Shown here: piece after piece, positions 1 through 27,866 of the stretch
How the letters are laid out: the number at the start of each line of letters is the position of its first letter
How positions within the stretch are numbered: the first letter of the stretch is position 1
Virus genome (UHGV): UHGV-0161508
Source: a virus
Reading direction: 5' to 3' (one strand)
DNA length: 27,866 nucleotides
Notes under the pieces: model-generated
Told to the model about the DNA's origin: nothing
Databases searched by the model: none
Seen by the model: only the letters and a program-made list of their open reading frames with translations
Position numbers and translations under genes: made by a program

Positions 1-777
1 CATATCCTGAAGTTGTCCTGCTCTTTCAAGGGCCGCCTGTGACTGCTTAAACACATACTTGTCGTGATTCAGTCTTGCCATTTGAGCCTTATAGGAAAGA
101 TCCTGCCCCCTAATAGCCCTCGCATTCGTCATGTCATTATTGCGAATGGTTTCGTTAATTCTTTGCTGCTCCTGCTGGCGACCAACCATCTTATCCTGAA
201 CAGCAAACGCCTTTTCTGGCCCAAGTGCACCGAGAGACATAGTAGTCAGCATGTGTGATAGCTGCTCTGGATTCTGGATACCTGTCTGAATCATCCAGTC
301 AGCATTAGCACCAACGCGATTTAACCTGTCCTTGTTGTCAGTAATGAATTTACTGTAGGCTTCCGGTCCCTGAGAAAGAGCGACGTTAGCCCTCATGGCT
401 AAATCGCCCATATCGTTGCGTTGCTGATCATTAAGACCTGAAAACGCCTGTTGTGCCTGTGCAACAAACGCTGGATTTTCCTGGGCAAACTTAAATAGTC
501 CCGATGGATCACCAGAAGCCCATGCATCAGCATGAACCTTATTGAACGCACTAATAGCTTTCTGTTGCTGTTCCTGATTGTAAATATCAGCAACTCCAGC
601 CAGACCACGTAAGGCGGTCAGGCCAACGTTATTTGCACCTGAGCGAGCCAGTTCATTGTTTTCGCGGATCAGACCAAGCGTTGCGTTAATGTCGCTTGCC
701 TTTGGCGCATTCTCATTTTGCGTACCGATGCCAGCCAGAAAACCACCAGAATTAATACCCTGTTGCCACGTAGCCAT
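1..777 (-). CDS. Ejection (injection) protein, P22 gp20-like; N-terminal part only, gene runs off the window start
   Basis: Manual translation from ATG at 777..775 gives [17 protein letters not shown]...; frame stays open to position 1. Sits directly downstream of gp7 as in the P22 order 14-7-20-16. GGGG motif 6 nt upstream of the ATG. Confidence 0.6.
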
Positions 778-786
778 GATTACCCC

Positions 787-1479
787 TTAAAACAACGAGC
801 CAAGCAGACCAAGACCGCCGCCGATCGCAGCCCCCCACGGAGTTGATGAACCAATTAATTTCGCAAGTCCAGCCCCAGCAATAGCACCAGACGCACCTCC
901 GCCAATAGCAGATTGCATTGCTGATGGTCTGTTGGCATTTGCCGCTGCAAGAGCCGCACTTTGCTGCGAAATCTGACTCATGTTGTTGGCATATGTCTGC
1001 CCGGCGTTTGCCTGACCTTGCAGTGCGCCAAGACCAATATTTGCCAGATTCTGGTAGTTGTTCATCTGACCAGATAGCCATTGCTGACCAAGCGTTGGTG
1101 CGATTGTTGCTAACTGATTACTGGTTGCGGTGGAACCCAATCCACCTGTTGCTTCCGCTGCCGCCAGACTCTGATAGCGAGCCTGACCTGCAAGGTCTTT
1201 ATACTGCTGAGAGTTGTAATACTGGTTAAGCGCCTGACCTTGCCCTTCCAGAGACGATAAGTTCTCGAGGCTGCCGACATACTTATCAGCCAGAGGAGTA
1301 AACGGCTTCAGGTTGTTCATGATGGTGTTGAACTGCTGATTTTGCAGGTCTGCAGCATACTTCTGAGCTTCTGCTGCATACTTTGCGCTTTTATCAGAAC
1401 TGCCACCTTTCCCGCCTTTTTCAGGGCAATAAGGTTCCTCGCCGCGCAGTTTTCTGCCCAGCTTAAATGCATATAACAT
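787..1479 (-). CDS. Ejection protein, P22 gp7-like
   Basis: 230-aa ORF MLYAFKLGRKLRGEEPYCPEKGGKGG... with Gly/Ala/Gln-rich C-terminus typical of P22 gp7; position between gp14 and gp20. Confidence 0.75.
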   Translation of the reverse strand: MLYAFKLGRKLRGEEPYCPEKGGKGGSSDKSAKYAAEAQKYAADLQNQQFNTIMNNLKPFTPLADKYVGSLENLSSLEGQGQALNQYYNSQQYKDLAGQARYQSLAAAEATGGLGSTATSNQLATIAPTLGQQWLSGQMNNYQNLANIGLGALQGQANAGQTYANNMSQISQQSAALAAANANRPSAMQSAIGGGASGAIAGAGLAKLIGSSTPWGAAIGGGLGLLGSLF

Positions 1480-1481
1480 GG

Positions 1482-1937
1482 CTATCTCCCGTGATTCAGG
1501 AAGTCGATTAGTTCTTCGCGTGTGGCGCTGTAAAACGTCACGTCATCCACGCCTTTGAAGTATTTCTTGATGGTTCCTACACGCTTAAGGCCAATCATTG
1601 CGCAGTACATCTGCCCGTGGCGGAATTTGCGTGCAGCGAACGATGTGATGCACTGAACGGTGGTGTTAGTCAGAATGTATCGCCAGAACGCCAGCCCGAT
1701 TTCCTTGCTGAAGCCGCGAATCTCTGGCAGGTACATGGCGTGGCAATCGAATGTCAGCGGCTGAATCTCCTGATAGTAAACAATGCCGCCAAACTGACCG
1801 TGCACGTTAACCTCAAAGTAACGGCATTCAGGCTTGTAGTCGTATCCATCACCGTTGTTGCTTCCGGCAATAATGTCATGGTGATTTCCGACTGCTTCGA
1901 TCAGGTCGATGTTTCGCGTTGGTTTGAATGTAATCAT
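1482..1937 (-). CDS. P22 gp14-like virion/ejection-associated protein
   Basis: 151-aa ORF in the conserved slot between tail needle gp26 and gp7; tightly packed with neighbours. Confidence 0.6.
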   Translation of the reverse strand: MITFKPTRNIDLIEAVGNHHDIIAGSNNGDGYDYKPECRYFEVNVHGQFGGIVYYQEIQPLTFDCHAMYLPEIRGFSKEIGLAFWRYILTNTTVQCITSFAARKFRHGQMYCAMIGLKRVGTIKKYFKGVDDVTFYSATREELIDFLNHGR

Positions 1938-2638
1938 CAGTCAATCAGCCCATGTAATCTAAGTGCCGTTTCAAGCGCCAGAATACGCTGCCGCGCCTGC
2001 TGCAAACCTGTAGCGAGAGCCGCGACTTCGGATTGTGTGTACGTAGTGCCGACCGTGTATGACTGGTTAGCGTTGAATGAGCCAAGAAGAGGTGTACCTG
2101 TGGCTGCAGTCCATCCGGTATTTCTTGCTCCAACAACCTGAATTCCATCAACTGAATATGATGTTTTTACATCCAGCGGTGACGCAAGAGACTGCAATTT
2201 GGTTACGGTTTTCGATACGTAATCACTCTTAATGCCAGAGACATCGTTTTCTACGTCATCCAGTCTTTTGTCAACAGTGACCAGATGCGCCTGAATATCG
2301 ATAACTTCATCCAGCAAGTAATCAACATCGCTACGCAGTACGACTATCTTCCCTTCGGCGGTTGTTAACCTGACCTCAAGGAGATTTATCGCTTTTGTGT
2401 TTGCGGTGATTCTTGCATCGTGGTCAGCCAGTTCGACATCCTGTTCATCGTTTTTCACCTGAGCATCGTAAGCGCCCTGACCAGCCTGATTTGCCTTCCC
2501 GGCAATTGCGCCGACATCAGCCCCCTGATTAATGACATACAGCAGGTAAGACTGGCTGAATATATTGCGTGGAAGGATTGATGTATCGAGCCGCGTCGCC
2601 TGCACAATAACAGGGGTGTTGAGATTCGAATCAGCCAT
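1937..2638 (-). CDS. Tail needle protein, P22 gp26-like
   Basis: 233-aa [39 protein letters not shown]... matches the length and recalled sequence of P22 gp26; heptad-like coiled-coil middle. Confidence 0.8.
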
Positions 2639-4056
2639 TACTCAATCCTTATCTGGCAGCCAGACAGAGTGACAGGTGACTTTGTGATAACGCGCAATTT
2701 GAAGCCGACATTTTTCCTTATTCGCCCGACACGCTTCCACAAAACACGCTTGTCGTAAACGAACGGTTCATTCTGCTCAATCATCTGCTCACGACCGTAA
2801 TTGATGCCGTCAGTGGTTGCAGAGAGAAAAAGGCGGTCGGCGTACTGCGCAACGCCAGTTGACGATTCAACCTCAAAGTCAAACACTCTGGCGTTATCCG
2901 CTTTGAACAACGGAGTAAACAGCAGGTGTTCCTGCTGCTTGTCGTACTGGCTGCTGATATCGAACTGCAATTTCCCGGTAACAGATTCCAGCTTATCGCC
3001 GCACGTTATCTGATTGCCTTCGAAAATGAAGTCGATAGCGCGGTACACATCGTCATACAGGCCTGTTTTCAGCACACACCATTGCGGGCCATTGGCGCTT
3101 GAAGATGCGTCGTACACGAGGACGTGACGCGTAAGATGGATAATCAGCAACTCATGAGCATCAAACCGCAACGATTCCATCACGCCATCAGCCAGTTCAT
3201 CAGCAGTGTAGGAGCGGAGGATTTTCTCAATGCTCGCGCTGGCGATTGGTGACACCTGACCGGAGCCGATGATGTATACAGACGGCGCACCCGTTGCCGG
3301 ATTGCTGATGAACGCATAGGAATCAGCAAACGGCGTTTTGCAGTAAGTCCCGGCAATACCTTTCTGCACCATCAGCGATGGCTGGGCGACATACAAAGCA
3401 GCACCAACGGTGGTTGCACCAGTCAGGGAAAAATACTCAATCGTCGATGAACCAAAGCAGACGATGAAGTCTCGCCATGTTCCGATTCCGATGATGCCGT
3501 CAGGCTGCGACTCGGCACGATATTGTGCGCTGTAGCGGTCAGGATGCGATTCGTCTTCAAGGTCAGTGATAAACCATGAATCAGTACCGTCTTTTGACCA
3601 CGCATAACGCCCACGTAAGCGCGTAATGTCACGGACCGAACCTAACTCATACTGCGTGAATCCGCTGTCTGTAGGCCAGTTTGAGACGGTTTTAACCGTG
3701 CCATCATAGCGATACTCGACCAGTTGACCATTAACGCCTACTGCCTGTGATGTCCGACCATGCGCCATTGATACGCGACCACTTCCGGCAACGTCACCGA
3801 CTTCACTTTCTCCTTTGTACAGCTTGCCACCACACACACGATAAACAGCATTCTGCGCCATGTTGTACTCGACGCCTCGAGATACACCGTTCACATCAGA
3901 ACGTTTGGCAATGCCCGGGAATGAGCGAAGATATCCGCTGCTGTTGAGGATTTCTTTGGGTGTAGCCAGCATATTCACTGGCAGATAGTCGATATAGTCG
4001 GCGTTTCGAAAGTCTTTGCCGACACCTTTCATAAGCGGAAGTTGCTGAATAGGCAT
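2638..4056 (-). CDS. Tail accessory factor, P22 gp10-like
   Basis: 472-aa ORF, same length as P22 gp10; start/stop overlap with gp4 and gp26. Confidence 0.8.
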
Positions 4057-4556
4057 TATTCGCTCCCGTTATCGCAAGGTTCCTTTCGGTGGAAGTAATT
4101 CCAACCATTCCACTTCGCCAACTGGTTACCACTACCAACAGGCATACGGTTTGGATAACCGGACTTACATTTAGCGGCTTTTGCCCTATCCATTGCAGAC
4201 AGTTTGACGAGTCTCTCTTTCCCGTATCTGGCAGTGGTTATAAGTTTTGCAGACGCTTCCAGCGCATAATCCGGAGCAATGCGGCAGGCAAGGTTGAAAA
4301 TGACGGCATTGATAGCGTTATTTGATAAACCGTGTTCATCGCCAGGATCTGGAGCGACATCTGCATCAGCGAAAATGTAGCCAACGTTGATACCTGGTGA
4401 CGCATCACCGCCAAGCCATTCAGCCATCATCATTTCAAGGTCGTTAACGCCGTCTTCCATAGACTGCGGTTCGACATCGGTTAACGTGGCATTTGATGCC
4501 ACACCGAGCTTACGTAATGCCGCAAGAACTAAATCACCCTTCGTTGTCAGGTTCAT
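4056..4556 (-). CDS. Head-tail adaptor / tail accessory factor, P22 gp4-like (start moved to internal ATG)
   Basis: From internal Met: [33 protein letters not shown]..., 166 aa, resembles recalled P22 gp4. The track ORF (4056..4631) has a 25-aa N-terminal extension that overlaps the upstream small ORF. Confidence 0.7.
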
Positions 4557-4770
4557 CTGCTGCCGCCTTAGGTTTTCGACCAGGCTTTTTACGCTGTTTT
4601 TCTTCTGGCTCTGGCTCTGGCTCTGCAACATCCTTCAAAAGGTCATCAGGATGTGAAAACCAACCAGCATCCAGATATTCCTGAAGCTCTTCGGCTTTCA
4701 CGATTTCAAAGTCGTATCCAACGCCTTTCCATTTCTTCATGTCTCCATGACGAAAGATCATGTGTGTCAT
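4534..4770 (-). CDS. Hypothetical small protein (78 aa) with acidic PEPEPEE and basic KKPGRKPK tail
   Basis: ATG preceded by GGAG (about 6-nt spacer) right after the coat terminator; stop overlaps the gp4 start. No family recognised. Confidence 0.4.
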
Positions 4771-4782
4771 GCTTGTCTCCAG

Positions 4783-4806
4783 ATAAAAAAGGGAGCCGAA
4801 GCTCCC
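4783..4806 (-). terminator. Intrinsic terminator downstream of coat gene
   Basis: Minus-strand RNA GGGAGC-UUCG-GCUCCC followed by UUUUUU, 6 nt after the coat stop. Confidence 0.65.
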
Positions 4807-4811
4807 TCTGG

Positions 4812-6113
4812 TTATCGCGCAGTCTGGTTAGGCAGACCAACACCAATTGCCTCTGGTCGTACAGCACATGCTGAATACCACACAGCAATACGGCACTTGC
4901 CAGACAGAGTGTTGATATCACCCTGCGTTGCGAAGATGCCGTTAACACCAATGCCAGGAATGCTGAAGGAAGACGTTTTCATACCAGCAAACAGTTCATG
5001 GGTTACCGGGATCGGCTGAGACAGCAGGCGGATTGAGTCATCAGCCCAGAACACGTTAGCGGTGGTTGTTGCCACATTCAGAACGTTTACCGTAGCGCTC
5101 GCAGCAAGAGAGGTGTTTACATTAGCGTAAGCCTTCTCTTCTTTTGTCAGTGACTCGTCATCCAGTGCAATCGGCTTCGGCGTGATTTCGATGTGAGTAC
5201 TATCGATCACACGGGTGATTGAGAAAGTCGCATCATCAGTCAGCACGTTCTTCGCCATCTGAGACAGAAATTTCACACCAGTGAAGCTGATTTTGTCGCC
5301 GCGATTAAATCCGGCGGTGGAGGATACGGTCACCGTTGCAACACGGTTGTCGACGTTCTCTTTGTTACCATCGGTATCAAGGGTGTATGCCTGCGGCTTA
5401 AACTTATGCACTCCAGTCACAGTTACATCAGTAGCGGTTGACTTGGTAACTGCCGGAAGTTTCGGTGAGCGAAGAATTTCATCAAAGCCAGCAATCTGAC
5501 GCTGAATAGTACCGTTACGATACGCTTCTTCAGGAACGCGACCAAAGATGTCACCATCTACCAGGTTGCGGCCTGATTTGCGGTAATCGTCAGGGTTCAT
5601 GAAGTAACTGATGCCCATATCGCGGTTTAGCTCACGGGAGAACATCAGGCGCTCTGCATCAGACACAAAATCCCAGCCAGACAGGTCAGTAGATGATGGA
5701 CCAATTGCGCGGGTATCGTGAACAACAAGCGAGCCCATTTCAGTTGCCTGTTTGGCAATCGCTGACTCAATGTTATTCGCCAGTTTTCTGGCGGATGCCT
5801 GGATGCGGCGACGGTAAGAACGCTCATCACGCAGGTCATCTGCACGAAGCTCGAAGAAATCGTTATCCGGATCGCCCATGTTGCATTTCACGGAGAGTTC
5901 CAGAATCCCGCTTGCCTTGCCAGTTAAATCCCAGCCAGTCTGAGTTGGCGCTTCCTGCTCAACAGGCATCCACACGGTGTTGCTTGAACGCTGCATGGAT
6001 TCTGCCGGAGGGGTGTATTTTGTCACTTTGGACGCCATTGGCGTCAGGTTCTGGACGGTTTCGATGATTTCATCGATAGCGTAAGTAACTAACTGCCCTT
6101 CTTTTAATGCCAT
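4812..6113 (-). CDS. Major coat protein, P22 gp5-like
   Basis: 433-aa [57 protein letters not shown]... closely resembles recalled P22 coat; TAATG overlap with scaffold stop. Confidence 0.9.
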
Positions 6114-7024
6114 TATCGAATTCCTTTATTCAGTTGCGCCTTGAGCTTGCGGTATGTCTCTACATCCCCTTTGTTTGCTGCCGCTTCCATCTGCTTTTCA
6201 ATCGCAGAGATATTTGCAGCAACAGCGTGTCCCTGAATGGGTTCATCAGGTAACGGGGCTTCTGAAACAGGCTTGGCTCGAGGCTTGAGAGTTAAACGTT
6301 CTGACAGTCGAGTGAGTTCAATCAGCGCGGATTGCCCGTCCATCGCCAGCAACTGGCGTGTTTTCTCAGGATTAGCACCAAGGTGATACATGAGAGCAGC
6401 GGATTTCTCCGGGAAGAGGCGCATGATGTCGGCACCGACTGCTGGCGGCACCAGTTGCATGAATGCATCCTCTTTCTCCTGATAGTCAGGGATATTGAGC
6501 TTTTCCGCTGCGTCGTAGTGCTTACGGGCTGCCTCGACGTATTGCGCTGATTGCTGGGTGAACTCCTGAGTTTTGCGCCCCTGCTCGGCGACAGCCTGGC
6601 TTCGTGCGTCCATAGCCTTGATCTGCCATTCACTGTTTGCCTGCTGGAAGGCAGCCAGTGCTCGGCTCTGGTCATAGTCGTACTTAGCCAGTGCGTCTTC
6701 GGAAAGATAATCGTTAGGGTCTGGTTGTTTTGGTAACTCAGGGTTCACCCGCAGGTGCTCCGGCAACTCTCCACGCTTAACCGCTTCCATCTGCTGCTCA
6801 AGCTCACGCTGGCGTTTGCGTTCGATGCGGCGACGGGCAAATTCAGCATTAGTTGCCGGGTCTTGTTTTGGTTTCTCATCGTCTTTCAGGACAATCTCGA
6901 AGCCTTCTTCCTGACCTGCGATGTCGTTGGCATTATCGACAACTAAGCCATCAGCAGATGCCGCTGCATGATTGCCGGGCAGGGTTAATTCTTCAGAAGC
7001 CTGAATGTCGGTGGTTTGGTCCAT
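6113..7024 (-). CDS. Scaffolding protein, P22 gp8-like
   Basis: 303 aa, highly charged helical protein between portal and coat; same length as P22 gp8. Confidence 0.85.
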
Positions 7025-7037
7025 GGTTAACTCTCTC

Positions 7038-9203
7038 TTATTGAGGTGTCTCGGCTACTCCGCCGGAGGGGATTTGAACTTGACGCATAAGATTCGCGAA
7101 ATCCATGCGTTGTGAATGAGTCTGGTCTGCATCTTTAAGAAGCAGCTCAGCGTTAGCGCGAGCATCTTTGCTGCGCTGTTGCTGGAATTGACCTACGAGC
7201 TTGAGGTACTCACGCAGTTCTGCCTGCTTGTCGAGGTCCATATTGTTGAAGATTTCCGCAATCTTCGCGGCGTTGAGTTGGTTTTGGGCTTCAACCTTGG
7301 CGGCTTCAACCTGAATCTGCGCCTGTTGGTTCTCTGCCTTGAGCAATTCAGCCTGACCTTGCAGAAGGATACCCTGCGCCTGAATTTGCTCTGCTGATGG
7401 CTGCTGCGGCTGCTGTTGAGCCTGCTGTACCATCTCCATCTCTTCAGGTGTTTCTGGTTTCTTCAGCCCCATCATCACCAGTTGCTTGTTCGCGTACTCT
7501 CGCATCATCTCGACGCCTTTACCGTCAAGCAGCGTGAAGTATTGCAGCATCAGCATCTGGAACTCTGGAGTACCTTGCGGAACCTTGGTGAGCAACTCCT
7601 GAATCTCTGCGCGGTTCTGTTCCTTCATACTCTGGAAGGATGGTCCAACGTCTGTATAGCACTCATAGCGACCGCGAATGTCGTTGAGTGTGACCACATT
7701 ACCGGACTGGTAATCTACAACTTGCGCGTATAGTTGAACGTCTTTCTCGCTACCATCTTCAAGTGTCAGCGTTACATGACGAGGAACGTCATAAATATCG
7801 TTGACCATTGAGGCATAAATCTCGCCATCACGTCGCATTGCGGTAGCCAGGTTATCCTGAAACACGTATGTCTCAAGGTCTGCCCGCATGTTCAGTTGAT
7901 TGACGGTATCGAAAGCGACCTGAGAGTTTGCTGCCTGCGCATCCACGCCAAGACTAGCCACCTCTTTCACTGCGTTGGTGGCAGCCTCAAGCATGTAAGC
8001 GTTGGCTTGCGGCACTTCAGGGTTTTCCATGTAGGAGATTGGACCAATCGGCAGGTCGTTACCGTTTTCATCGGTCATGTTCTGCAGATAGTACGGATAG
8101 TCATCATTTCCACCGTACATGTATTCGTAGCCTTCGATTTGCTCAGGGAAGAAGGTCGGTTTCTTCTTCGGTGAACGAGCAACAATATCGGCGTTGAATG
8201 ACATGATCATGTTACGAAGGCGCTGACCGTCTTTCGTCAGCCTTACCACTCCTTCGTAGCACTCCTTGTCACCAGCGAAGGACCATTCGCCATACACTGG
8301 AACGATTGGAATATGCTCTCCGGCTATCTTCTCGCGGTCTTTCAGTATCTGTGTGCATGTGATGATCGACTTATACACACGCCGACGCTTGACCTTACGC
8401 TCTGCTACCTTAATGAATCCACGATTAGCCAGGTCGTCGATGACGTCTTTGATATCCTGCTGGAAATAGCTGACCGGCTCACCTGTCAGCGGGTCGCGGT
8501 AGATGAAGACTTTCTCTTTCTTCTCTTCGACCTCGTAATACTCAGCGACGTAGACGACATCATTCGATACCCACGGAAACAGCCATTTATCGTTCGGATT
8601 CTGGAAAGATGGCAAGGTGTCCGGATCAATACCGTAATCCTCTGCGAACTCTTTCCAGCCATTGCGTGACAAGGCGTTAATCACCGTGCAGTGCTTAGCG
8701 TCGCTCTTATCCATCTGCTTGCTGCTGGCGTCCCATATGACGTGTGAGCAGGCTTCATGGATTGGAAGGCGTCGGATTACCTGATTGTTGCTTGTTGGGT
8801 CGTTGTCTTCGTACTGGGTGACCAGACGCCATGCACCAACGCCGGACTCTATCTGCTCACGAACGCCAACGTTAACGGCAATCTTTGCCGTGTTATGGCG
8901 CATATCAGTACGATACATTCCCATCAACACATCGGCAGCATCAGGATTAGCGCCGTCTTTGGGTCGGAAGAGAACGTCGATAGGGTTCCGGCGCATCTCT
9001 GCTACCAGTTTCCTGACCACCGGGCGAACAACATCGAATTGTCCGCGATATTGCAGGGTAGTGTAGTTTGATAGCCAGTCATCCCATTGCGACACTCGGC
9101 TAAAATACAGGTCATTTGTCGCCTCGGTTCTGGCTTCATCGCTCGCCATCCAGTCCGCGTCAAACTTACACAGAATGGAATTGAGTCTGTTTTCGTCGGC
9201 CAT
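7038..9203 (-). CDS. Portal protein, P22 gp1-like
   Basis: 721-aa ORF directly downstream of large terminase; Gln-rich C-terminal barrel region as in P22 portal. Confidence 0.9.
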
Positions 9204-10703
9204 TTAAGTTCTCCGTGCGATGGGCCTGATTGGGGCTGGTATCTTTTTCTCTTTTGGTTTTTTGATGTCGCGCATCATTTTGGCGAAGCGGCGCATCATG
9301 TATGCATAGCGAACGGCTGAGAGAACGTCGTCGTTAAGCTTGACGATTTTCCCGTTTTCATCACGGTGATAGAGGCGGAACTCCTCAAAGAATGGCTCAC
9401 AGGTGTTGAATACTTTGAAGCGACCATCGAGCATCATGTCGCGCAATTCAGTGATGCCAGGCTCCACAGCATTACCGCCATCAGGCCATGTCGCATGCTC
9501 CTGCAACATCATAAAACCAGCATCTGCATACTGCCCTTTGAGCTGCTCACCGCCGCCCTTCTCGTGCTGGTTTCCGTCATGAGGCCATGCGGTTGGCACT
9601 TTATGCGCCCATGATTTAACAGATCCCCATGCCTGAACGGCTGTTTTTTCTTTCGCCTTCCACACGCGTGAAACGTAGATTGTGTCTGCGTCCTTATCCC
9701 ACCAAAGCTGAACCTGCGCCTGCGGGTGATCCCATCCAAAATCCATCCCGCCAATTACGTAGAAGTGATCAGGACACTCGAACGGCTGACACTTAATCGT
9801 CTCTTCCGGTATCTGGAAGATTCGACCACTACCCATCGTAGGAATACCGCGAGCACGCGCCTCTCTCTCATGCTCAGGATAGGATGCGATGATTTGCTCT
9901 TTCTGCTCGTCGGTGTAGTGCTCAGCGTCATAGATGGTCATGTTGAGCACTTTCTGCGACTTGCTGGGATTCTTCAGGAACTTGGTAACAACGTCAGACA
10001 TCCCCATCAGCGGGGTAAACGTCAGAATTGAGAATTGCCCGTATTTGTTGGTACGGGTAAGACCTTCGCCATAAATGCTGTATGGTGGCTCTTCGTCAAA
10101 CCACACGCCGTGGATTGTGTCACCCTGCCAGCGAGCGCGGCCTTGCGAGTATGGTTTGAAGTAGCAGATTGAAATGCCATCTTCAACGCCATCAGCCGTG
10201 TGATGCTTAACCAGAAGATGATCAACAAGGTTCGGAAAGAAAGGAGACTTCTTCCAGCTAATGATGTCTTCTTTAGGTATGGAACCGTAGCCTGGCTCAT
10301 CATTCTCTTCGATACGACCACACAGGATGCGTTGAGTCGTTTTGGTTACAGTCTCGTTTGTCTCGCCGCCAATCCAGAAGACAACAGGCTCATAGAAACG
10401 CTTACCTTTCCACTCCCCACCATATTTACCATCAGCCGGATAGCCTTTTGTTCCCGGATAACGCCCGGTAAGGTGAAACGCGACTTCAGCAGCCCCAGTA
10501 AATGACTTACCAAGCTGGTTACCAGCCATAAAACAGCGCTCTGGATAGTCATGCCCGGCGTCGATGAACTCACGCTGTTTGCTGTATGGCGTAAATTCAT
10601 ATAGCAGGTGTGTGTTCCTGTAGTTCTCTTCTTCTTCGAGTAGCTCGAGCAATTCGATTTGCTCTTCGTCGCTCAGGTTATCAAGAATCGCGTCCAGTTC
10701 CAC
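9204..10703 (-). CDS. Terminase large subunit, P22 gp2-like
   Basis: 499 aa; overlaps small terminase 3' end; same length as P22 gp2. Confidence 0.9.
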
Positions 10704-11169
10704 GGTTGAATAGCTCCTTGATACGAGAGCGTCGCTTATCGCGATCTCCCTTATCAGGTGTCACGTCTTCAACTTGCGACTGCTCTTTGAGGCCCAAATC
10801 ACGGGCGATGATGTTAGCGTTGAGAAGGTCAGCGGCTGCGCCAGAGAATTTCTGGTCGTAGATGACCTGTTCTGCTCGCGTAACGACTTCAGATAAATCT
10901 TCTCGCAGGCGATATGTGCGCCATGTTTCAAGCGTCACATCAATGAACAGAGTGAGGCCGGTAATGGTCATCGCTCGCATCTTGGCGATAGGCTCTTGTA
11001 TCACTTCACCCTGATACGAGAACGCCTTCATCTCCCATAGCGGGTTAGCTTCCACCCACTCGAAGTATTCACAACAAGCAGCCCACAGCGCCTCAGGCGA
11101 TTCGAATTTAGGATTTCGCCCATGACTACTGCGGGCCTCCCAAAATCGGTTGCCCTTTGGTGCTGCCAT
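10681..11169 (-). CDS. Terminase small subunit, P22 gp3-like
   Basis: 162-aa [53 protein letters not shown]... matches recalled P22 gp3; carries the pac sequence internally. Confidence 0.9.
10875..10902 (-). other. pac: pac site (headful packaging initiation), P22-type
   Basis: Minus-strand sequence GAAGATTTATCTGAAGTCGTTACGCGAG inside gene 3 at about codon 90, matching the recalled P22 pac consensus. Confidence 0.75.
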
Positions 11170-11248
11170 ATTGATTATTTCCCTTCTGCTTGCTTATCCC
11201 ATTCATCGCGGAATTTGGATGGGTTGTCGAAACCTTGAGTTGCCATGT

Positions 11249-11491
11249 TTACGCTCCGGTAGTGAACAGGTCTAACGCTTCCTTCGATTTACGCACCGCT
11301 TCGATAGTGCGGGTCGTGATATCTGAATTAGCGCCACCTGACTGGAAGTGAATTTTGAATAGCTCAAGCTTCAGCTCGTCAGTACCAATGAATTGAAATG
11401 CTTCTTCTGCGGCTGCGTTCTGGTTCATGACCAGTTTGTAAATCTCTAACTGGAATTTCTGTTCTTCAGTCATGGGAATAATCTCTGCCAT
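11249..11491 (-). CDS. Hypothetical protein, P22 orf80-like
   Basis: 80-aa ORF with GGAG 8 nt upstream of the ATG, in the slot between rha and gene 3. Confidence 0.55.
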   Translation of the reverse strand: MAEIIPMTEEQKFQLEIYKLVMNQNAAAEEAFQFIGTDELKLELFKIHFQSGGANSDITTRTIEAVRKSKEALDLFTTGA

Positions 11492-11718
11492 TGTTGGCTC
11501 CGTTTATCCGTTAAAAGGGATATCAGTTAAGTTATCCCGTGTAGGGTATAAGCCATTGTCGAGACCACTCATTGAATGGCCTCTGCAATAACCGATGTCT
11601 TTCCATCAGTCCGCCACCACAAAGAATCTTTTTTGCCATAAGGCTGGAGGTTCATCTTTCAGTGGCTGCCAGTGTTATTTCCCCACTTACTGGCTTGGGT
11701 TGTTTCGCTGTACTGCCG

Positions 11719-12261
11719 TTAATTGGTGAGTCCGGGGATTACGGTTTGCCCGTGCTGTTCAAGGCGTTCAATTCTCGCCAGTAGCTGAGGCTTCTTAATT
11801 TTTCCCCAGCGATTAAGCAGGCGGCCTGACATGCTGGCAACATCCTTCTCTTTCATGTACTCCAGCATTACGGCATTTCTCTCTTCTTCAAATTGACGAT
11901 GACCAACCTGAAGCATGGCGTACATCCAGTTGAATGCGTTGATGTAAGCAATTTTGATACGCATTGCTTCTTTTTTGGTGTAGGACATAACCAAAAGCAT
12001 CAACCCATCCTTGCGGAGACGGTAGAATTTTTGCGGCTTACCATTCTGTAACTCATTGTTTTTATAGCAAAGCTCAAAATTGAGCTTTGTATCAAACTCA
12101 GGAGGGCAAGCTTCTATGGTTCGTTCAATGTCACGAACCACGTTCTTCGGCAGCTTTCCAAATGCTTTTGCCACCATAAAAGAATCTGTAACCGGATCGT
12201 TGTTTGCTACAAAAATTAGGTCTCTGAAATCTATATCGTTAACAACGGTTGGGTAGTTCAT
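11719..12261 (-). CDS. rha: Rha-family phage regulatory protein
   Basis: 180 aa; N-terminal ...VTDSFMVAKAFGKLPKNVVRDIERTIEA...YRLRKDGLMLLVMSYTKKEAMRIKIAYINAF fits the Rha (Phage_pRha) pattern; same position as rha in P22. Confidence 0.65.
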   Translation of the reverse strand: MNYPTVVNDIDFRDLIFVANNDPVTDSFMVAKAFGKLPKNVVRDIERTIEACPPEFDTKLNFELCYKNNELQNGKPQKFYRLRKDGLMLLVMSYTKKEAMRIKIAYINAFNWMYAMLQVGHRQFEEERNAVMLEYMKEKDVASMSGRLLNRWGKIKKPQLLARIERLEQHGQTVIPGLTN

Positions 12262-12408
12262 TGCGTCTTTACCTTTTAGAAAGATGAGCCTGTTCGCACA
12301 GAAAAGCCGTCCCCGAGATGGTCGCCACCATATACGGCAATTCTCAGGCTCAGCTTTCTGAAAGACTCGGGATTGTTACGCGCTGCGATGCGCGGTTTAC
12401 TGCAGATG

Positions 12409-12433
12409 TAAAAAAGCCCCGCGAATGCGAGGC
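12409..12433 (-). terminator. Intrinsic terminator downstream of lysis cassette
   Basis: Minus-strand RNA GCCUCGC-AUUC-GCGGGGC (one G.U pair) followed by UUUUUUA. Confidence 0.55.
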
Positions 12434-12608
12434 TAAATCCTGGTATTTGTAATGAACTGGCTCTTATCTCAACGCAGCCCCTTACCGCGCGCCATATGCT
12501 CAACTTCAAGCATCAGCAATGAGATGTTTAATCTGGATTCACTCCAGAAGTGATCACCACCCTGTCTACAGAGCCAGATGTGAAGGATGATGAGTAAAAT
12601 TATCGCTA

Positions 12609-13046
12609 TCATCGAAGGCATTGCGTCCTGATGTATTCCTGCAGGTAGTTAACCTGCGCGGTTATCCTGTCGATTCCACTTCTGAGACGGTAATAATTGA
12701 GTTCAGCATCTGCTGTAAGTCTTGGGCTTTCTCCATCGCCCATGCTGCTGGCTCCGGTCGTTGACTTTGCACAGGTGGCGGCGACTTGCAGGCGCTTACG
12801 CCCAGCAGAAACATCAGCACGGAGGCTTTCGATAGTCGCGTTAGCATCAGCAAGCTCCTTTGTGTATCTGGCGTCAAGTTCTGCTACATCACGTTGACGC
12901 TTCTGCATGTCAGCGATTGTGGATGTGGCCTTATCGCGCTGCTCTTTGTAGGTCATGGCGTTATCACGGTAATGATTAACAGCCCATGACAGGCTGACGA
13001 TGATGCAGATAACCAGAGCGGAGATAATCGCGGTGACTCTGCTCAT
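12609..13046 (-). CDS. Rz: Spanin inner-membrane subunit Rz (i-spanin)
   Basis: 145 aa; the first roughly 30 residues [29 protein letters not shown] match lambda Rz, the rest is divergent coiled coil; overlaps R stop. Confidence 0.8.
12662..12847 (-). CDS. Rz1: Spanin outer-membrane lipoprotein Rz1 (o-spanin), embedded in Rz in the +1 frame
   Basis: Embedded ORF; from internal Met [25 protein letters not shown]... with lipobox LGVSAC and Pro-rich mature part. Confidence 0.6.
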
Positions 13047-13519
13047 ACCTCAATCTCTCTGACCGTTCCGCCAGCTTCTTTGAATTTTGCAATCAGGCTG
13101 TCAACCTTATGCTCGAACTGACCATAACCAGCGCCAGGCAGTGAAGCCCAGATATTGCTGCAACGGTCGATAGCCTGACGAATATCACCGCGATCAATCA
13201 TCGGTAAAGCGCCACGCTCTTTAATCTGTTGCAATGCCACAGCGTCCTGGCTTTTCGGAGAGAAATCTTTCAGGCCAAGCTGCTTACGATAGGCATCCCA
13301 CCAACGGGAAAGAAGCTGGTAACGGCCTGCAGCTGTTGATTTGAGTTTGGGGTTTAGCGTGACAAGTTTGCGAGGGTGATCTGAGTAATCAGTGAATAGC
13401 TCTCCGCCTACAATGACGTCATAACCATGATTTCTGGTTTTCTGACGTCCGTTATCAGTCCCCTCTGACCACGCCAGCATATCGAGGAACGCCTTACGTT
13501 GATTATTGATCTCCACCAT
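13043..13519 (-). CDS. R: Endolysin R (lytic transglycosylase), lambda-type
   Basis: 158-aa [54 protein letters not shown]... is near-identical to recalled lambda R. Confidence 0.95.
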
Positions 13520-13826
13520 CTTCTACTCCGGCTTTTTTAGCAGCGAAGCGTTTGATAAGCGAACCAATCGAGTCAGTACCGATGTAGCCGATGAACACGC
13601 TCGTTATATAAGCGAGGTTGCTACTTAGTCCGGCGAAGTCGAGAAGGTCACGAATGAACCAGGCGATAATGGCGCACATCGTTGCGTCGATTACTGTTTT
13701 TGTAAACGCACCGCCATTATATCTGCCGCGAAGGTACGCCATTGCAAACGCAAGGATTGCCCCGATGCCTTGTTCCTTTGCCGCGAGAATGGCGGCTAAC
13801 AGGTCATGTTTTTCTGGCATCTTCAT
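13503..13826 (-). CDS. S: Holin/antiholin S (S107/S105 dual start), lambda-type
   Basis: 107-aa [65 protein letters not shown]... is near-identical to lambda S; Met1-Lys-Met3 dual-start motif present. Confidence 0.95.
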
Positions 13827-13951
13827 GTCTTACCCCCAATAAGGGGATTTGCTCTATTTAATTAGGAATAAGGTCGATTACTGATAGAACAAATCCAGGC
13901 TACTGTGTTTAGTAATCAGATTTGTTCGTGACCGATATGCACGGGCAAAAC

Positions 13952-13981
13952 GGCATGAGGTTGTTAGCGCAACCTCATGCC
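13952..13981 (-). terminator. Conserved 12-bp hairpin upstream of S (lambda-like late-leader structure; weak terminator at best)
   Basis: Perfect stem GGCATGAGGTTG / CAACCTCATGCC with 6-nt loop, then GUUUUGCCCG on the minus-strand RNA; a similar hairpin sits just upstream of lambda S. Confidence 0.5.
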
Positions 13982-14117
13982 ACCCGCTTTCACGAAGCCA
14001 GCCATTGCGCTGGTTTTCTTTTATGCAAAGCACACCGCACCGTAGCCACAGCGGATAAGGTGATTATTTTTGTCTGTCTGGTATTTGGTTTGATGTGCTT
14101 TCAGAAAGGTCGTGCTT

Positions 14118-14152
14118 AAAACGCAAAAAGCCCCGAGCTATTAACTCAGGGC
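14118..14152 (-). terminator. tR'-like intrinsic terminator about 55 nt downstream of the pR' start
   Basis: Minus-strand RNA GCCCUGAG-UUAAUAG-CUCGGGGC (one G.U) followed by UUUUUGCGUUUU. Confidence 0.6.
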
Positions 14153-14188
14153 TTTATTTAACGAGTGCATTTATCCATCGTTGTGTCA

Positions 14189-14217
14189 AATTTACCCAAC
14201 TTTATTCAAAAAGTCAA
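14189..14217 (-). promoter_or_regulatory. Late promoter pR' (Q-dependent antitermination site region)
   Basis: Minus strand TTGACT - 17 bp - TAAATT, near-identical to recalled lambda pR' (TTGACTTATTGAATAAAATTGGGTAAATT), directly downstream of Q. Confidence 0.7.
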
Positions 14218-14259
14218 TATCATGCCGTTAATATGTTGCCATCCGTGGCAATCATGCTG

Positions 14260-14883
14260 CTAACGTGTGACCGCATTCAAGATATTGTCTGCGATTGACT
14301 CTTCCTTGTGGCATTGCACCACCAGAGCGTCATACAGCGGCTTAACAGTGCGTGACCAGGTGGGTTGAGTAAGGTTTGGGATTAGCATCGTTACAGCGCG
14401 ATATGCGGCGCTTGCTGGCATTCTTGAATAGCCGACACCTTTGCATCTTCCGCACTCTTTCTCAACAACTCTCCCCCACTGCTCTGTTTTGGCTATATCA
14501 ACCGCACGGCCTGTACCGTGGCAATCTCTGCATCTTGCGCCCGGCGTCGCGGCACTACGGCAATAATCCGCATAAGCGAATGTTGCGAGCACTTGCAGTA
14601 CCTTTGCCTTAGTATTTCCTTCAAGCTTTGCAACGCCACGGTATTTCCCCGATACCTTGTGTGCAAATTGCATCAGATAGTTGATAGCCTTTTGTTTGTC
14701 GTTCTGGCTGAGTTCGTGCTTACCACAGAATGCAGCCATTCCGAATCCGGCTTGTGATTGCGCCATCCCCATAGCAGCCATCACATCAGTACCGGAAAGA
14801 GAGTCAGAAGCCGTAGCCCGTGGTGAGTCGCTCATCATCGGGCTTTTTGGCGAATGAAATTTAGCTACGCTTTCGAGTCTCAT
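14260..14883 (-). CDS. Q: Late antiterminator Q, lambda-type
   Basis: 207-aa ORF MRLESVAKFHSPKSPMMSDSPRATASDSLSGTDVMAAMGMAQSQAGFG... matches recalled lambda Q over its length, including Cys-rich zinc region CRDCHGTGR...CGRCKG. Confidence 0.95.
   Translation of the reverse strand: MRLESVAKFHSPKSPMMSDSPRATASDSLSGTDVMAAMGMAQSQAGFGMAAFCGKHELSQNDKQKAINYLMQFAHKVSGKYRGVAKLEGNTKAKVLQVLATFAYADYCRSAATPGARCRDCHGTGRAVDIAKTEQWGRVVEKECGRCKGVGYSRMPASAAYRAVTMLIPNLTQPTWSRTVKPLYDALVVQCHKEESIADNILNAVTR
14583..14615 (+). promoter_or_regulatory. paQ-like cII-dependent antisense promoter inside Q
   Basis: Plus strand TTGC-GAGCAC-TTGC then 13 nt then TAGTAT, the same architecture as pRE in this window; antisense to Q. 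Confidence 0.45.
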
Positions 14884-15068
14884 GGCCTTCCCCTTTTGCC
14901 CTGTTTGACCATCAGGACGCCGTTAACTATTACGTGACGCTCGCCTTTGCTGTCTCGGTTGTACTTGAGCACTGTTCCTCTTGCGCAGGAAAGCATCCTT
15001 GCCACTTCGGTCTGATTGCCTCGTGTCTGGATAAGAAGCTCTGGTATCGTTTGAATTGTGGCGTTCAT
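14880..15068 (-). CDS. ninH: NinH-like protein
   Basis: 62-aa ORF MNATIQTIPELLIQTRGNQTEVARMLSCARGTVLKYNRDSKGERHVIVNGVLMV resembles lambda NinH (..GNQTEVARRL.CSRGTVRKY...H.IVN.VLMV). Confidence 0.8.
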   Translation of the reverse strand: MNATIQTIPELLIQTRGNQTEVARMLSCARGTVLKYNRDSKGERHVIVNGVLMVKQGKRGRP

Positions 15069-15295
15069 ACGCTCTCCAGTTCGGTGATTTTTATTCCAAG
15101 CCGTCCGCCTGGTACTTTCACACCACGAATTACGCGAATGTCATCGAATTGCTCGTCGTCTTCCGCAAATCCGGCGTGGATAAGGGAGTCGAGTAAACCT
15201 TTCAGGATGTTGTCGAGGTCGCGGCGGCGGGAGTCTGGAAGCAGACCAGTACCGCTTTGCACGACCAATGTTCTCCTGAAAGTCGGCGCGGACAA
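15065..15295 (-). pseudogene. rusA: rusA (Holliday-junction resolvase) remnant lacking the N-terminal ~60%
   Basis: C-terminal 50 aa PDSRRRDLDNILKGLLDSLIHAGFAEDDEQFDDIRVIRGVKVPGGRLGIKITELESV align to the RusA C-terminus (DRRRRDLDN...GGRL.L.ITE). The reading frame opens only 2 codons upstream of a TTG, and no RusA-like N-terminus is present in any frame upstream. Confidence 0.55.
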
Positions 15296-15341
15296 GCTCA
15301 GTCATCGAACTCATTTCTTAAAGCCTCCAATTACTCTCCCC

Positions 15342-15374
15342 CAAATAAAAAGGCCTGCGATTACCAGCAGGCCT
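15342..15374 (-). terminator. tR2-like intrinsic terminator immediately downstream of the helicase gene
   Basis: Minus-strand RNA AGGCCUGC-UGGUAAUC-GCAGGCCU (perfect 8-bp stem) followed by UUUUAUUU. Confidence 0.65.
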
Positions 15375-15402
15375 GTTACAAGCTCAGTGATGTAGATGGT
15401 CA

Positions 15403-16839
15403 TCAGAATCCTCCTTTCTTCTTGGACTGCGGTTCCTCGCGTTCACGGCGGCGCATTTCAGCAGACTGTTGGTCTGTGTCATAAATAGCGCCATTTGCCT
15501 GAATGCAATACACCGTGCCGGTATTGCCATGACGATTGAGACGAAGGATTAGTTCGGTTTCACCAGGTGGAACACTGTCATCAAAAGCACCTTCACGATG
15601 GATCCCCACCCAATAATCGCAATCCTGTTCAATCTGCCCTGTATCTCGTGAGTCACTTGGTAATGGGCGTTTATTGGTTCGACTTTCCAGTGCGCGGTTA
15701 AGCTGCGTCAGAAGCACAACAACGCAATCAAGCTCTTTGGCAAGGCTCTTCAGTCCTTTGGTGATCATGCCGTAAGCAAGGTCGTTGCGATCGGCCTTCT
15801 CAGCGGTCATTAGTGTCAGGTAATCGACCAGAATCATGCCAACACATCCTTTTTCTCGCTTGATTCGACGGCTTTCGCTGACGATTTGAGCCAGAGATAA
15901 TCCCGGCGTGTCGTCGATGTAAAGCAGGTCGATTTCACTCAAGCGATTTGCTGTTTCGATCGCCCTATTGAAGTCACCATCGTAATCACCCTGATAGCCG
16001 TCATCAGCGTCATTTGTCGCCGGAAGGTAAAAAATATTCGGGTTAACACCTGACTTCTGTCCTACCAGTTTTTCCAGTATCTGATCACCTGGCATTTCAA
16101 GGCTGAACATCAGAGCAGGCTTTTTCTCATGCACTGCGCAGTTGATTGCCATCTGGCTGTATAGCGTCGTTTTCCCCATCTTAGGGCGAGCGCCAATGAC
16201 AAACAGAGAGCCTTTCACCAGACCTTTCGGTGACAGCATCCTGTCCAGCGATGGGATCCCTGTGCTCATTCCCCGTTGTTCGCCTGATGGATCAAATCGC
16301 TTCTCAAGGTCGCTAACCCAGTCTTCCATGACCTCACCAAATGAGCGAAGGCCGCGACGCGATCCGGTTTTTGCATGGTCTGTCAGTTGCGTGAAAATCG
16401 CCTGAATAGCTTCGTACTTCTGCGTTGCAGTCATTCCGTTGCGGGAATAGAGCAATTCCGTCGCTTCAGTCATGCGGTTGATGGCGTAGCGTTCCATTGC
16501 GGTTTCGCGAACCTGCATTGCATAAGCAACGATGTTTGCTGCGCTTGGCGTGTTCTTTGCGATCTCAGCGATATAAGCAAAACCGCCAACAGACACCGTT
16601 AACGATTTACGCTCCAGTTCATCGAAAAGCGTCAGGCCATCTACTGGCTTTTGCTCCCGGTGCATTCTGGTTATTTCTTCGAAAAGGATTTTGTGTGGTC
16701 GGCTGTAAAATGAATCAGGCTTCAGCATCGCCAGAACTTTCCGGACGCGCTCACTGCTGTCATCATCCAGAAGCAATCCACCAATCACCGCCTGCTCTGC
16801 CTCGATGCTATGGGGCGGCGCATAAAAATTATCGGTCAT
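15403..16839 (-). CDS. Replicative DNA helicase, DnaB family (P22 gene 12 analogue, lambda P position)
   Basis: DnaB-like N-terminus YAPPHSIEAEQAVIGGLLLD, Walker A GARPKMGKTT, and DnaB C-terminal motifs. Start placed at ATG 16839 (GAGGGTG 7 nt upstream); the track ORF begins 5 codons earlier at a GTG. Confidence 0.85.
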   Translation of the reverse strand: MTDNFYAPPHSIEAEQAVIGGLLLDDDSSERVRKVLAMLKPDSFYSRPHKILFEEITRMHREQKPVDGLTLFDELERKSLTVSVGGFAYIAEIAKNTPSAANIVAYAMQVRETAMERYAINRMTEATELLYSRNGMTATQKYEAIQAIFTQLTDHAKTGSRRGLRSFGEVMEDWVSDLEKRFDPSGEQRGMSTGIPSLDRMLSPKGLVKGSLFVIGARPKMGKTTLYSQMAINCAVHEKKPALMFSLEMPGDQILEKLVGQKSGVNPNIFYLPATNDADDGYQGDYDGDFNRAIETANRLSEIDLLYIDDTPGLSLAQIVSESRRIKREKGCVGMILVDYLTLMTAEKADRNDLAYGMITKGLKSLAKELDCVVVLLTQLNRALESRTNKRPLPSDSRDTGQIEQDCDYWVGIHREGAFDDSVPPGETELILRLNRHGNTGTVYCIQANGAIYDTDQQSAEMRRREREEPQSKKKGGF

Positions 16840-17719
16840 CGTGTTCACCCTCACGAACTTTCAGGTAGGTATTGTCGTTAAGCAGGAAATCAAATCCCTT
16901 TTTGTGCCAGACGGTTCCGCGTTGATGGTTTGGGCGCTCTTCGAACATCCATCGGCAATTTTCGCCTACGTAGCTCAAATAATTTCTCCAGTCCTGCATC
17001 GTGAACCCATGCCCGTCAAGCTGGCGGGTTATCACTCCGGCTTTGCGCCAGAACGTTCGGATCTGGTTTTTACGCTTGTCATTCAGTGCGCGGATTTTTG
17101 GCGCTTCAGGAAGGATTTCGTGGTAAGCATCGACAACATCCTGACAGCTAACGGAAGGTTTTTTCTTGTCAGACTTTTTGTCTGCTGTGGCACTCTCTAA
17201 TACGTCAGTATTAGAGATATTATTTATATTATTGTTTATGGACAACCGTTGGACAACCGTTGGACAATCTCCGCTGAGAGGCGCGCCATTACTGGTGTTT
17301 GCGTTGGACAACCGTTGGACAACCGTTGGACAATTTTTTGCCTGAAAATCGTCATATTTAACGATTGTAAACAGGCTAAATTTCTTCCCCATCGAGCAAA
17401 TATTAAGCATCCCTTTCGACTCAAAAGTCCGTAATAAGCTCCGAACTTTGTTGTCGGGGATGAATGTTTCTCTGACCAGCGACGGGCGTCCAGTTATCAT
17501 CTGACCGCGATCAACAGTTATCGGACCGATATCCGTATTGACGACAGTAGATTCGTGATTAGCCTTGAGGATTAAGTGAAGCCAAAGATGTACTGCCTGA
17601 GAGTCCTTATAGAGCCTGCTGTCCATAAACTGGCGGTGTATAGAGACATACCCCATACTGGATGCCTCCTGATGTTGTACAGGGTTATGCCTGTAATCAG
17701 CTAACTTAACGACGCCCAT
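16829..17719 (-). CDS. Replication initiator, lambda O / P22 gene 18 class, with ori iterons inside the coding sequence
   Basis: 296 aa; position upstream of the helicase; coding region contains iterons that encode the repeated CPTVVQRLS peptide; GGAG 7 nt upstream of the ATG. Confidence 0.8.
   Translation of the reverse strand: MGVVKLADYRHNPVQHQEASSMGYVSIHRQFMDSRLYKDSQAVHLWLHLILKANHESTVVNTDIGPITVDRGQMITGRPSLVRETFIPDNKVRSLLRTFESKGMLNICSMGKKFSLFTIVKYDDFQAKNCPTVVQRLSNANTSNGAPLSGDCPTVVQRLSINNNINNISNTDVLESATADKKSDKKKPSVSCQDVVDAYHEILPEAPKIRALNDKRKNQIRTFWRKAGVITRQLDGHGFTMQDWRNYLSYVGENCRWMFEERPNHQRGTVWHKKGFDFLLNDNTYLKVREGEHDDR
17239..17337. repeat. ori: Origin of replication iterons: two clusters of three 11-bp direct repeats (TGGACAACCGT x2 + TGGACAAT) with adjacent AT-rich tract
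   Basis: Direct repeats at 17239-17271 and 17305-17337 (period 11), flanked by AT-rich sequence at 17196-17238, embedded in the O-like gene as in lambda ori. Confidence 0.8.
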
Positions 17720-17867
17720 GTTTCACTCCTGCTTTGGCTAGTCTGTAAACACCAACAAGGCGCTCTGCGAACGCCCTGTTATTTGCTGCGGCTACCACTA
17801 ATCCCTCAGGTGAATCAGGGTGTCGAATCTCTTCTTTTTCCTGGTATTTCTTACGACGTTTTGTCAT
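17706..17867 (-). CDS. Hypothetical small basic protein (53 aa) between pO/oop and the initiator gene
   Basis: Manual translation MTKRRKKYQEKEEIRHPDSPEGLVVAAANNRAFAERLVGVYRLAKAGVKHGRR; GGAG 7 nt upstream of the ATG; stop overlaps the O-like start. Below the ORF-track length cutoff. Confidence 0.3.
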   Translation of the reverse strand: MTKRRKKYQEKEEIRHPDSPEGLVVAAANNRAFAERLVGVYRLAKAGVKHGRR

Positions 17868-17878
17868 AATGACTCCTG

Positions 17879-17962
17879 TGGATTGATCCAGTAATGACCT
17901 CAGAATTCCATCTGGATTTGTTCAGAACGCTCGGTCTTGCACACCGGGCGTTTTATTTTTTT
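17879..17962 (+). ncRNA. oop: OOP antisense RNA (lambda oop homologue) with its own terminator
   Basis: Plus strand GGATTGATCCAGTAATGACCTCAGAATTCCATCTGGATTTGTTCAGAACGCTCGG... closely matches recalled lambda OOP RNA; ends in hairpin ACGCTCGGT/ACCGGGCGT plus a U-tract; candidate pO -10 CATAAT at 17865-17870. Confidence 0.65.
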
Positions 17963-18381
17963 ATGTGCTTCCATTTTTCACCTCTGCAAATAGCAGCTAT
18001 ATAATTTGGCGTTACTCCATATTTTTTTGATAATGCCCTTGTGTTGAATAAGGGGTGTCTTGGTATATATTCACTAATGATGTTTCTTACATCATCTTCA
18101 GTTAATTTTGCCCTACCATTCCTGCTTCCAAATGCCTGCCTTTTTCTCTCCACCATGTCATTTGCGTTTTGCTGACTTGTCCCAGCACATAAATGAGAAG
18201 GTAAAATACAAGAAGGATTGTCACATGCGTGACGAATTACTAAGCCATCTATATCTTCAAGCTGGATCCCTTTTGCCACACAATAAGCAAATCTATGAGC
18301 AAATACTTTTTTCCCATTAATCCAAACCCTTCCATAACCCTTGCTGTCCTTTAAACCGCCAAATTCCAAACACGGAGTCAT
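17953..18381 (-). CDS. HNH endonuclease (free-standing, homing-endonuclease-like)
   Basis: 142 aa; HNH motif region HRFAYCVAKG...IRHACDNPSCILPSHLCAGTSQQNANDM; AAGGA RBS overlapping the cII stop; occupies the cII-oop junction. Confidence 0.8.
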   Translation of the reverse strand: MTPCLEFGGLKDSKGYGRVWINGKKVFAHRFAYCVAKGIQLEDIDGLVIRHACDNPSCILPSHLCAGTSQQNANDMVERKRQAFGSRNGRAKLTEDDVRNIISEYIPRHPLFNTRALSKKYGVTPNYIAAICRGEKWKHIKK

Positions 18382-18391
18382 AAGACCATCC

Positions 18392-18685
18392 TTAAAAATT
18401 CATGGTTAACTGATTCTCAGCGAAAATATCCGCCGGGCGTTTTTTATTGGTGAGAATCGAAGCAACTTGTCGTGCCAATCGAGCCATATCGTCGTCGACG
18501 ACGCCCCATTCAAGAACAGCAAGCAGCATTGAGAACTTTGGAATCCAATCCCTCTTCCACCTGCTGATCTGCGACTTATCAACTCCCACAGCTTCCGCTG
18601 TCTTCTCAGTTCCAAGCATTGCGATTTTGTTAAGCAACGCACTCTCGATTCTTAGAGCCTCGTTGCGTTTGTTTGCACGAACCAT
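18392..18685 (-). CDS. cII: Transcriptional activator CII (lambda cII / P22 c1 family); start at internal ATG
   Basis: From internal Met: MVRANKRNEALRIESALLNKIAMLGTEKTAEAVGVDKSQISRWKRDWIPKFSMLLAVLEWGVVDDDMARLARQV... matches lambda CII until ...TNKKRPA, then has a different C-terminus (DIFAENQLTMNF). The track ORF has a spurious 29-aa extension that runs over nutR. Confidence 0.9.
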   Translation of the reverse strand: MVRANKRNEALRIESALLNKIAMLGTEKTAEAVGVDKSQISRWKRDWIPKFSMLLAVLEWGVVDDDMARLARQVASILTNKKRPADIFAENQLTMNF

Positions 18686-18695
18686 ATGTAAGTAT
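18663..18695 (+). promoter_or_regulatory. pRE (cII-dependent promoter for repressor establishment)
   Basis: Plus strand TTGC-GTTTGT-TTGC then 13 nt then AAGTAT, overlapping the cII start, directed toward cro/c2 as in lambda. Confidence 0.7.
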
Positions 18696-18742
18696 TTCCT
18701 TAACAAATAAGAAGTTATGCGCATCAACTTATGCGCGTTGTA

Positions 18743-18787
18743 TTCCCGCATTTCGGCGGGAATGAGGACCATGACTGTTAAAGAGCA
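18743..18787 (-). promoter_or_regulatory. nutR: nutR (boxA + boxB)
   Basis: Minus strand boxA TGCTCTTTAACA just after the cro stop, then boxB hairpin TTCCCGCCGAAATGCGGGAA. Confidence 0.7.
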
Positions 18788-18793
18788 ATTTGC

Positions 18794-18979
18794 TTATGCC
18801 GCTTTGCGGTAAGCGCTTTCTTGATACTTCAGGGCGCCAGCTGTAACGACTTCCAGTCGATAGGCGTCTTTCTCTGGGATGACTTCCTTCCACTGAGAGA
18901 CTGCTGCGTCGCTAATGCCTAACGCTTTAGCTACAGCACGCTGGGTTCCGAAGTGGTCGATAACATCTTTCTTGTACAT
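18794..18979 (-). CDS. cro: Cro repressor, P22-type
   Basis: 61-aa ORF MYKKDVIDHFGTQRAVAKALGISDAAVSQWKEVIPEKDAYRLEVVTAGALKYQESAYRKAA matches recalled P22 Cro; HTH motif QRAVAKALGISDAAVSQW. Confidence 0.95.
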   Translation of the reverse strand: MYKKDVIDHFGTQRAVAKALGISDAAVSQWKEVIPEKDAYRLEVVTAGALKYQESAYRKAA

Positions 18980-18993
18980 AGACTCGCTCCGAA

Positions 18994-19059
18994 ATTAAAG
19001 AACACTTAAATTATCCACTAAAGGAATCTTAAGTCAAGTTTATTTAAGATGTCTTAACT
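18994..19059. promoter_or_regulatory. Right operator OR1-OR2-OR3 (three 18-bp P22-type c2/cro sites)
   Basis: ATTAAAGAACACTTAAAT (18994-19011), ACTAAAGGAATCTTAAGT (19017-19034), ATTTAAGATGTCTTAACT (19042-19059); inverted half-sites A-T-T-AAG with 4-bp centre; spacing 23 and 25 bp. Confidence 0.75.
19009..19037 (-). promoter_or_regulatory. pR promoter (drives cro-cII-replication operon)
   Basis: Minus strand TTGACT - 17 bp - ATAATT overlapping OR1/OR2; GGAG RBS 7 nt before the cro ATG. Confidence 0.7.
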
Positions 19060-19710
19060 ATGAAAACTCAATTGATGGGAGAGCGCATTCGCGCTCGGAG
19101 AAAAGAACTCAAGATCAGGCAGGCCGCACTTGGAAAGATGGTCGGCGTGTCTAATGTTGCCATATCTCAGTGGGAACGCTCTGAGACAGAGCCAAATGGA
19201 GAGAATCTTCTCGCCCTGGCTAATGCGTTGAAGTGTTCCCCTGACTATCTGATGAAAGGAGAGGAAAGTCTTTCAAACATTGCCTATCACAGTAGGCATG
19301 ATCCAAGAGGGTCATACCCTCTGATTAGCTGGGTGAGCGCAGGATGCTGGATGGAAGCTGTAGAACCATATCATAAGCGTGCAATAGATAACTGGTACGA
19401 TACAACCGTAGACTGTTCAGAAGATTCGTTTTGGTTGGACGTGAAGGGAGACTCAATGACGGCTCCGGCCGGTCTCAGTATCCCTGAAGGAATGATAATA
19501 CTCGTCGATCCTGAAGTAGAGCCGCGTAACGGGAAACTGGTAGTTGCAAAGCTCGAAGGAGAAAACGAGGCAACTTTCAAGAAGTTAGTTATTGATGCAG
19601 GCAGGAAGTTTCTAAAACCACTTAACCCACAATATCCGATGATCGAGATCAACGGAAACTGCAAAATCATCGGCGTAGTTGTCGATGCAAAACTAGCAAA
19701 CCTTCCATAA
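19060..19710 (+). CDS. c2: Prophage repressor C2 (lambda CI analogue), P22-type
   Basis: 216-aa ORF MKTQLMGERIRARRKELKIRQAALGKMVGVSNVAISQWERSETEPNGENLLAL... matches recalled P22 c2 including the C-terminal LexA-like autocleavage domain; no SD before the ATG, consistent with a near-leaderless pRM transcript. Confidence 0.95.
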   Translation: MKTQLMGERIRARRKELKIRQAALGKMVGVSNVAISQWERSETEPNGENLLALANALKCSPDYLMKGEESLSNIAYHSRHDPRGSYPLISWVSAGCWMEAVEPYHKRAIDNWYDTTVDCSEDSFWLDVKGDSMTAPAGLSIPEGMIILVDPEVEPRNGKLVVAKLEGENEATFKKLVIDAGRKFLKPLNPQYPMIEINGNCKIIGVVVDAKLANLP

Positions 19711-19733
19711 AGGGGCATTCGCCCCTTTTTTTA
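19709..19733 (+). terminator. Intrinsic terminator immediately after c2
   Basis: AGGGGC-ATTC-GCCCCT followed by TTTTTTT. Confidence 0.75.
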
Positions 19734-19775
19734 TTTCCTTTAAAAATCAAAGCCAAACTTAAGTTACGAAAGAAA

Positions 19776-19829
19776 ATTTAAGTTTTCTTCAAAAATACTC
19801 TTGACCATTAATTAAAGAGATCTTAAATT
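19776..19829 (+). promoter_or_regulatory. OL operators and pL promoter
   Basis: -35 TTGACC (19801-19806), 17-bp spacer, -10 TAAATT (19824-19829). Operator ATTAAAGAGATCTTAAAT (19811-19828) and degenerate ATTTAAGTTTTCTTCAAA (19776-19793) share the OR half-site. Confidence 0.65.
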
Positions 19830-19874
19830 TAAGCCATCAGCAGGACGCTGGTAGCCAAACGGAACAGATTGGCA

Positions 19875-19917
19875 GGCTCTTTAACATTGATGGGATTGTC
19901 CCGCCGAAATGCGGGAA
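19875..19917 (+). promoter_or_regulatory. nutL: nutL (boxA + boxB)
   Basis: boxA GGCTCTTTAACA (19875-19886), 12-nt spacer, boxB hairpin TCCCGCCGAAATGCGGGAA (19899-19917), identical to the nutR boxB. Confidence 0.7.
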
Positions 19918-20274
19918 CTGAGTTTAACCAAACAGGAGGTGCCGTAATGGTGCACTAACGCGGTTAGACCGCAGCCGAAAGGCAATGCAGCAGTAATGAT
20001 GCTGCCCCGAGTCGCGTAATGGCGAGCAGGTTTAGCAGACCGATGTGAGGGTAAATAAGGGAACATGCTCCGGAAAGGCAGCGCGAATGCCAGACGCGCA
20101 CCGGTTATCAGCGGCTAATAAGCGACAGAGACTCAAGGGCATGAGCGCGCTCACTGCGAGAGTGTGAGTCAAAGAGTAGTTGGCTTTGGGGTGACGTGAA
20201 GTGCAGCTGCACGCCGGCAGCCGGAAGATAAGCACCCGGCGCGTCACCGCCAAAGTCAATCATCGGAGGTCAAC

Positions 20275-20574
20275 ATGACAGTAGTCATTACATATCTGGC
20301 TGACGATAACGCCAGAAATCGCCGCAGAGCACGCAGACAGGCTCAACGTGAACAGGCAATGCAAGAGCAGCGACTGGCGCGAAAAATTGCGCTAAAGCTC
20401 TCTGGTTGCGTCAGAGCAGATAAAGCAGCATCACTCGGAAGCCTTCGCTGCAAGAAGGCAGAAGAAGTCGAGCGTAAACAGAACCGTATTTACTACCGCA
20501 AGCCACGCAGTGAAATGGGTGTGACTTGTGTTGGTCGCCAGAAAATGAAATTAGGCAGCAAACCACTTATTTGA
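20275..20574 (+). CDS. N: Antitermination protein N (arginine-rich-motif family, not P22 gp24-type)
   Basis: 99 aa; N-terminal arginine-rich motif DNARNRRRARRQAQREQ; first gene after pL/nutL; GGAGG 5 nt before the ATG. Confidence 0.8.
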   Translation: MTVVITYLADDNARNRRRARRQAQREQAMQEQRLARKIALKLSGCVRADKAASLGSLRCKKAEEVERKQNRIYYRKPRSEMGVTCVGRQKMKLGSKPLI

Positions 20575-20582
20575 GGTGAGAT

Positions 20583-21053
20583 ATGACAAAATCATGGATC
20601 GTACCTTTTCCTGAATCAGAAACTGAACATGATGGAATGCCTGTTTTCTGGAGATTCCAGGCGACAGTTGAAGAAGATGGAATCAAAATATTCGCACTTC
20701 AATATATAGCTTTTCATCAGACAGAGCATTATGCATGGTTGGTTCCTGCGCATTGGATTGTTAATTTTAAACCAGCACCAAATCAGTGGTTACAGGAATG
20801 GAAACAAAAGAGAAATAGATATGCAATTAAGAAAGTAGCAAAAAATGCAGAAAGATCTTTTGCATTCCCAACGAAGAAACTTGCCATTGAAAGTTTATTG
20901 CGCCGGAAGAAATACCATTTAATGAGAATCAAACAAGATTTGGCTGTTGTATCAACTCTTGTTGATGGGATGAAGAATATTGATACATCAACACCAGATA
21001 TTGAATATAACTTTGGACACAACCAAGAAACAGAAAACTGGGTGTTTTATTAG
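20583..21053 (+). CDS. Hypothetical protein (156 aa), AT-rich moron between N and cIII
   Basis: ORF MTKSWIVPFPESETEHDGMPVFWRFQATVEEDG...; GGTGAG 4 nt before the ATG; visibly lower G+C than flanking genes; followed by a hairpin and a terminator. No family recognised. Confidence 0.6.
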   Translation: MTKSWIVPFPESETEHDGMPVFWRFQATVEEDGIKIFALQYIAFHQTEHYAWLVPAHWIVNFKPAPNQWLQEWKQKRNRYAIKKVAKNAERSFAFPTKKLAIESLLRRKKYHLMRIKQDLAVVSTLVDGMKNIDTSTPDIEYNFGHNQETENWVFY

Positions 21054-21067
21054 TACGAATAAGCACT

Positions 21068-21095
21068 GTGTATTCATTCCAACGAGTGAATACAC
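21068..21095 (+). promoter_or_regulatory. Perfect 9-bp inverted repeat (GTGTATTCA-N10-TGAATACAC) downstream of the moron
   Basis: Seen directly; not followed by a U-tract, so more likely an RNA processing or protein-binding element than a terminator. Confidence 0.4.
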
Positions 21096-21157
21096 GGAGC
21101 AATGTCGCTCGTAACTAAACAGGAGCCGACTTGTTCTGATTATTGGAAATCTTCTTT

Positions 21158-21181
21158 GCCCTCCAGTGTGAGGGCTTTTTT
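21158..21181 (+). terminator. Intrinsic terminator (tL1-like) between moron and cIII
   Basis: GCCCTC-CAGTGT-GAGGGC followed by TTTTTT. Confidence 0.75.
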
Positions 21182-21247
21182 ATATGCATACCAATAACGC
21201 TTCACTTGAGGCGTTTTCGTTATGCAATCAAATATAAGGAGTTACCC

Positions 21248-21382
21248 ATGATGCATTTTCAGCTCGCGGGTAGCGGCGTCATGTCCGCTTTCTACCCGCA
21301 CGAATCTGAATTATCACGCCGAGTTAAACAATTAATCAGAGCAGCAAAGAAACAACTGGAGGCGTTATGCGCAATGAAATAG
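21248..21382 (+). CDS. cIII: CIII-like protein (FtsH inhibitor, stabiliser of CII); start trimmed
   Basis: MMHFQLAGSGVMSAFYPHESELSRRVKQLIRAAKKQLEALCAMK, 44 aa; central ESELSRRVKQLIRAAKKQL resembles the lambda CIII amphipathic helix ESLLERITRKLRDGWKRL; AAGGAG 6 nt upstream. The track ORF starts upstream of the terminator. Confidence 0.65.
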   Translation: MMHFQLAGSGVMSAFYPHESELSRRVKQLIRAAKKQLEALCAMK

Positions 21383-21519
21383 CCATCAATCACCAGATGC
21401 TTCGTGCTGCACAGAACAAAGCAGTAATAGCCAGATTTATTGGTGATTCAAAAATGTGGCTTGAAGCAAATAAAGCGATGAAATCAGCTATCAACCTTCC
21501 GTGGTATCGCAGGAAATGA
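21367..21519 (+). CDS. kil: Kil-like small protein (putative host cell-division inhibitor)
   Basis: 50 aa MRNEIAINHQMLRAAQNKAVIARFIGDSKMWLEANKAMKSAINLPWYRRK; GGAGG 4 nt upstream; sits right after cIII as kil does in lambda/P22. Homology rests on my recollection of an ...ATFIGDEKM... motif in Kil and on position only. Confidence 0.4.
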   Translation: MRNEIAINHQMLRAAQNKAVIARFIGDSKMWLEANKAMKSAINLPWYRRK

Positions 21520-21600
21520 GTTTTACAGATAACTGGTCAGACGAAGAATTCATTCGTCAGATGAAAGAAATGCTCAATCAGCACAAAGAACAGGAGAAAG

Positions 21601-21912
21601 ATGATGATTCTGACTCTGAAAGATGAGCGTGAAATATCGCAAATAATCGCAAGTTTTACTGATGAAGATTACGAACGAATCAAAAGTGAAGTTGATCGCC
21701 TCTGCAAACGGTGCGACCCAATAAGCGAAATGCTTCGCTCATATAAACCAGATGAACACACTAAGGACGCTATCGACTGGCTGGAAGATTATGACTGTAA
21801 CTATCAGGAAAAAGCCGCTGAATGGTTCTGGGATGCAATAACCGAAAGAGTTAAGGCTGAATATGCCTTCGCAATATTCAAACGCAGACATATTTATGGA
21901 GAAGCTGCATGA
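21601..21912 (+). CDS. Hypothetical acidic protein (103 aa) upstream of recT
   Basis: ORF with AGGAGAAAG before the ATGATG start; stop overlaps the recT ATG (ATGA). No family recognised. Confidence 0.55.
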   Translation: MMILTLKDEREISQIIASFTDEDYERIKSEVDRLCKRCDPISEMLRSYKPDEHTKDAIDWLEDYDCNYQEKAAEWFWDAITERVKAEYAFAIFKRRHIYGEAA

Positions 21913-22820
21913 GCAATATCGTTGAATTCGTTAAACAGCAAGAGCAGTTATTCTGCGGAGCATTGACTGAACAGACGGTGACATGGGCTAAGGAAAGCCA
22001 GTTTGCAATTCAGTATTTCCAGAAAAATGATTACCTGGCTAAAACGGCACTGGCAAATCCAACCAGCGCACAGAACGCCATCATCAATGTTGCGGCGATC
22101 GGCATCACCTTAAACCCGGCCAGCAAACTGGCTTATCTGGTTCCTCGCGACGGCATGGTGTGCCTTGATATCAGTTATATGGGATTGCTCCATATTGCAA
22201 TGGAGTCTGGTGTTATCTCATGGGGTCAGGCAAAACTTGTTCATGCTAACGATACCTATGAGTCAAACGGGCTTGATAAAGCACCAACCCATAAATACAA
22301 CGCCTTCGGTGATCGTGGTGATATCGTTGGCGTTTACTGCACAGTTAAGACGCCAGCAGGTGATTATCTAACGGAAGAGATGAGTCTGGCTGAAATTGAG
22401 GCTGTAAGGAAAACAAGCAAGGCGGCATTCAGCGATAAAGGACCATGGGTAAATCACTGGAATGAGATGGCGCGAAAGACGGTCGTAAAGCGTGCAAGCA
22501 AGTATTGGCCTAAGGCATCACGTCTTGATAGTGCTATTCACGTACTAAACGAAGAAGAAGGTGTGTGGACTGAACCAGTTATGCCGCACAAATCAGAGGA
22601 AGATATCCGCGAAGATGAACGGAAACGCCAGCAGGAAATAACGGATAAAGCACAACTTCTTTGTGATGAAATGGCTCAGGCTGAAAACATGGATGATTTG
22701 AAGCGATATTTTGCAGAAGCATATCGCCTGACATCTGGAATGAAATTGCAGCAGAACGTACAAGCCATTTACGCAGAATGCAAAGCGAAACTGGAGGTTG
22801 CCAGTGAGCAAACTATATGA
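21909..22820 (+). CDS. recT: RecT-family single-strand annealing recombinase
   Basis: 303 aa; C-terminal segment GPWVNHWNEMARKTVVKRASKYWP parallels the Rac RecT motif GPWVTHWEEMAKKTAIRRLFKYLP. Confidence 0.85.
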   Translation: MSNIVEFVKQQEQLFCGALTEQTVTWAKESQFAIQYFQKNDYLAKTALANPTSAQNAIINVAAIGITLNPASKLAYLVPRDGMVCLDISYMGLLHIAMESGVISWGQAKLVHANDTYESNGLDKAPTHKYNAFGDRGDIVGVYCTVKTPAGDYLTEEMSLAEIEAVRKTSKAAFSDKGPWVNHWNEMARKTVVKRASKYWPKASRLDSAIHVLNEEEGVWTEPVMPHKSEEDIREDERKRQQEITDKAQLLCDEMAQAENMDDLKRYFAEAYRLTSGMKLQQNVQAIYAECKAKLEVASEQTI

Positions 22821-23286
22821 AATTGCCAATGAATACGCAAAATTGATGGATTCAGATTTAGAACCAGAGATGATTGCTGACACAATAGAAGGCATGGAAG
22901 GAGAATTTACCGATAAAATAGAGCAACTTCTTGCCATTATTAAAAATGAATCTGGTTATGCTGAACGCCTCAAGGAAGAGGCAAAGTCACTGAATGAGCG
23001 AGCCGCAGTAATTCAAAATAAGATTGAGAGCATCAAATCATATATAGCGTCATCGCTTGAAATGGTTGGCAAGAAAAAGATTCGAGCAGGTATTCACCAG
23101 GTAACAATCCGCAAACCGTCAGAAACTGTAGAAATCATCGACTCAAGCGCCCTTCCTCCTGAATACGTTGAGTTTGAAACGACAATTAAAGCCGACAAAC
23201 TGGCAATCAAACACCAACTAAAAGCAGGAATAAATATCCCCGGCGCTCAACTCAAAGTTGGGAAACCTTCACTTCTTATCAAATAA
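22804..23286 (+). CDS. Gp157-like (Sipho_Gp157 family) recombination-module protein, tentative
   Basis: About 160 aa, helical, immediately after recT. Start chosen at GTG 22804 (GGAGG 6 nt upstream); the track starts at TTG 22798. Family call is from memory of the pattern and context. Confidence 0.45.
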   Translation: MSKLYEIANEYAKLMDSDLEPEMIADTIEGMEGEFTDKIEQLLAIIKNESGYAERLKEEAKSLNERAAVIQNKIESIKSYIASSLEMVGKKKIRAGIHQVTIRKPSETVEIIDSSALPPEYVEFETTIKADKLAIKHQLKAGINIPGAQLKVGKPSLLIK

Positions 23287-23297
23287 CGGTATCGACT

Positions 23298-23612
23298 ATG
23301 AAAAAGACTCCATGGGAGAAATGGGAAGTCGATTTCTTGCGCGAGGTAGCGGCGACAATGCCAGTTGAAGTTATCGCTGAAAAACTGGAAAGGACTGAAA
23401 AAGCAGTAATGGCGAAAGCAACAAGGATTGGCGCTGACATTGTTAGCCGACTTCGTGGAAGACGATGGACAAGAGCCGAAGTATCACTTTTCGGTAAGTT
23501 CTCCGCAGAAGAAATAGCAATTGCAACCTGCCGCTCAATTTATTCAGTAAGAGCTATGCGATACAAGCTAAAAAAACTCGATGAAGAAAGAGCAGGCATA
23601 CGAATAAATTAA
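23298..23612 (+). CDS. Hypothetical protein with two tandem W-x2-E...L...IA..L.RT..AV repeats (possible tandem HTH/Myb-like fold)
   Basis: 104-aa ORF; repeat units MKKTPWEKWEVDFLREVAATMPVEVIAEKLERTEKAV and RRWTRAEVSLFGKFSAEEIAIATCRSIYSVRAMRYKL. Confidence 0.5.
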   Translation: MKKTPWEKWEVDFLREVAATMPVEVIAEKLERTEKAVMAKATRIGADIVSRLRGRRWTRAEVSLFGKFSAEEIAIATCRSIYSVRAMRYKLKKLDEERAGIRIN

Positions 23613-23628
23613 CATGGAGTAATTAACA

Positions 23629-23910
23629 ATGAAGCTAAACATCGACCTTGGAAAATACGTTATTACCGGAACCAAACACGACCTGATTCTTAGTGAAAGA
23701 GGAATTATCAAAGAAGGCGAGAATGCAGGGAAAGAAACACTAAGTCGTATCGGTTATTACAGCAAGTTTGAGCATCTGGTTAAAGAGTTATGCAACCGTG
23801 AAATCCTGTTATCTCAGGCGCAGACACTACAGGATATTCAGCAGCATATCGAGACTTTAGGTGTATCACTTAGCACGGCTGTTGACCAGTTCGCGGAGAG
23901 TAAATCATGA
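23629..23910 (+). CDS. Hypothetical protein (93 aa)
   Basis: ORF with stop overlapping the next small ORF (ATGA); no family recognised. Confidence 0.5.
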
Positions 23911-24074
23911 GAGGACTTGCATACAATCCCGGCATTCTTCCGGCAGAAATGATTATTCGCCAACGCGTAAAGCCAATGCCATCGAGAGAGGAATTGCTTA
24001 AGAGAAATTCTTTTCCATCAGTGAATCAAAACAAATATCTGAATTCGATGTGGCGCAAAGGAGGCAAGCAGTGA
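23907..24074 (+). CDS. Hypothetical small protein (55 aa)
   Basis: Manual translation [55 protein letters not shown]; GGAGAG 6 nt upstream; translationally coupled on both sides. Confidence 0.3.
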
Positions 24075-24325
24075 GTAATTCCGCACGACTACAGCTTGGT
24101 TTTTCACCGCTATCAAAAACTATCATGCTGGCAAAAATGCGCGATGTTGAAGGTGGACGTATGCGCGTTGGCAATGATCCAGGTCGTGATGTTACCAATG
24201 AGGCTGCTCAATTGGTGTGGCGACTGGTCATGGCTGAAGGTGGTGAGATCGCGTGGGAACTTGATGATGGTTCTCGCATGGTGTTGAAGGCAGAGAAGCA
24301 GGAGGCAACCAGTGAGCAAGATTGA
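24071..24325 (+). CDS. Hypothetical protein (about 84 aa; start at GTG)
   Basis: AAGGAGG 6 nt before GTG 24071; the track ORF starts at ATG 24050, which lacks an RBS. Confidence 0.4.
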
Positions 24326-24935
24326 TTATCAAAAGCTTCGTGAAATCGCTGAAAAAACAAAAATTGCTGGTGAAGCACCTGTAATGCCTTTCGATCAGCG
24401 AATTAATGCGCTTAACGATTTTATGAAGCACTTTTCGCCAGATATCGCGCTGGCATTGCTGGATGAACGTGAAAGAAACCAGCAATACATCAAATCCCGC
24501 GACCAGGAGAACGAGGAAATTGCGCTAACGGTAGGGAAGCTGCGTGTTGAGCTGGAAGCAGCAGATAACAACCTTATTGATAGTGAATGCCATGTTGCTG
24601 AACTGGAAGAAGCGCTACGCGATAAGCAGGCATTACTTGAAGCCTCAGAAAAGCGCATTGCAGAACTTGAAGCACGGGAAATAAAACCAGCCAAAGGCGA
24701 AGTTCTTGTCGTTGTATCTGGTTTTACTGGTTGCGGAAAAAGCGCCATTGCCGGGGAAATAGAAATCGCGATGAAGGCTATTGGTGTACCGGTTCAGTGG
24801 ACTAATGGCGATGCGGAAAAGCGCATGACAGGAGCTGACTGGCTGACAGCGATTGAGATGTACAAACCAACAGTGCGCATCGTGGAAGTTAATGTGCCAC
24901 GCGCCGCAGGCATTCGCATCAAAGAGGGTGAGTAG
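24312..24935 (+). CDS. Ead/Ea22-like protein (coiled-coil early-region protein), tentative
   Basis: 207 aa; N-terminal [17 protein letters not shown]..., central ERERNQQYIKSRDQENEEIA and coiled-coil ELEEALRDKQALLEASEKRIAELEAR are typical of the Ea22 family in lambdoid early-left regions. Confidence 0.55.
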   Translation: MSKIDYQKLREIAEKTKIAGEAPVMPFDQRINALNDFMKHFSPDIALALLDERERNQQYIKSRDQENEEIALTVGKLRVELEAADNNLIDSECHVAELEEALRDKQALLEASEKRIAELEAREIKPAKGEVLVVVSGFTGCGKSAIAGEIEIAMKAIGVPVQWTNGDAEKRMTGADWLTAIEMYKPTVRIVEVNVPRAAGIRIKEGE

Positions 24936-25107
24936 TGCGTGTGGCATGTATCGGCTTGTTACCGTACCCGACTCGTTTTTGGGCTTCTGCGCTAATTGCA
25001 AAGCCACATGTCCTGATGGCTGACAACATCATCCCGGCACCAAAGCGCCGCCATACCGGTATTGCAGCGGCACGACGAGCAGCAAAGAGACGCAGGAGAG
25101 CAAAGCG

Positions 25108-25284
25108 ATGAAAAACCGTAAGGCAAAACGACTTTTTTTACAGCGACCTGTGCGTGTGGTGGAGCTGGTTATTAGCAACCATAAGATAGCGGTACTCCAT
25201 CCATTTGGTCAGGTGGCTTTTGCCGCAAAGCGTAAGCCTACTGCGTCACAGAACAGGCGGAAGAAAGGGTACGCTGTAAGATGA
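25108..25284 (+). CDS. Hypothetical small basic protein (58 aa), paralogue 1 of a tandem pair
   Basis: Manual translation MKNRKAKRLFLQRPVRVVELVISNHKIAVLHPFGQVAFAAKRKPTASQNRRKKGYAVR; AGGAGAG 7 nt upstream; stop overlaps the next ATG. Confidence 0.35.
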   Translation: MKNRKAKRLFLQRPVRVVELVISNHKIAVLHPFGQVAFAAKRKPTASQNRRKKGYAVR

Positions 25285-25469
25285 AAAACCGTAAAGCAAA
25301 GATTCTGTTAGTTCGTAGAAACGCTCCTGGCGTCTGGCAGTGGGTGAGACTCAGCAACCGACGGATGGGGTTGATGAAATATTACGGGATGATGGATTGT
25401 GGTTTTTGCAAAAAGCCCAGCGCGGCGCAAAACCGCTGGAAAAACCACTTGCGCACTAAAGGAGAGTGA
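25281..25469 (+). CDS. Hypothetical small basic protein (62 aa), paralogue 2 of a tandem pair
   Basis: MKNRKAKILLVRRNAPGVWQWVRLSNRRMGLMKYYGMMDCGFCKKPSAAQNRWKNHLRTKGE; shares the MKNRKAK-L-L--R N-terminus with the upstream ORF. Confidence 0.45.
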   Translation: MKNRKAKILLVRRNAPGVWQWVRLSNRRMGLMKYYGMMDCGFCKKPSAAQNRWKNHLRTKGE

Positions 25470-25470
25470 T

Positions 25471-25698
25471 ATGGCTAACTCATTACTTGAAACCTGCAAC
25501 AACTGGCAGATTCAGAGGGCGGAGATTTTATCTCGCAATCCAGATATGGCAATGACAATTGACAATCTGGATACGCTAATTGAGCGAACCGTGCGCTCTG
25601 CAATTGATATAGCACATCGAGTGGATTGGGATTTCAGAGAAGCGGAGCGACTTGCTAAAGAGCAGGCGAAAGCATCGGGTAAAGGAGAGGCATCATGA
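25471..25698 (+). CDS. Hypothetical protein (75 aa; start trimmed to RBS-supported ATG)
   Basis: AAGGAGAG 5 nt before ATG 25471; MANSLLETCNNWQIQRAEILSRNPDMAMTIDNLDTLIERTV...; the track ORF starts 24 codons earlier inside the previous gene. Confidence 0.45.
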   Translation: MANSLLETCNNWQIQRAEILSRNPDMAMTIDNLDTLIERTVRSAIDIAHRVDWDFREAERLAKEQAKASGKGEAS

Positions 25699-26720
25699 AA
25701 ACTTTCACTATTGACTGGCTCAACAAATGCCGCTGCGGGAATAAATCACACACGGTCAAAACAGCTCGCGGAAATGAAACCGCCTTGTGGGATGACGATG
25801 CCGTTAAGTGCAACTCCTGCGGTCGTGGCGGAGTCATTCAAGTCTGTGAGGGGCAGGCGCGAGTTTTATGGGAAACCGATGAAGAGATGGCGGATGGAAA
25901 ACCCATGACCACTATAACCAAAGAGCGACTACTGACAATCAAGCAGTGGCGCGAAACATACGGACCTGATAGCAACGTTGTACTGCCAGCAGAAGAAGCG
26001 GAAGAACTGGCACGAATTGCTCTGGCATCACTGGAAGCAGAACCAGTTGCTTATATTTTCAAACATCCGGCCGGGAAATTATTCTGGGCTTTAACGGATG
26101 AAAGCAATAAAGAGCAAGCGGACGTTATTCCTGTTTATGCTGCCGCGCCTGCGTCGGTTGTGCCGGATGATGCATCAGGGGCGCTTGCTTATGCTTACAA
26201 AGAGCTTACGCCTGAGATTATGCGCGGTCATATCGCTGTATTCGAGCGATATGGAATAGCCCCAAACGATAGCATTACCACAATTCAGGCACTGCGAATC
26301 GCGCTGGATGGCATAGAGCGGAGCGACGCCATGCTTCATGGTGCCGAAACTGTAAGCCAAACTTACAAGTTGCCTCCCCTGTCATCCAGCGAAGTAAACG
26401 ACGCGGCATGGAAATTACACAACATGCTGACTGAACACGGCCTGCTAAATGGGCGTCAGTTCAACAATCTGAAAGGTTGCTTCTATGAGGCATTAAAGGT
26501 CGCAATGCGCAACTATCCGGCAACTCCGGATAGTTGGATAAGCTGTAGTGAGCGAATGCCGGATAAGTTAATTCCGGTAATGGTCATGTATGAAGACGGT
26601 GAGATGTGGTCTGCAATGTGGAATGGCAATCGCTGGGATGATGGCACCGAATACCCGGATCCGCACTCAGTTACGCACTGGCGTGAAATGCCAGCAGCAC
26701 CGCAGCAGGAGGTGAAGTGA
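25695..26720 (+). CDS. DUF551-domain protein with N-terminal Cys-rich (zinc-ribbon-like) region
   Basis: 341 aa; N-terminus CRCGNKSH...CNSCGRGG; C-terminus WISCSERMPDKLIPVMVMYEDGEMWSAMWNGNRWDDG...VTHWREMP fits the DUF551 pattern common in lambdoid ea regions. Confidence 0.6.
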   Translation: MKTFTIDWLNKCRCGNKSHTVKTARGNETALWDDDAVKCNSCGRGGVIQVCEGQARVLWETDEEMADGKPMTTITKERLLTIKQWRETYGPDSNVVLPAEEAEELARIALASLEAEPVAYIFKHPAGKLFWALTDESNKEQADVIPVYAAAPASVVPDDASGALAYAYKELTPEIMRGHIAVFERYGIAPNDSITTIQALRIALDGIERSDAMLHGAETVSQTYKLPPLSSSEVNDAAWKLHNMLTEHGLLNGRQFNNLKGCFYEALKVAMRNYPATPDSWISCSERMPDKLIPVMVMYEDGEMWSAMWNGNRWDDGTEYPDPHSVTHWREMPAAPQQEVK

Positions 26721-27004
26721 TGGACTCCTTCGCGAAATATACGATTATTGACTGGATAGCATTCCTTCAGGTTTTGCTCATCTGGTTTTATATGGCTTAC
26801 AGGAGTGGGCAGTGGATTGTCAGTGTAGCCTGTAGCAAGGGATGGCGTTGGTGGAACAGAAAGAATAAAAAAGCACTGGCATTGGATTCGTTTTACGAAG
26901 CATTCAATCTTAACAGCCTTCAGCCTGGTTCTGTCATTGTAGTCACCACTCAAAGCGGCATGACGATACAAATTCACAAGCCAAAGGAGGAAGGTCGTGG
27001 CTAA
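26717..27004 (+). CDS. Hypothetical protein with N-terminal hydrophobic segment (95 aa)
   Basis: ORF with hydrophobic stretch IIDWIAFLQVLLIWFYMAY; translationally coupled to both flanking genes. Confidence 0.45.
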   Translation: MMDSFAKYTIIDWIAFLQVLLIWFYMAYRSGQWIVSVACSKGWRWWNRKNKKALALDSFYEAFNLNSLQPGSVIVVTTQSGMTIQIHKPKEEGRG

Positions 27005-27281
27005 CCTGCAACTTGCCGTCAAAGGTGAATACTTCGATGCCATGATTCGCGGGGAGAAAACGGAAGAGTATCGCCTGTGCAATGACTACTGGAATAAGCG
27101 AATTATGTTCCGGGAATATGACCGTCTGATTATCACAAAGGGATATCCGAAGCGCGACGATTCCAGCCGTAGAATTGACGTCCCGTATGACGGGTATGAA
27201 ATCAAGACAATCATACATCCACACTTCGGTGATAAACCGGTAAAGGTGTTCGCGATAAAGGTGAATATCGGCAATGAATAA
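26997..27281 (+). CDS. ASCH/PUA-like domain protein, tentative
   Basis: 94 aa; N-terminal LQLAVKGEYFDAMIRGEKTEEYR resembles the ASCH beta-strand motif (..F..I..G.K..E.R). Confidence 0.45.
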   Translation: MANLQLAVKGEYFDAMIRGEKTEEYRLCNDYWNKRIMFREYDRLIITKGYPKRDDSSRRIDVPYDGYEIKTIIHPHFGDKPVKVFAIKVNIGNE

Positions 27282-27284
27282 CAT

Positions 27285-27310
27285 CCTCGCACTCGCGGGG
27301 ATTTCTTTTA
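27285..27310 (+). terminator. Intrinsic terminator-like hairpin after the ASCH-like gene
   Basis: CCTCGC-ACTC-GCGGGG (one G.U) followed by ATTTCTTTTAT. Confidence 0.45.
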
Positions 27311-27352
27311 TCTGAACTCGCTACGGCGGGTTTTGTTTTATGGAGATGATAA

Positions 27353-27520
27353 ATGCACTTCCGAGTCACTGGTGAATGGAATGGAGAGCCATTCGACAGG
27401 GTTATCGAAGCAGAGGACATCAACGACTGCTATAACCACTGGATGATATGGGCGCAGATAGCGCATGCAGACGTAACCAATATTCGAATTGAAGAACTGA
27501 AAGAACACCAAGACGCCTGA
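27353..27520 (+). CDS. Hypothetical small protein (55 aa)
   Basis: Manual translation MHFRVTGEWNGEPFDRVIEAEDINDCYNHWMIWAQIAHADVTNIRIEELKEHQDA; GGAGA 7 nt upstream. Confidence 0.3.
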   Translation: MHFRVTGEWNGEPFDRVIEAEDINDCYNHWMIWAQIAHADVTNIRIEELKEHQDA

Positions 27521-27577
27521 TGGCGGTTTTTTATTGCCTGATTTGCAGGTTCGATTCCCTATTCGGAGATAGCACTC

Positions 27578-27778
27578 ATGCAACACGAACTACAGCCTGA
27601 TTCACTGGTTGATTTGAAATTCATCATGGCCGATACTGGCTTTGGTAAAACCTTCATCTATGACCGGATTAAGTCCGGCGACCTTCCTAAAGCCAAAGTT
27701 ATCCACGGACGAGCAAGATGGTTATATCGTGACCATTGTGAATTTAAAAATAAGCTCTTAAGCCGCGCCAATGGGTAA
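27578..27778 (+). CDS. xis: Excisionase / AlpA-family DNA-binding protein
   Basis: 66 aa; LVDLKFIMADTGFGKTFIYDRIKSGDLPKAKVIHGRARWLYRDHCEFKNKLL fits the AlpA/Xis winged-helix pattern; lies at the distal end of the pL operon where xis-int is expected. Confidence 0.7.
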   Translation: MQHELQPDSLVDLKFIMADTGFGKTFIYDRIKSGDLPKAKVIHGRARWLYRDHCEFKNKLLSRANG

Positions 27779-27866
27779 AATAGCGGGTAAAATATTTCTC
27801 ACATCTAAAAAACACCATTCCAATCAATCCCCTGCCGCTTCAAGTAGATGTCTGCAGGGGACACCA

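Follow-up and report, generated by a model that had tools for sequence, protein, structure and literature searches.

P22-like phages have highly mosaic early operons, and in several of them the Q is of lambda type, with 99% identity (PMC2629481).

Among the closest known phages, CUS-3 (CP000711) is a K1-specific P22-like prophage of E. coli RS218. It shares with the window (the whole 27,866-nucleotide stretch of virus genome UHGV-0161508 analysed here) an integrase and attachment context of the same type, C2 and Cro (100% amino acid identity), N (99%), a lambda-type cII, the Rha-Rz-R-S block (11242-13997, 97.8% nucleotide identity) and the gp10-gp20 block (93.9%), but its procapsid genes are of a separate, third type (coat 27% in amino acids), its Q is 21-type, its replication genes are different, Erf stands in place of RecT, and it has neither the HNH cassette nor the N-leader RNA element described below. 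IME10 (JF974339) shares the P22-type procapsid genes (coat, portal, scaffold and gp4 95-99% in amino acids, against 59-85% for P22), C2 and Cro (100%), N (99%), Q, S, R, Rz and the O/P replication genes. It differs in the centre of TerS (82% in amino acids, with no P22-identical pac segment), in its P22 c1/HK620-type cII, its recombination genes, gp20 and gp7, and in having no HNH cassette.

The Salmonella phage P22 (AF217253) shares the late-region gene order, the immC type, an identical TerS and pac site, the N-terminal part of TerL, the Q type, the late leader, the holin type and the C-terminal part of Rz, whereas most of its virion genes are only 59-85% identical in amino acids and its lysozyme (gp19), c1, gene 24/boxB, replication genes 18/12 and Erf/Abc are different. 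Lambda (J02459) shares cII/pRE (97% in nucleotides), the oop segment (93%), Q with pR'/qut (96%), S, R and short boundary segments at tR2 and tL2, but has no similarity in virion, immunity, replication or recombination genes; its oop overlaps the functional 3' end of cII, which that of the window does not. HK620 (AF335538) shares the ejection/head-completion block, nutL, nutR, the ARM of N, ninH-Q and P, and with Sf6 (AF547987) the window has in common the replication module and S/R/Rz, the annotated boundary sequences of Sf6 falling at the same junctions. Both have Sf6-type procapsid genes and other immunity regions.

Identity map of the window

An identity map with breakpoints and a protein identity table were made against seven reference phages (lambda, P22, HK620, Sf6, CUS-3, 933W and the added IME10). 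In these BLAST comparisons the affiliation changes sharply at least 20 times in 27.9 kb. Chance is not an issue, because at the switches identity above 95% gives way, over tens of bases, to sequence with no detectable similarity. The first-pass annotation had described a modular mosaic of P22 immC and virion genes with lambda-type modules, which the map bears out, and nothing was found to contradict it. Module affiliations and junction positions are observed directly (Table 1), and in TerL, Rz, N and cII the reading frame runs unbroken through the junction inside the gene. Several junctions coincide with boundary sequences annotated in the records of Sf6 (bsq4, 5, 6 and 7) and CUS-3 (bsq3, bsq5).

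The window, which runs from the ejection genes to the early-left accessory genes, is very probably the central 28 kb of a temperate P22-like (Lederbergvirus-type) E. coli prophage, made mosaic by lambdoid module exchange. The partners would be co-infecting or resident lambdoid phages, recombining for the most part at short, conserved intergenic boundary sequences, and at times within genes, at domain borders. E. coli W46 matches the first 25 kb at 100% identity, and its prophage context includes integrase, tailspike, ant, arc and mnt; the prophage adjoins a tRNA-Arg gene, beside an IntS-type integrase gene.

Table 1. Features of the window, with coordinates and affiliations (aa, amino acid identity; nt, nucleotide identity)
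Feature	Position	Strand	Remarks
Ejection/head-completion sub-block	1-4061	-	HK620/CUS-3-type; nt: HK620 95.9%, CUS-3 93.9%, P22 78-84%
gp20 (partial)	1-777	-	
gp7	787-1479	-	
gp14	1482-1937	-	
gp26	1937-2638	-	
gp10	2638-4056	-	
Procapsid sub-block	4056-9780	-	P22 type, IME10 subtype; nt: IME10 94-99%, P22 about 70-78%
gp4	4056-4556	-	58.8% aa to P22
Small ORF	4534-4770	-	
Coat gp5	4812-6113	-	70.8% aa to P22
Scaffold gp8	6113-7024	-	84.9% aa to P22
Portal gp1	7038-9203	-	77.6% aa to P22
TerL (gp2)	9204-10703	-	92.4% aa overall to P22; internal junction ~9780
TerS (gp3)	10681-11169	-	100% aa to P22 gp3
pac site	10881-10902		in gene 3
DUF2560 gene	11249-11491	-	
Rha/ORF11CD3 regulator gene	11719-12261	-	Pfam Phage_pRha, ORF11CD3; product 100% identical to CUS-3
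50-aa ORF	12469-12621	-	
Rz (spanin)	12609-13046	-	internal junction ~12940
R endolysin	13043-13519	-	lambda-type, 98.1% aa
S holin	13503-13826	-	lambda-type, 98.1% aa
tR'-like terminator	14127-14155	-	
pR' with qut	about 14160-14217	-	promoter-like site; region common to lambda and P22
Q late antiterminator	14260-14883	-	aa: lambda Q 99.5%, IME10 100%
ninH	14880-15068	-	
rusA, 5'-truncated	15065-15241	-	marked partial by PGAP
tR2-like terminator	15351-15374	-	inside conserved boundary segment
DnaB-type helicase P	15403-16839	-	
Initiator O	16829-17719	-	
53-aa ORF	17706-17867	-	
oop-like antisense RNA gene	17878-17954	+	over retained lambda-type cII 3' remnant; terminator 17924-17954
HNH (His-Me finger) endonuclease gene	17953-18381	-	within 475-bp insert 17955-18429
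cII	18392-18685	-	residues 1-85 lambda-type, last 12 replaced
nutR	18743-18786	-	boxA GCTCTTTAAC 18777-18786; boxB TTCCCGCCGAAATGCGGGAA 18743-18762
cro	18794-18979	-	95.1% aa to P22 Cro
OR1-OR3	18994-19059	.	three 18-bp operators, P22 form ANTNAAGNNNNCTTNANT
c2	19060-19710	+	92.1% to P22 C2; helix-turn-helix region identical
OL operators	19776-19828	+	at least 2, P22 form
pL-like promoter	19801-19829	+	
nutL	boxA 19876-19885; boxB 19899-19916	+	
Structured-RNA insert	19919-20175	+	257 nt, between nutL and N
N-leader hairpin	20177-20260	+	compensatory changes
N	20275-20574	+	chimeric
933W L0079-like gene	20583-21053	+	98.7% aa to 933W L0079
tL2-like terminators	21158-21215	+	
cIII	21248-21382	+	Pfam cIII
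kil	21367-21519	+	Pfam Lambda_Kil
Recombination module	21604-23612	+	includes 102-aa ORF; PHROG annotations
RecT	21909-22820	+	Pfam RecT E = 2.7e-32
Gp157/Mu Gam-like protein	22804-23286	+	Pfam Sipho_Gp157
D5-like regulator fragment	23298-23612	+	
ea-type accessory genes, to xis-proximal end	23629-27866	+	DUF5405, DUF2737, DUF7446, Ead/Ea22, others; Pfam
DUF551 fusion ORF	25695-26720	+	

Affiliation of the modules

The head, ejection and headful packaging genes had been called P22-type. This holds for their type, for their order (syntenic with P22 3-2-1-8-5-4-10-26-14-7-20, at 59-100% amino acid identity) and for the pac site, an exact copy of the 22-bp P22 sequence GAAGATTTATCTGAAGTCGTTA, which occurs once in P22 gene 3. 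Near-identity to P22 in the virion block is confined to 9780-11890, which includes TerS and the N-terminal part of TerL; within TerL, P22 identity rises from 63-83% to 93-100% at 9780-9840. The virion block consists of three sub-blocks, and as a whole it is P22-like in type only. The proteins of the gp10-gp20 block are 92-99.6% identical to those of HK620, whose similarity ends at 4061, the gp10/gp4 gene border. The procapsid sub-block, which also takes in the C-terminal part of TerL, has no nucleotide match in HK620, Sf6 or CUS-3. Over 10870-11050 IME10 is only 57-77% identical to the window in nucleotides. Headful packaging is predicted to start from the P22 pac site, by the P22-identical TerS.

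Q, pR', S and R had been described as lambda-like, and by identity to lambda they are (S and R 92% in nucleotides, 98% in amino acids), but in P22, too, Q, pR' and the holin are lambda-type. These features, with qut, do not set this phage apart from P22: P22 gp23 and gp13 are 96.1% and 89.6% identical to the window proteins. Nor is the whole late region lambda-like, since the alignment shows a short late leader and a terminator of P22 type, replacing the 194-nt 6S region of lambda. Within the lambda-like set only R, a lambda transglycosylase with no homologue in P22, and cII, 56% identical to P22 c1, are truly non-P22. The sharp junction proposed inside Rz is confirmed: the gene begins with ~32 lambda-type codons and continues as P22 gene 15-type, with 97-100% identity to lambda at and above 12950 and 70-87% below, and 87-100% to P22 over 12620-12950. 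It corresponds to Sf6 boundary sequence bsq7 (Sf6 37312-37359, window 12930-12977). By homology with the model phages, Q, of a type common to lambda and P22, would act at pR'/qut and read through the P22-type short leader, and lysis would depend on S (lambda holin), R (lambda transglycosylase) and a chimeric Rz/Rz1.

In the immunity region, Cro, c2 and the 18-bp operators are P22-type, as had been noted. immC (18794-19710) is 84.5% identical to P22 in nucleotides, and C2 and P22 C2 have different residues at 17 of 216 positions. In the alignment OR1 is identical to that of P22 and OR2 and OR3 differ by 1 base each; five matches to the 18-bp operator were observed, against 1.1 expected. The P22-type C2 and Cro would be expected to act on these operators at OR and OL. 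N is indeed of a different ARM type with its own boxB: residues 1-56, including the ARM, are identical to HK620 N and not P22-like, and the C-terminal part is like lambda and Sf6 N. The boxB hairpins are identical in nutL and nutR. P22 similarity extends through nutL boxA and ends before boxB, and 18683-18786 is 100% identical to HK620 9424-9527, which contains the annotated nutR. By homology, N, with its HK620-type ARM and lambda-type C-terminal part, would bind its own boxB in both nut sites.

Further along the early left region, 21063-21186 is common to lambda, Sf6 (bsq4), CUS-3 and HK620. The recombination module is 99.6% identical in nucleotides to vB_EcoP-683R2 and 97-98% to HK140, mEpX1, Kapi1 and Gally. 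RecT sits where P22 has erf, in agreement with the earlier suggestion that it replaces Erf, and recombination would probably proceed via RecT and the Gam-like protein, not Erf. The accessory region has patchy matches to Sf6, 933W, CUS-3, IME10, HK620 and lambda. On the other side, the replication module (15403-17892) is 98.8% identical in nucleotides to Sf6 and IME10; its right end (17860-17892) is Sf6 bsq5, and HK620 similarity stops at 17239, within O. Replication would be expected to use the Sf6/HK620-type O protein and the DnaB-type helicase. The boundary segment 15334-15404 matches lambda, P22 and 933W at 94-97% identity and corresponds to Sf6 bsq6. The same module pairings are present in CUS-3, IME10 and vB_EcoP-683R2.

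Integrity and novelty of the combination

Full functionality is argued against by the truncated rusA, the loss of most of nin (2153 bp absent relative to HK620, from ninB to rus'), an ea gene fused relative to W46, and an oop promoter whose -35 region falls in non-lambda sequence. A decaying defective prophage, its patchwork partly due to deletions and in-situ recombination with resident prophages, would account for such losses. The window differs from the W46 RefSeq record by a 1193-bp deletion between two paralogous ea-gene motifs, and four places in W46 match its first 25 kb, so that recombination partners exist. Such decay is nevertheless unlikely. Every gene of the window for P22 morphogenesis, lysis, replication or regulation is a full-length ORF, 59-100% identical to functional homologues, and most junctions are common to at least one plaque-forming phage. 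The nin genes are dispensable in lambda, as in the nin5 deletion. We infer that the mosaic prophage may be viable, and that each module would keep the specificity of its model.

All the modules and most of the junctions already occur in sequenced P22-like phages. immC and N are found in CUS-3 and IME10, the head genes, Q, S and R in IME10, replication in Sf6, RecT in vB_EcoP-683R2, HK140 and mEpX1, and L0079 in 933W; the N-leader element is also in mEp213. Overall the best match among phages is IME10, which aligns to 70% of the first 25 kb with 96.4% identity, and CUS-3 has the same C2 and Cro, a nearly identical N and lambda-type cII and S/R. It is still very improbable that this is an already described phage, with nothing new even as a combination. 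Over the first 25 kb, coverage by a phage record never exceeds 70%; none of 50,697 phage genomes reaches 80% or matches the whole window, and none carries the HNH cassette. Only one of 5,426 complete E. coli genomes, the source W46, covers at least 80%, the next best covering 78%. The patchwork is real but normal for P22-like phages, and the combination itself is without a matching phage record. That the sharp junctions are assembly chimeras between prophages of one genome is scarcely credible: the four matching places in W46 are a setting where short-read assemblies collapse, but the source is a closed chromosome, the junction positions recur in independently sequenced phages, at boundary sequences annotated in Sf6 and CUS-3, and the frames continue across the intragenic junctions.

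Two small inserts

The unusual parts of the mosaic are two small inserts only, an undescribed structured RNA upstream of N and a homing-type endonuclease gene between cII and oop. The RNA has nine helices, a conserved 3' block (20131-20166), a Shine-Dalgarno sequence (19934-19939) and a mini-ORF, ATG GTG CAC TAA (19947-19958). It covaries strongly, corresponds to no family in Rfam and is present in at least 120 viral contigs; at this exact point it is absent from HK620 and CUS-3.

At the other insert, cII and pRE are lambda-like, as had been proposed: 18430-18702 is 97.1% identical to lambda 38615-38343 over 273 bp, 87 of 97 residues match lambda CII (the differences lying mostly in the C-terminal 12), and the pRE region is at the 5' end of cII. 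A lambda-type CII would activate pRE. The junction reported at the 3' end of cII is a sharp break (18429/18430), but it is an insertion and not a plain module junction. The insert supplies a replacement C-terminus for cII together with the HNH gene, and the lambda-like oop and the old cII 3' end are kept downstream. The HNH product scores 28.9 bits with Pfam HNH_3 (above cutoff), matches zf-His_Me_endon below threshold and hits PHROG HNH endonuclease families; the cassette is present in 6 of the 5,426 E. coli genomes. The description of oop as lambda-like is right for its sequence (17860-17954, 92.6% identical to lambda 38693-38602, with a predicted terminator hairpin) but not for its position, as the insert displaces it from cII. 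Judged by its sequence, the cII 3' junction appears to be a rare, mobile, homing-type HNH endonuclease cassette.

The free-standing homing endonuclease genes of T-even phages, seg and mob, offer a comparison. Like them, the cassette is a small intergenic or intragenic endonuclease ORF, which some genomes have and otherwise near-identical alleles lack, with the target sequence altered in the carrier copy and short co-transferred flanks. Unlike them, it duplicates the 3' end of the gene that it interrupts, leaving cII and oop both intact, and its endonuclease is a predicted one.

Phage type and mosaic structure

The first 25 kb of the window match the chromosome of E. coli W46 (NZ_CP163115, 3508925-3533924) at 100% identity. 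No other genome among 5,426 complete E. coli genomes reaches 80% coverage of this part, the next best having 78% at 96.8% identity. The W46 prophage around the window adjoins a tRNA-Arg gene and has an IntS integrase, a head-binding-domain tailspike, ant, arc, and mnt; gp16, the ant/arc/mnt region, and the tailspike come after gp20 in W46, beyond the window. The minus strand carries the right and late operons and the plus strand the left operon. Genes gp3 to gp20 are all present, in P22 order and with 59-100% amino acid identity, and ARAGORN found no tRNA or tmRNA in the window. The top nucleotide matches among phage records are E. coli Lederbergvirus (IME10, Dewey, HZ41, and Louie), with P22 covering 53% of the first 25 kb at 83%. 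Given these matches and the prophage setting, the window is, as judged from its sequence, the core of a P22-like temperate phage.

Colinearity with the W46 RefSeq record is broken by the absence from the window of 1193 bp of W46 (L003 36049-37241). The deletion joins two paralogous ea genes at a 34-bp repeat, which encodes the same ...IALASLEAE... motif, and fuses them into one ORF of 341 aa, whose C-terminus is DUF551.

The first-pass annotation described the window as a mosaic of P22-type and lambda-type modules. The observation is real and the interpretation right. The best single phage record, IME10, covers 70% of the first 25 kb (at 96.4%). The window was run by BLASTN and TBLASTN against lambda, P22, HK620, 933W, CUS-3, IME10, and Sf6, and identity was computed in steps of 200 bp and 30 bp. 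Against these seven phages the affiliation switches at least 20 times along the window (see the table). Many of the seams fall on boundary sequences (bsq) annotated in the Sf6 and CUS-3 records by their authors, and intragenic seams were mapped in TerL, Rz, N, and O.

Features of the window and their closest references (nucleotide identity)
Feature	Coordinates	Strand	Match or remark
gp20', gp7, gp14, gp26, gp10	1-4061		HK620 closest, 95.9%
gp4, coat, scaffold, portal, TerL C-part	4056-9780		IME10 94-99%; P22 only ~70-78%
TerL N-part, TerS, DUF2560	9780-11890		P22 closest, 93-100%
Rha, Rz, R, S	11242-13997		CUS-3 closest, 97.8%
Part of Rz, R, S	12798-13997		lambda, 92.4%
P22-type late leader and tR'	14000-14160	-	lambda-like sequence on either side
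Late leader terminator	14127-14155
pR', Q	14160-14893		lambda 96.3%, IME10 97.8%, P22 88%
Q, ninH, rusA'	14125-15240		HK620, 96.8%
Residual nin region	15065-15404	-	includes 81 bp in place of 2153 bp of HK620
P, O, small ORF	15334-17892		Sf6 and IME10, 98.8%
oop region	17860-17954		lambda, 92.6%
oop segment	17878-17954	+	lambda-like
HNH insert	17955-18429		none of the seven references
HNH gene	17953-18381	-
cII gene	18392-18685	-
cII region	18430-18702		lambda, 97.1%
nutR	18683-18786		HK620, 100%
cII, cro, c2, OL, nutL	18430-19918		CUS-3, 99.3%
cro, c2, OL	18773-19892		P22, 84.5%
N-leader element	19919-20169		none of the seven references
RNA element	19919-20175	+	~257 nt, between nutL boxB and N-leader hairpin
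N region	20170-20585		CUS-3, HK620, IME10, 96-99%
N gene	20275-20574	+
L0079-like gene	20521-21186		933W, 98.4%
kil	21365-21569		CUS-3, Sf6, IME10, 99%
RecT module	21570-23625		none of the seven references
ea-type genes	beyond 23625		patchy matches
Fusion ORF	25695-26720		DUF551 C-terminus
Join of the deletion relative to W46	26015-26048
Sf6 bsq4	21063-21181
Sf6 bsq5	17860-17892
Sf6 bsq6	~15323-15403
Sf6 bsq7	12930-12977
CUS-3 bsq3			encloses the seam at 13997
CUS-3 bsq5			encloses the c2-N interval

The virion genes had been called P22-type. This holds for their order, but they are not one block: there are three sub-blocks, with one seam where gene gp10 meets gp4 and another within TerL, close to codon 308 (~9780). 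From 9780 through TerS to 11250 (minus strand) the DNA is 93-100% identical to P22, while the remaining procapsid genes are only ~70-78% identical. IME10 has the TerL seam in common with the window but differs in the centre of TerS. Packaging is predicted to be of the headful type, as proposed: TerS is 100% identical in amino acid sequence to P22 gp3, and gene 3 contains an exact copy of the 22-bp P22 pac sequence. In P22 gene 3 this sequence likewise occurs once.

The immunity region is P22-type, with Cro and C2 having 95.1% and 92.1% amino acid identity to P22. C2 is identical at 199 of 216 positions, including all of residues 16-53, which span the helix-turn-helix. The 18-bp operators (ANTNAAGNNNNCTTNANT) are also P22-type, three of them lying at OR and overlapping pR and pRM. 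Compared to P22, OR1 is identical, and OR2 and OR3 are each one base off. A scan with the P22 operator pattern gave five sites (1.1 expected), every one of them at OR or OL. RecT (Pfam PF03837, E = 2.7e-32, with 112 bits for a cutoff of 24) does stand in place of P22 Erf: its gene lies between kil and the ea genes, the position of erf in P22. Over the RecT module (21520-23640), identity is 99.6% with vB_EcoP-683R2 and 97-98% with HK140, mEpX1, Kapi1, and Gally.

N is not P22-like, in agreement with the first-pass annotation. Over residues 1-56, which contain the ARM NARNRRRARRQAQREQ, it does not differ from HK620 N. The Pfam N_peptide match is below cutoff (20.2 vs 27.9 bits). The C-terminal third is 57-61% identical over that part to lambda and Sf6 N, whereas the N proteins of HK620, 933W, and P22 have a different C-terminus, common to all three. 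On these alignments N is chimeric, with an HK620-type ARM and middle part and a lambda/Sf6-type C-terminal part, and a seam near 20466. The middle and C-terminal part presumably resembles the N of phage 21. The nut sites, each a boxA and a boxB hairpin, are downstream of pL and of pR. Both nutL and nutR contain boxA GCTCTTTAAC and one identical boxB TCCCGCCGAAATGCGGGA, so that N does have its own boxB. The ARM and the nut sites are identical to those annotated in HK620; in the P22 alignment, P22-like sequence runs on through boxA and ends ahead of boxB.

The lysis and late control genes are lambda-like, as suggested (amino acid identities of 99.5% for Q and 98.1% for both S and R). However, Q, pR', and S are no difference between the window and P22, which itself has a lambda-type Q (96.1% to that of the window), a lambda-type holin (89.6%), and the same pR'/qut region. 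The late antitermination genes of several P22-like phages are described as 99% identical to lambda Q (PMC2629481). Q is directly followed by pR' with qut, and the promoter and early transcribed region, 96% identical to lambda, are equally near P22. Past about +25 the late transcript is P22-like, with a short leader and a terminator rather than the 194-nt leader of lambda, and lambda-like sequence resumes ~170 bp upstream of S. Since the P22-type leader has lambda-like sequence on both sides, there are two further seams between Q and S. The proposed junction inside Rz is at ~12940, with lambda-like sequence above it (97-100%) and P22 gene 15-like sequence below it (87-100%). The part of the nin region absent relative to HK620 runs from ninB to the 5' part of rus; what remains is ninH, a truncated rusA, and a tR2-like terminator. 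In sequence, this loss resembles a natural nin deletion.

An HNH cassette between cII and oop

The cII gene is lambda-type, as had been stated: the protein is identical to lambda CII at 87 of 97 residues (89.7%), TTGC-N6-TTGC is present at the gene start, and the first 60 codons and the 17 bp upstream are nearly identical to lambda in nucleotide sequence. The junction at its 3' end is sharp, at the 18429/18430 side of the insert, but it is due to an apparently mobile HNH cassette, and oop is displaced. In the alignment with lambda and CUS-3, lambda similarity ends at ...AATAAAAAACGCCCGGCGG, within the oop terminator hairpin, and returns 475 bp on, at AATAAAACGCCCGGTGTGCAAGACCGAGCGTTCTGAAC..., from where it extends past the stop codon of the old cII and reaches the beginning of the next gene. 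The insert provides a new C-terminus for cII, ...RPADIFAENQLTMNF in place of ...RPAATERSEQIQMEF.

The insert also encodes a 142-aa ORF with an HNH_3 motif (PF13392, 28.9 bits against a cutoff of 24.8; zf-His_Me_endon is sub-cutoff at 20.1 bits). PHROG HNH families match the protein down to E = 3e-28; no solved relative was found by sequence, and there is no NCBIfam model for it. Its stop codon adjoins the U-tract of the retained oop terminator. The cassette is in 0 of 50,697 phage records and in 6 of 5,426 E. coli genomes, each time immediately behind cII. Two of the carriers, M160133 and EC11, have repressor, cro, N, and replication genes unlike those of the window, and M160133 has only window 17904-18454 in common (a 551-bp core, 99.5%), inside another cII allele and with other flanking modules. 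Relatives of the HNH protein from metagenome assemblies (83% and 71% amino acid identity) lie 8-10 nt behind a Phage_CII gene. In both cases an oop-type hairpin, in which the changes are compensatory, and a 3' remnant resembling cII come next. The cassette thus appears to be rare and mobile.

The presence or absence of the cassette at a fixed site, its occurrence in different cII alleles, and the same arrangement in its relatives fit a homing endonuclease gene of the free-standing kind with its home at the cII-oop overlap, where a duplicated target end would keep both cII and oop whole. The putative target of the HNH protein on the empty cII-oop allele would be near AAACGCCCGG/CGGCAACCGAGCG. 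A literature search found no paper on an HNH endonuclease at cII/oop. In one comparison locus (L014 3516-4121), a T5orf172/MUG113 gene, which is a putative homing endonuclease, lies directly behind the cII-associated HNH gene.

The assignment of a lambda oop stands as regards the segment itself, which is lambda-like (92.6%), but not as an antisense RNA to the functional 3' end of cII. The oop segment is 440 bp downstream of the cII stop, beyond the HNH gene, where its complement is a non-coding remnant. Only ~17 of the last 38 nt of the functional cII end are shared with this remnant, so that pairing between oop and the coding sequence of cII is no longer possible. Its pairing partner would instead be the 3' untranslated region of the HNH gene. 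In lambda, pairing of oop with cII leads to RNase III cleavage and lowers CII. This control over CII would be displaced or lost in the window phage, and the insert is in this sense a natural experiment, in which the antisense oop is parted from the cII frame that it normally overlaps.

A structured RNA element ahead of N

Compared to HK620 and CUS-3, the window has 251 bp extra between the nutL boxB and the N-leader hairpin, immediately behind pL and nutL. We refer to this insert as the RNA element. Folded as a single sequence, the N leader is unremarkable (z-score -1.5), and the structure is evident only in comparative alignment. Related copies are found in mEp213 (98.4%), two Stx2c phages (89.7%), Hafnia yong1 (83%), and Providencia PSTCR7lys (87%), and compensatory changes are already visible in an alignment of five sequences. 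In IMG/VR, at least 120 contigs match the conserved 3' block GGGCATGNGCGCGNNCACTGCGAGAGTGTG; among the matches listed there are 92 distinct cores, which are 222-276 nt long and in pairwise comparison as little as 44% identical.

An alignment of 30 diverse copies gave a consensus fold of 41 pairs in nine helices. In this structure 98.4% of cells are paired, compared to 27-40% in controls with the partner slid by 1-3 columns; 153 cells are changed on both sides, compared to 9-26; and the covariation score is 0.393, compared to 0.02-0.08. None of 500 shuffles attained any observed value. Because the G-U pairs are invariant, the structure is on the plus strand, which is that of the pL transcript. 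Nearly all copies open with a Shine-Dalgarno sequence, ATG, 0-3 more codons, and a stop (ATG GTG CAC TAA in the window copy), and the peptide sequence is not conserved. Many copies (for example in contigs L107, L108, L111, and L129) then have a conserved hairpin CATTACAG...GATAATG, and others, including that of the window, have a long CTTTGGGGTG...CACCNCCAAAG hairpin. The RNA element may have alternative 3' extensions.

The element is carried by 113 of 5,426 E. coli genomes, and is annotated in none of the 113, nor in any phage record. A search with an nhmmer profile (~260 positions) did not find it in lambda, P22, HK620, 933W (first 50 kb), CUS-3, IME10, or Sf6. It occurs in three settings: in the early-left operon downstream of the repressor gene, as in the window; immediately behind Q and pR' (mEp237 and Klebsiella RothC); and beside lysis genes (several contigs and phiKO2). 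HNH-type genes, which are putative homing endonucleases, lie behind the RNA element in Klebsiella RothC (L141 2982-3521) and in contigs L131 and L077.

Other identities for the element were considered. A stand-alone small RNA ended by a terminator was rejected, given the 82 of 91 distinct copies that have no terminator within 110 nt, and because most copies lack one, the element is taken to be part of long transcripts. No link was found to the prophage small RNAs Pas, STnc100, AgvB, or AsxR, nor to the elements of a 2026 ncRNA-mining preprint. Rfam 15 gave no relevant match for the whole window (E <= 1), and only chance-level matches of 10-13 bits for the element alone (E <= 10). A coding role was rejected as well: no ORF is conserved past the mini-ORF of 1-4 codons, and the strand is set by the invariant G-U pairs.

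Interpretation and relation to known phages

We lean slightly towards the view that the RNA element belongs to an undescribed and widespread class of structured RNA in temperate Enterobacterales phages, whose target during lytic growth would be the transcript or a host factor, and that, separately, the HNH cassette is a homing element specialised on the cII-oop overlap, which uncouples oop from cII. Members of the RNA class would consist of a ribosome-binding site, a mini-ORF of 1-4 codons, and nine covarying helices, placed inside antiterminated operons. The mini-ORF and the position just past the antitermination sites suggest, speculatively, a leader (for ribosome loading or as a transcript shield) or a host-factor decoy. 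A leader might block Rho or recruit ribosomes, and a decoy might bind a host protein. A strongly covarying RNA that has no database name, is found in many prophages, and has positions tied to antitermination is directly testable.

The RNA element and the HNH cassette matter more than the mosaic itself. Lambdoid and P22-like phages are normally built as mosaics, and in the P22-like ones the early operons are highly mosaic (PMC2629481). The window is one more well-resolved case of a textbook phenomenon, and because its parts and most of its seams were already known, nothing conceptual changes. Its use lies in the clean mapping, to the base, of recombination seams both between and within genes. 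Nothing but the full combination is unique in the 5,426 complete E. coli genomes and 50,697 phage records, and this is expected in the P22-like group. CUS-3 already joins a C2 and a Cro identical to those of the window, and an N at 99% identity, to a lambda-type cII and to lambda S and R. IME10 has the same immC and N joined to P22-type head genes and lambda-type Q, S, and R, and vB_EcoP-683R2 has a lambda-type cII together with the same RecT module.

Follow-up and report, generated by a model that had tools for sequence, protein, structure and literature searches.

The gap between the DnaB-like helicase gene and the antiterminator gene Q is only 520 bp in the 27,866-nucleotide stretch of DNA analyzed here (the window), compared with ~2.6–3.8 kb in the relatives examined, and sequence comparison indicates that this interval is very probably what a single spontaneous deletion of 2.1–2.6 kb has left of an ordinary lambdoid nin region. 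The 6,591-bp locus that we compared (positions 11860–18450) was 100% identical to NZ_CP163115.1, where it belongs to a P22/HK620-like prophage of Escherichia coli W46 that is integrated beside a tRNA-Arg gene and intS; in the RefSeq annotation, this prophage is complete from intS to torI and contains only two pseudogenes. The initial annotation had listed a terminator, a rusA remnant, and ninH in the ~520 bp from a helicase gene to Q, and all of these were found, on the minus strand. It had missed a ninA-like open reading frame (ORF), the 5' fragment of a DUF7301 gene, and a 57-codon chimeric ORF. The 520 bp hold two intact genes and two gene fragments, and the features of the interval and its borders are the following:

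15403–16854, minus strand: DnaB-like replicative helicase gene (Pfam DnaB_C 3.7e-60, DnaB 1.2e-30; RefSeq CDS WP_231529486.1)
15311–15403, minus strand: intact ninA-like ORF of 30 codons, MTIYITELVTGLLVIAGLFIWGRVIGGFKK (phrog_5907, 4.4e-17)
15341–15374, minus strand: predicted intrinsic terminator tR2 (stem-loop 15374–15351, T tract 15350–15341; terminator scan)
15241–15314, minus strand: DUF7301 5' fragment, codons 1–28 of 75 (Pfam DUF7301 1.6e-07, profile 1–39 of 65; phrog_1785)
15141–15314, minus strand: chimeric ORF of 57 codons (ORF list and translation)
15232–15240, minus strand: deletion junction with 9-bp microhomology TTCCAGACT (junction alignments to Dewey, AR_0118, and CP53)
15065–15240, minus strand: rusA 3' remnant, residues 63–120 plus stop, a pseudogene (tblastn 2.5e-33; Pfam RusA 77–123 of 124)
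14880–15068, minus strand: ninH, intact, 62 codons (Pfam Phage_NinH, PF06322, 2e-24, profile 1–60 of 60)
14260–14883, minus strand: Q, lambda-type late-gene antiterminator, intact, 207 codons (Pfam Antiterm, PF03589, 1.3e-57)

That a natural deletion had collapsed the nin region was proposed in the initial annotation, and we were able to map both endpoints against three relatives with an intact ninA–DUF7301–NinB...RusA–NinH–Q arrangement, namely Dewey (PQ850600), AR_0118, and CP53, in which both junction flanks are 98–99% identical to the window. To the left, window positions 15404–15228 matched ninA and DUF7301 of Dewey with 98.3% identity, and the AR_0118 match ran to 15450 with 98.7% identity; to the right, positions 15240–14860 matched the rusA 3' end, ninH, and Q of Dewey with 98.4% identity. 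The left and right Dewey matches overlap by 13 bp, and the DNA lying between the matches, which is absent from the window, amounts to 2,392 bp in Dewey, 2,110 bp in AR_0118, and 2,630 bp in CP53. All three relatives carry two copies of TTCCAGACT, one in DUF7301 (codons 25–28) and one in rusA (codons 63–66), and the repeat reaches 13 bp if one mismatch is allowed. Since the base that follows is a C, as in rusA, the crossover was placed within TTCCAGACT; at the junction, DUF7301 codon 28 is joined out of frame to rusA codon 63. The left endpoint does not lie right after the terminator; the alignments place it within DUF7301, downstream of the intact ninA-like ORF, and the 76-aa RusA-like ORF is therefore a hybrid that is accompanied by the 57-codon chimera.

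Illegitimate recombination and replication slippage typically leave a short direct repeat at the junction, and either process may have joined the two copies of TTCCAGACT. Such an event would have removed about six whole nin genes together with parts of two others, the 3' two-thirds of DUF7301 and codons 1–62 of rusA; depending on the ancestor, the whole genes would encode NinB/Orf, an N6-adenine methyltransferase, NinE/NinF or HNH, and DUF1364 or Roi. The ninA-like ORF with its internal tR2, ninH, and Q were kept. We found no direct ancestor that matches the window at 100% on both flanks, and the exact lost content (2.1–2.6 kb) is therefore estimated from mosaic relatives; Dewey differs from the window in its replication module, which has a DnaC-like loader. 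We rejected an insertion in the relatives as the opposite reading, because the bordering genes DUF7301 and rusA are full length elsewhere and both truncated here. We also rejected the notion that TTCCAGACT is a special repeat, as intact nin regions hold 21–68 direct repeat pairs of at least 9 bp.

DUF7301 is the second gene after the helicase gene, and its ATG (15314) overlaps the stop codon of the ninA-like ORF (ATGA). The complete protein (Pfam PF23975) has ~75 aa, of which residues 1–28 are present in the window, followed by out-of-frame rusA; up to the junction, the fragment shows 98.3–98.7% DNA identity to Dewey, AR_0118, and CP53. By joining it to rusA, the deletion would have created the 57-codon chimeric ORF, the translation of which would be coupled to that of ninA. 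Residues 1–29 of the chimera match DUF7301 (codons 1–28 are derived from the gene, and Pro29 is a chance coincidence), while the last 28 residues are rusA DNA read in the wrong frame; the 57-aa product had no exact match in a collection of ~15 billion proteins. A programmed frameshift giving a DUF7301–RusA fusion found no support: the junction is no more than the scar of the deletion, and the two are separate genes >2 kb apart in intact relatives. We propose the following annotation for the interval: ninA containing tR2, a deletion fusion DUF7301'-'rusA (pseudogene), ninH, and Q.

The initial annotation was right that rusA is left as a 5'-truncated pseudogene, and this loss is already known, since RefSeq lists rusA at matching coordinates as a pseudogene, "incomplete; missing N-terminus". 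As had been described, the frame of the 76-aa ORF (15065–15295) opens two codons before a TTG. True RusA homology is limited to 15241–15068, and using tblastn, we found no RusA N-terminal half encoded anywhere in the 27.9-kb window. Full-length RusA has 120 aa, with 2,481 member sequences in one cluster alone, whereas the best matches of the 76-aa ORF cover only ~76% of it and are mostly 120-aa proteins. With neither an in-frame N-terminus nor a homologue of the same short form, the two findings that the initial annotation had named as evidence against a pseudogene, we rejected the short ORF as an intact conserved protein.

It nevertheless deserves consideration whether the short ORF, or the ~65 aa starting from TTG 15268 or GTG 15262, is expressed as a functional mini-protein, e.g., a truncated or dominant-negative resolvase. 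By the residue numbering from a gap-free alignment of full-length phage RusA to E. coli RusA (PDB 1Q8R), the remnant retains D70, D72, and D91 (...RRRD70-L-D72-N...E-D-D91-E), the established catalytic acidic residues of RusA; Bolt and colleagues reportedly described the role of Asp70, Asp72, and Asp91 in 1999. Other short or fused RusA forms also exist in E. coli, including an internally deleted one of 78 aa, which is listed in 173 blocks of the assembly collection and, in the protein table, on 99 contigs. With respect to translation, for which the initial annotation had asked for a ribosome-binding site, none was present at the annotated start, TTG 15295, which lacks a Shine-Dalgarno sequence, but a fortuitous AGGAG (15277–15273) is followed by two in-frame codons, a TTG (15268) at 4 nt and a GTG (15262) at 10 nt, either of which may act as a weak internal start. 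On the other hand, the native ATG of rusA is deleted, with no start of its own or coupling in its place, since ribosomes coupled from ninA use another frame here. Moreover, residues 1–62, half of the single ~120-residue domain (Pfam PF05866; PDB 1Q8R), are gone; the first 18 codons of the 76-aa ORF are out-of-frame DUF7301 DNA without a homologue; the exact product is absent from ~15 billion proteins; and the junction is a singleton. Together, these observations make a functional mini-protein very unlikely and favor a pseudogene left by the deletion.

Comparable, independent nin collapses were found in other E. coli prophages, namely a ninB::rusA fusion in PEC011, a helicase::rusA fusion in GCA_030286185.1, and a DUF1364::rusA fusion (protein P0017). 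Like the window, all three have their right end inside rusA and keep ninH and Q; unlike the window, they have different left endpoints and microhomologies and are in-frame fusions, and the helicase::rusA deletion has additionally taken out tR2 and most of the helicase gene. These four cases (W46, PEC011, GCA_030286185.1, and the DUF1364::rusA fusion) could be taken to mean that the rusA 3' half, ninH, and Q form a preferred, selected right boundary of repeated nin collapses; if so, the RusA C-terminal segment, with D70, D72, and D91 kept, would be made as part of a fusion or as a mini-protein and would have some residual or new activity. We give this idea very little credence. The cases are subject to ascertainment bias, because the RusA C-terminus was the query that found them. 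The W46 fusion itself is out of frame and a singleton.

Both genes bordering the junction are common elsewhere in full-length form, rusA as described above. At least 80% of the Dewey ninA–DUF7301–NinB segment was present in 24 E. coli genomes. Among the genomes listed with the same replication and Q/lysis modules (~98% identity), these modules span 7.1–10.2 kb, the largest span including an IS element, whereas our 5.4-kb query spans at most 4.9 kb at its matched modules, so that helicase and Q lie at least 2.2 kb farther apart in the listed relatives. The junction itself was detected in 1 of 5,426 complete E. coli genomes and in 0 of 50,697 phage records, and a junction-spanning exact 40-mer had no match in GTDB genome contigs, IMG/VR viral contigs, or JGI metagenome contigs. 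The only assembly that shows the junction is W46, i.e., the one from which the window comes, which might point to a misassembly, or to a deletion in the sequenced laboratory culture, and not to the natural state of the prophage. However, a 9-bp repeat is far too short for an assembler to collapse 2.1–2.6 kb, the W46 record (NZ_CP163115.1) is a finished circular chromosome, and the PEC011 and GCA_030286185.1 deletions occurred independently in other assemblies. An artifact is thus highly improbable, and we regard the collapse as a natural deletion.

The 30-codon ninA-like ORF between the helicase gene and the junction is intact. An AGGAGG lies 6 nt 5' of its ATG, which shares one base with the TGA stop of the helicase gene (TGATG), and a look-up in the collection of ~15 billion proteins found the exact peptide on >490 contigs; ninA is annotated at the homologous place in the HK620 and phage L records. 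Inside its coding sequence lies the tR2 hairpin, for which the terminator scan gave an 8-bp stem with six G-C pairs and an 8-nt loop, followed by TTTTATTT, with a folding energy of −15.7 kcal/mol (z = −2.05; RNA fold). Every base of the hairpin and tail agrees with lambda 40596–40619 plus tail, in a surrounding lambda match of 71 bp with 95.8% identity. By these sequence features, the site at 15374–15341 conforms to a lambdoid tR2, and it is predicted to terminate transcription.

HK620 (AF335538) has the order P–ninA with tR2–ninB–ninE–ninF–roi–hkbD–rus–ninH–Q, and its P gene, like P22 gene 12, is the analogue of the window's helicase gene. The two share the helicase type, the ninA/tR2 arrangement, the rusA 3' end, ninH, and Q (96.6–96.9% DNA identity), but in HK620, P is separated from Q by 2.6 kb with nine intact genes, and there is no DUF7301 gene. 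Since tR2 is annotated in the HK620 record inside ninA, directly after gene P, the initial observation that the helicase gene is followed directly by tR2 stands, but not as a sign of collapse: this is the normal HK620-type layout. Similarly, the suggestion that Q expression depends on a single terminator holds for intrinsic sites, but this is not an effect of the deletion, because intact Dewey likewise has only one intrinsic terminator-like site (tR2) on the coding strand from the replication genes to Q. The tR3 and tR4 equivalents are Rho-dependent.

The deletion resembles the classical nin (N-independence) deletions in part. Like lambda nin5 and nin3, which are laboratory N-independence mutations, it is a kilobase-scale deletion between the replication genes and Q, with the dispensable nin genes gone and the path from pR to Q shortened, and its endpoints in DUF7301 and rusA lie between the helicase gene and ninH–Q. 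Lambda nin5, which spans about 40.5–43.3 kb of the lambda map, removes tR2. In contrast, the window keeps tR2, its right endpoint lies in rusA (the counterpart of lambda ninG/rap) and not in ninI, and its deletion arose in a P22-like prophage of a natural isolate. Because tR2, the loss of which along with tR3 and tR4 defines classical nin deletions, is kept, the event is, judged by sequence, a deletion in the nin region but not a classical nin deletion, and N-independence is not expected. Although most nin genes between the replication genes and Q were removed and, if lambda is a guide, regions of Rho-dependent termination may have gone with them (Cheng et al. 1995, as cited in PMC8022706 and PMC11016777), it is extremely unlikely that the deletion frees Q expression from N antitermination as nin5 does, given that the hairpin and T tract of tR2 are fully kept and identical to those of lambda, that tR2 is also the only such intrinsic site in Dewey, and that the N-like gene and nutR are intact.

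Downstream of the junction, ninH has a full-length match and its own start, with GGAG 5 nt 5' of an ATG that overlaps the rusA stop (ATGA), and the Q ATG in turn overlaps the ninH stop. Q and the region downstream of it show ~97% DNA identity to lambda; full-length Q is followed on its 3' side by promoter- and terminator-like sites, and in the HK620 record, pR' and qut are annotated at the corresponding position. No Rfam family was found in the whole window at gathering thresholds. The regulatory elements outside the interval are the following:

14127–14217, minus strand: pR'-like promoter (14217–14189) and tR'-like terminator (14155–14127), downstream of Q (promoter/terminator scan)
18742–18787, minus strand: nutR, with boxA-like TGCTCTTTAA and a boxB hairpin, between cro and cII (identity to HK620 nutR)
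20275–20574, plus strand: N-like antitermination protein gene, first of the leftward operon (phrog_271 "anti-termination protein N-like", 4.8e-37)

A 104-bp stretch that is 100% identical to HK620 covers all of the annotated nutR except its first base, the first base of boxA, which is T in the window and C in HK620. RNA polymerase that starts at pR and is modified at nutR by the N-like protein would still have to pass tR2 and would then reach ninH and Q ~2.1–2.6 kb sooner, and lysogenization might change if Rho-dependent termination sites were in the deleted DNA. The phage would also be left without NinB and RusA recombination functions of its own. The prophage is probably still viable, because the lost genes are dispensable in lambda and P22. 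An engineered P22 without ninB–ninH gave viable phage with reduced lysogeny in vitro, which its authors put down to terminator loss (PMC11016777); as in the window, nin genes were removed from a P22-type phage, but there ninH was also removed and a kanamycin cassette inserted.

No new mechanism or family is implied by these results, and the deletion represents ordinary prophage variation, with little import beyond correct annotation. What it does offer is a clear natural case in which a microhomology-mediated deletion has trimmed the dispensable nin genes of a P22-like prophage that is otherwise intact. The case indicates that NinB/Orf, RusA, and a methyltransferase can be lost from a prophage of this kind while its N/nut–tR2–Q regulatory chain is kept. 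It may also offer a natural test case for relating the tR2–Q distance and gene content to when Q is expressed and how often lysogens form.

The initial annotation had placed a helicase gene, a terminator, a 5'-truncated rusA, ninH and Q within about 520 bp, and ORF analysis, Pfam searches, a terminator scan and tblastn all confirmed this arrangement. The genes concerned are all on the minus strand, and the gap between helicase and Q is 520 bp:

End at 15403, minus strand: DnaB-like helicase (Pfam DnaB_C, 3.7e-60)
15403-15311, minus strand: ninA-like ORF of 30 codons, MTIYITELVTGLLVIAGLFIWGRVIGGFKK (phrog_5907, 4.4e-17)
15314-15141, minus strand: ORF of 57 codons with a DUF7301 start (Pfam DUF7301, 1.6e-07, profile positions 1-39 of 65; phrog_1785)
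15295-15065, minus strand: 76-aa "RusA ORF" (Pfam RusA, C-terminal positions 77-123 of 124 only)
15068-14880, minus strand: ninH, full length (Pfam Phage_NinH, 2e-24, profile positions 1-60 of 60)
Start at 14883, minus strand: Q (Pfam Antiterm, 1.3e-57)

The ninA-like ORF begins at the final base of the helicase stop, with AGGAGG upstream, and corresponds to the ninA annotated in phage HK620 (AF335538) and Salmonella phage L; exact copies of its 30-aa peptide were found on more than 490 contigs. Its stop is overlapped by the DUF7301 ATG at 15314 (ATGA).

When a full-length phage RusA was used as the tblastn query, residues 63-120 were found at 15241-15068 (E = 2.5e-33), while nothing similar to residues 1-62 was detected anywhere in the 27.9-kb window, as expected from the earlier observation that no RusA N-terminus lies upstream. 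The 76-aa ORF, however, is a rusA remnant only in its C-terminal part: its first 18 codons are DUF7301 DNA read in another frame, and these residues were covered by none of the RusA homologues retrieved, which are mostly 120 aa long (a single cluster holds 2,481 sequences). The catalytic residues of RusA are Asp70, Asp72 and Asp91. Since phage RusA aligns gap-free to E. coli RusA (PDB 1Q8R), the numbering transfers directly to the remnant, which retains all three; half of this single-domain protein is gone. Inspection of the sequence upstream of the TTG at 15295 revealed no Shine-Dalgarno sequence, but AGGAG at 15277-15273, contributed by the DUF7301 codons Gln-Glu-Asn, precedes an in-frame TTG (15268) by 4 nt and an in-frame GTG (15262) by 10 nt, from which slight translation of a fragment of ~65 aa is conceivable. 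Ribosomes coupled from ninA would pass the remnant in a different frame. Its product has no counterpart in any collection searched, and RefSeq, which annotates only two pseudogenes in the E. coli W46 prophage carrying this locus, lists the rusA fragment as one of them ("incomplete; missing N-terminus"). Together with the loss of residues 1-62, these observations make the proposed resolvase pseudogene by far the best reading of the sequence.

The endpoints of the deletion were mapped against phage Dewey (PQ850600), in which the intact order is ninA-like ORF, DUF7301 (75 aa), NinB, a methyltransferase, two small ORFs, two HNH genes, RusA (120 aa), NinH and Q. Window positions 15404-15228 matched Dewey ninA and DUF7301 with 98.3% identity, and 15240-14860 matched the rusA 3' end, ninH and Q with 98.4% identity, the two alignments sharing 13 bases. 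At the junction, the left parent reads ...GGTCTGC TTCCAGACT T CCG ACTGG..., the right parent ...GCAGACG TTCCAGACT C CCG CCGCC... and the window ...GGTCTGC TTCCAGACT C CCG CCGCC.... Since the window carries left-type bases before TTCCAGACT and right-type bases after it, the crossover lies within this exact 9-bp repeat (15240-15232). The same picture was obtained with the E. coli prophages AR_0118, where the left match reaches 15450 (98.7% identity), and CP53, in both of which the nin region likewise begins with ninA-DUF7301. The DNA absent from the window amounts to 2,392 bp (Dewey), 2,110 bp (AR_0118) or 2,630 bp (CP53), which bears out the suggestion that a natural deletion collapsed the nin region.

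The resulting out-of-frame fusion puts rusA codon 63 directly after DUF7301 codon 28. The chimeric ORF (15314-15141) consists of 29 residues that match DUF7301, the first 28 because their codons come from it and Pro29 by chance, followed by 28 residues from out-of-frame rusA; the other junction product is the rusA remnant, without promoter or start. Direct repeats of at least 9 bp are plentiful (21-68 pairs per intact nin region), so that nothing sets this site apart as a substrate for illegitimate recombination or replication slippage, either of which could have produced the deletion across the repeat.

The 6,591-bp locus around the deletion (window 11860-18450) matches the E. coli W46 chromosome (NZ_CP163115.1; record coordinate = window coordinate + 3,508,924) with 100% identity. 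By RefSeq annotation, the prophage there is complete, P22/HK620-like and ~39 kb long, adjoined by a tRNA-Arg gene and intS. It carries an integrase, a tailspike, ant/arc/mnt immunity genes and DNA-transfer proteins; P22-type coat, scaffold, portal and terminase genes with a lambda-type lysis cassette; Q, ninH, the DnaB-like helicase and an O-like initiator; and cII, cro, a cI-like repressor, kil and recT. Among 5,426 complete E. coli genomes, the junction was present in W46 alone; it was found in none of 50,697 phage records, its 40-mer was not found in GTDB genomes, IMG/VR or JGI metagenomes, and no chimeric product occurred among ~15 billion proteins. Conversely, 24 complete E. coli genomes contain 80% or more of the Dewey ninA-DUF7301-NinB segment. 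Among the listed genomes sharing the replication and Q/lysis modules (~98%), the span was 7.1-10.2 kb, the largest including an IS element, compared to at most 4.9 kb for the 5.4-kb query; their helicase-Q interval is thus longer than that of the window by at least 2.2 kb. In those inspected, this interval holds nine to eleven nin genes or annotated features, one being frameshifted in two genomes. An ancestral compact form was rejected, because both border genes (DUF7301 and rusA) are truncated in the window and full length elsewhere, and the junction was seen only in W46 among the genomes searched. By these sequence comparisons, the event appears to be a recent, lineage-specific deletion.

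The terminator is a hairpin with an 8-bp stem (six G-C pairs) and an 8-nt loop at 15374-15351 (minus strand), followed by TTTTATTT (terminator scan); folded as RNA, it has a free energy of -15.7 kcal/mol. Hairpin and tail are base-for-base the same at lambda 40596-40619, within a 71-bp stretch of 95.8% identity, and the homologous site in HK620 is annotated tR2, which identifies it by sequence as lambda tR2. Although it was correctly located after the helicase, it is not intergenic but lies inside the intact ninA-like ORF. The stem-loop encodes ...TGLLVIAGLF... within this small hydrophobic ORF (15311-15403, minus strand). Lambda has the same ORF, with 26 codons (MTIYITELITGLLVIAGLFIWGRGKS), between ren and ninB (1067-1148 of lambda locus L005); it has an ATGA overlap with each neighbor and is unannotated in NC_001416. 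In HK620-type phages, tR2 directly behind the helicase gene is the normal layout, and its placement was therefore rejected as a product of the collapse. Nor is a single terminator before Q new to the W46 allele, since in intact Dewey the coding strand has no intrinsic terminator-like site other than tR2 between the replication genes and Q; transcription would still have to read through one intrinsic site to reach Q, which is no novelty of the deletion. Passages of PMC8022706 and PMC11016777 citing Cheng et al. 1995 describe Rho-dependent termination regions in the lambda nin region.

We also examined the remaining elements of the operon:

19037-19010: pR-like promoter (promoter scan)
20275-20574: N-like antiterminator gene (phrog_271, 4.8e-37)
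After Q: pR'-like promoter and tR'-like terminator (promoter/terminator scan)

The order pR-like promoter, cro, nutR, cII, O, helicase, ninA with tR2, ninH, Q, pR'-like promoter and tR'-like terminator is retained. A 104-bp stretch is 100% identical to HK620 and covers all of the annotated nutR except the first boxA base (T in the window, C in HK620). The regulatory chain is intact. N-modified transcription would reach Q ~2.1-2.6 kb earlier, and translational coupling along the nin genes would be interrupted; the chimeric ORF ends at 15141, leaving 70 nt to the ninH ATG, and ninH has its own GGAG. The phage would be left without NinB/Orf, RusA, a methyltransferase and several small genes, none of them essential in lambda according to PMC8022706. 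Engineered P22 without ninB-ninH remains viable and shows reduced lysogeny in vitro (PMC11016777).

Lambda nin deletions occupy the same location, but the W46 event differs in keeping tR2 and so lacks the defining feature of a nin (N-independent) mutation. Of the proposed nin-type deletion, the natural collapse stands and N-independence is very unlikely; the event is best classified as a naturally occurring nin-region deletion allele in an HK620-like prophage. The deletion is ordinary, specific to one strain and mediated by microhomology, and RefSeq had already flagged its pseudogene.

Nor is the collapse unique in kind, as other E. coli assemblies carry independent collapses with the right end in rusA. 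In PEC011 (locus L002, NZ_CM127800.1, ~2620-2928), an in-frame fusion links the N-terminal part of NinB (MRKLTFELRSHIHQQNAIHAVQQI) to RusA at ...QQIIRQLKLD...; the two genes seem to have been joined at a VQQI-coding repeat common to both, and ninH and Q come next. In GCA_030286185.1 (locus L012, JASWFC010000020.1, 4001-4396), whose prophage has the same O/cII/cro module as the window, a 3,922-bp deletion joins the first ~80 helicase codons in frame with the last ~51 rusA codons; the bulk of the helicase gene is lost, as are ninA/tR2 and the entire nin region, and Q now lies directly behind a helicase stub predicted to be replication-defective. Other forms include a DUF1364::rusA fusion protein and several internally deleted RusA proteins. 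One of these (P0088; loci L013-L016, 4001-4237) is a 78-aa RusA lacking approximately residues 23-66 through an in-frame deletion between two Arg-Arg-Arg stretches (...NTYWRRR/DLDNILK...); its neighbors are a DUF968 gene on one side and a 273-aa Q on the other, and it is widespread (173 index blocks; chromosomes of several strains). The 80-residue profile phrog_1532 may represent this short form. Since the collapses were retrieved with the RusA C-terminus as query, their shared right boundary is to be taken as an ascertainment effect until shown otherwise.

Elsewhere in the prophage, the second RefSeq pseudogene is a frameshifted gene of the early-left region that encodes a hypothetical protein (window 26635-26813, plus strand; record 3535559-3535737). 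A 142-aa HNH endonuclease gene (17953-18381, minus strand) lies between cII and the small ORF preceding the O-like gene. HK620 has no gene at this position, and in most close relatives the match begins only downstream of the HNH gene (query position 509), which has the appearance of a mobile insertion. On the opposite strand, the terminator scan detected a strong terminator-like hairpin at 17924-17954. Two exact 30-bp direct repeats (17239-17268 and 17305-17334) lie within the O-like replication initiator gene and, by analogy with HK620, where such iterons are annotated inside O, probably belong to the replication origin. Finally, the mechanical cII ORF from ATG 18772 (minus strand) crosses nutR; the lambda-like start (MVRANKRNEAL...) is ATG 18685, and RefSeq annotates this shorter form.

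Follow-up and report, generated by a model that had tools for sequence, protein, structure and literature searches.

The overlap between cII and the antisense RNA oop is a textbook case of cis-antisense control, and the share of oop in the lambda decision is still debated. In the lambdoid prophage described here a free-standing HNH endonuclease gene sits at this very overlap, which raises the question of how a gene came to lie in a site shared by two functions, and what became of both of them. The overlap of oop with the cII coding sequence is 52 nt long in lambda (PMC5869508), and RNase III-dependent control of the cII mRNA by oop is credited there to earlier work (Krinke and Wulff 1987, 1990, cited in PMC5869508). 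The 27,866-nucleotide stretch of viral DNA that we analyzed (UHGV-0161508, hereafter the window) is 100% identical to E. coli W46, and the pR operon of this prophage runs on the minus strand. The original prediction, made from the letters of the window, had placed an HNH gene, cII, oop and a flanking duplicate at the junction, and all four are present within 1–3 nt of where it put them. The genes and gene ends are these:

18392–18685, minus strand: cII gene, 97 aa (Pfam Phage_CII, E = 2.8e-45), lambda-type up to KKRP
18392–18432, minus strand: surrogate cII tail (A)DIFAENQLTMNF plus stop, from the insert; DNA present only in the 6 HNH-bearing E. coli genomes
18382–18394, minus strand: cII stop (18392–18394) and 10-nt spacer, read from the sequence
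17953–18381, minus strand: HNH endonuclease gene, 142 aa plus TAA stop (Pfam HNH_3, PHROG, AlphaFold2)
17900–17943, minus strand: vestige of the native cII tail, (V)CKTERSEQIQMEF and its TGA stop, collinear with the 3' end of cII in HK633, lambda and phi24B
17706–17867, minus strand: 53-aa gene downstream, like HK97 gp53 (PHROG 1331, E = 1.4e-37; HK633 annotation)

The HNH gene and its product

The HNH protein scored above the Pfam cut-off for HNH_3 (PF13392; 28.9 bits against 24.8, E = 9.1e-7, residues 27–73) and matched PHROG 59 (E = 3e-28) and PHROG 6254, both of which are annotated as HNH endonuclease. A doubt attached to the original prediction, that a proper domain search might find the catalytic residues absent, is thereby removed, as the motif is intact: H51, C53, D54, N55, C58, H63 and N72 are invariant in 21 homologues with identities down to 30%, and roles in catalysis can be predicted for these residues by analogy. 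The protein is predicted to be built of an N-terminal His-Me finger with an RHxCDNPxCxNPxHL...DN motif and a C-terminal helical, putative DNA-binding part. A PDB sequence search with the protein gave no relevant match; its AlphaFold2 model (mean pLDDT 89), when compared with the PDB by Foldseek, had I-HmuI and I-PpoI as top matches (probability 0.97 for the two best), with weak E-values (8e-3 to 0.24) and TM-scores of 0.28–0.40. The best of these, I-HmuI of Bacillus phage SPO1 (PDB 1u3e), matched over 149 columns at 17% identity (E = 8e-3). Motif and model suggest that the protein is an active nuclease.

Among named proteins, the closest relatives are the free-standing HNH homing endonucleases encoded by T7-like phages, e.g., 7.7C of Citrobacter phage CR44b, annotated as a "predicted homing endonuclease"; these belong to the same family (42–47% identity over the full length) and have the same predicted build of His-Me finger and C-terminal helical part. 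The T7-like genes occupy positions within or between the replication and virion genes of their lytic phages, whereas the clade of the window gene is found only at the cII/oop junction of temperate lambdoid phages and, unlike them, brings a substitute gene end and a terminator arm.

In its present setting the nuclease gene appears to be a cistron downstream of cII in the pR operon. Its start (18379–18381) had been thought to overlap the cII stop (18392–18394); the two are separated by the 10-nt spacer, and what overlaps the stop is the Shine-Dalgarno-like TAAGGA of the HNH gene. An equivalent layout, with TAGGAG over the cII stop, is seen in loci L005, L010, L172 and L176.

The insert and its empty sites

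HK633 matches both flanks of the window at 98% with the site empty, and is the HNH-less counterpart of the window. A phi24B-type empty site proved perfectly collinear with M160133, whose insert has no mismatches to that of the window, except for exactly 489 bp. Alignment of the HNH-less APEC20/16 with M160133 likewise showed a single uninterrupted gap of 489 bp; the 962 bp of flank contained 10 mismatches (99% identity), none of them within 58 bp of a junction. The near-isogenic empty sites of HK633 and APEC20/16 bear out the claim that a free-standing HNH gene was inserted in the oop terminator at the cII 3' end, and the separation of the two halves of the oop element, put at about 490 bp beforehand, is exactly 489 bp by both the APEC20/16–M160133 comparison and the repeat spacing. 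The elements at the boundaries are:

17944–18432, minus strand: insert, 489 bp, equally writable as 17955–18443
17944–17959, unstranded: HNH-side repeat copy, CCGGGCGTTTTATTTT, with the 3' arm and U-tract now used by the oop terminator
18433–18448, unstranded: cII-side repeat copy, CCGGGCGTTTTTTATT, left over from the original terminator as its orphaned 3' arm and U-tract

The insertion site is the arm/loop boundary of the oop terminator within the cII 3' end, after the Pro codon of ...KKRP. An 11-bp direct repeat, CCGGGCGTTTT, flanks the insert, and it is because of this repeat that the two ways of writing the boundaries are equally valid. The near-duplicate first described as 14–16 bp long is present at a spacing of exactly 489 bp, with an exact match of 11 nt and 14/16 overall; we estimate that chance would very rarely place an exact 11-mer at both junctions. 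The more specific statement that the gene went exactly into the terminator loop is right against the lambda loop only, and in general has to give way to an arm/loop boundary with an 11-bp duplication. Within the insert, 13 codons that replace the end of cII are followed by a ribosome-binding site overlapping the cII stop and by the 142-aa HNH_3 gene, the sole ORF of the insert. The far end of the insert is an A-rich stretch and the 11-bp target copy (AAAACGCCCGG), which together form, on the opposite strand, the 3' arm of the oop terminator and its U-tract.

Six of the 1,749 E. coli genomes that matched the site carry the insert, an empty-to-filled ratio of ~290:1. Neither the insert nor any HNH of >60% identity was present among 50,697 phage records, and the insert is absent from all sequenced phage isolates; an IMG/VR scan returned the window itself and two further identical copies, all other matches being relatives at ≤47% identity. 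Three flank contexts share the identical insert, which lies behind both lambda-type and Stx-type cII, and the tract common to the window and M160133 extends only over 17904–18454, ending ~20–40 bp past the insert on each side. An assembly artefact was considered and rejected, the insert being present in six complete genomes and several metagenomes.

The cII gene and its tails

The cII of the window terminates in KKRPADIFAENQLTMNF. That its C-terminus would be altered had been foreseen, and in our E. coli genome scan the surrogate-tail DNA was restricted to the 6 HNH-bearing genomes, with no HNH-less relative sharing this C-terminus. The new tail is not arbitrary: it equals a lambda-type tail in length and retains Q, M and F at positions −6, −3 and −1, and the surrogate tails of five lineages share the terminal motif Q-x-x-(M/I)-x-F, in which position −3 is M or I. 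The replacement retains exactly the residues flagged by the genetics of the cII C-terminus, positions −6 and −3 being those of the Gln-to-Arg (sixth from the end) and Met-to-Val (third from the end) mutants reported in PMC5869508; according to work cited in the same paper, the FtsH degradation signal comprises 16 residues, which include these two positions.

The native tail remains 3' of the HNH gene (17900–17943), where it has apparently lost its translation and now forms the body of the putative oop RNA, and comparable vestigial tails are found 3' of the HNH gene in L005, L010, L172, L176 and EC11. These in-frame, native-like tails vary by lineage (ERSEQIQMEF, ERSDQINMKF, SDQITMQF and SEQQITINF). 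Our search for cII homologues gave 561 matches, 120 of which were inspected. The cII P0076 was chosen for the likeness of its tail to the HNH-linked tail of L010, and an HNH gene was found downstream; the cII P0129, with a tail ending in QISMDF, was suspected of being HNH-linked too and was rejected, as it is without an HNH gene and has a native hairpin in the tail.

The oop RNA, its terminator and pO

Three features on the plus strand make up the antisense unit:

17862–17870, plus strand: likely pO promoter, extended −10 TGtCATAAT, the same element as in lambda and HK633, with a presumed promoter function
17878–17962, plus strand: oop antisense RNA homologue, 5' end by homology to lambda oop, 3' end in the U-tract
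17924–17964, plus strand: oop intrinsic terminator, with a 12-bp stem, 7-nt loop CTTGCAC and tail ATTTTTTTAT (terminator scan)

Rfam holds no oop family, and the homology rests on sequence comparison with lambda and HK633. The first 58 nt are identical to lambda oop at 55 positions (3 mismatches), the HK633 annotation notes similarity to lambda oop for the equivalent segment, and the predicted two-hairpin fold (−27.7 kcal/mol, z = −3.75) matches that of lambda oop, with which the pO −10 and an intrinsic terminator are also shared. The stem at 17924–17954, followed by ATTTTTTT, is the only plus-strand terminator-like site in 17600–18800. Its loop CTTGCAC and arm ACCGGGCG, on the left side of the insert, had been read as new, which is mistaken: loop and 3' arm are identical to those of phi24B and are the native terminator of Stx-type phages. 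We had ourselves entertained the idea that co-varying terminator arms of HNH-bearing loci reflect a cassette "repairing" the hairpin, and dropped it because the phi24B hairpin is wholly native and the duplication lies on the U-tract side only. The lambda-type half-terminator (CCGCCGGGCGTTTTTTATTGGTGAG), predicted at 18431–18450, is also present, its start being 18430. At the cII-side repeat copy (18433–18448) the terminator scan and folding found no terminator-like hairpin, and this copy is now only the cII codons N-K-K-R-P.

The HNH-side copy (17944–17959), in contrast, overlaps the HNH stop and final HNH codons, and the stop codon is inside the terminator U-tract. With oop ending near 17962 and cII at 18392, the two overlap by 0 nt, compared to 52 nt in lambda; the predicted loss of overlap is thus upheld, and what oop covers instead is the end of the HNH gene, with its stop codon and at most some two sense codons, together with the spacer before the next gene. 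As far as can be read from this arrangement, cII has its full length, and neither the two hairpins of oop nor its terminator are lost, because the insert brings a substitute tail and terminator arm, and cII and oop are physically uncoupled.

At the pO site lies the start codon of the next gene on the opposite strand, and the start of this 53-aa gene (17706–17867) is the right edge of the oop/pO module. A consensus promoter scan did not call pO because its −35 is weak, and the three plus-strand promoter-like sites inside the HNH gene were no more numerous than in shuffles. The only Rfam match in 16500–20500, a weak one to RefA1 at 19708–19802, is merely the terminator hairpin after cI.

Relatives, selection and history of the HNH gene

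HNH relatives at 49–85% identity (83, 71, 69, 63, 53–57 and 49–52) lie directly behind a Phage_CII gene, and those at ≤49% in other bacteria have no adjoining Phage_CII gene. In a scan of species-representative genomes 1 of the 80 loci kept adjoins cII (Lelliottia, L012), the others being distant HNH genes in unrelated contexts. The main clade was monophyletic in 200/200 bootstraps, and joint monophyly with the L011/L012 pair was weak (102/200); this pair may be a second, independent colonization, in which case the cII/oop overlap would be a recurrent landing pad. Compared to the window, L005 has an HNH of 83% identity and a cII of 52%, and L176 an HNH of 69% and a cII of 77%, identities by which the history of HNH disagrees with that of cII.

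Within the main clade pN was 0.07–0.24 against a pS of 0.67–0.92, with a dN/dS of 0.044 for L010 versus L176, values which indicate strong purifying selection on the HNH relatives. This strong selection together with saturated synonymous sites means that the gene has been long retained. Such long-term purifying selection exceeds what is usual for a purely selfish homing gene and hints at a benefit to the phage.

Origin of the insert

We consider it likely that the 489-bp block represents a gene cassette of a free-standing HNH homing endonuclease that has specialized on the cII/oop overlap of lambdoid phages, and weighed this against several other origins. As the exact removal of the block restores the native cII frame, a group I intron carrying an HNH gene of the I-HmuI type could be envisaged, with splicing rejoining cII to the native tail as a second exon; the closest structural match, I-HmuI, is intron-encoded and nicks one strand. 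Unlike for I-HmuI, no intron was found here, since Rfam gave no group I or group II match in 16500–20500 at E-values up to 1. In addition, the ~60 of 489 nt outside the HNH ORF are too little for a ribozyme core, there is no U at any exon-1 end that the repeat permits, and the tail made by read-through has preserved a selected motif in five lineages, with a ribosome-binding site over its stop, all of which leaves splicing with an almost negligible probability. The exact 11-bp direct repeat might also be the target-site duplication of a transposon or IS-like element; this is extremely unlikely for a block that has the HNH gene as its only ORF, without a transposase, in which repeat analysis found no terminal inverted repeats, and every copy of which is at one site, with none at any other in 5,426 E. 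coli genomes. An intein reading was considered and rejected. The reverse polarity, an older HNH-bearing state from which empty sites arose by deletion between the 11-bp repeats, gains from the fact that recombination of the two CCGGGCGTTTT copies regenerates a phi24B-type site exactly, so that a single comparison gives no direction. However, the segment after HNH is still a complete in-frame native cII tail with a stop and varies largely as native tails do, a pattern expected only if it was once coding; empty sites far outnumber filled ones, the GC content of the insert (38–40%) is below that of the flanks (45–47%), and HNH relatives outside the clade occur in unrelated phages, making deletion very unlikely.

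A further possibility, which we judge unlikely, is a retained accessory or domesticated HNH gene that was acquired once and spread by ordinary homologous recombination in the cII-tail/oop flanks, not by homing; such a gene might serve in the exclusion of competing lambdoid phages, or in replication or recombination. The very strong purifying selection with saturated synonymous sites would fit this, as would the wiring of the gene into the pR operon by a ribosome-binding site conserved over the cII stop, and the flanks are conserved across differing modules, Stx-type and lambda-type cII sharing the tail region and little else. The three flank contexts and the discordant HNH and cII histories could likewise have arisen without nuclease activity, because lambdoid phages recombine readily at conserved segments, and caution has been urged in reading the roles of sporadic HNH genes of lambdoid phages from their positions (PMC12315714). 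On the other hand, a gene found in 6 of 1,749 site-bearing genomes and absent from sequenced phage isolates is unlike a generally useful one, the tract shared with M160133, ending so close to the insert, fits short conversion tracts, and the nearest relatives are annotated as homing endonucleases; moreover, exclusion by cutting HNH-less rivals is mechanistically homing.

Proposed mechanism and significance

For a homing cassette, we infer both homing and a rewired oop/RNase III control from the arrangement of the locus. When an HNH-bearing phage meets an HNH-less one, in co-infection or in an infected lysogen, the nuclease would cut or nick the intact site, and the cassette would be copied in by repair, with homology provided by the conserved cII-tail/oop segment on each side. 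To the left of the insertion point the HNH-side junction has the sequence of the empty site over at least 11 bp, so self-immunity would need recognition that reaches further into cII, or a self-tolerant nicking enzyme. It is probable that the specificity of the cassette is a new endonuclease specificity against a highly conserved short lambdoid segment. The oop RNA would pair with the HNH stop codon and the spacer between HNH and the next gene, not with the cII coding sequence, and RNase III cuts, if any, would therefore be located 3' of the HNH gene; the nuclease would thereby come under oop control, and the effect of oop on cII would be weakened or delayed. We speculate further, as a possibility that we still regard as doubtful, that this is a homing lineage specialized on a sense/antisense overlap that carries a surrogate, recoded cII degradation tail and a surrogate oop terminator arm, turning oop from a cis-antisense regulator of cII into a regulator of the nuclease and shifting, like a naturally occurring "uncoupling mutant", the balance of its carriers between lysis and lysogeny.

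We know of no cassette that supplies a substitute gene end and also rebuilds the terminator of an antisense RNA. Elements that use integrases and att sites to enter tRNA genes at the 3' end bring a replacement for that end, and the logic is shared, in that a conserved target is interrupted and a surrogate copy preserves the host function; here, by contrast, the agent would be a nuclease of the HNH type, and no more than 11 bp of target are duplicated. Free-standing homing genes of the T4 type (mobE, seg) and nuclease genes found where phages exchange DNA are likewise polymorphic for presence and absence beside conserved essential sequences and likewise lie at mosaic boundaries (PMC2790892, PMC10448857), although all of these are of nuclease lineages other than that of the HNH gene described here. 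No paper linking an HNH gene with cII and oop was found in the literature searched. By replacing both interrupted functions, such a cassette would solve the problem of selfish insertion in a compact genome, and the HNH prophages provide natural constructs with an intact oop and an intact cII that do not overlap. The near-isogenic pairs W46/HK633 and M160133/APEC20/16 could reveal directly the role of the overlap itself.

Layout of the locus

The window is a lambdoid prophage in which all the elements named in the original prediction were found. It is the IMG/VR contig UViG_3300045988_023299, and E. coli W46 is 100% identical to it over 17850-18500. Its pR operon lies on the minus strand and the oop homologue on the plus strand; in lambda, oop transcription runs antisense to cII.

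Features of the cI to helicase region
19060-19710, plus: cI
18794-18979, minus: cro
18392-18685, minus: cII
18433-18448: orphaned terminator arm on the cII side, now only cII codons N-K-K-R-P
17953-18381, minus: HNH gene
17924-17954, plus: oop terminator stem (loop CTTGCAC, tail ATTTTTTT)
17900-17943: old cII tail, (V)CKTERSEQIQMEF + TGA, untranslated and now oop body
17706-17867, minus: 53-aa gene, HK97 gp53-like
16829-17719, minus: O-like replication gene
15403-16854, minus: DnaB-type helicase gene

As predicted, an oop body starts at ~17878 on the plus strand, with three mismatches to lambda oop in its first 58 nt; its predicted fold (-27.7 kcal/mol, z = -3.75) has both hairpins of lambda oop, and its complete terminator is the sole plus-strand terminator-like site in a scan of 17600-18800. 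The lambda-type half-terminator CCGCCGGGCGTTTTTTATTGGTGAG starts at 18430 inside cII, and neither scanning nor folding formed a terminator at the orphaned arm. The flanking near-duplicate CCGGGCGTTTT(T)ATT is likewise present (17944-17959 and 18433-18448), the copies being spaced by exactly 489 bp. The HNH start had been said to overlap the cII stop; instead, a gap of 10 nt separates the cII stop (18392-18394) from the HNH start codon (18379-18381) that follows it, and the stop is overlapped by a Shine-Dalgarno-like TAAGGA.

Two further elements were observed in this region. Inside the O-like gene, at 17228-17345, an 11-bp repeat (TGGACAACCGT) occurs three times in each of two clusters 66 bp apart; these are probably origin iterons. 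Directly after the cI stop codon, a GC-rich hairpin and T-run (AAAGGGGCATTCGCCCCTTTTTTT, 19708-19735) is probably the cI terminator and accounts for a weak Rfam RefA1 match.

The insertion point

HK633, an HNH-less phage, matches both sides of the HNH gene at 98% and has an uninterrupted site (...GAACGCTCGGTTGCCGCCGGGCGTTTTTTATTGGTGAG...); with this lambda-type site as reference the break appears within the terminator loop, as originally proposed. Placement in the loop does not hold against the Stx phage phi24B, which carries a natural terminator variant (pR sense AATAAAAAACGCCCGG TGTGCAAG ACCGAGCGT). In the window, the sequence adjoining the HNH gene on its left has exactly this loop and arm; the hairpin there is native and not new sequence. 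Exactly 489 inserted bases set the HNH allele of E. coli M160133 apart from the phi24B site, with perfect collinearity elsewhere, and the window insert (17944-18432) has no mismatches to them. A near-isogenic HNH-less prophage, APEC20/16, differs from M160133 by a single contiguous 489-bp gap; of the 962 bp of flank compared, 10 are mismatched, all of them outside the 58 bp next to each junction. The event is therefore a clean insertion of 489 bp, placed where the 3' arm of the terminator meets its loop.

Insert contents, in the pR direction, following cII ...AAA AAA CGC CCG G
Part 1: 13 new cII codons and stop
Part 2: spacer with ribosome-binding site
Part 3: 142-codon HNH gene, ending ...CAC ATA AAA AAA TAA
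Part 4: AAAACGCCCGG, a repeat of the 11 bp preceding the insertion point

On the oop strand, the insert's A-rich end and the repeat copy form the terminator 3' arm and U-tract, and the HNH stop codon therefore lies inside the terminator tail.

An imperfect palindrome at 18412-18458, with 23-nt arms that are 74% complementary, has its centre at the right-hand junction and pairs the first new tail codons with the adjoining upstream codons of cII; its fold z-score is only -1.36 and it may be due to chance, although it lies mostly inside a tract common to all three flank contexts of the insert.

The surrogate cII tail and the oop overlap

The predicted change of the cII C-terminus was confirmed, ...KKRPADIFAENQLTMNF standing in place of ...KKRPAATERSEQIQMEF. 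Native long tails read NKKRP(AA or VCK)TERS(E/D)QIQMEF, with variants; surrogate and native tails have almost no DNA in common, and the surrogates retain Q at -6, M or I at -3 and F at -1, that of the window having the length of a lambda-type tail. Mutations at the sixth (Gln) and third (Met) residues from the end alter CII phenotypes (PMC5869508), and since precisely these positions are retained the surrogate would be a working cII tail.

The tails of natural cII homologues (P0075-P0144) are of two classes, long (...TERSEQIQMEF) and short (KEK(A/R)P...(L/F)(E/D)A), the short one appearing to be wholly encoded by the terminator hairpin. One lambda-type cII (P0027; locus L175, 2501-2881) has the first eight surrogate residues (DIFAENQL) followed by unrelated sequence (NTFIPNAFLEKLL...) and a replication-type gene, with no HNH gene; this has the appearance of a scar, or of a recombinant, left by an HNH-bearing allele.

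Lambda oop overlaps cII by 52 nt (PMC5869508). Here, by coordinates, the oop homologue overlaps none of cII, as anticipated, covering instead the HNH stop codon, at most ~2 sense codons and the 85 nt that separate the HNH gene from its downstream neighbour. Should RNase III process the duplex of oop and mRNA in the way known from lambda (Krinke and Wulff, as cited in PMC5869508), cleavage would occur 3' of the HNH gene, and oop would both affect the cII-HNH message at a greater distance and control the nuclease.

The HNH protein and its relatives

The protein exceeds the cut-off of Pfam HNH_3 and has matches among the HNH endonuclease families of PHROG, and its predicted catalytic motif is intact, with H51, C53, D54, N55, C58, H63 and N72 invariant in 21 homologues. 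The closest structures to its AlphaFold2 model (mean pLDDT 89) were the HNH homing endonuclease I-HmuI, then I-PpoI, with weak E-values; the nearest named relatives (42-47% identity) come from T7-like phages and are HNH homing endonucleases of the free-standing kind.

Relatives lie immediately behind a Phage_CII gene in all of the loci L005-L009 (83% identity to the window protein), L010 (71%), L176 (69%), L172 (63%), L011 (53-57%) and L012, from a Lelliottia genome (49-52%), with varying cII alleles and replication modules; the more distant relatives found in other bacteria do not adjoin cII. The five closest proteins form a clade in 200/200 bootstraps and L011 and L012 form another. As the two are joined in only 102/200, one colonisation of the site or two are both possible.

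Layout at every main-clade locus
1: cII tail ending Q-x-x-(M/I)-x-F
2: stop codon overlapped by TAGGAG or TAAGGA
3: HNH gene
4: strong oop-strand hairpin and T-run overlapping the HNH end
5: vestigial native tail (ERSDQINMKF, SDQITMQF, SEQQITINF or DSDQITMDF)

One cII (P0076), chosen for a tail like the HNH-linked tail of L010, indeed had an HNH gene downstream; another candidate, P0129, proved wrong, having a native hairpin within its tail. HNH and cII identities to the window are discordant (83% and 52% for L005; 69% and 77% for L176). The HNH gene is maintained, since pN in the main clade is 0.07-0.24 vs pS 0.67-0.92, and dN/dS between L010 and L176 is 0.044.

L011 and L012 have short-class cII tails. 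The L011 relative (1080-1562) has an in-frame TAG after 133 codons, past which the frame runs on into ...EKASEAGTSKA*, apparently the remnant of a short-class cII tail. A copy in decay, an error in sequencing or the joining of the HNH end to the former tail could each explain this.

Distribution and spread of the cassette

The insert is present in 6 of 1,749 complete E. coli genomes matching the region, and the new cII tail DNA in exactly those six. Among 50,697 phage records none carried the insert, nor an HNH protein more than 60% identical to those of the window, L176 or L012.

Flank contexts of the identical insert
Window: lambda-type cII, HK633-type downstream genes
EC11, L094: lambda-type cII, different replication module
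M160133, L093: Stx-type cII, which has little in common with the lambda type outside the tail; shared tract only 17904-18454

The sequence evidence is consistent with a free-standing homing endonuclease gene whose insertion does no damage: cII retains a full tail and none of the oop parts (promoter, body, terminator) is lost, while the nuclease would be translated from pR as a cistron after cII. The clean presence/absence polymorphism, rarity, short shared tracts in different backgrounds and family relationship suggest spread by nuclease-stimulated gene conversion, although the cassette could also travel by ordinary recombination within the flanks, which are conserved. That the filled site is ancestral and empty sites arose by deletion is unlikely, as the vestigial tail still resembles coding sequence and filled sites are ~290 times rarer than empty ones. 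The strong purifying selection on the HNH gene hints at a domesticated function. A group I intron was rejected (no Rfam intron match in 16500-20500, only ~60 nt outside the ORF, no U available at the exon end), as was a transposon, there being neither transposase nor terminal inverted repeats.

HNH genes in prophages are already routine, and RefSeq labels this one 'HNH endonuclease'; our literature search found nothing linking an HNH gene with cII and oop. What distinguishes the cassette is its address inside a classic sense/antisense overlap, and that it brings replacements for both overlapped functions.

Related loci hold further nuclease genes. In L010, a 201-aa gene (3516-4121) bearing T5orf172/MUG113 domains, a type counted among the homing endonuclease families in PMC10448857, directly follows the HNH gene and oop region, and this phage may have two mobile nuclease genes bracketing oop. 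Related prophages carry other HNH genes at other positions (L004 127-654 and L178 529-1047): an 'HNH endonuclease signature motif' gene in the M160133 nin region, at the place taken by a methyltransferase in EC11, and an HNH_3+AP2 gene adjoining N in L178. This suggests that several nuclease genes circulate among these phages.

Follow-up and report, generated by a model that had tools for sequence, protein, structure and literature searches.

An AT-rich gene of the HK97 gp45 family between N and a tL2a-like element in the early-left operon of a lambdoid prophage

Ral of phage lambda, SieB of lambda and P22, and Nun of HK022 are dispensable accessory functions directed against restriction or competing phages, and their genes occupy the same hypervariable early-left slot as the open reading frame (ORF) described here. 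This slot, between N and the tL2a element, differs in content from phage to phage: sieB, orf28, and ral in lambda; ral and a homolog of our ORF, adjoining each other, in phi367; a Nun-like gene and a 207-aa ORF in mEp235; a Nun-like gene and two small ORFs in mEpX1; sieB and ORF15 in a Salmonella P22-like phage; and IS903 in HK022. The HK022 copy of IS903 directly borders the tL2a element at its 5′ end (positions 744 to 1800 of the locus examined); this junction, too, has accepted an insertion sequence. A preliminary description of the present DNA had taken the interval after N for a site of accessory genes, and the relatives bear this out, with ral, sieB, nun-like genes, IS903, or ea10 at that site. 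The tL2 terminators of lambda reportedly form a cluster, with tL2a after ral and tL2b before cIII. Accessory genes of another kind, the so-called morons, are said to be exemplified by HK97 gene 15.

The DNA analyzed (UHGV virus genome UHGV-0161508) is 27,866 nucleotides long; we refer to this whole stretch as the window. It is a mosaic lambdoid (P22-like) prophage with its early-left operon on the plus strand. Pfam searches identified a cI/C2-type repressor gene at 19060-19710 (S24 and HTH), P22-type Cro and CII on the opposite strand, and Kil and RecT. A consensus scan placed a terminator for the repressor gene at 19709-19728 and, just after it, a pL-like σ70 promoter on the plus strand (TTGACC-17-TAAATT; 19801-19829). 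A putative nutL (19876-19916, plus strand), read from the sequence, consists of boxA-like GCTCTTTAAC at 19876-19885 and a boxB-like hairpin at 19899-19916; the hairpin is present in both the MFE and centroid folds of the leader. At ∼445 nt, the pL leader (19830-20274) is unusually long; it is GC-rich (∼0.55) and has no convincing ORF, its remaining ∼350 nt fold somewhat better than shuffled sequences (z = −2.95), and in the corresponding part of phi367, PHANOTATE predicts two ORFs. The N antiterminator gene (20275-20574, plus strand) encodes 99 aa with a phage 21-like C terminus. Its match to Pfam N_peptide is weak, below the cutoff; a near-identical phi367 gene is annotated as "anti-termination protein N-like." Farther downstream on the plus strand lies cIII (21248-21382; 44 aa; Pfam cIII, E = 2e-30), and after recT, whose end it overlaps, comes an early-left accessory gene encoding a Sipho_Gp157 family protein (22798-23286; E = 2e-38).

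Directly after N is an intact ORF of 156 aa (20583-21053, plus strand) that begins with ATG and has a predicted product of 18.6 kDa. Its start codon is 8 nt past the N stop codon, which overlaps the Shine-Dalgarno sequence GAGGTGA; translation of the ORF is closely coupled to that of N. GC content is 0.359 (GC3, 0.287) versus 0.482 for the window, and all of the neighbors compared are higher (N, 0.493; cIII, 0.47; recT, 0.459). The preliminary description had pointed to an AT-rich gene at this position, and a windowed comparison agrees: no other stretch of the window is as AT-rich as the ORF, whose GC content lies within the lowest 0.2% of all 471-nt windows and ∼3.3 standard deviations under the mean. 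Homologs behave similarly, with a GC content under that of their flanks in 19 of 21 loci.

The gene is already known as HK97 gp45 and as a 933W "hypothetical protein," and so is not a new gene. In tblastn comparisons, the ORF protein is 98.1% identical to HK97 gp45 (AAF31125) and 98.7% identical to the 933W ORF (ST933Wp19, NP_049479), and it matches phrog_1636 along its entire length (E = 5e-111; residues 1 to 156 on profile positions 1 to 156 of 156). Genes with 98 to 99% identity lie directly after N in 933W, phi24B (vb_24B_11c), Min27, BP-4795, Stx2 phage I, and many other Stx1 and Stx2 phages; H-19B has the same gene after N without annotation. Thus, the earlier suggestion that the gene had not been described no longer stands, although every source annotates its homologs as "hypothetical" and our search of the literature on HK97 gp45 and its named homologs found nothing on function. 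In annotated regions and alignments of HK97, H-19B, phi367, 933W, and phi24B, the gene directly follows N or ral, and the tL2a element comes next. In total, 85 phage records contain a homolog by tblastn, as do 563 of 5,426 complete Escherichia coli genomes (∼1 in 10) at a coverage of at least 80%. The preliminary description had weighed its reading against the prospect of a gene with normal composition, present in most relatives, and belonging to a named family; what we found is a gene carried by a minority of relatives, AT-rich everywhere, and outside any named family.

Across the Enterobacterales, homologs are full length and 55 to 98% identical, among them full-length relatives at 55 to 85% identity in prophages of Pectobacterium, Brenneria, Cronobacter, Rosenbergiella, and Symbiopectobacterium. 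Among 1.84 billion protein representatives, a profile search found 88 cluster representatives with E values up to 0.001. Two of these (P0075 and P0085) look like spurious matches to repeat proteins; the others are mostly 130 to 160 aa long. Members share the pattern Y-R...E-x-G...E-T...K-[KR]-x-x-K...R-F-A-F-x-T-K-x-x-A...R-K-x-x-Q-L-x-H-L-K-R. PHROG 1636 takes in all 45 aligned members, many of which are also matched by three sister PHROGs (13631, 25384, and 28215), all of them families of unknown function. Used as tblastn queries, distant members led to phages of Pseudomonas, Vibrio, and Pantoea; a pattern scan of viral contigs gave 9 loci with the narrower alignment, the broad alignment having no sufficiently conserved stretch. 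The gp45 family is phage specific and widespread, and it is present in both virulent and temperate phages, which argues against a role specific to lysogeny. The preliminary description had seen no recognizable motif in the protein. This was correct as regards Pfam, NCBIfam, and PADLOC, which gave no meaningful match for the ORF protein or the 45 family members, and as regards PDB sequences, among which neither the ORF protein nor the family profile found anything below an E value of 0.1; it was incorrect as regards PHROG 1636. Known defense systems and solved anti-defense proteins likewise gave no profile or structural match to the ORF protein.

Independent pairs of homologs, some with dS of ∼0.4 and ∼1.0, gave dN/dS values of 0.08 to 0.15. 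The ORF encodes a real, selected protein of the same kind as HK97 gp45. The same values speak against the idea that the gene is nonfunctional or purely selfish, hitchhiking between recombination-prone boundary sequences. Conserved junction sequences on both sides (the relic of the N 3′ end and the tL2a element) and the lack of a reported phenotype fit that idea, but low dN/dS over several independent pairs, with dS up to ∼1, and a fold conserved across phages of several bacterial phyla do not, and we regard it as extremely improbable.

The boundaries nevertheless say something about how the gene has traveled. By alignment, the left recombination junction (20522-20582, plus strand) covers the last ∼17 codons of the 21-type N. 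HK97 (2505-2562 of the locus) and 933W (2943-3000) contain a 58-nt noncoding relic identical to this N end, positioned after their own H-19B-type N gene, which suggests that a 21-type N once accompanied the gp45 cargo and that recombination inside N moved the cargo. At the right junction, homology among HK97, 933W, H-19B, phi367, and the window stops directly after the T run of the terminator, and what lies beyond differs: ea10 in 933W, a P22-type gene 17 in H-19B, and tL2b and cIII in HK97 and the window. Given these junctions at the N 3′ relic and the terminator T run, the ORF is horizontally mobile cargo, bounded by N on one side and the tL2a element on the other, both boundaries being prone to recombination.

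The preliminary description had listed the hairpin and terminator behind the ORF together with it. They belong to a conserved noncoding element of 124 nt (21063-21186, plus strand) that is 97.6% identical, over 126 nt, to lambda 34045-33920, which falls between ral and ea10. Three plus-strand structures are predicted within it. The first hairpin (21068-21095) has a 12-pair stem, including one G-U pair, and a 4-nt loop; at the level of DNA, the perfect 9-bp hairpin reported earlier is there, as the stem runs through nine Watson-Crick pairs, then the G-U, and then two more pairs. The second hairpin (21096-21137) is imperfect. The third structure (21158-21181), identified by consensus scan, is a predicted intrinsic terminator homologous to tL2a, with a 6-bp GC stem, a 6-nt loop, and a T6 run (GCCCTC-CAGTGT-GAGGGC followed by T6); it fits the intrinsic-terminator consensus, as the preliminary description had it, and the HK97 record annotates the same sequence as a putative terminator. 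Immediately downstream, a segment at 21186-21224 that is 95% identical to lambda 33522-33483, located just upstream of cIII, contains a second terminator-like hairpin (21196-21215, plus strand). The lambda counterparts of these two segments are, we take it, the terminators tL2a and tL2b of the Lambda II map. Perfect stems of at least 9 bp are enriched in the window, with 12 scored (6 distinct hairpins) against 1.4 expected from Markov-1 simulations; nested variants of one hairpin were listed separately, in the simulations as well. The 124-nt element folds better than shuffled sequence (z = −4.6).

This element is far commoner than the ORF. It is found in 325 phage records, of which 85 have the ORF, and in 2,238 of the 5,426 E. 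coli genomes, versus 563 with the ORF; carriers include lambda, HK022, mEp phages, Stx phages, and Salmonella P22-like phages. Because most of these records lack the ORF, the hairpin and terminator are not specific to it; they are an ordinary element of the lambda backbone, separate from the gene. Across the 325 phage records, the element is kept at ≥95% identity despite different flanking genes. Its layout (hairpin, imperfect hairpin, U-rich spacer, and terminator) is that of an Hfq-type small RNA (sRNA) derived from a 3′ end; no promoter of its own was seen, and Rfam gave no match to 21063-21186 at either the gathering or a lax threshold. We considered two described RNAs as its identity and rejected both: HnrS, a multicopy prophage sRNA, maps among late genes, and the EcOnc anti-sRNAs map downstream of PR′. 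An ATG-initiated ORF of 31 aa (21102-21197) with GGAG just upstream spans the second hairpin and the terminator, and PHANOTATE calls it in phi367; lying inside the tL2a element, it is probably not a gene. We also encountered the tL2a element at 33840-33965 of MW057783.1 ("Campylobacter phage CJLB-4," 48,361 bp), with 97.6% identity; given its lambda-like coordinates and length, this record has the appearance of phage lambda and not of a Campylobacter phage.

These elements bear on when the ORF is expressed. Consensus scans found no promoter-like site between pL (19801-19829) and the ORF, although a weak or atypical promoter is possible, and no intrinsic terminator-like site between pL and 21158, although Rho-dependent termination is possible. 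Because the first terminator predicted downstream of pL is the one at 21158, the ORF appears to lie with N on the N-independent, immediate-early transcript. Its description as N-antiterminated is therefore probably wrong. We infer that synthesis of the product would accompany that of N during the first minutes of infection or induction, with no need for N antitermination. In a lysogen the gene would be silent, since pL is shut off there and transcription of the repressor gene stops at that gene's own terminator (19709-19728).

Predicted silence in the lysogen matters for the possibility that the ORF is a factor in competition between phages, which, like Nun or SieB, would block or abort heterologous phages, whether in the lysogen or early in the lytic phase. 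Relatives have the exclusion genes sieB and nun in the N-to-tL2a slot, the ORF is common in E. coli prophages, and its composition deviates in the manner of a moron. However, we saw no promoter-like site that could be used in the repressed prophage, where the repressor transcript runs into the strong terminator at 19709-19728; the protein lacks a membrane segment such as SieB has, and it resembles neither SieB nor Nun in sequence (the best hit in our search, lambda SieB with E = 1.7 over 14 residues, is not significant); and homologs with 62 to 64% identity occur in Bas81 and NX263, which have no lysogeny genes in the regions sampled. On balance, we consider a competition factor quite unlikely. 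Nor is the ORF protein similar to the other products of the slot and its surroundings that we compared, namely Ral, orf28, ea10, and P22-type gp17.

An AlphaFold2 model with distant relatives in the alignment (pLDDT, 92; pTM, 0.78) comprises three long antiparallel strands (residues 19 to 55), two short helices, a short strand (83 to 86), and a 33-residue helix (98 to 130). Foldseek found 12 matches with E values of <0.001 among predicted viral structures, all uncharacterized, from phages of Erwinia, Achromobacter, Delftia, Sinorhizobium, Rhizobium, Tenacibaculum, and Cellulophaga; the fold is kept across phages of several bacterial phyla. As modeled, it has no solved relative. Residues 61 to 120 contain 17 K/R versus 4 D/E residues (pI 10.9), and both ends of the protein are acidic. 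Positions conserved throughout the superfamily are few and mostly basic, and they map to the short strand and to one face of the long helix. A nearly invariant Glu of the family is Gln in the ORF protein, which argues against catalysis. The stretch RSFAFPTKKLA had suggested an AP2 or Int arm-type DNA-binding domain; an hhalign comparison with the Int arm-binding domain gave a probability of 1.7%, the protein showed no structural similarity to AP2, and we rejected this assignment.

From the model and the conservation pattern, the protein would be a nonenzymatic binding protein, a small β-sheet or barrel presenting a basic strand-plus-helix face (proposed residues K84, K87, R91, R107-K110, H112, and R115) that may bind nucleic acid or an acidic host factor. 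A face of this kind could also serve the phage's own early program: the β-barrel and basic helix might bind RNA polymerase, a Nus factor, Rho, or nascent pL/pR RNA, and so tune termination, antitermination, or the lysis-lysogeny decision. We hold such a regulatory role to be unlikely but worth keeping in mind.

The positions of the gene in relatives fit early expression. Two metagenomic phages (L014 and L036) have the homolog at the head of an early operon, transcribed divergently from a Cro-like gene. In Bas81 and NX263, it stands at the operon start directly before a ParB-HTH protein. The same order, homolog and then a ParB-HTH/KorB-like protein, recurs in these two phages (4001-5298 of each locus) and in Klebsiella phage VLCpiS10a (3959-5694), where a SLOG (YAcAr) protein lies between the two; this may be a recurring partnership. 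Like Bas81 and NX263, VLCpiS10a has no lysogeny genes in the region sampled. Other neighbors fit a counter-defense setting: besides ral next to the gene in phi367, DNA methyltransferase genes share the operon of the homolog in five distant lineages, one lineage has an Acb2/Tad1-like gene there, and one has a SLOG gene.

A different association appears in six Pectobacterium and Brenneria prophages and two distant metagenomic lineages, whose homologs lie directly upstream of xis-int, with integrase types that differ; in a further locus (L028) and in Pseudomonas phage Medea1, int is downstream of the homolog at a distance of 1.6 to 2.2 kb. Apart from L028 and Medea1, the other loci examined showed no such link, so we rejected a universal connection to xis-int. 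Along with the basic character of the ORF protein, these arrangements are what one would expect of an accessory for site-specific recombination or another early-left DNA transaction, that is, a DNA-binding helper for Xis/Int or recombinases. In E. coli lambdoids, however, the whole recombination module lies between the ORF and xis-int, homologs also occur in phages with no integrase in the regions sampled, and the profile comparison with the Int arm-binding domain was negative. Moreover, the site before xis is known to collect accessory genes: in lambda, it is a dumping ground for accessory "ea" genes. A helper function in recombination is thus very unlikely in our estimation.

Our preferred reading is that the ORF product is an early binding protein for counter-defense or host takeover, a dispensable function whose role in the pL operon would be like that of Ral or Gam but exerted by a different mechanism. 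We advance it tentatively, as the candidate we would pursue first while giving it less than an even chance, and the mechanism is its least certain part; the preliminary idea of an anti-defense, exclusion, or takeover function is a guess from position and neighborhood only. In a broader form, PHROGs 1636, 13631, 25384, and 28215 would make up a phage-only fold family with no solved relative, representing a new immediate-early effector (for counter-defense or for modulation of host transcription or termination) whose production would accompany that of N in 933W, phi24B, and HK97. We put this forward as a somewhat doubtful, though serious, possibility. In many lambdoids, including 933W (Stx2), phi24B, and HK97, the first, N-independent transcript is predicted to encode just two proteins, and the ORF product is one of them. 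If it is a counter-defense or host-takeover factor, it would represent a new family and could bear on the host range and induction of Shiga toxin phages. The value of the present analysis lies in marking out a known ORFan for functional study, and not in a claim of discovery; the RNA elements behind it are standard lambda backbone.

How, then, does the locus compare with described systems? Despite the shared slot, Ral, SieB, and Nun have no sequence similarity to the ORF product and differ from it in size and predicted fold. Lambda Ral is matched neither by blastp nor by the family HMM, and phi367 has ral as a separate, neighboring gene. SieB is a membrane protein, and the records seen have its gene on the opposite strand; the ORF protein is hydrophilic and lacks a membrane segment. 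Nun has an arginine-rich RNA-binding peptide at its N terminus, whereas the basic region of the ORF protein is central and predicted to be a strand and a helix. The gene resembles a moron in its deviant base composition, its presence or absence among close relatives, and the terminator that follows it. It differs from a moron in that the consensus scan detected no promoter of its own, in that the terminator behind it is a backbone element that also occurs without the gene, and in its location in an early operon that is probably silent in the repressed prophage.

The order and orientation of the two terminator elements within the pL operon are those of the lambda tL2 cluster. Lambda, however, has ea10 between its two elements, which are adjacent in the window, and has tL1 and sieB/ral upstream; in the window, no tL1-like terminator is predicted, and the tL2a homolog is the first after pL. 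The proteins of HK97 (gp45), 933W, and phi24B are encoded at the same position after N and are followed by the same hairpin and terminator as in the window. HK97 and 933W differ from it in the type of N upstream, and where they retain a 58-nt relic of a 21-type N, the window has the end of a live N gene.

Follow-up and report, generated by a model that had tools for sequence, protein, structure and literature searches.

ORF1 and ORF2, two adjacent small genes in the window analysed here (the whole 27,866-nt virus genome UHGV-0161508), are very probably real, translated and anciently diverged paralogues, as judged from their sequences. The explanation that best fits the data as a whole, in which our confidence and our doubt are evenly balanced, is that of ancient paralogues in recombining arrays that encode predicted nucleic-acid-binding early proteins. 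The pair itself is real, widespread and ordinary in kind, and its genes have already been catalogued (PHROG 1380, RefSeq and a note in the phiV10 record).

Locus and expression signals of the gene pair

ORF1 (25108..25284, + strand, ATG start) encodes a 58-aa protein of the 'ISNHK' type of the MKNRKAK family with an internal-copy tail, and ORF2 (25281..25469, + strand, ATG start) encodes a 62-aa protein of the 'SNRR' type with a terminal-copy tail. The preliminary description had reported two adjacent frames of these lengths with a common MKNRKAK start, and this was confirmed by the sequence and the ORF list: the ORF1 stop and the ORF2 start overlap in ATGA at 25281-25284, and both N-termini read MKNRKAK-(R/I)-L-(F/L)-L. 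ORF-A (24935..25111, + strand, GTG start, 58 aa, very basic, pI 12, phrog_13831) is an upstream neighbour outside the MKNRKAK family, and is joined to ORF1 by an ATGA overlap of the same kind. ORF-A is annotated by PGAP on plasmid pW46_1 and has a 21-nt in-frame deletion in 933W. Downstream, a 75-aa gene without an assigned function (25472..25698, + strand, phrog_10585) is a variable neighbour, with other genes in this position in other phages. Its stop is overlapped in ATGA by the start of a 341-aa ORF (25695-26720), which has an N-terminal CxC...CxxC zinc-ribbon-like segment and a DUF551 domain at residues 280-337.

The wider neighbourhood comprises RecT (21909-22820), an Ea22-like gene (24312-24935) and the DUF551 protein (25695-26720), with DUF4752, an ASCH-type gene and a small xis-like gene as further neighbours. 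The site belongs to the accessory stretch that runs from the recombination genes to xis in a lambdoid prophage (RecT ... Ea22 ... ORF-A, ORF1, ORF2 ... DUF551 ... xis-like), and the host element is an E. coli prophage in whose early accessory region the pair resides, in line with the accessory location proposed earlier. From about 21900 to 26029 the window matches the W46 chromosome without a difference (all of locus L001 before position 26030), and the two diverge beyond this point, which makes a related prophage of a different strain the probable origin of the window.

ORF1, as the first family gene, is preceded by a strong Shine-Dalgarno sequence (AGGAGA, 25094..25099, + strand) 8 nt before its ATG. 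This site lies within a conserved leader, AGGAGAGCAAAGCGATGA, which accompanies the first family gene of the array in nearly all loci, even where the upstream gene is a different one. Because the leader moves with the first family gene, unrelated upstream ORFs at other loci all share the C-terminus ...RRAKR before the stop; the same C-terminus in ORF-A is simply the conserved Shine-Dalgarno and spacer of the following MKNRKAK gene. ORF2 lacks a Shine-Dalgarno sequence comparable to that of ORF1 and its start sits inside the ORF1 stop, which makes it probable that its translation depends on coupling to ORF1. The final codons of ORF2 (KGE-stop) contain the Shine-Dalgarno sequence of the next gene (AGGAGA, 25460..25465, + strand).

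No promoter-like or terminator-like sites were found on the + strand in the 1.7 kb scanned (24300-26000), and Rfam covariance models gave no match at E <= 1 over the same interval. ORF1 and ORF2 would be transcribed early, on the leftward (pL) message. The 3' part of ORF2 also contains a 12-nt inverted repeat (25399-25410 / 25437-25448, 92% complementary, 26-nt loop), which was considered as a conserved RNA element and rejected as its 5' arm falls in the variable core; it is probably incidental and not kept in the family.

Homology, age and coding status of ORF1 and ORF2

A repeat finder identified a 21-nt direct repeat, GATGAAAAACCGTAARGCAAA, with one copy at 25107..25127 (+ strand), covering the ORF1 start codon and codons 2-7, and a second at 25280..25300 (+ strand), at the 5' end of ORF2. 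Both copies are identical at 20/21 bases and are spaced by 173 nt, and none of 100 dinucleotide-preserving shuffles of the window produced a second copy with 3 mismatches tolerated. Past this repeat, whole-gene global alignment of ORF1, ORF2 and ORF-A detected no nucleotide similarity. The preliminary description had named similarity limited by chance to the first seven codons as an outcome that would speak against duplication; the limit to seven codons was indeed observed, but chance is not its cause, because the similarity is conserved at the protein level and recurs at the C-terminus.

At the protein level, ORF1 and ORF2 share 37% identity over 54 aa (BLASTP, E = 5e-10). After removal of the first 10 residues, the local alignment still scored 53, compared to 19.3 +/- 3.7 for shuffled sequences, none of which (0/5000) reached 53. 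Further motifs common to both are a central SN(R/H)(R/K) and a C-terminal KP(S/T)A(A/S)QNR(W/R)K. In ORF1, the C-terminal motif and internal-copy tail, KPTASQNRRKKGYAVR followed by the stop, are encoded at 25234..25283 (+ strand); the corresponding conserved motif of ORF2, KPSAAQNRWKNH, is encoded at 25413..25448 (+ strand). Both proteins match PHROG 1380 along their full length (ORF1, E = 6.5e-23, residues 1-58 on profile positions 1-60 of 62; ORF2, E = 1e-40, residues 1-62 on positions 1-62 of 62). The earlier characterization as small Arg/Lys-rich paralogues is therefore upheld, with pI values of 12.0 (ORF1) and 11.3 (ORF2), a net charge of about +14, and 16 Lys and Arg residues per protein spread over the length.

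The age of the duplication was judged from synonymous sites and from related pairs. Synonymous sites between ORF1 and ORF2 are saturated (pS about 0.7), and even in the region of the 21-nt repeat the two differ synonymously at codons 5 and 7, which gives no indication of recent gene conversion. A much more diverged pair in L087/L088 consists of the same two types in the same order (58 aa, ISNHK type, then 63 aa, SNR type). Together with the 37% protein identity and the separate orthologues of each type, these observations indicate that the duplication is old. They leave little of the earlier reading of a local duplication if this is taken to mean a recent tandem event in this genome, with rapid diversification afterwards and a Cys-rich, possibly metal-binding, second copy. 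The adjacency of the genes, their near-identical 5' ends over 21 nt and a spacing of exactly one gene unit (173 nt) would suit such an event, but a recent tandem duplication should show nucleotide similarity along the whole repeat unit and only the 21 nt are common. Identical ORF1-ORF2 pairs in 137 genomes also speak against an origin in this genome; the pair has been passed on or transferred as one block. The supposed Cys-rich stretch of ORF2 amounts to C40 and C43, both in variable columns of the family alignment (A3), and cysteines are not kept across the family; a Pfam zf-C2H2_jaz match (E = 0.096) was below the cutoff and came without a conserved Cys/His ligand set. These points already refute a recent local duplication. 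The probability that the frames are not functional proteins at all, and that their conserved ends act at the level of DNA or RNA instead (as recombination linkers or ribosome-binding regions of neighbours) with incidental reading frames, is also very low. This explanation would account for the Shine-Dalgarno sequence formed by the last codons of ORF2, the leader conserved with the gene before ORF1, the terminal-type 3' end that is near-invariant in nucleotides (pS 0-0.2) beside a saturated core, and the recombination breakpoints in the conserved ends. It is at odds with one amino-acid motif being written in different codons in the two tail types, with a central SN(R/H)(R/K) conserved whether Ser is encoded by AGC or TCA, with an excess of polymorphism at third positions, with length and frame surviving indels across very divergent cores, and with an AlphaFold confidence that climbs to 85 once the family alignment is supplied.

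The coding evidence behind this judgement comes from both diverged and closely related sequences. Across the family, motif residues are kept via synonymous codons (Ser AGC/AGT/TCA, Arg CGC/AGG/AGA/CGA, Lys AAA/AAG, Pro CCC/CCT, Gln CAA/CAG), and pN/pS is 0.0-0.47 in the first ten codons of diverged members and 0.15-0.64 in the C-terminal motif between the two tail types. Within clades, 8 synonymous and 8 non-synonymous polymorphisms were counted for ORF2 (17 haplotypes) and 10 and 6, respectively, for ORF1 (10 haplotypes). Third codon positions take 20 of these 32 changes (18 synonymous, 14 non-synonymous; binomial P = 7e-4), an excess that places both frames under purifying selection. Within types, changes in the core number about 8 synonymous to 9 non-synonymous, and those in the ends 10 to 5. 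The core within each type is under purifying selection. The "diversifying" character suggested in the preliminary description is not supported: the core differs strongly between types, yet selection within each type is purifying and no positive selection was shown. ORF length (58-64 aa) has been held through saturated divergence and in-frame core indels, with rare exceptions being one locus with a frameshifted ORF1 and one genome with a frameshift fusion of both genes.

In the single E. coli genome with the fusion (P0126), a frameshift in the ORF1 tail creates a natural 119-aa ORF1-ORF2 protein with both domains in one chain. This and similar forms (P0161, P0107, P0015 and others) were considered as informative domain fusions but attributed to frameshifts or to differences in start-site annotation.

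Family distribution and remodelling of tandem arrays

The suggestion to look for the MKNRKAK family elsewhere was borne out, as it is conserved in many phages. An exhaustive HMM search of 1.84 billion representative proteins returned 51 matches at E <= 1e-3, and a profile search of a 5.8-billion-cluster collection returned 208 clusters (90% identity). Two repeat proteins from the HMM search (P0102 and P0110) were judged spurious. The named clusters come only from Escherichia, Salmonella, Citrobacter, Enterobacter, Hafnia and Phytobacter, and their labels are invariably hypothetical or prophage protein. The family is thus small, and the hosts of its named members are Enterobacteriaceae. Its signature, M(K/N)NRKA(K/R).L ... 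(R/K)(I/V)SN(R/H)(R/K) ... K.SAAQNRWKNH, combines near-invariant ends with about 30 hypervariable core residues that separate the conserved motifs; in alignment A3, N3 and R4 are invariant and M1, K5, A6, L9, N26, Q50, N51 and R52 are conserved at 90% or more. Membership was defined by three motifs in order, (K/N)NRKA(K/R).L, SN(R/H)(R/K) and SA(A/S)QNR(W/R)K, all of which are present in ORF1 and ORF2 and conserved across the 51 representatives.

Searches against other collections placed the pair in no characterized group. Pfam and NCBIfam gave no usable match for ORF1 or ORF2, PADLOC models gave none at E <= 1, and a profile search of PDB sequences gave none even at E = 10. A membrane peptide or hydrophobic toxin finds no basis in either protein, as there is no hydrophobic spanning segment and GRAVY values are -0.53 and -0.87.

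In phage genomes, tblastn found the family in 146 records, and its carriers include 933W, VT2-Sakai and other Stx phages, the P1-like phage-plasmid RCS47, phiV10, Sashavirus and the 121-kb lytic phage Av-05. Among 5426 complete E. coli genomes, an ORF2-type sequence is present in 693, including those of 933W-type Stx phages and P1-like phage-plasmids, and the ORF1-ORF2 pair in 137. Full-length ORF1 was found in 139 records of these 137 genomes, mostly P1-like plasmids, ORF1 followed by ORF2 in the same number, and ORF1 never without ORF2. These blocks are near-identical (mostly >= 99%), and the observation that ORF1 is never alone could therefore mean that one block has spread recently, not that ORF1 functionally depends on ORF2.

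More distant members occupy other settings. A 79-aa member with a GTG start (L091, 2501-2740, opposite strand), seen in metagenome contigs L091-L093, is the first gene of an island of three in a different phage type, flanked by Mu F-like and cement-like head genes in a moron-like layout. A 69-aa member with a different Lys-rich C-terminus occurs in L094/L095 and in the lytic coliphage Av-05 (NC_025830.1, 70873-71016), where it sits among genes without assigned function, which indicates that the family is not confined to temperate phages. One viral contig (L016, position 570) has a third family gene of the ORF2 type (62 aa) about 0.76 kb upstream of the pair.

Array architecture was counted in 87 sequences, consisting of 86 fetched loci (80 of them viral contigs) and the window. 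When viral contigs were first scanned with the family alignment, near-identical ORF2 loci were the only ones recovered, and these counts describe architecture, not diversity. A single family gene is present in 45/87 sequences and the ORF1-ORF2 pair in 37/87, while a few have other combinations, e.g., p50 and p51 of phiV10. Position within the array is reflected in the tail: internal copies end in ...QNRRKKGYAVR and overlap the next start, and terminal copies end in ...QNRWKNHLRTKGE, the final codons of which form the Shine-Dalgarno sequence of the next gene.

Comparison of these loci revealed both a missing unit and chimeric genes. Strain W46 has two versions of the locus, ORF-A/ORF1/ORF2 on the chromosome (L001) and ORF-A/ORF2 on the P1-like plasmid pW46_1 (L002), and in pW46_1, as in 933W, the missing segment is precisely the 173-nt ORF1 unit delimited by the 21-nt repeat. 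L090 has one family gene, in which the copy-1 body from L087 (about 150 nt, with 2 differences) is fused to the copy-2 tail from L087; body and tail meet in the TA(S/A)QNR codons, and the first ten codons are of the terminal type. Similarly, p50 of phiV10 has an ORF2-like body and an ORF1-type tail, its tail-coding segment matching that of ORF1 at 92% over 50 nt. Breakpoints of the chimeric genes map to the segment that encodes the C-terminal motif in ORF2. The missing unit and the L090 and p50 chimeras show the conserved end-coding segments to be crossover points, and arrays of one or two adjacent genes are remodelled by homologous recombination within them. Crossing-over at the 21-nt 5' repeat leads to gain or loss of a whole 173-nt unit, and crossing-over in the QNR-coding motif produces chimeric genes in which cores are exchanged.

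Predicted fold, candidate functions and comparison with known systems

AlphaFold2, provided with the diverse alignment A3, generated a model with a pLDDT of 85.3 and a pTM of 0.55, composed of a helix (4-11), three strands (20-23, 28-32 and 38-43) and a second helix (48-60). Each protein would thus fold as a helix, three-stranded sheet, helix unit, for which no significant structural relative was found. In ORF2 numbering, N3, R4 and K5 would lie on helix 1 and S25, N26 and R27 at the turn between strands 1 and 2. Helical periodicity would place Q50, N51, R52, K54 and N55 on the exposed side of helix 2, and A49, W53 and L57 packed on the sheet.

The order of elements in the model, within about 60-70 residues, is that of the double-stranded RNA-binding domain (dsRBD) and of HicA-type folds. 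Canonical dsRBDs touch RNA at helix 1, at the strand 1-strand 2 turn and at the start of helix 2, and in the model the conserved motifs of ORF1 and ORF2 would occupy these same three places. Membership of either group finds no structural or profile similarity to support it, only the element order being in agreement, and hhalign comparisons with PKR dsRBD1, E. coli HicA and the N-domain of lambda Int were negative. Likewise, no structural or profile similarity was found to the three-stranded-sheet domains of AP2 or of integrase arm-binding proteins. Pfam DUF7279 (PF23945) matched one distant member (P0103) over the SNRR-to-QNR part at E = 0.003 and 17.8 bits, below the cutoff of 24.5, and none of the other 31 members scanned, ORF1 and ORF2 included.

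Given the net charge of about +14, polyanion binding is the role we consider most likely for these proteins, in keeping with the regulators or nucleic-acid binders suggested in the preliminary description. Each may be a small protein that binds a polyanion, probably a nucleic acid such as RNA or DNA, at an early stage of infection or induction, with the type-specific core setting specificity or the choice of partner. This functional assignment, being drawn from charge, motif placement and a predicted fold, is a tentative one, in which we have somewhat less than even confidence. The ISNHK-type ORF1 is probably accessory to the SNRR-type ORF2 or its heterodimer partner, because ORF1 never occurs alone.

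The main rival to nucleic-acid binding, which we regard as unlikely though worth taking seriously, is that they inhibit a host factor or an anti-phage defence system by binding to protein, in which case the conserved ends form a scaffold and the variable core tracks host targets or evades sensors. Early accessory regions of lambdoid pL operons typically house host-directed small proteins, and ORF1 and ORF2 are located in such a region; their cores are hypervariable between types, and relatives occur as stand-alone cargo in unrelated phages (the head-gene island of L091-L093 and the T5-like Av-05). Selection on the core within types is purifying, however, not positive, and invariant Asn, Arg, Lys and Gln residues on a protein with a charge of +14 suit a polyanion better than a protein interface. 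Nor is there similarity to catalogued systems, a result to be read with the coverage of PADLOC in mind, which includes defence but not counter-defence proteins. Nucleic-acid binding accordingly stays the reading that we prefer, and a more elaborate form of it can be imagined as a cassette system. Here, a constant "handle" made up of both helices and the SNRR turn would dock on one conserved host polyanion, e.g., RNA, phages would swap type-specific cores via recombination in the conserved ends, and tandem types would heterodimerise, thereby broadening or tuning specificity. We consider this elaboration improbable as it stands.

With respect to existing annotation, ORF1 and ORF2 belong to PHROG 1380 without any difference from it, and this family has no assigned function. 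Its members include p50 and p51 of phiV10, and the phiV10 record names VT2-Sakai p08 in its notes and states that p51 resembles p50, making the tandem paralogy visible in existing annotation. ORF2 is present in RefSeq as a hypothetical protein (WP_000797279.1/WP_000797276.1), and ORF1 homologues have been annotated as hypothetical in RCS47 (gp057) and TL-2011b (gp16), while PGAP left ORF1 unannotated in the matching W46 chromosome record. No paper on the motif, the accessions, PHROG 1380 or DUF7279 was found in the searchable literature.

The closest parallel in terms of niche is provided by the small exo-xis proteins of lambda and Stx phages (Orf60a, Orf61, Orf63, Orf73/TraR-like, Ea8.5 and Orf55). 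These proteins and ORF1/ORF2 are alike in size class, in their place on the early pL transcript between the recombination genes and xis, and in belonging to a variable gene set downstream of ea22. The exo-xis literature does not treat the MKNRKAK family; a review of exo-xis proteins describes extra genes in this region of Stx phages, with full or partial duplications (PMC8614690).

What is new here is the coding evidence, which supports ORF1 as a real conserved gene under purifying selection, together with a family signature and a confident predicted fold, and the growth, shrinkage and chimerism of arrays via recombination in conserved ends. If the cassette reading were true, about 13% of complete E. 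coli genomes, among them those with Stx phages and P1-like phage-plasmids, would contain a small effector that is modular, can be shuffled and serves the lysis-lysogeny or host take-over programme. The exo-xis-type region influences the lysis-lysogeny decision of Stx phages. With 933W-type Stx phages and P1-like phage-plasmids among its carriers, the family is a reasonable, if non-urgent, target for work on small phage proteins.
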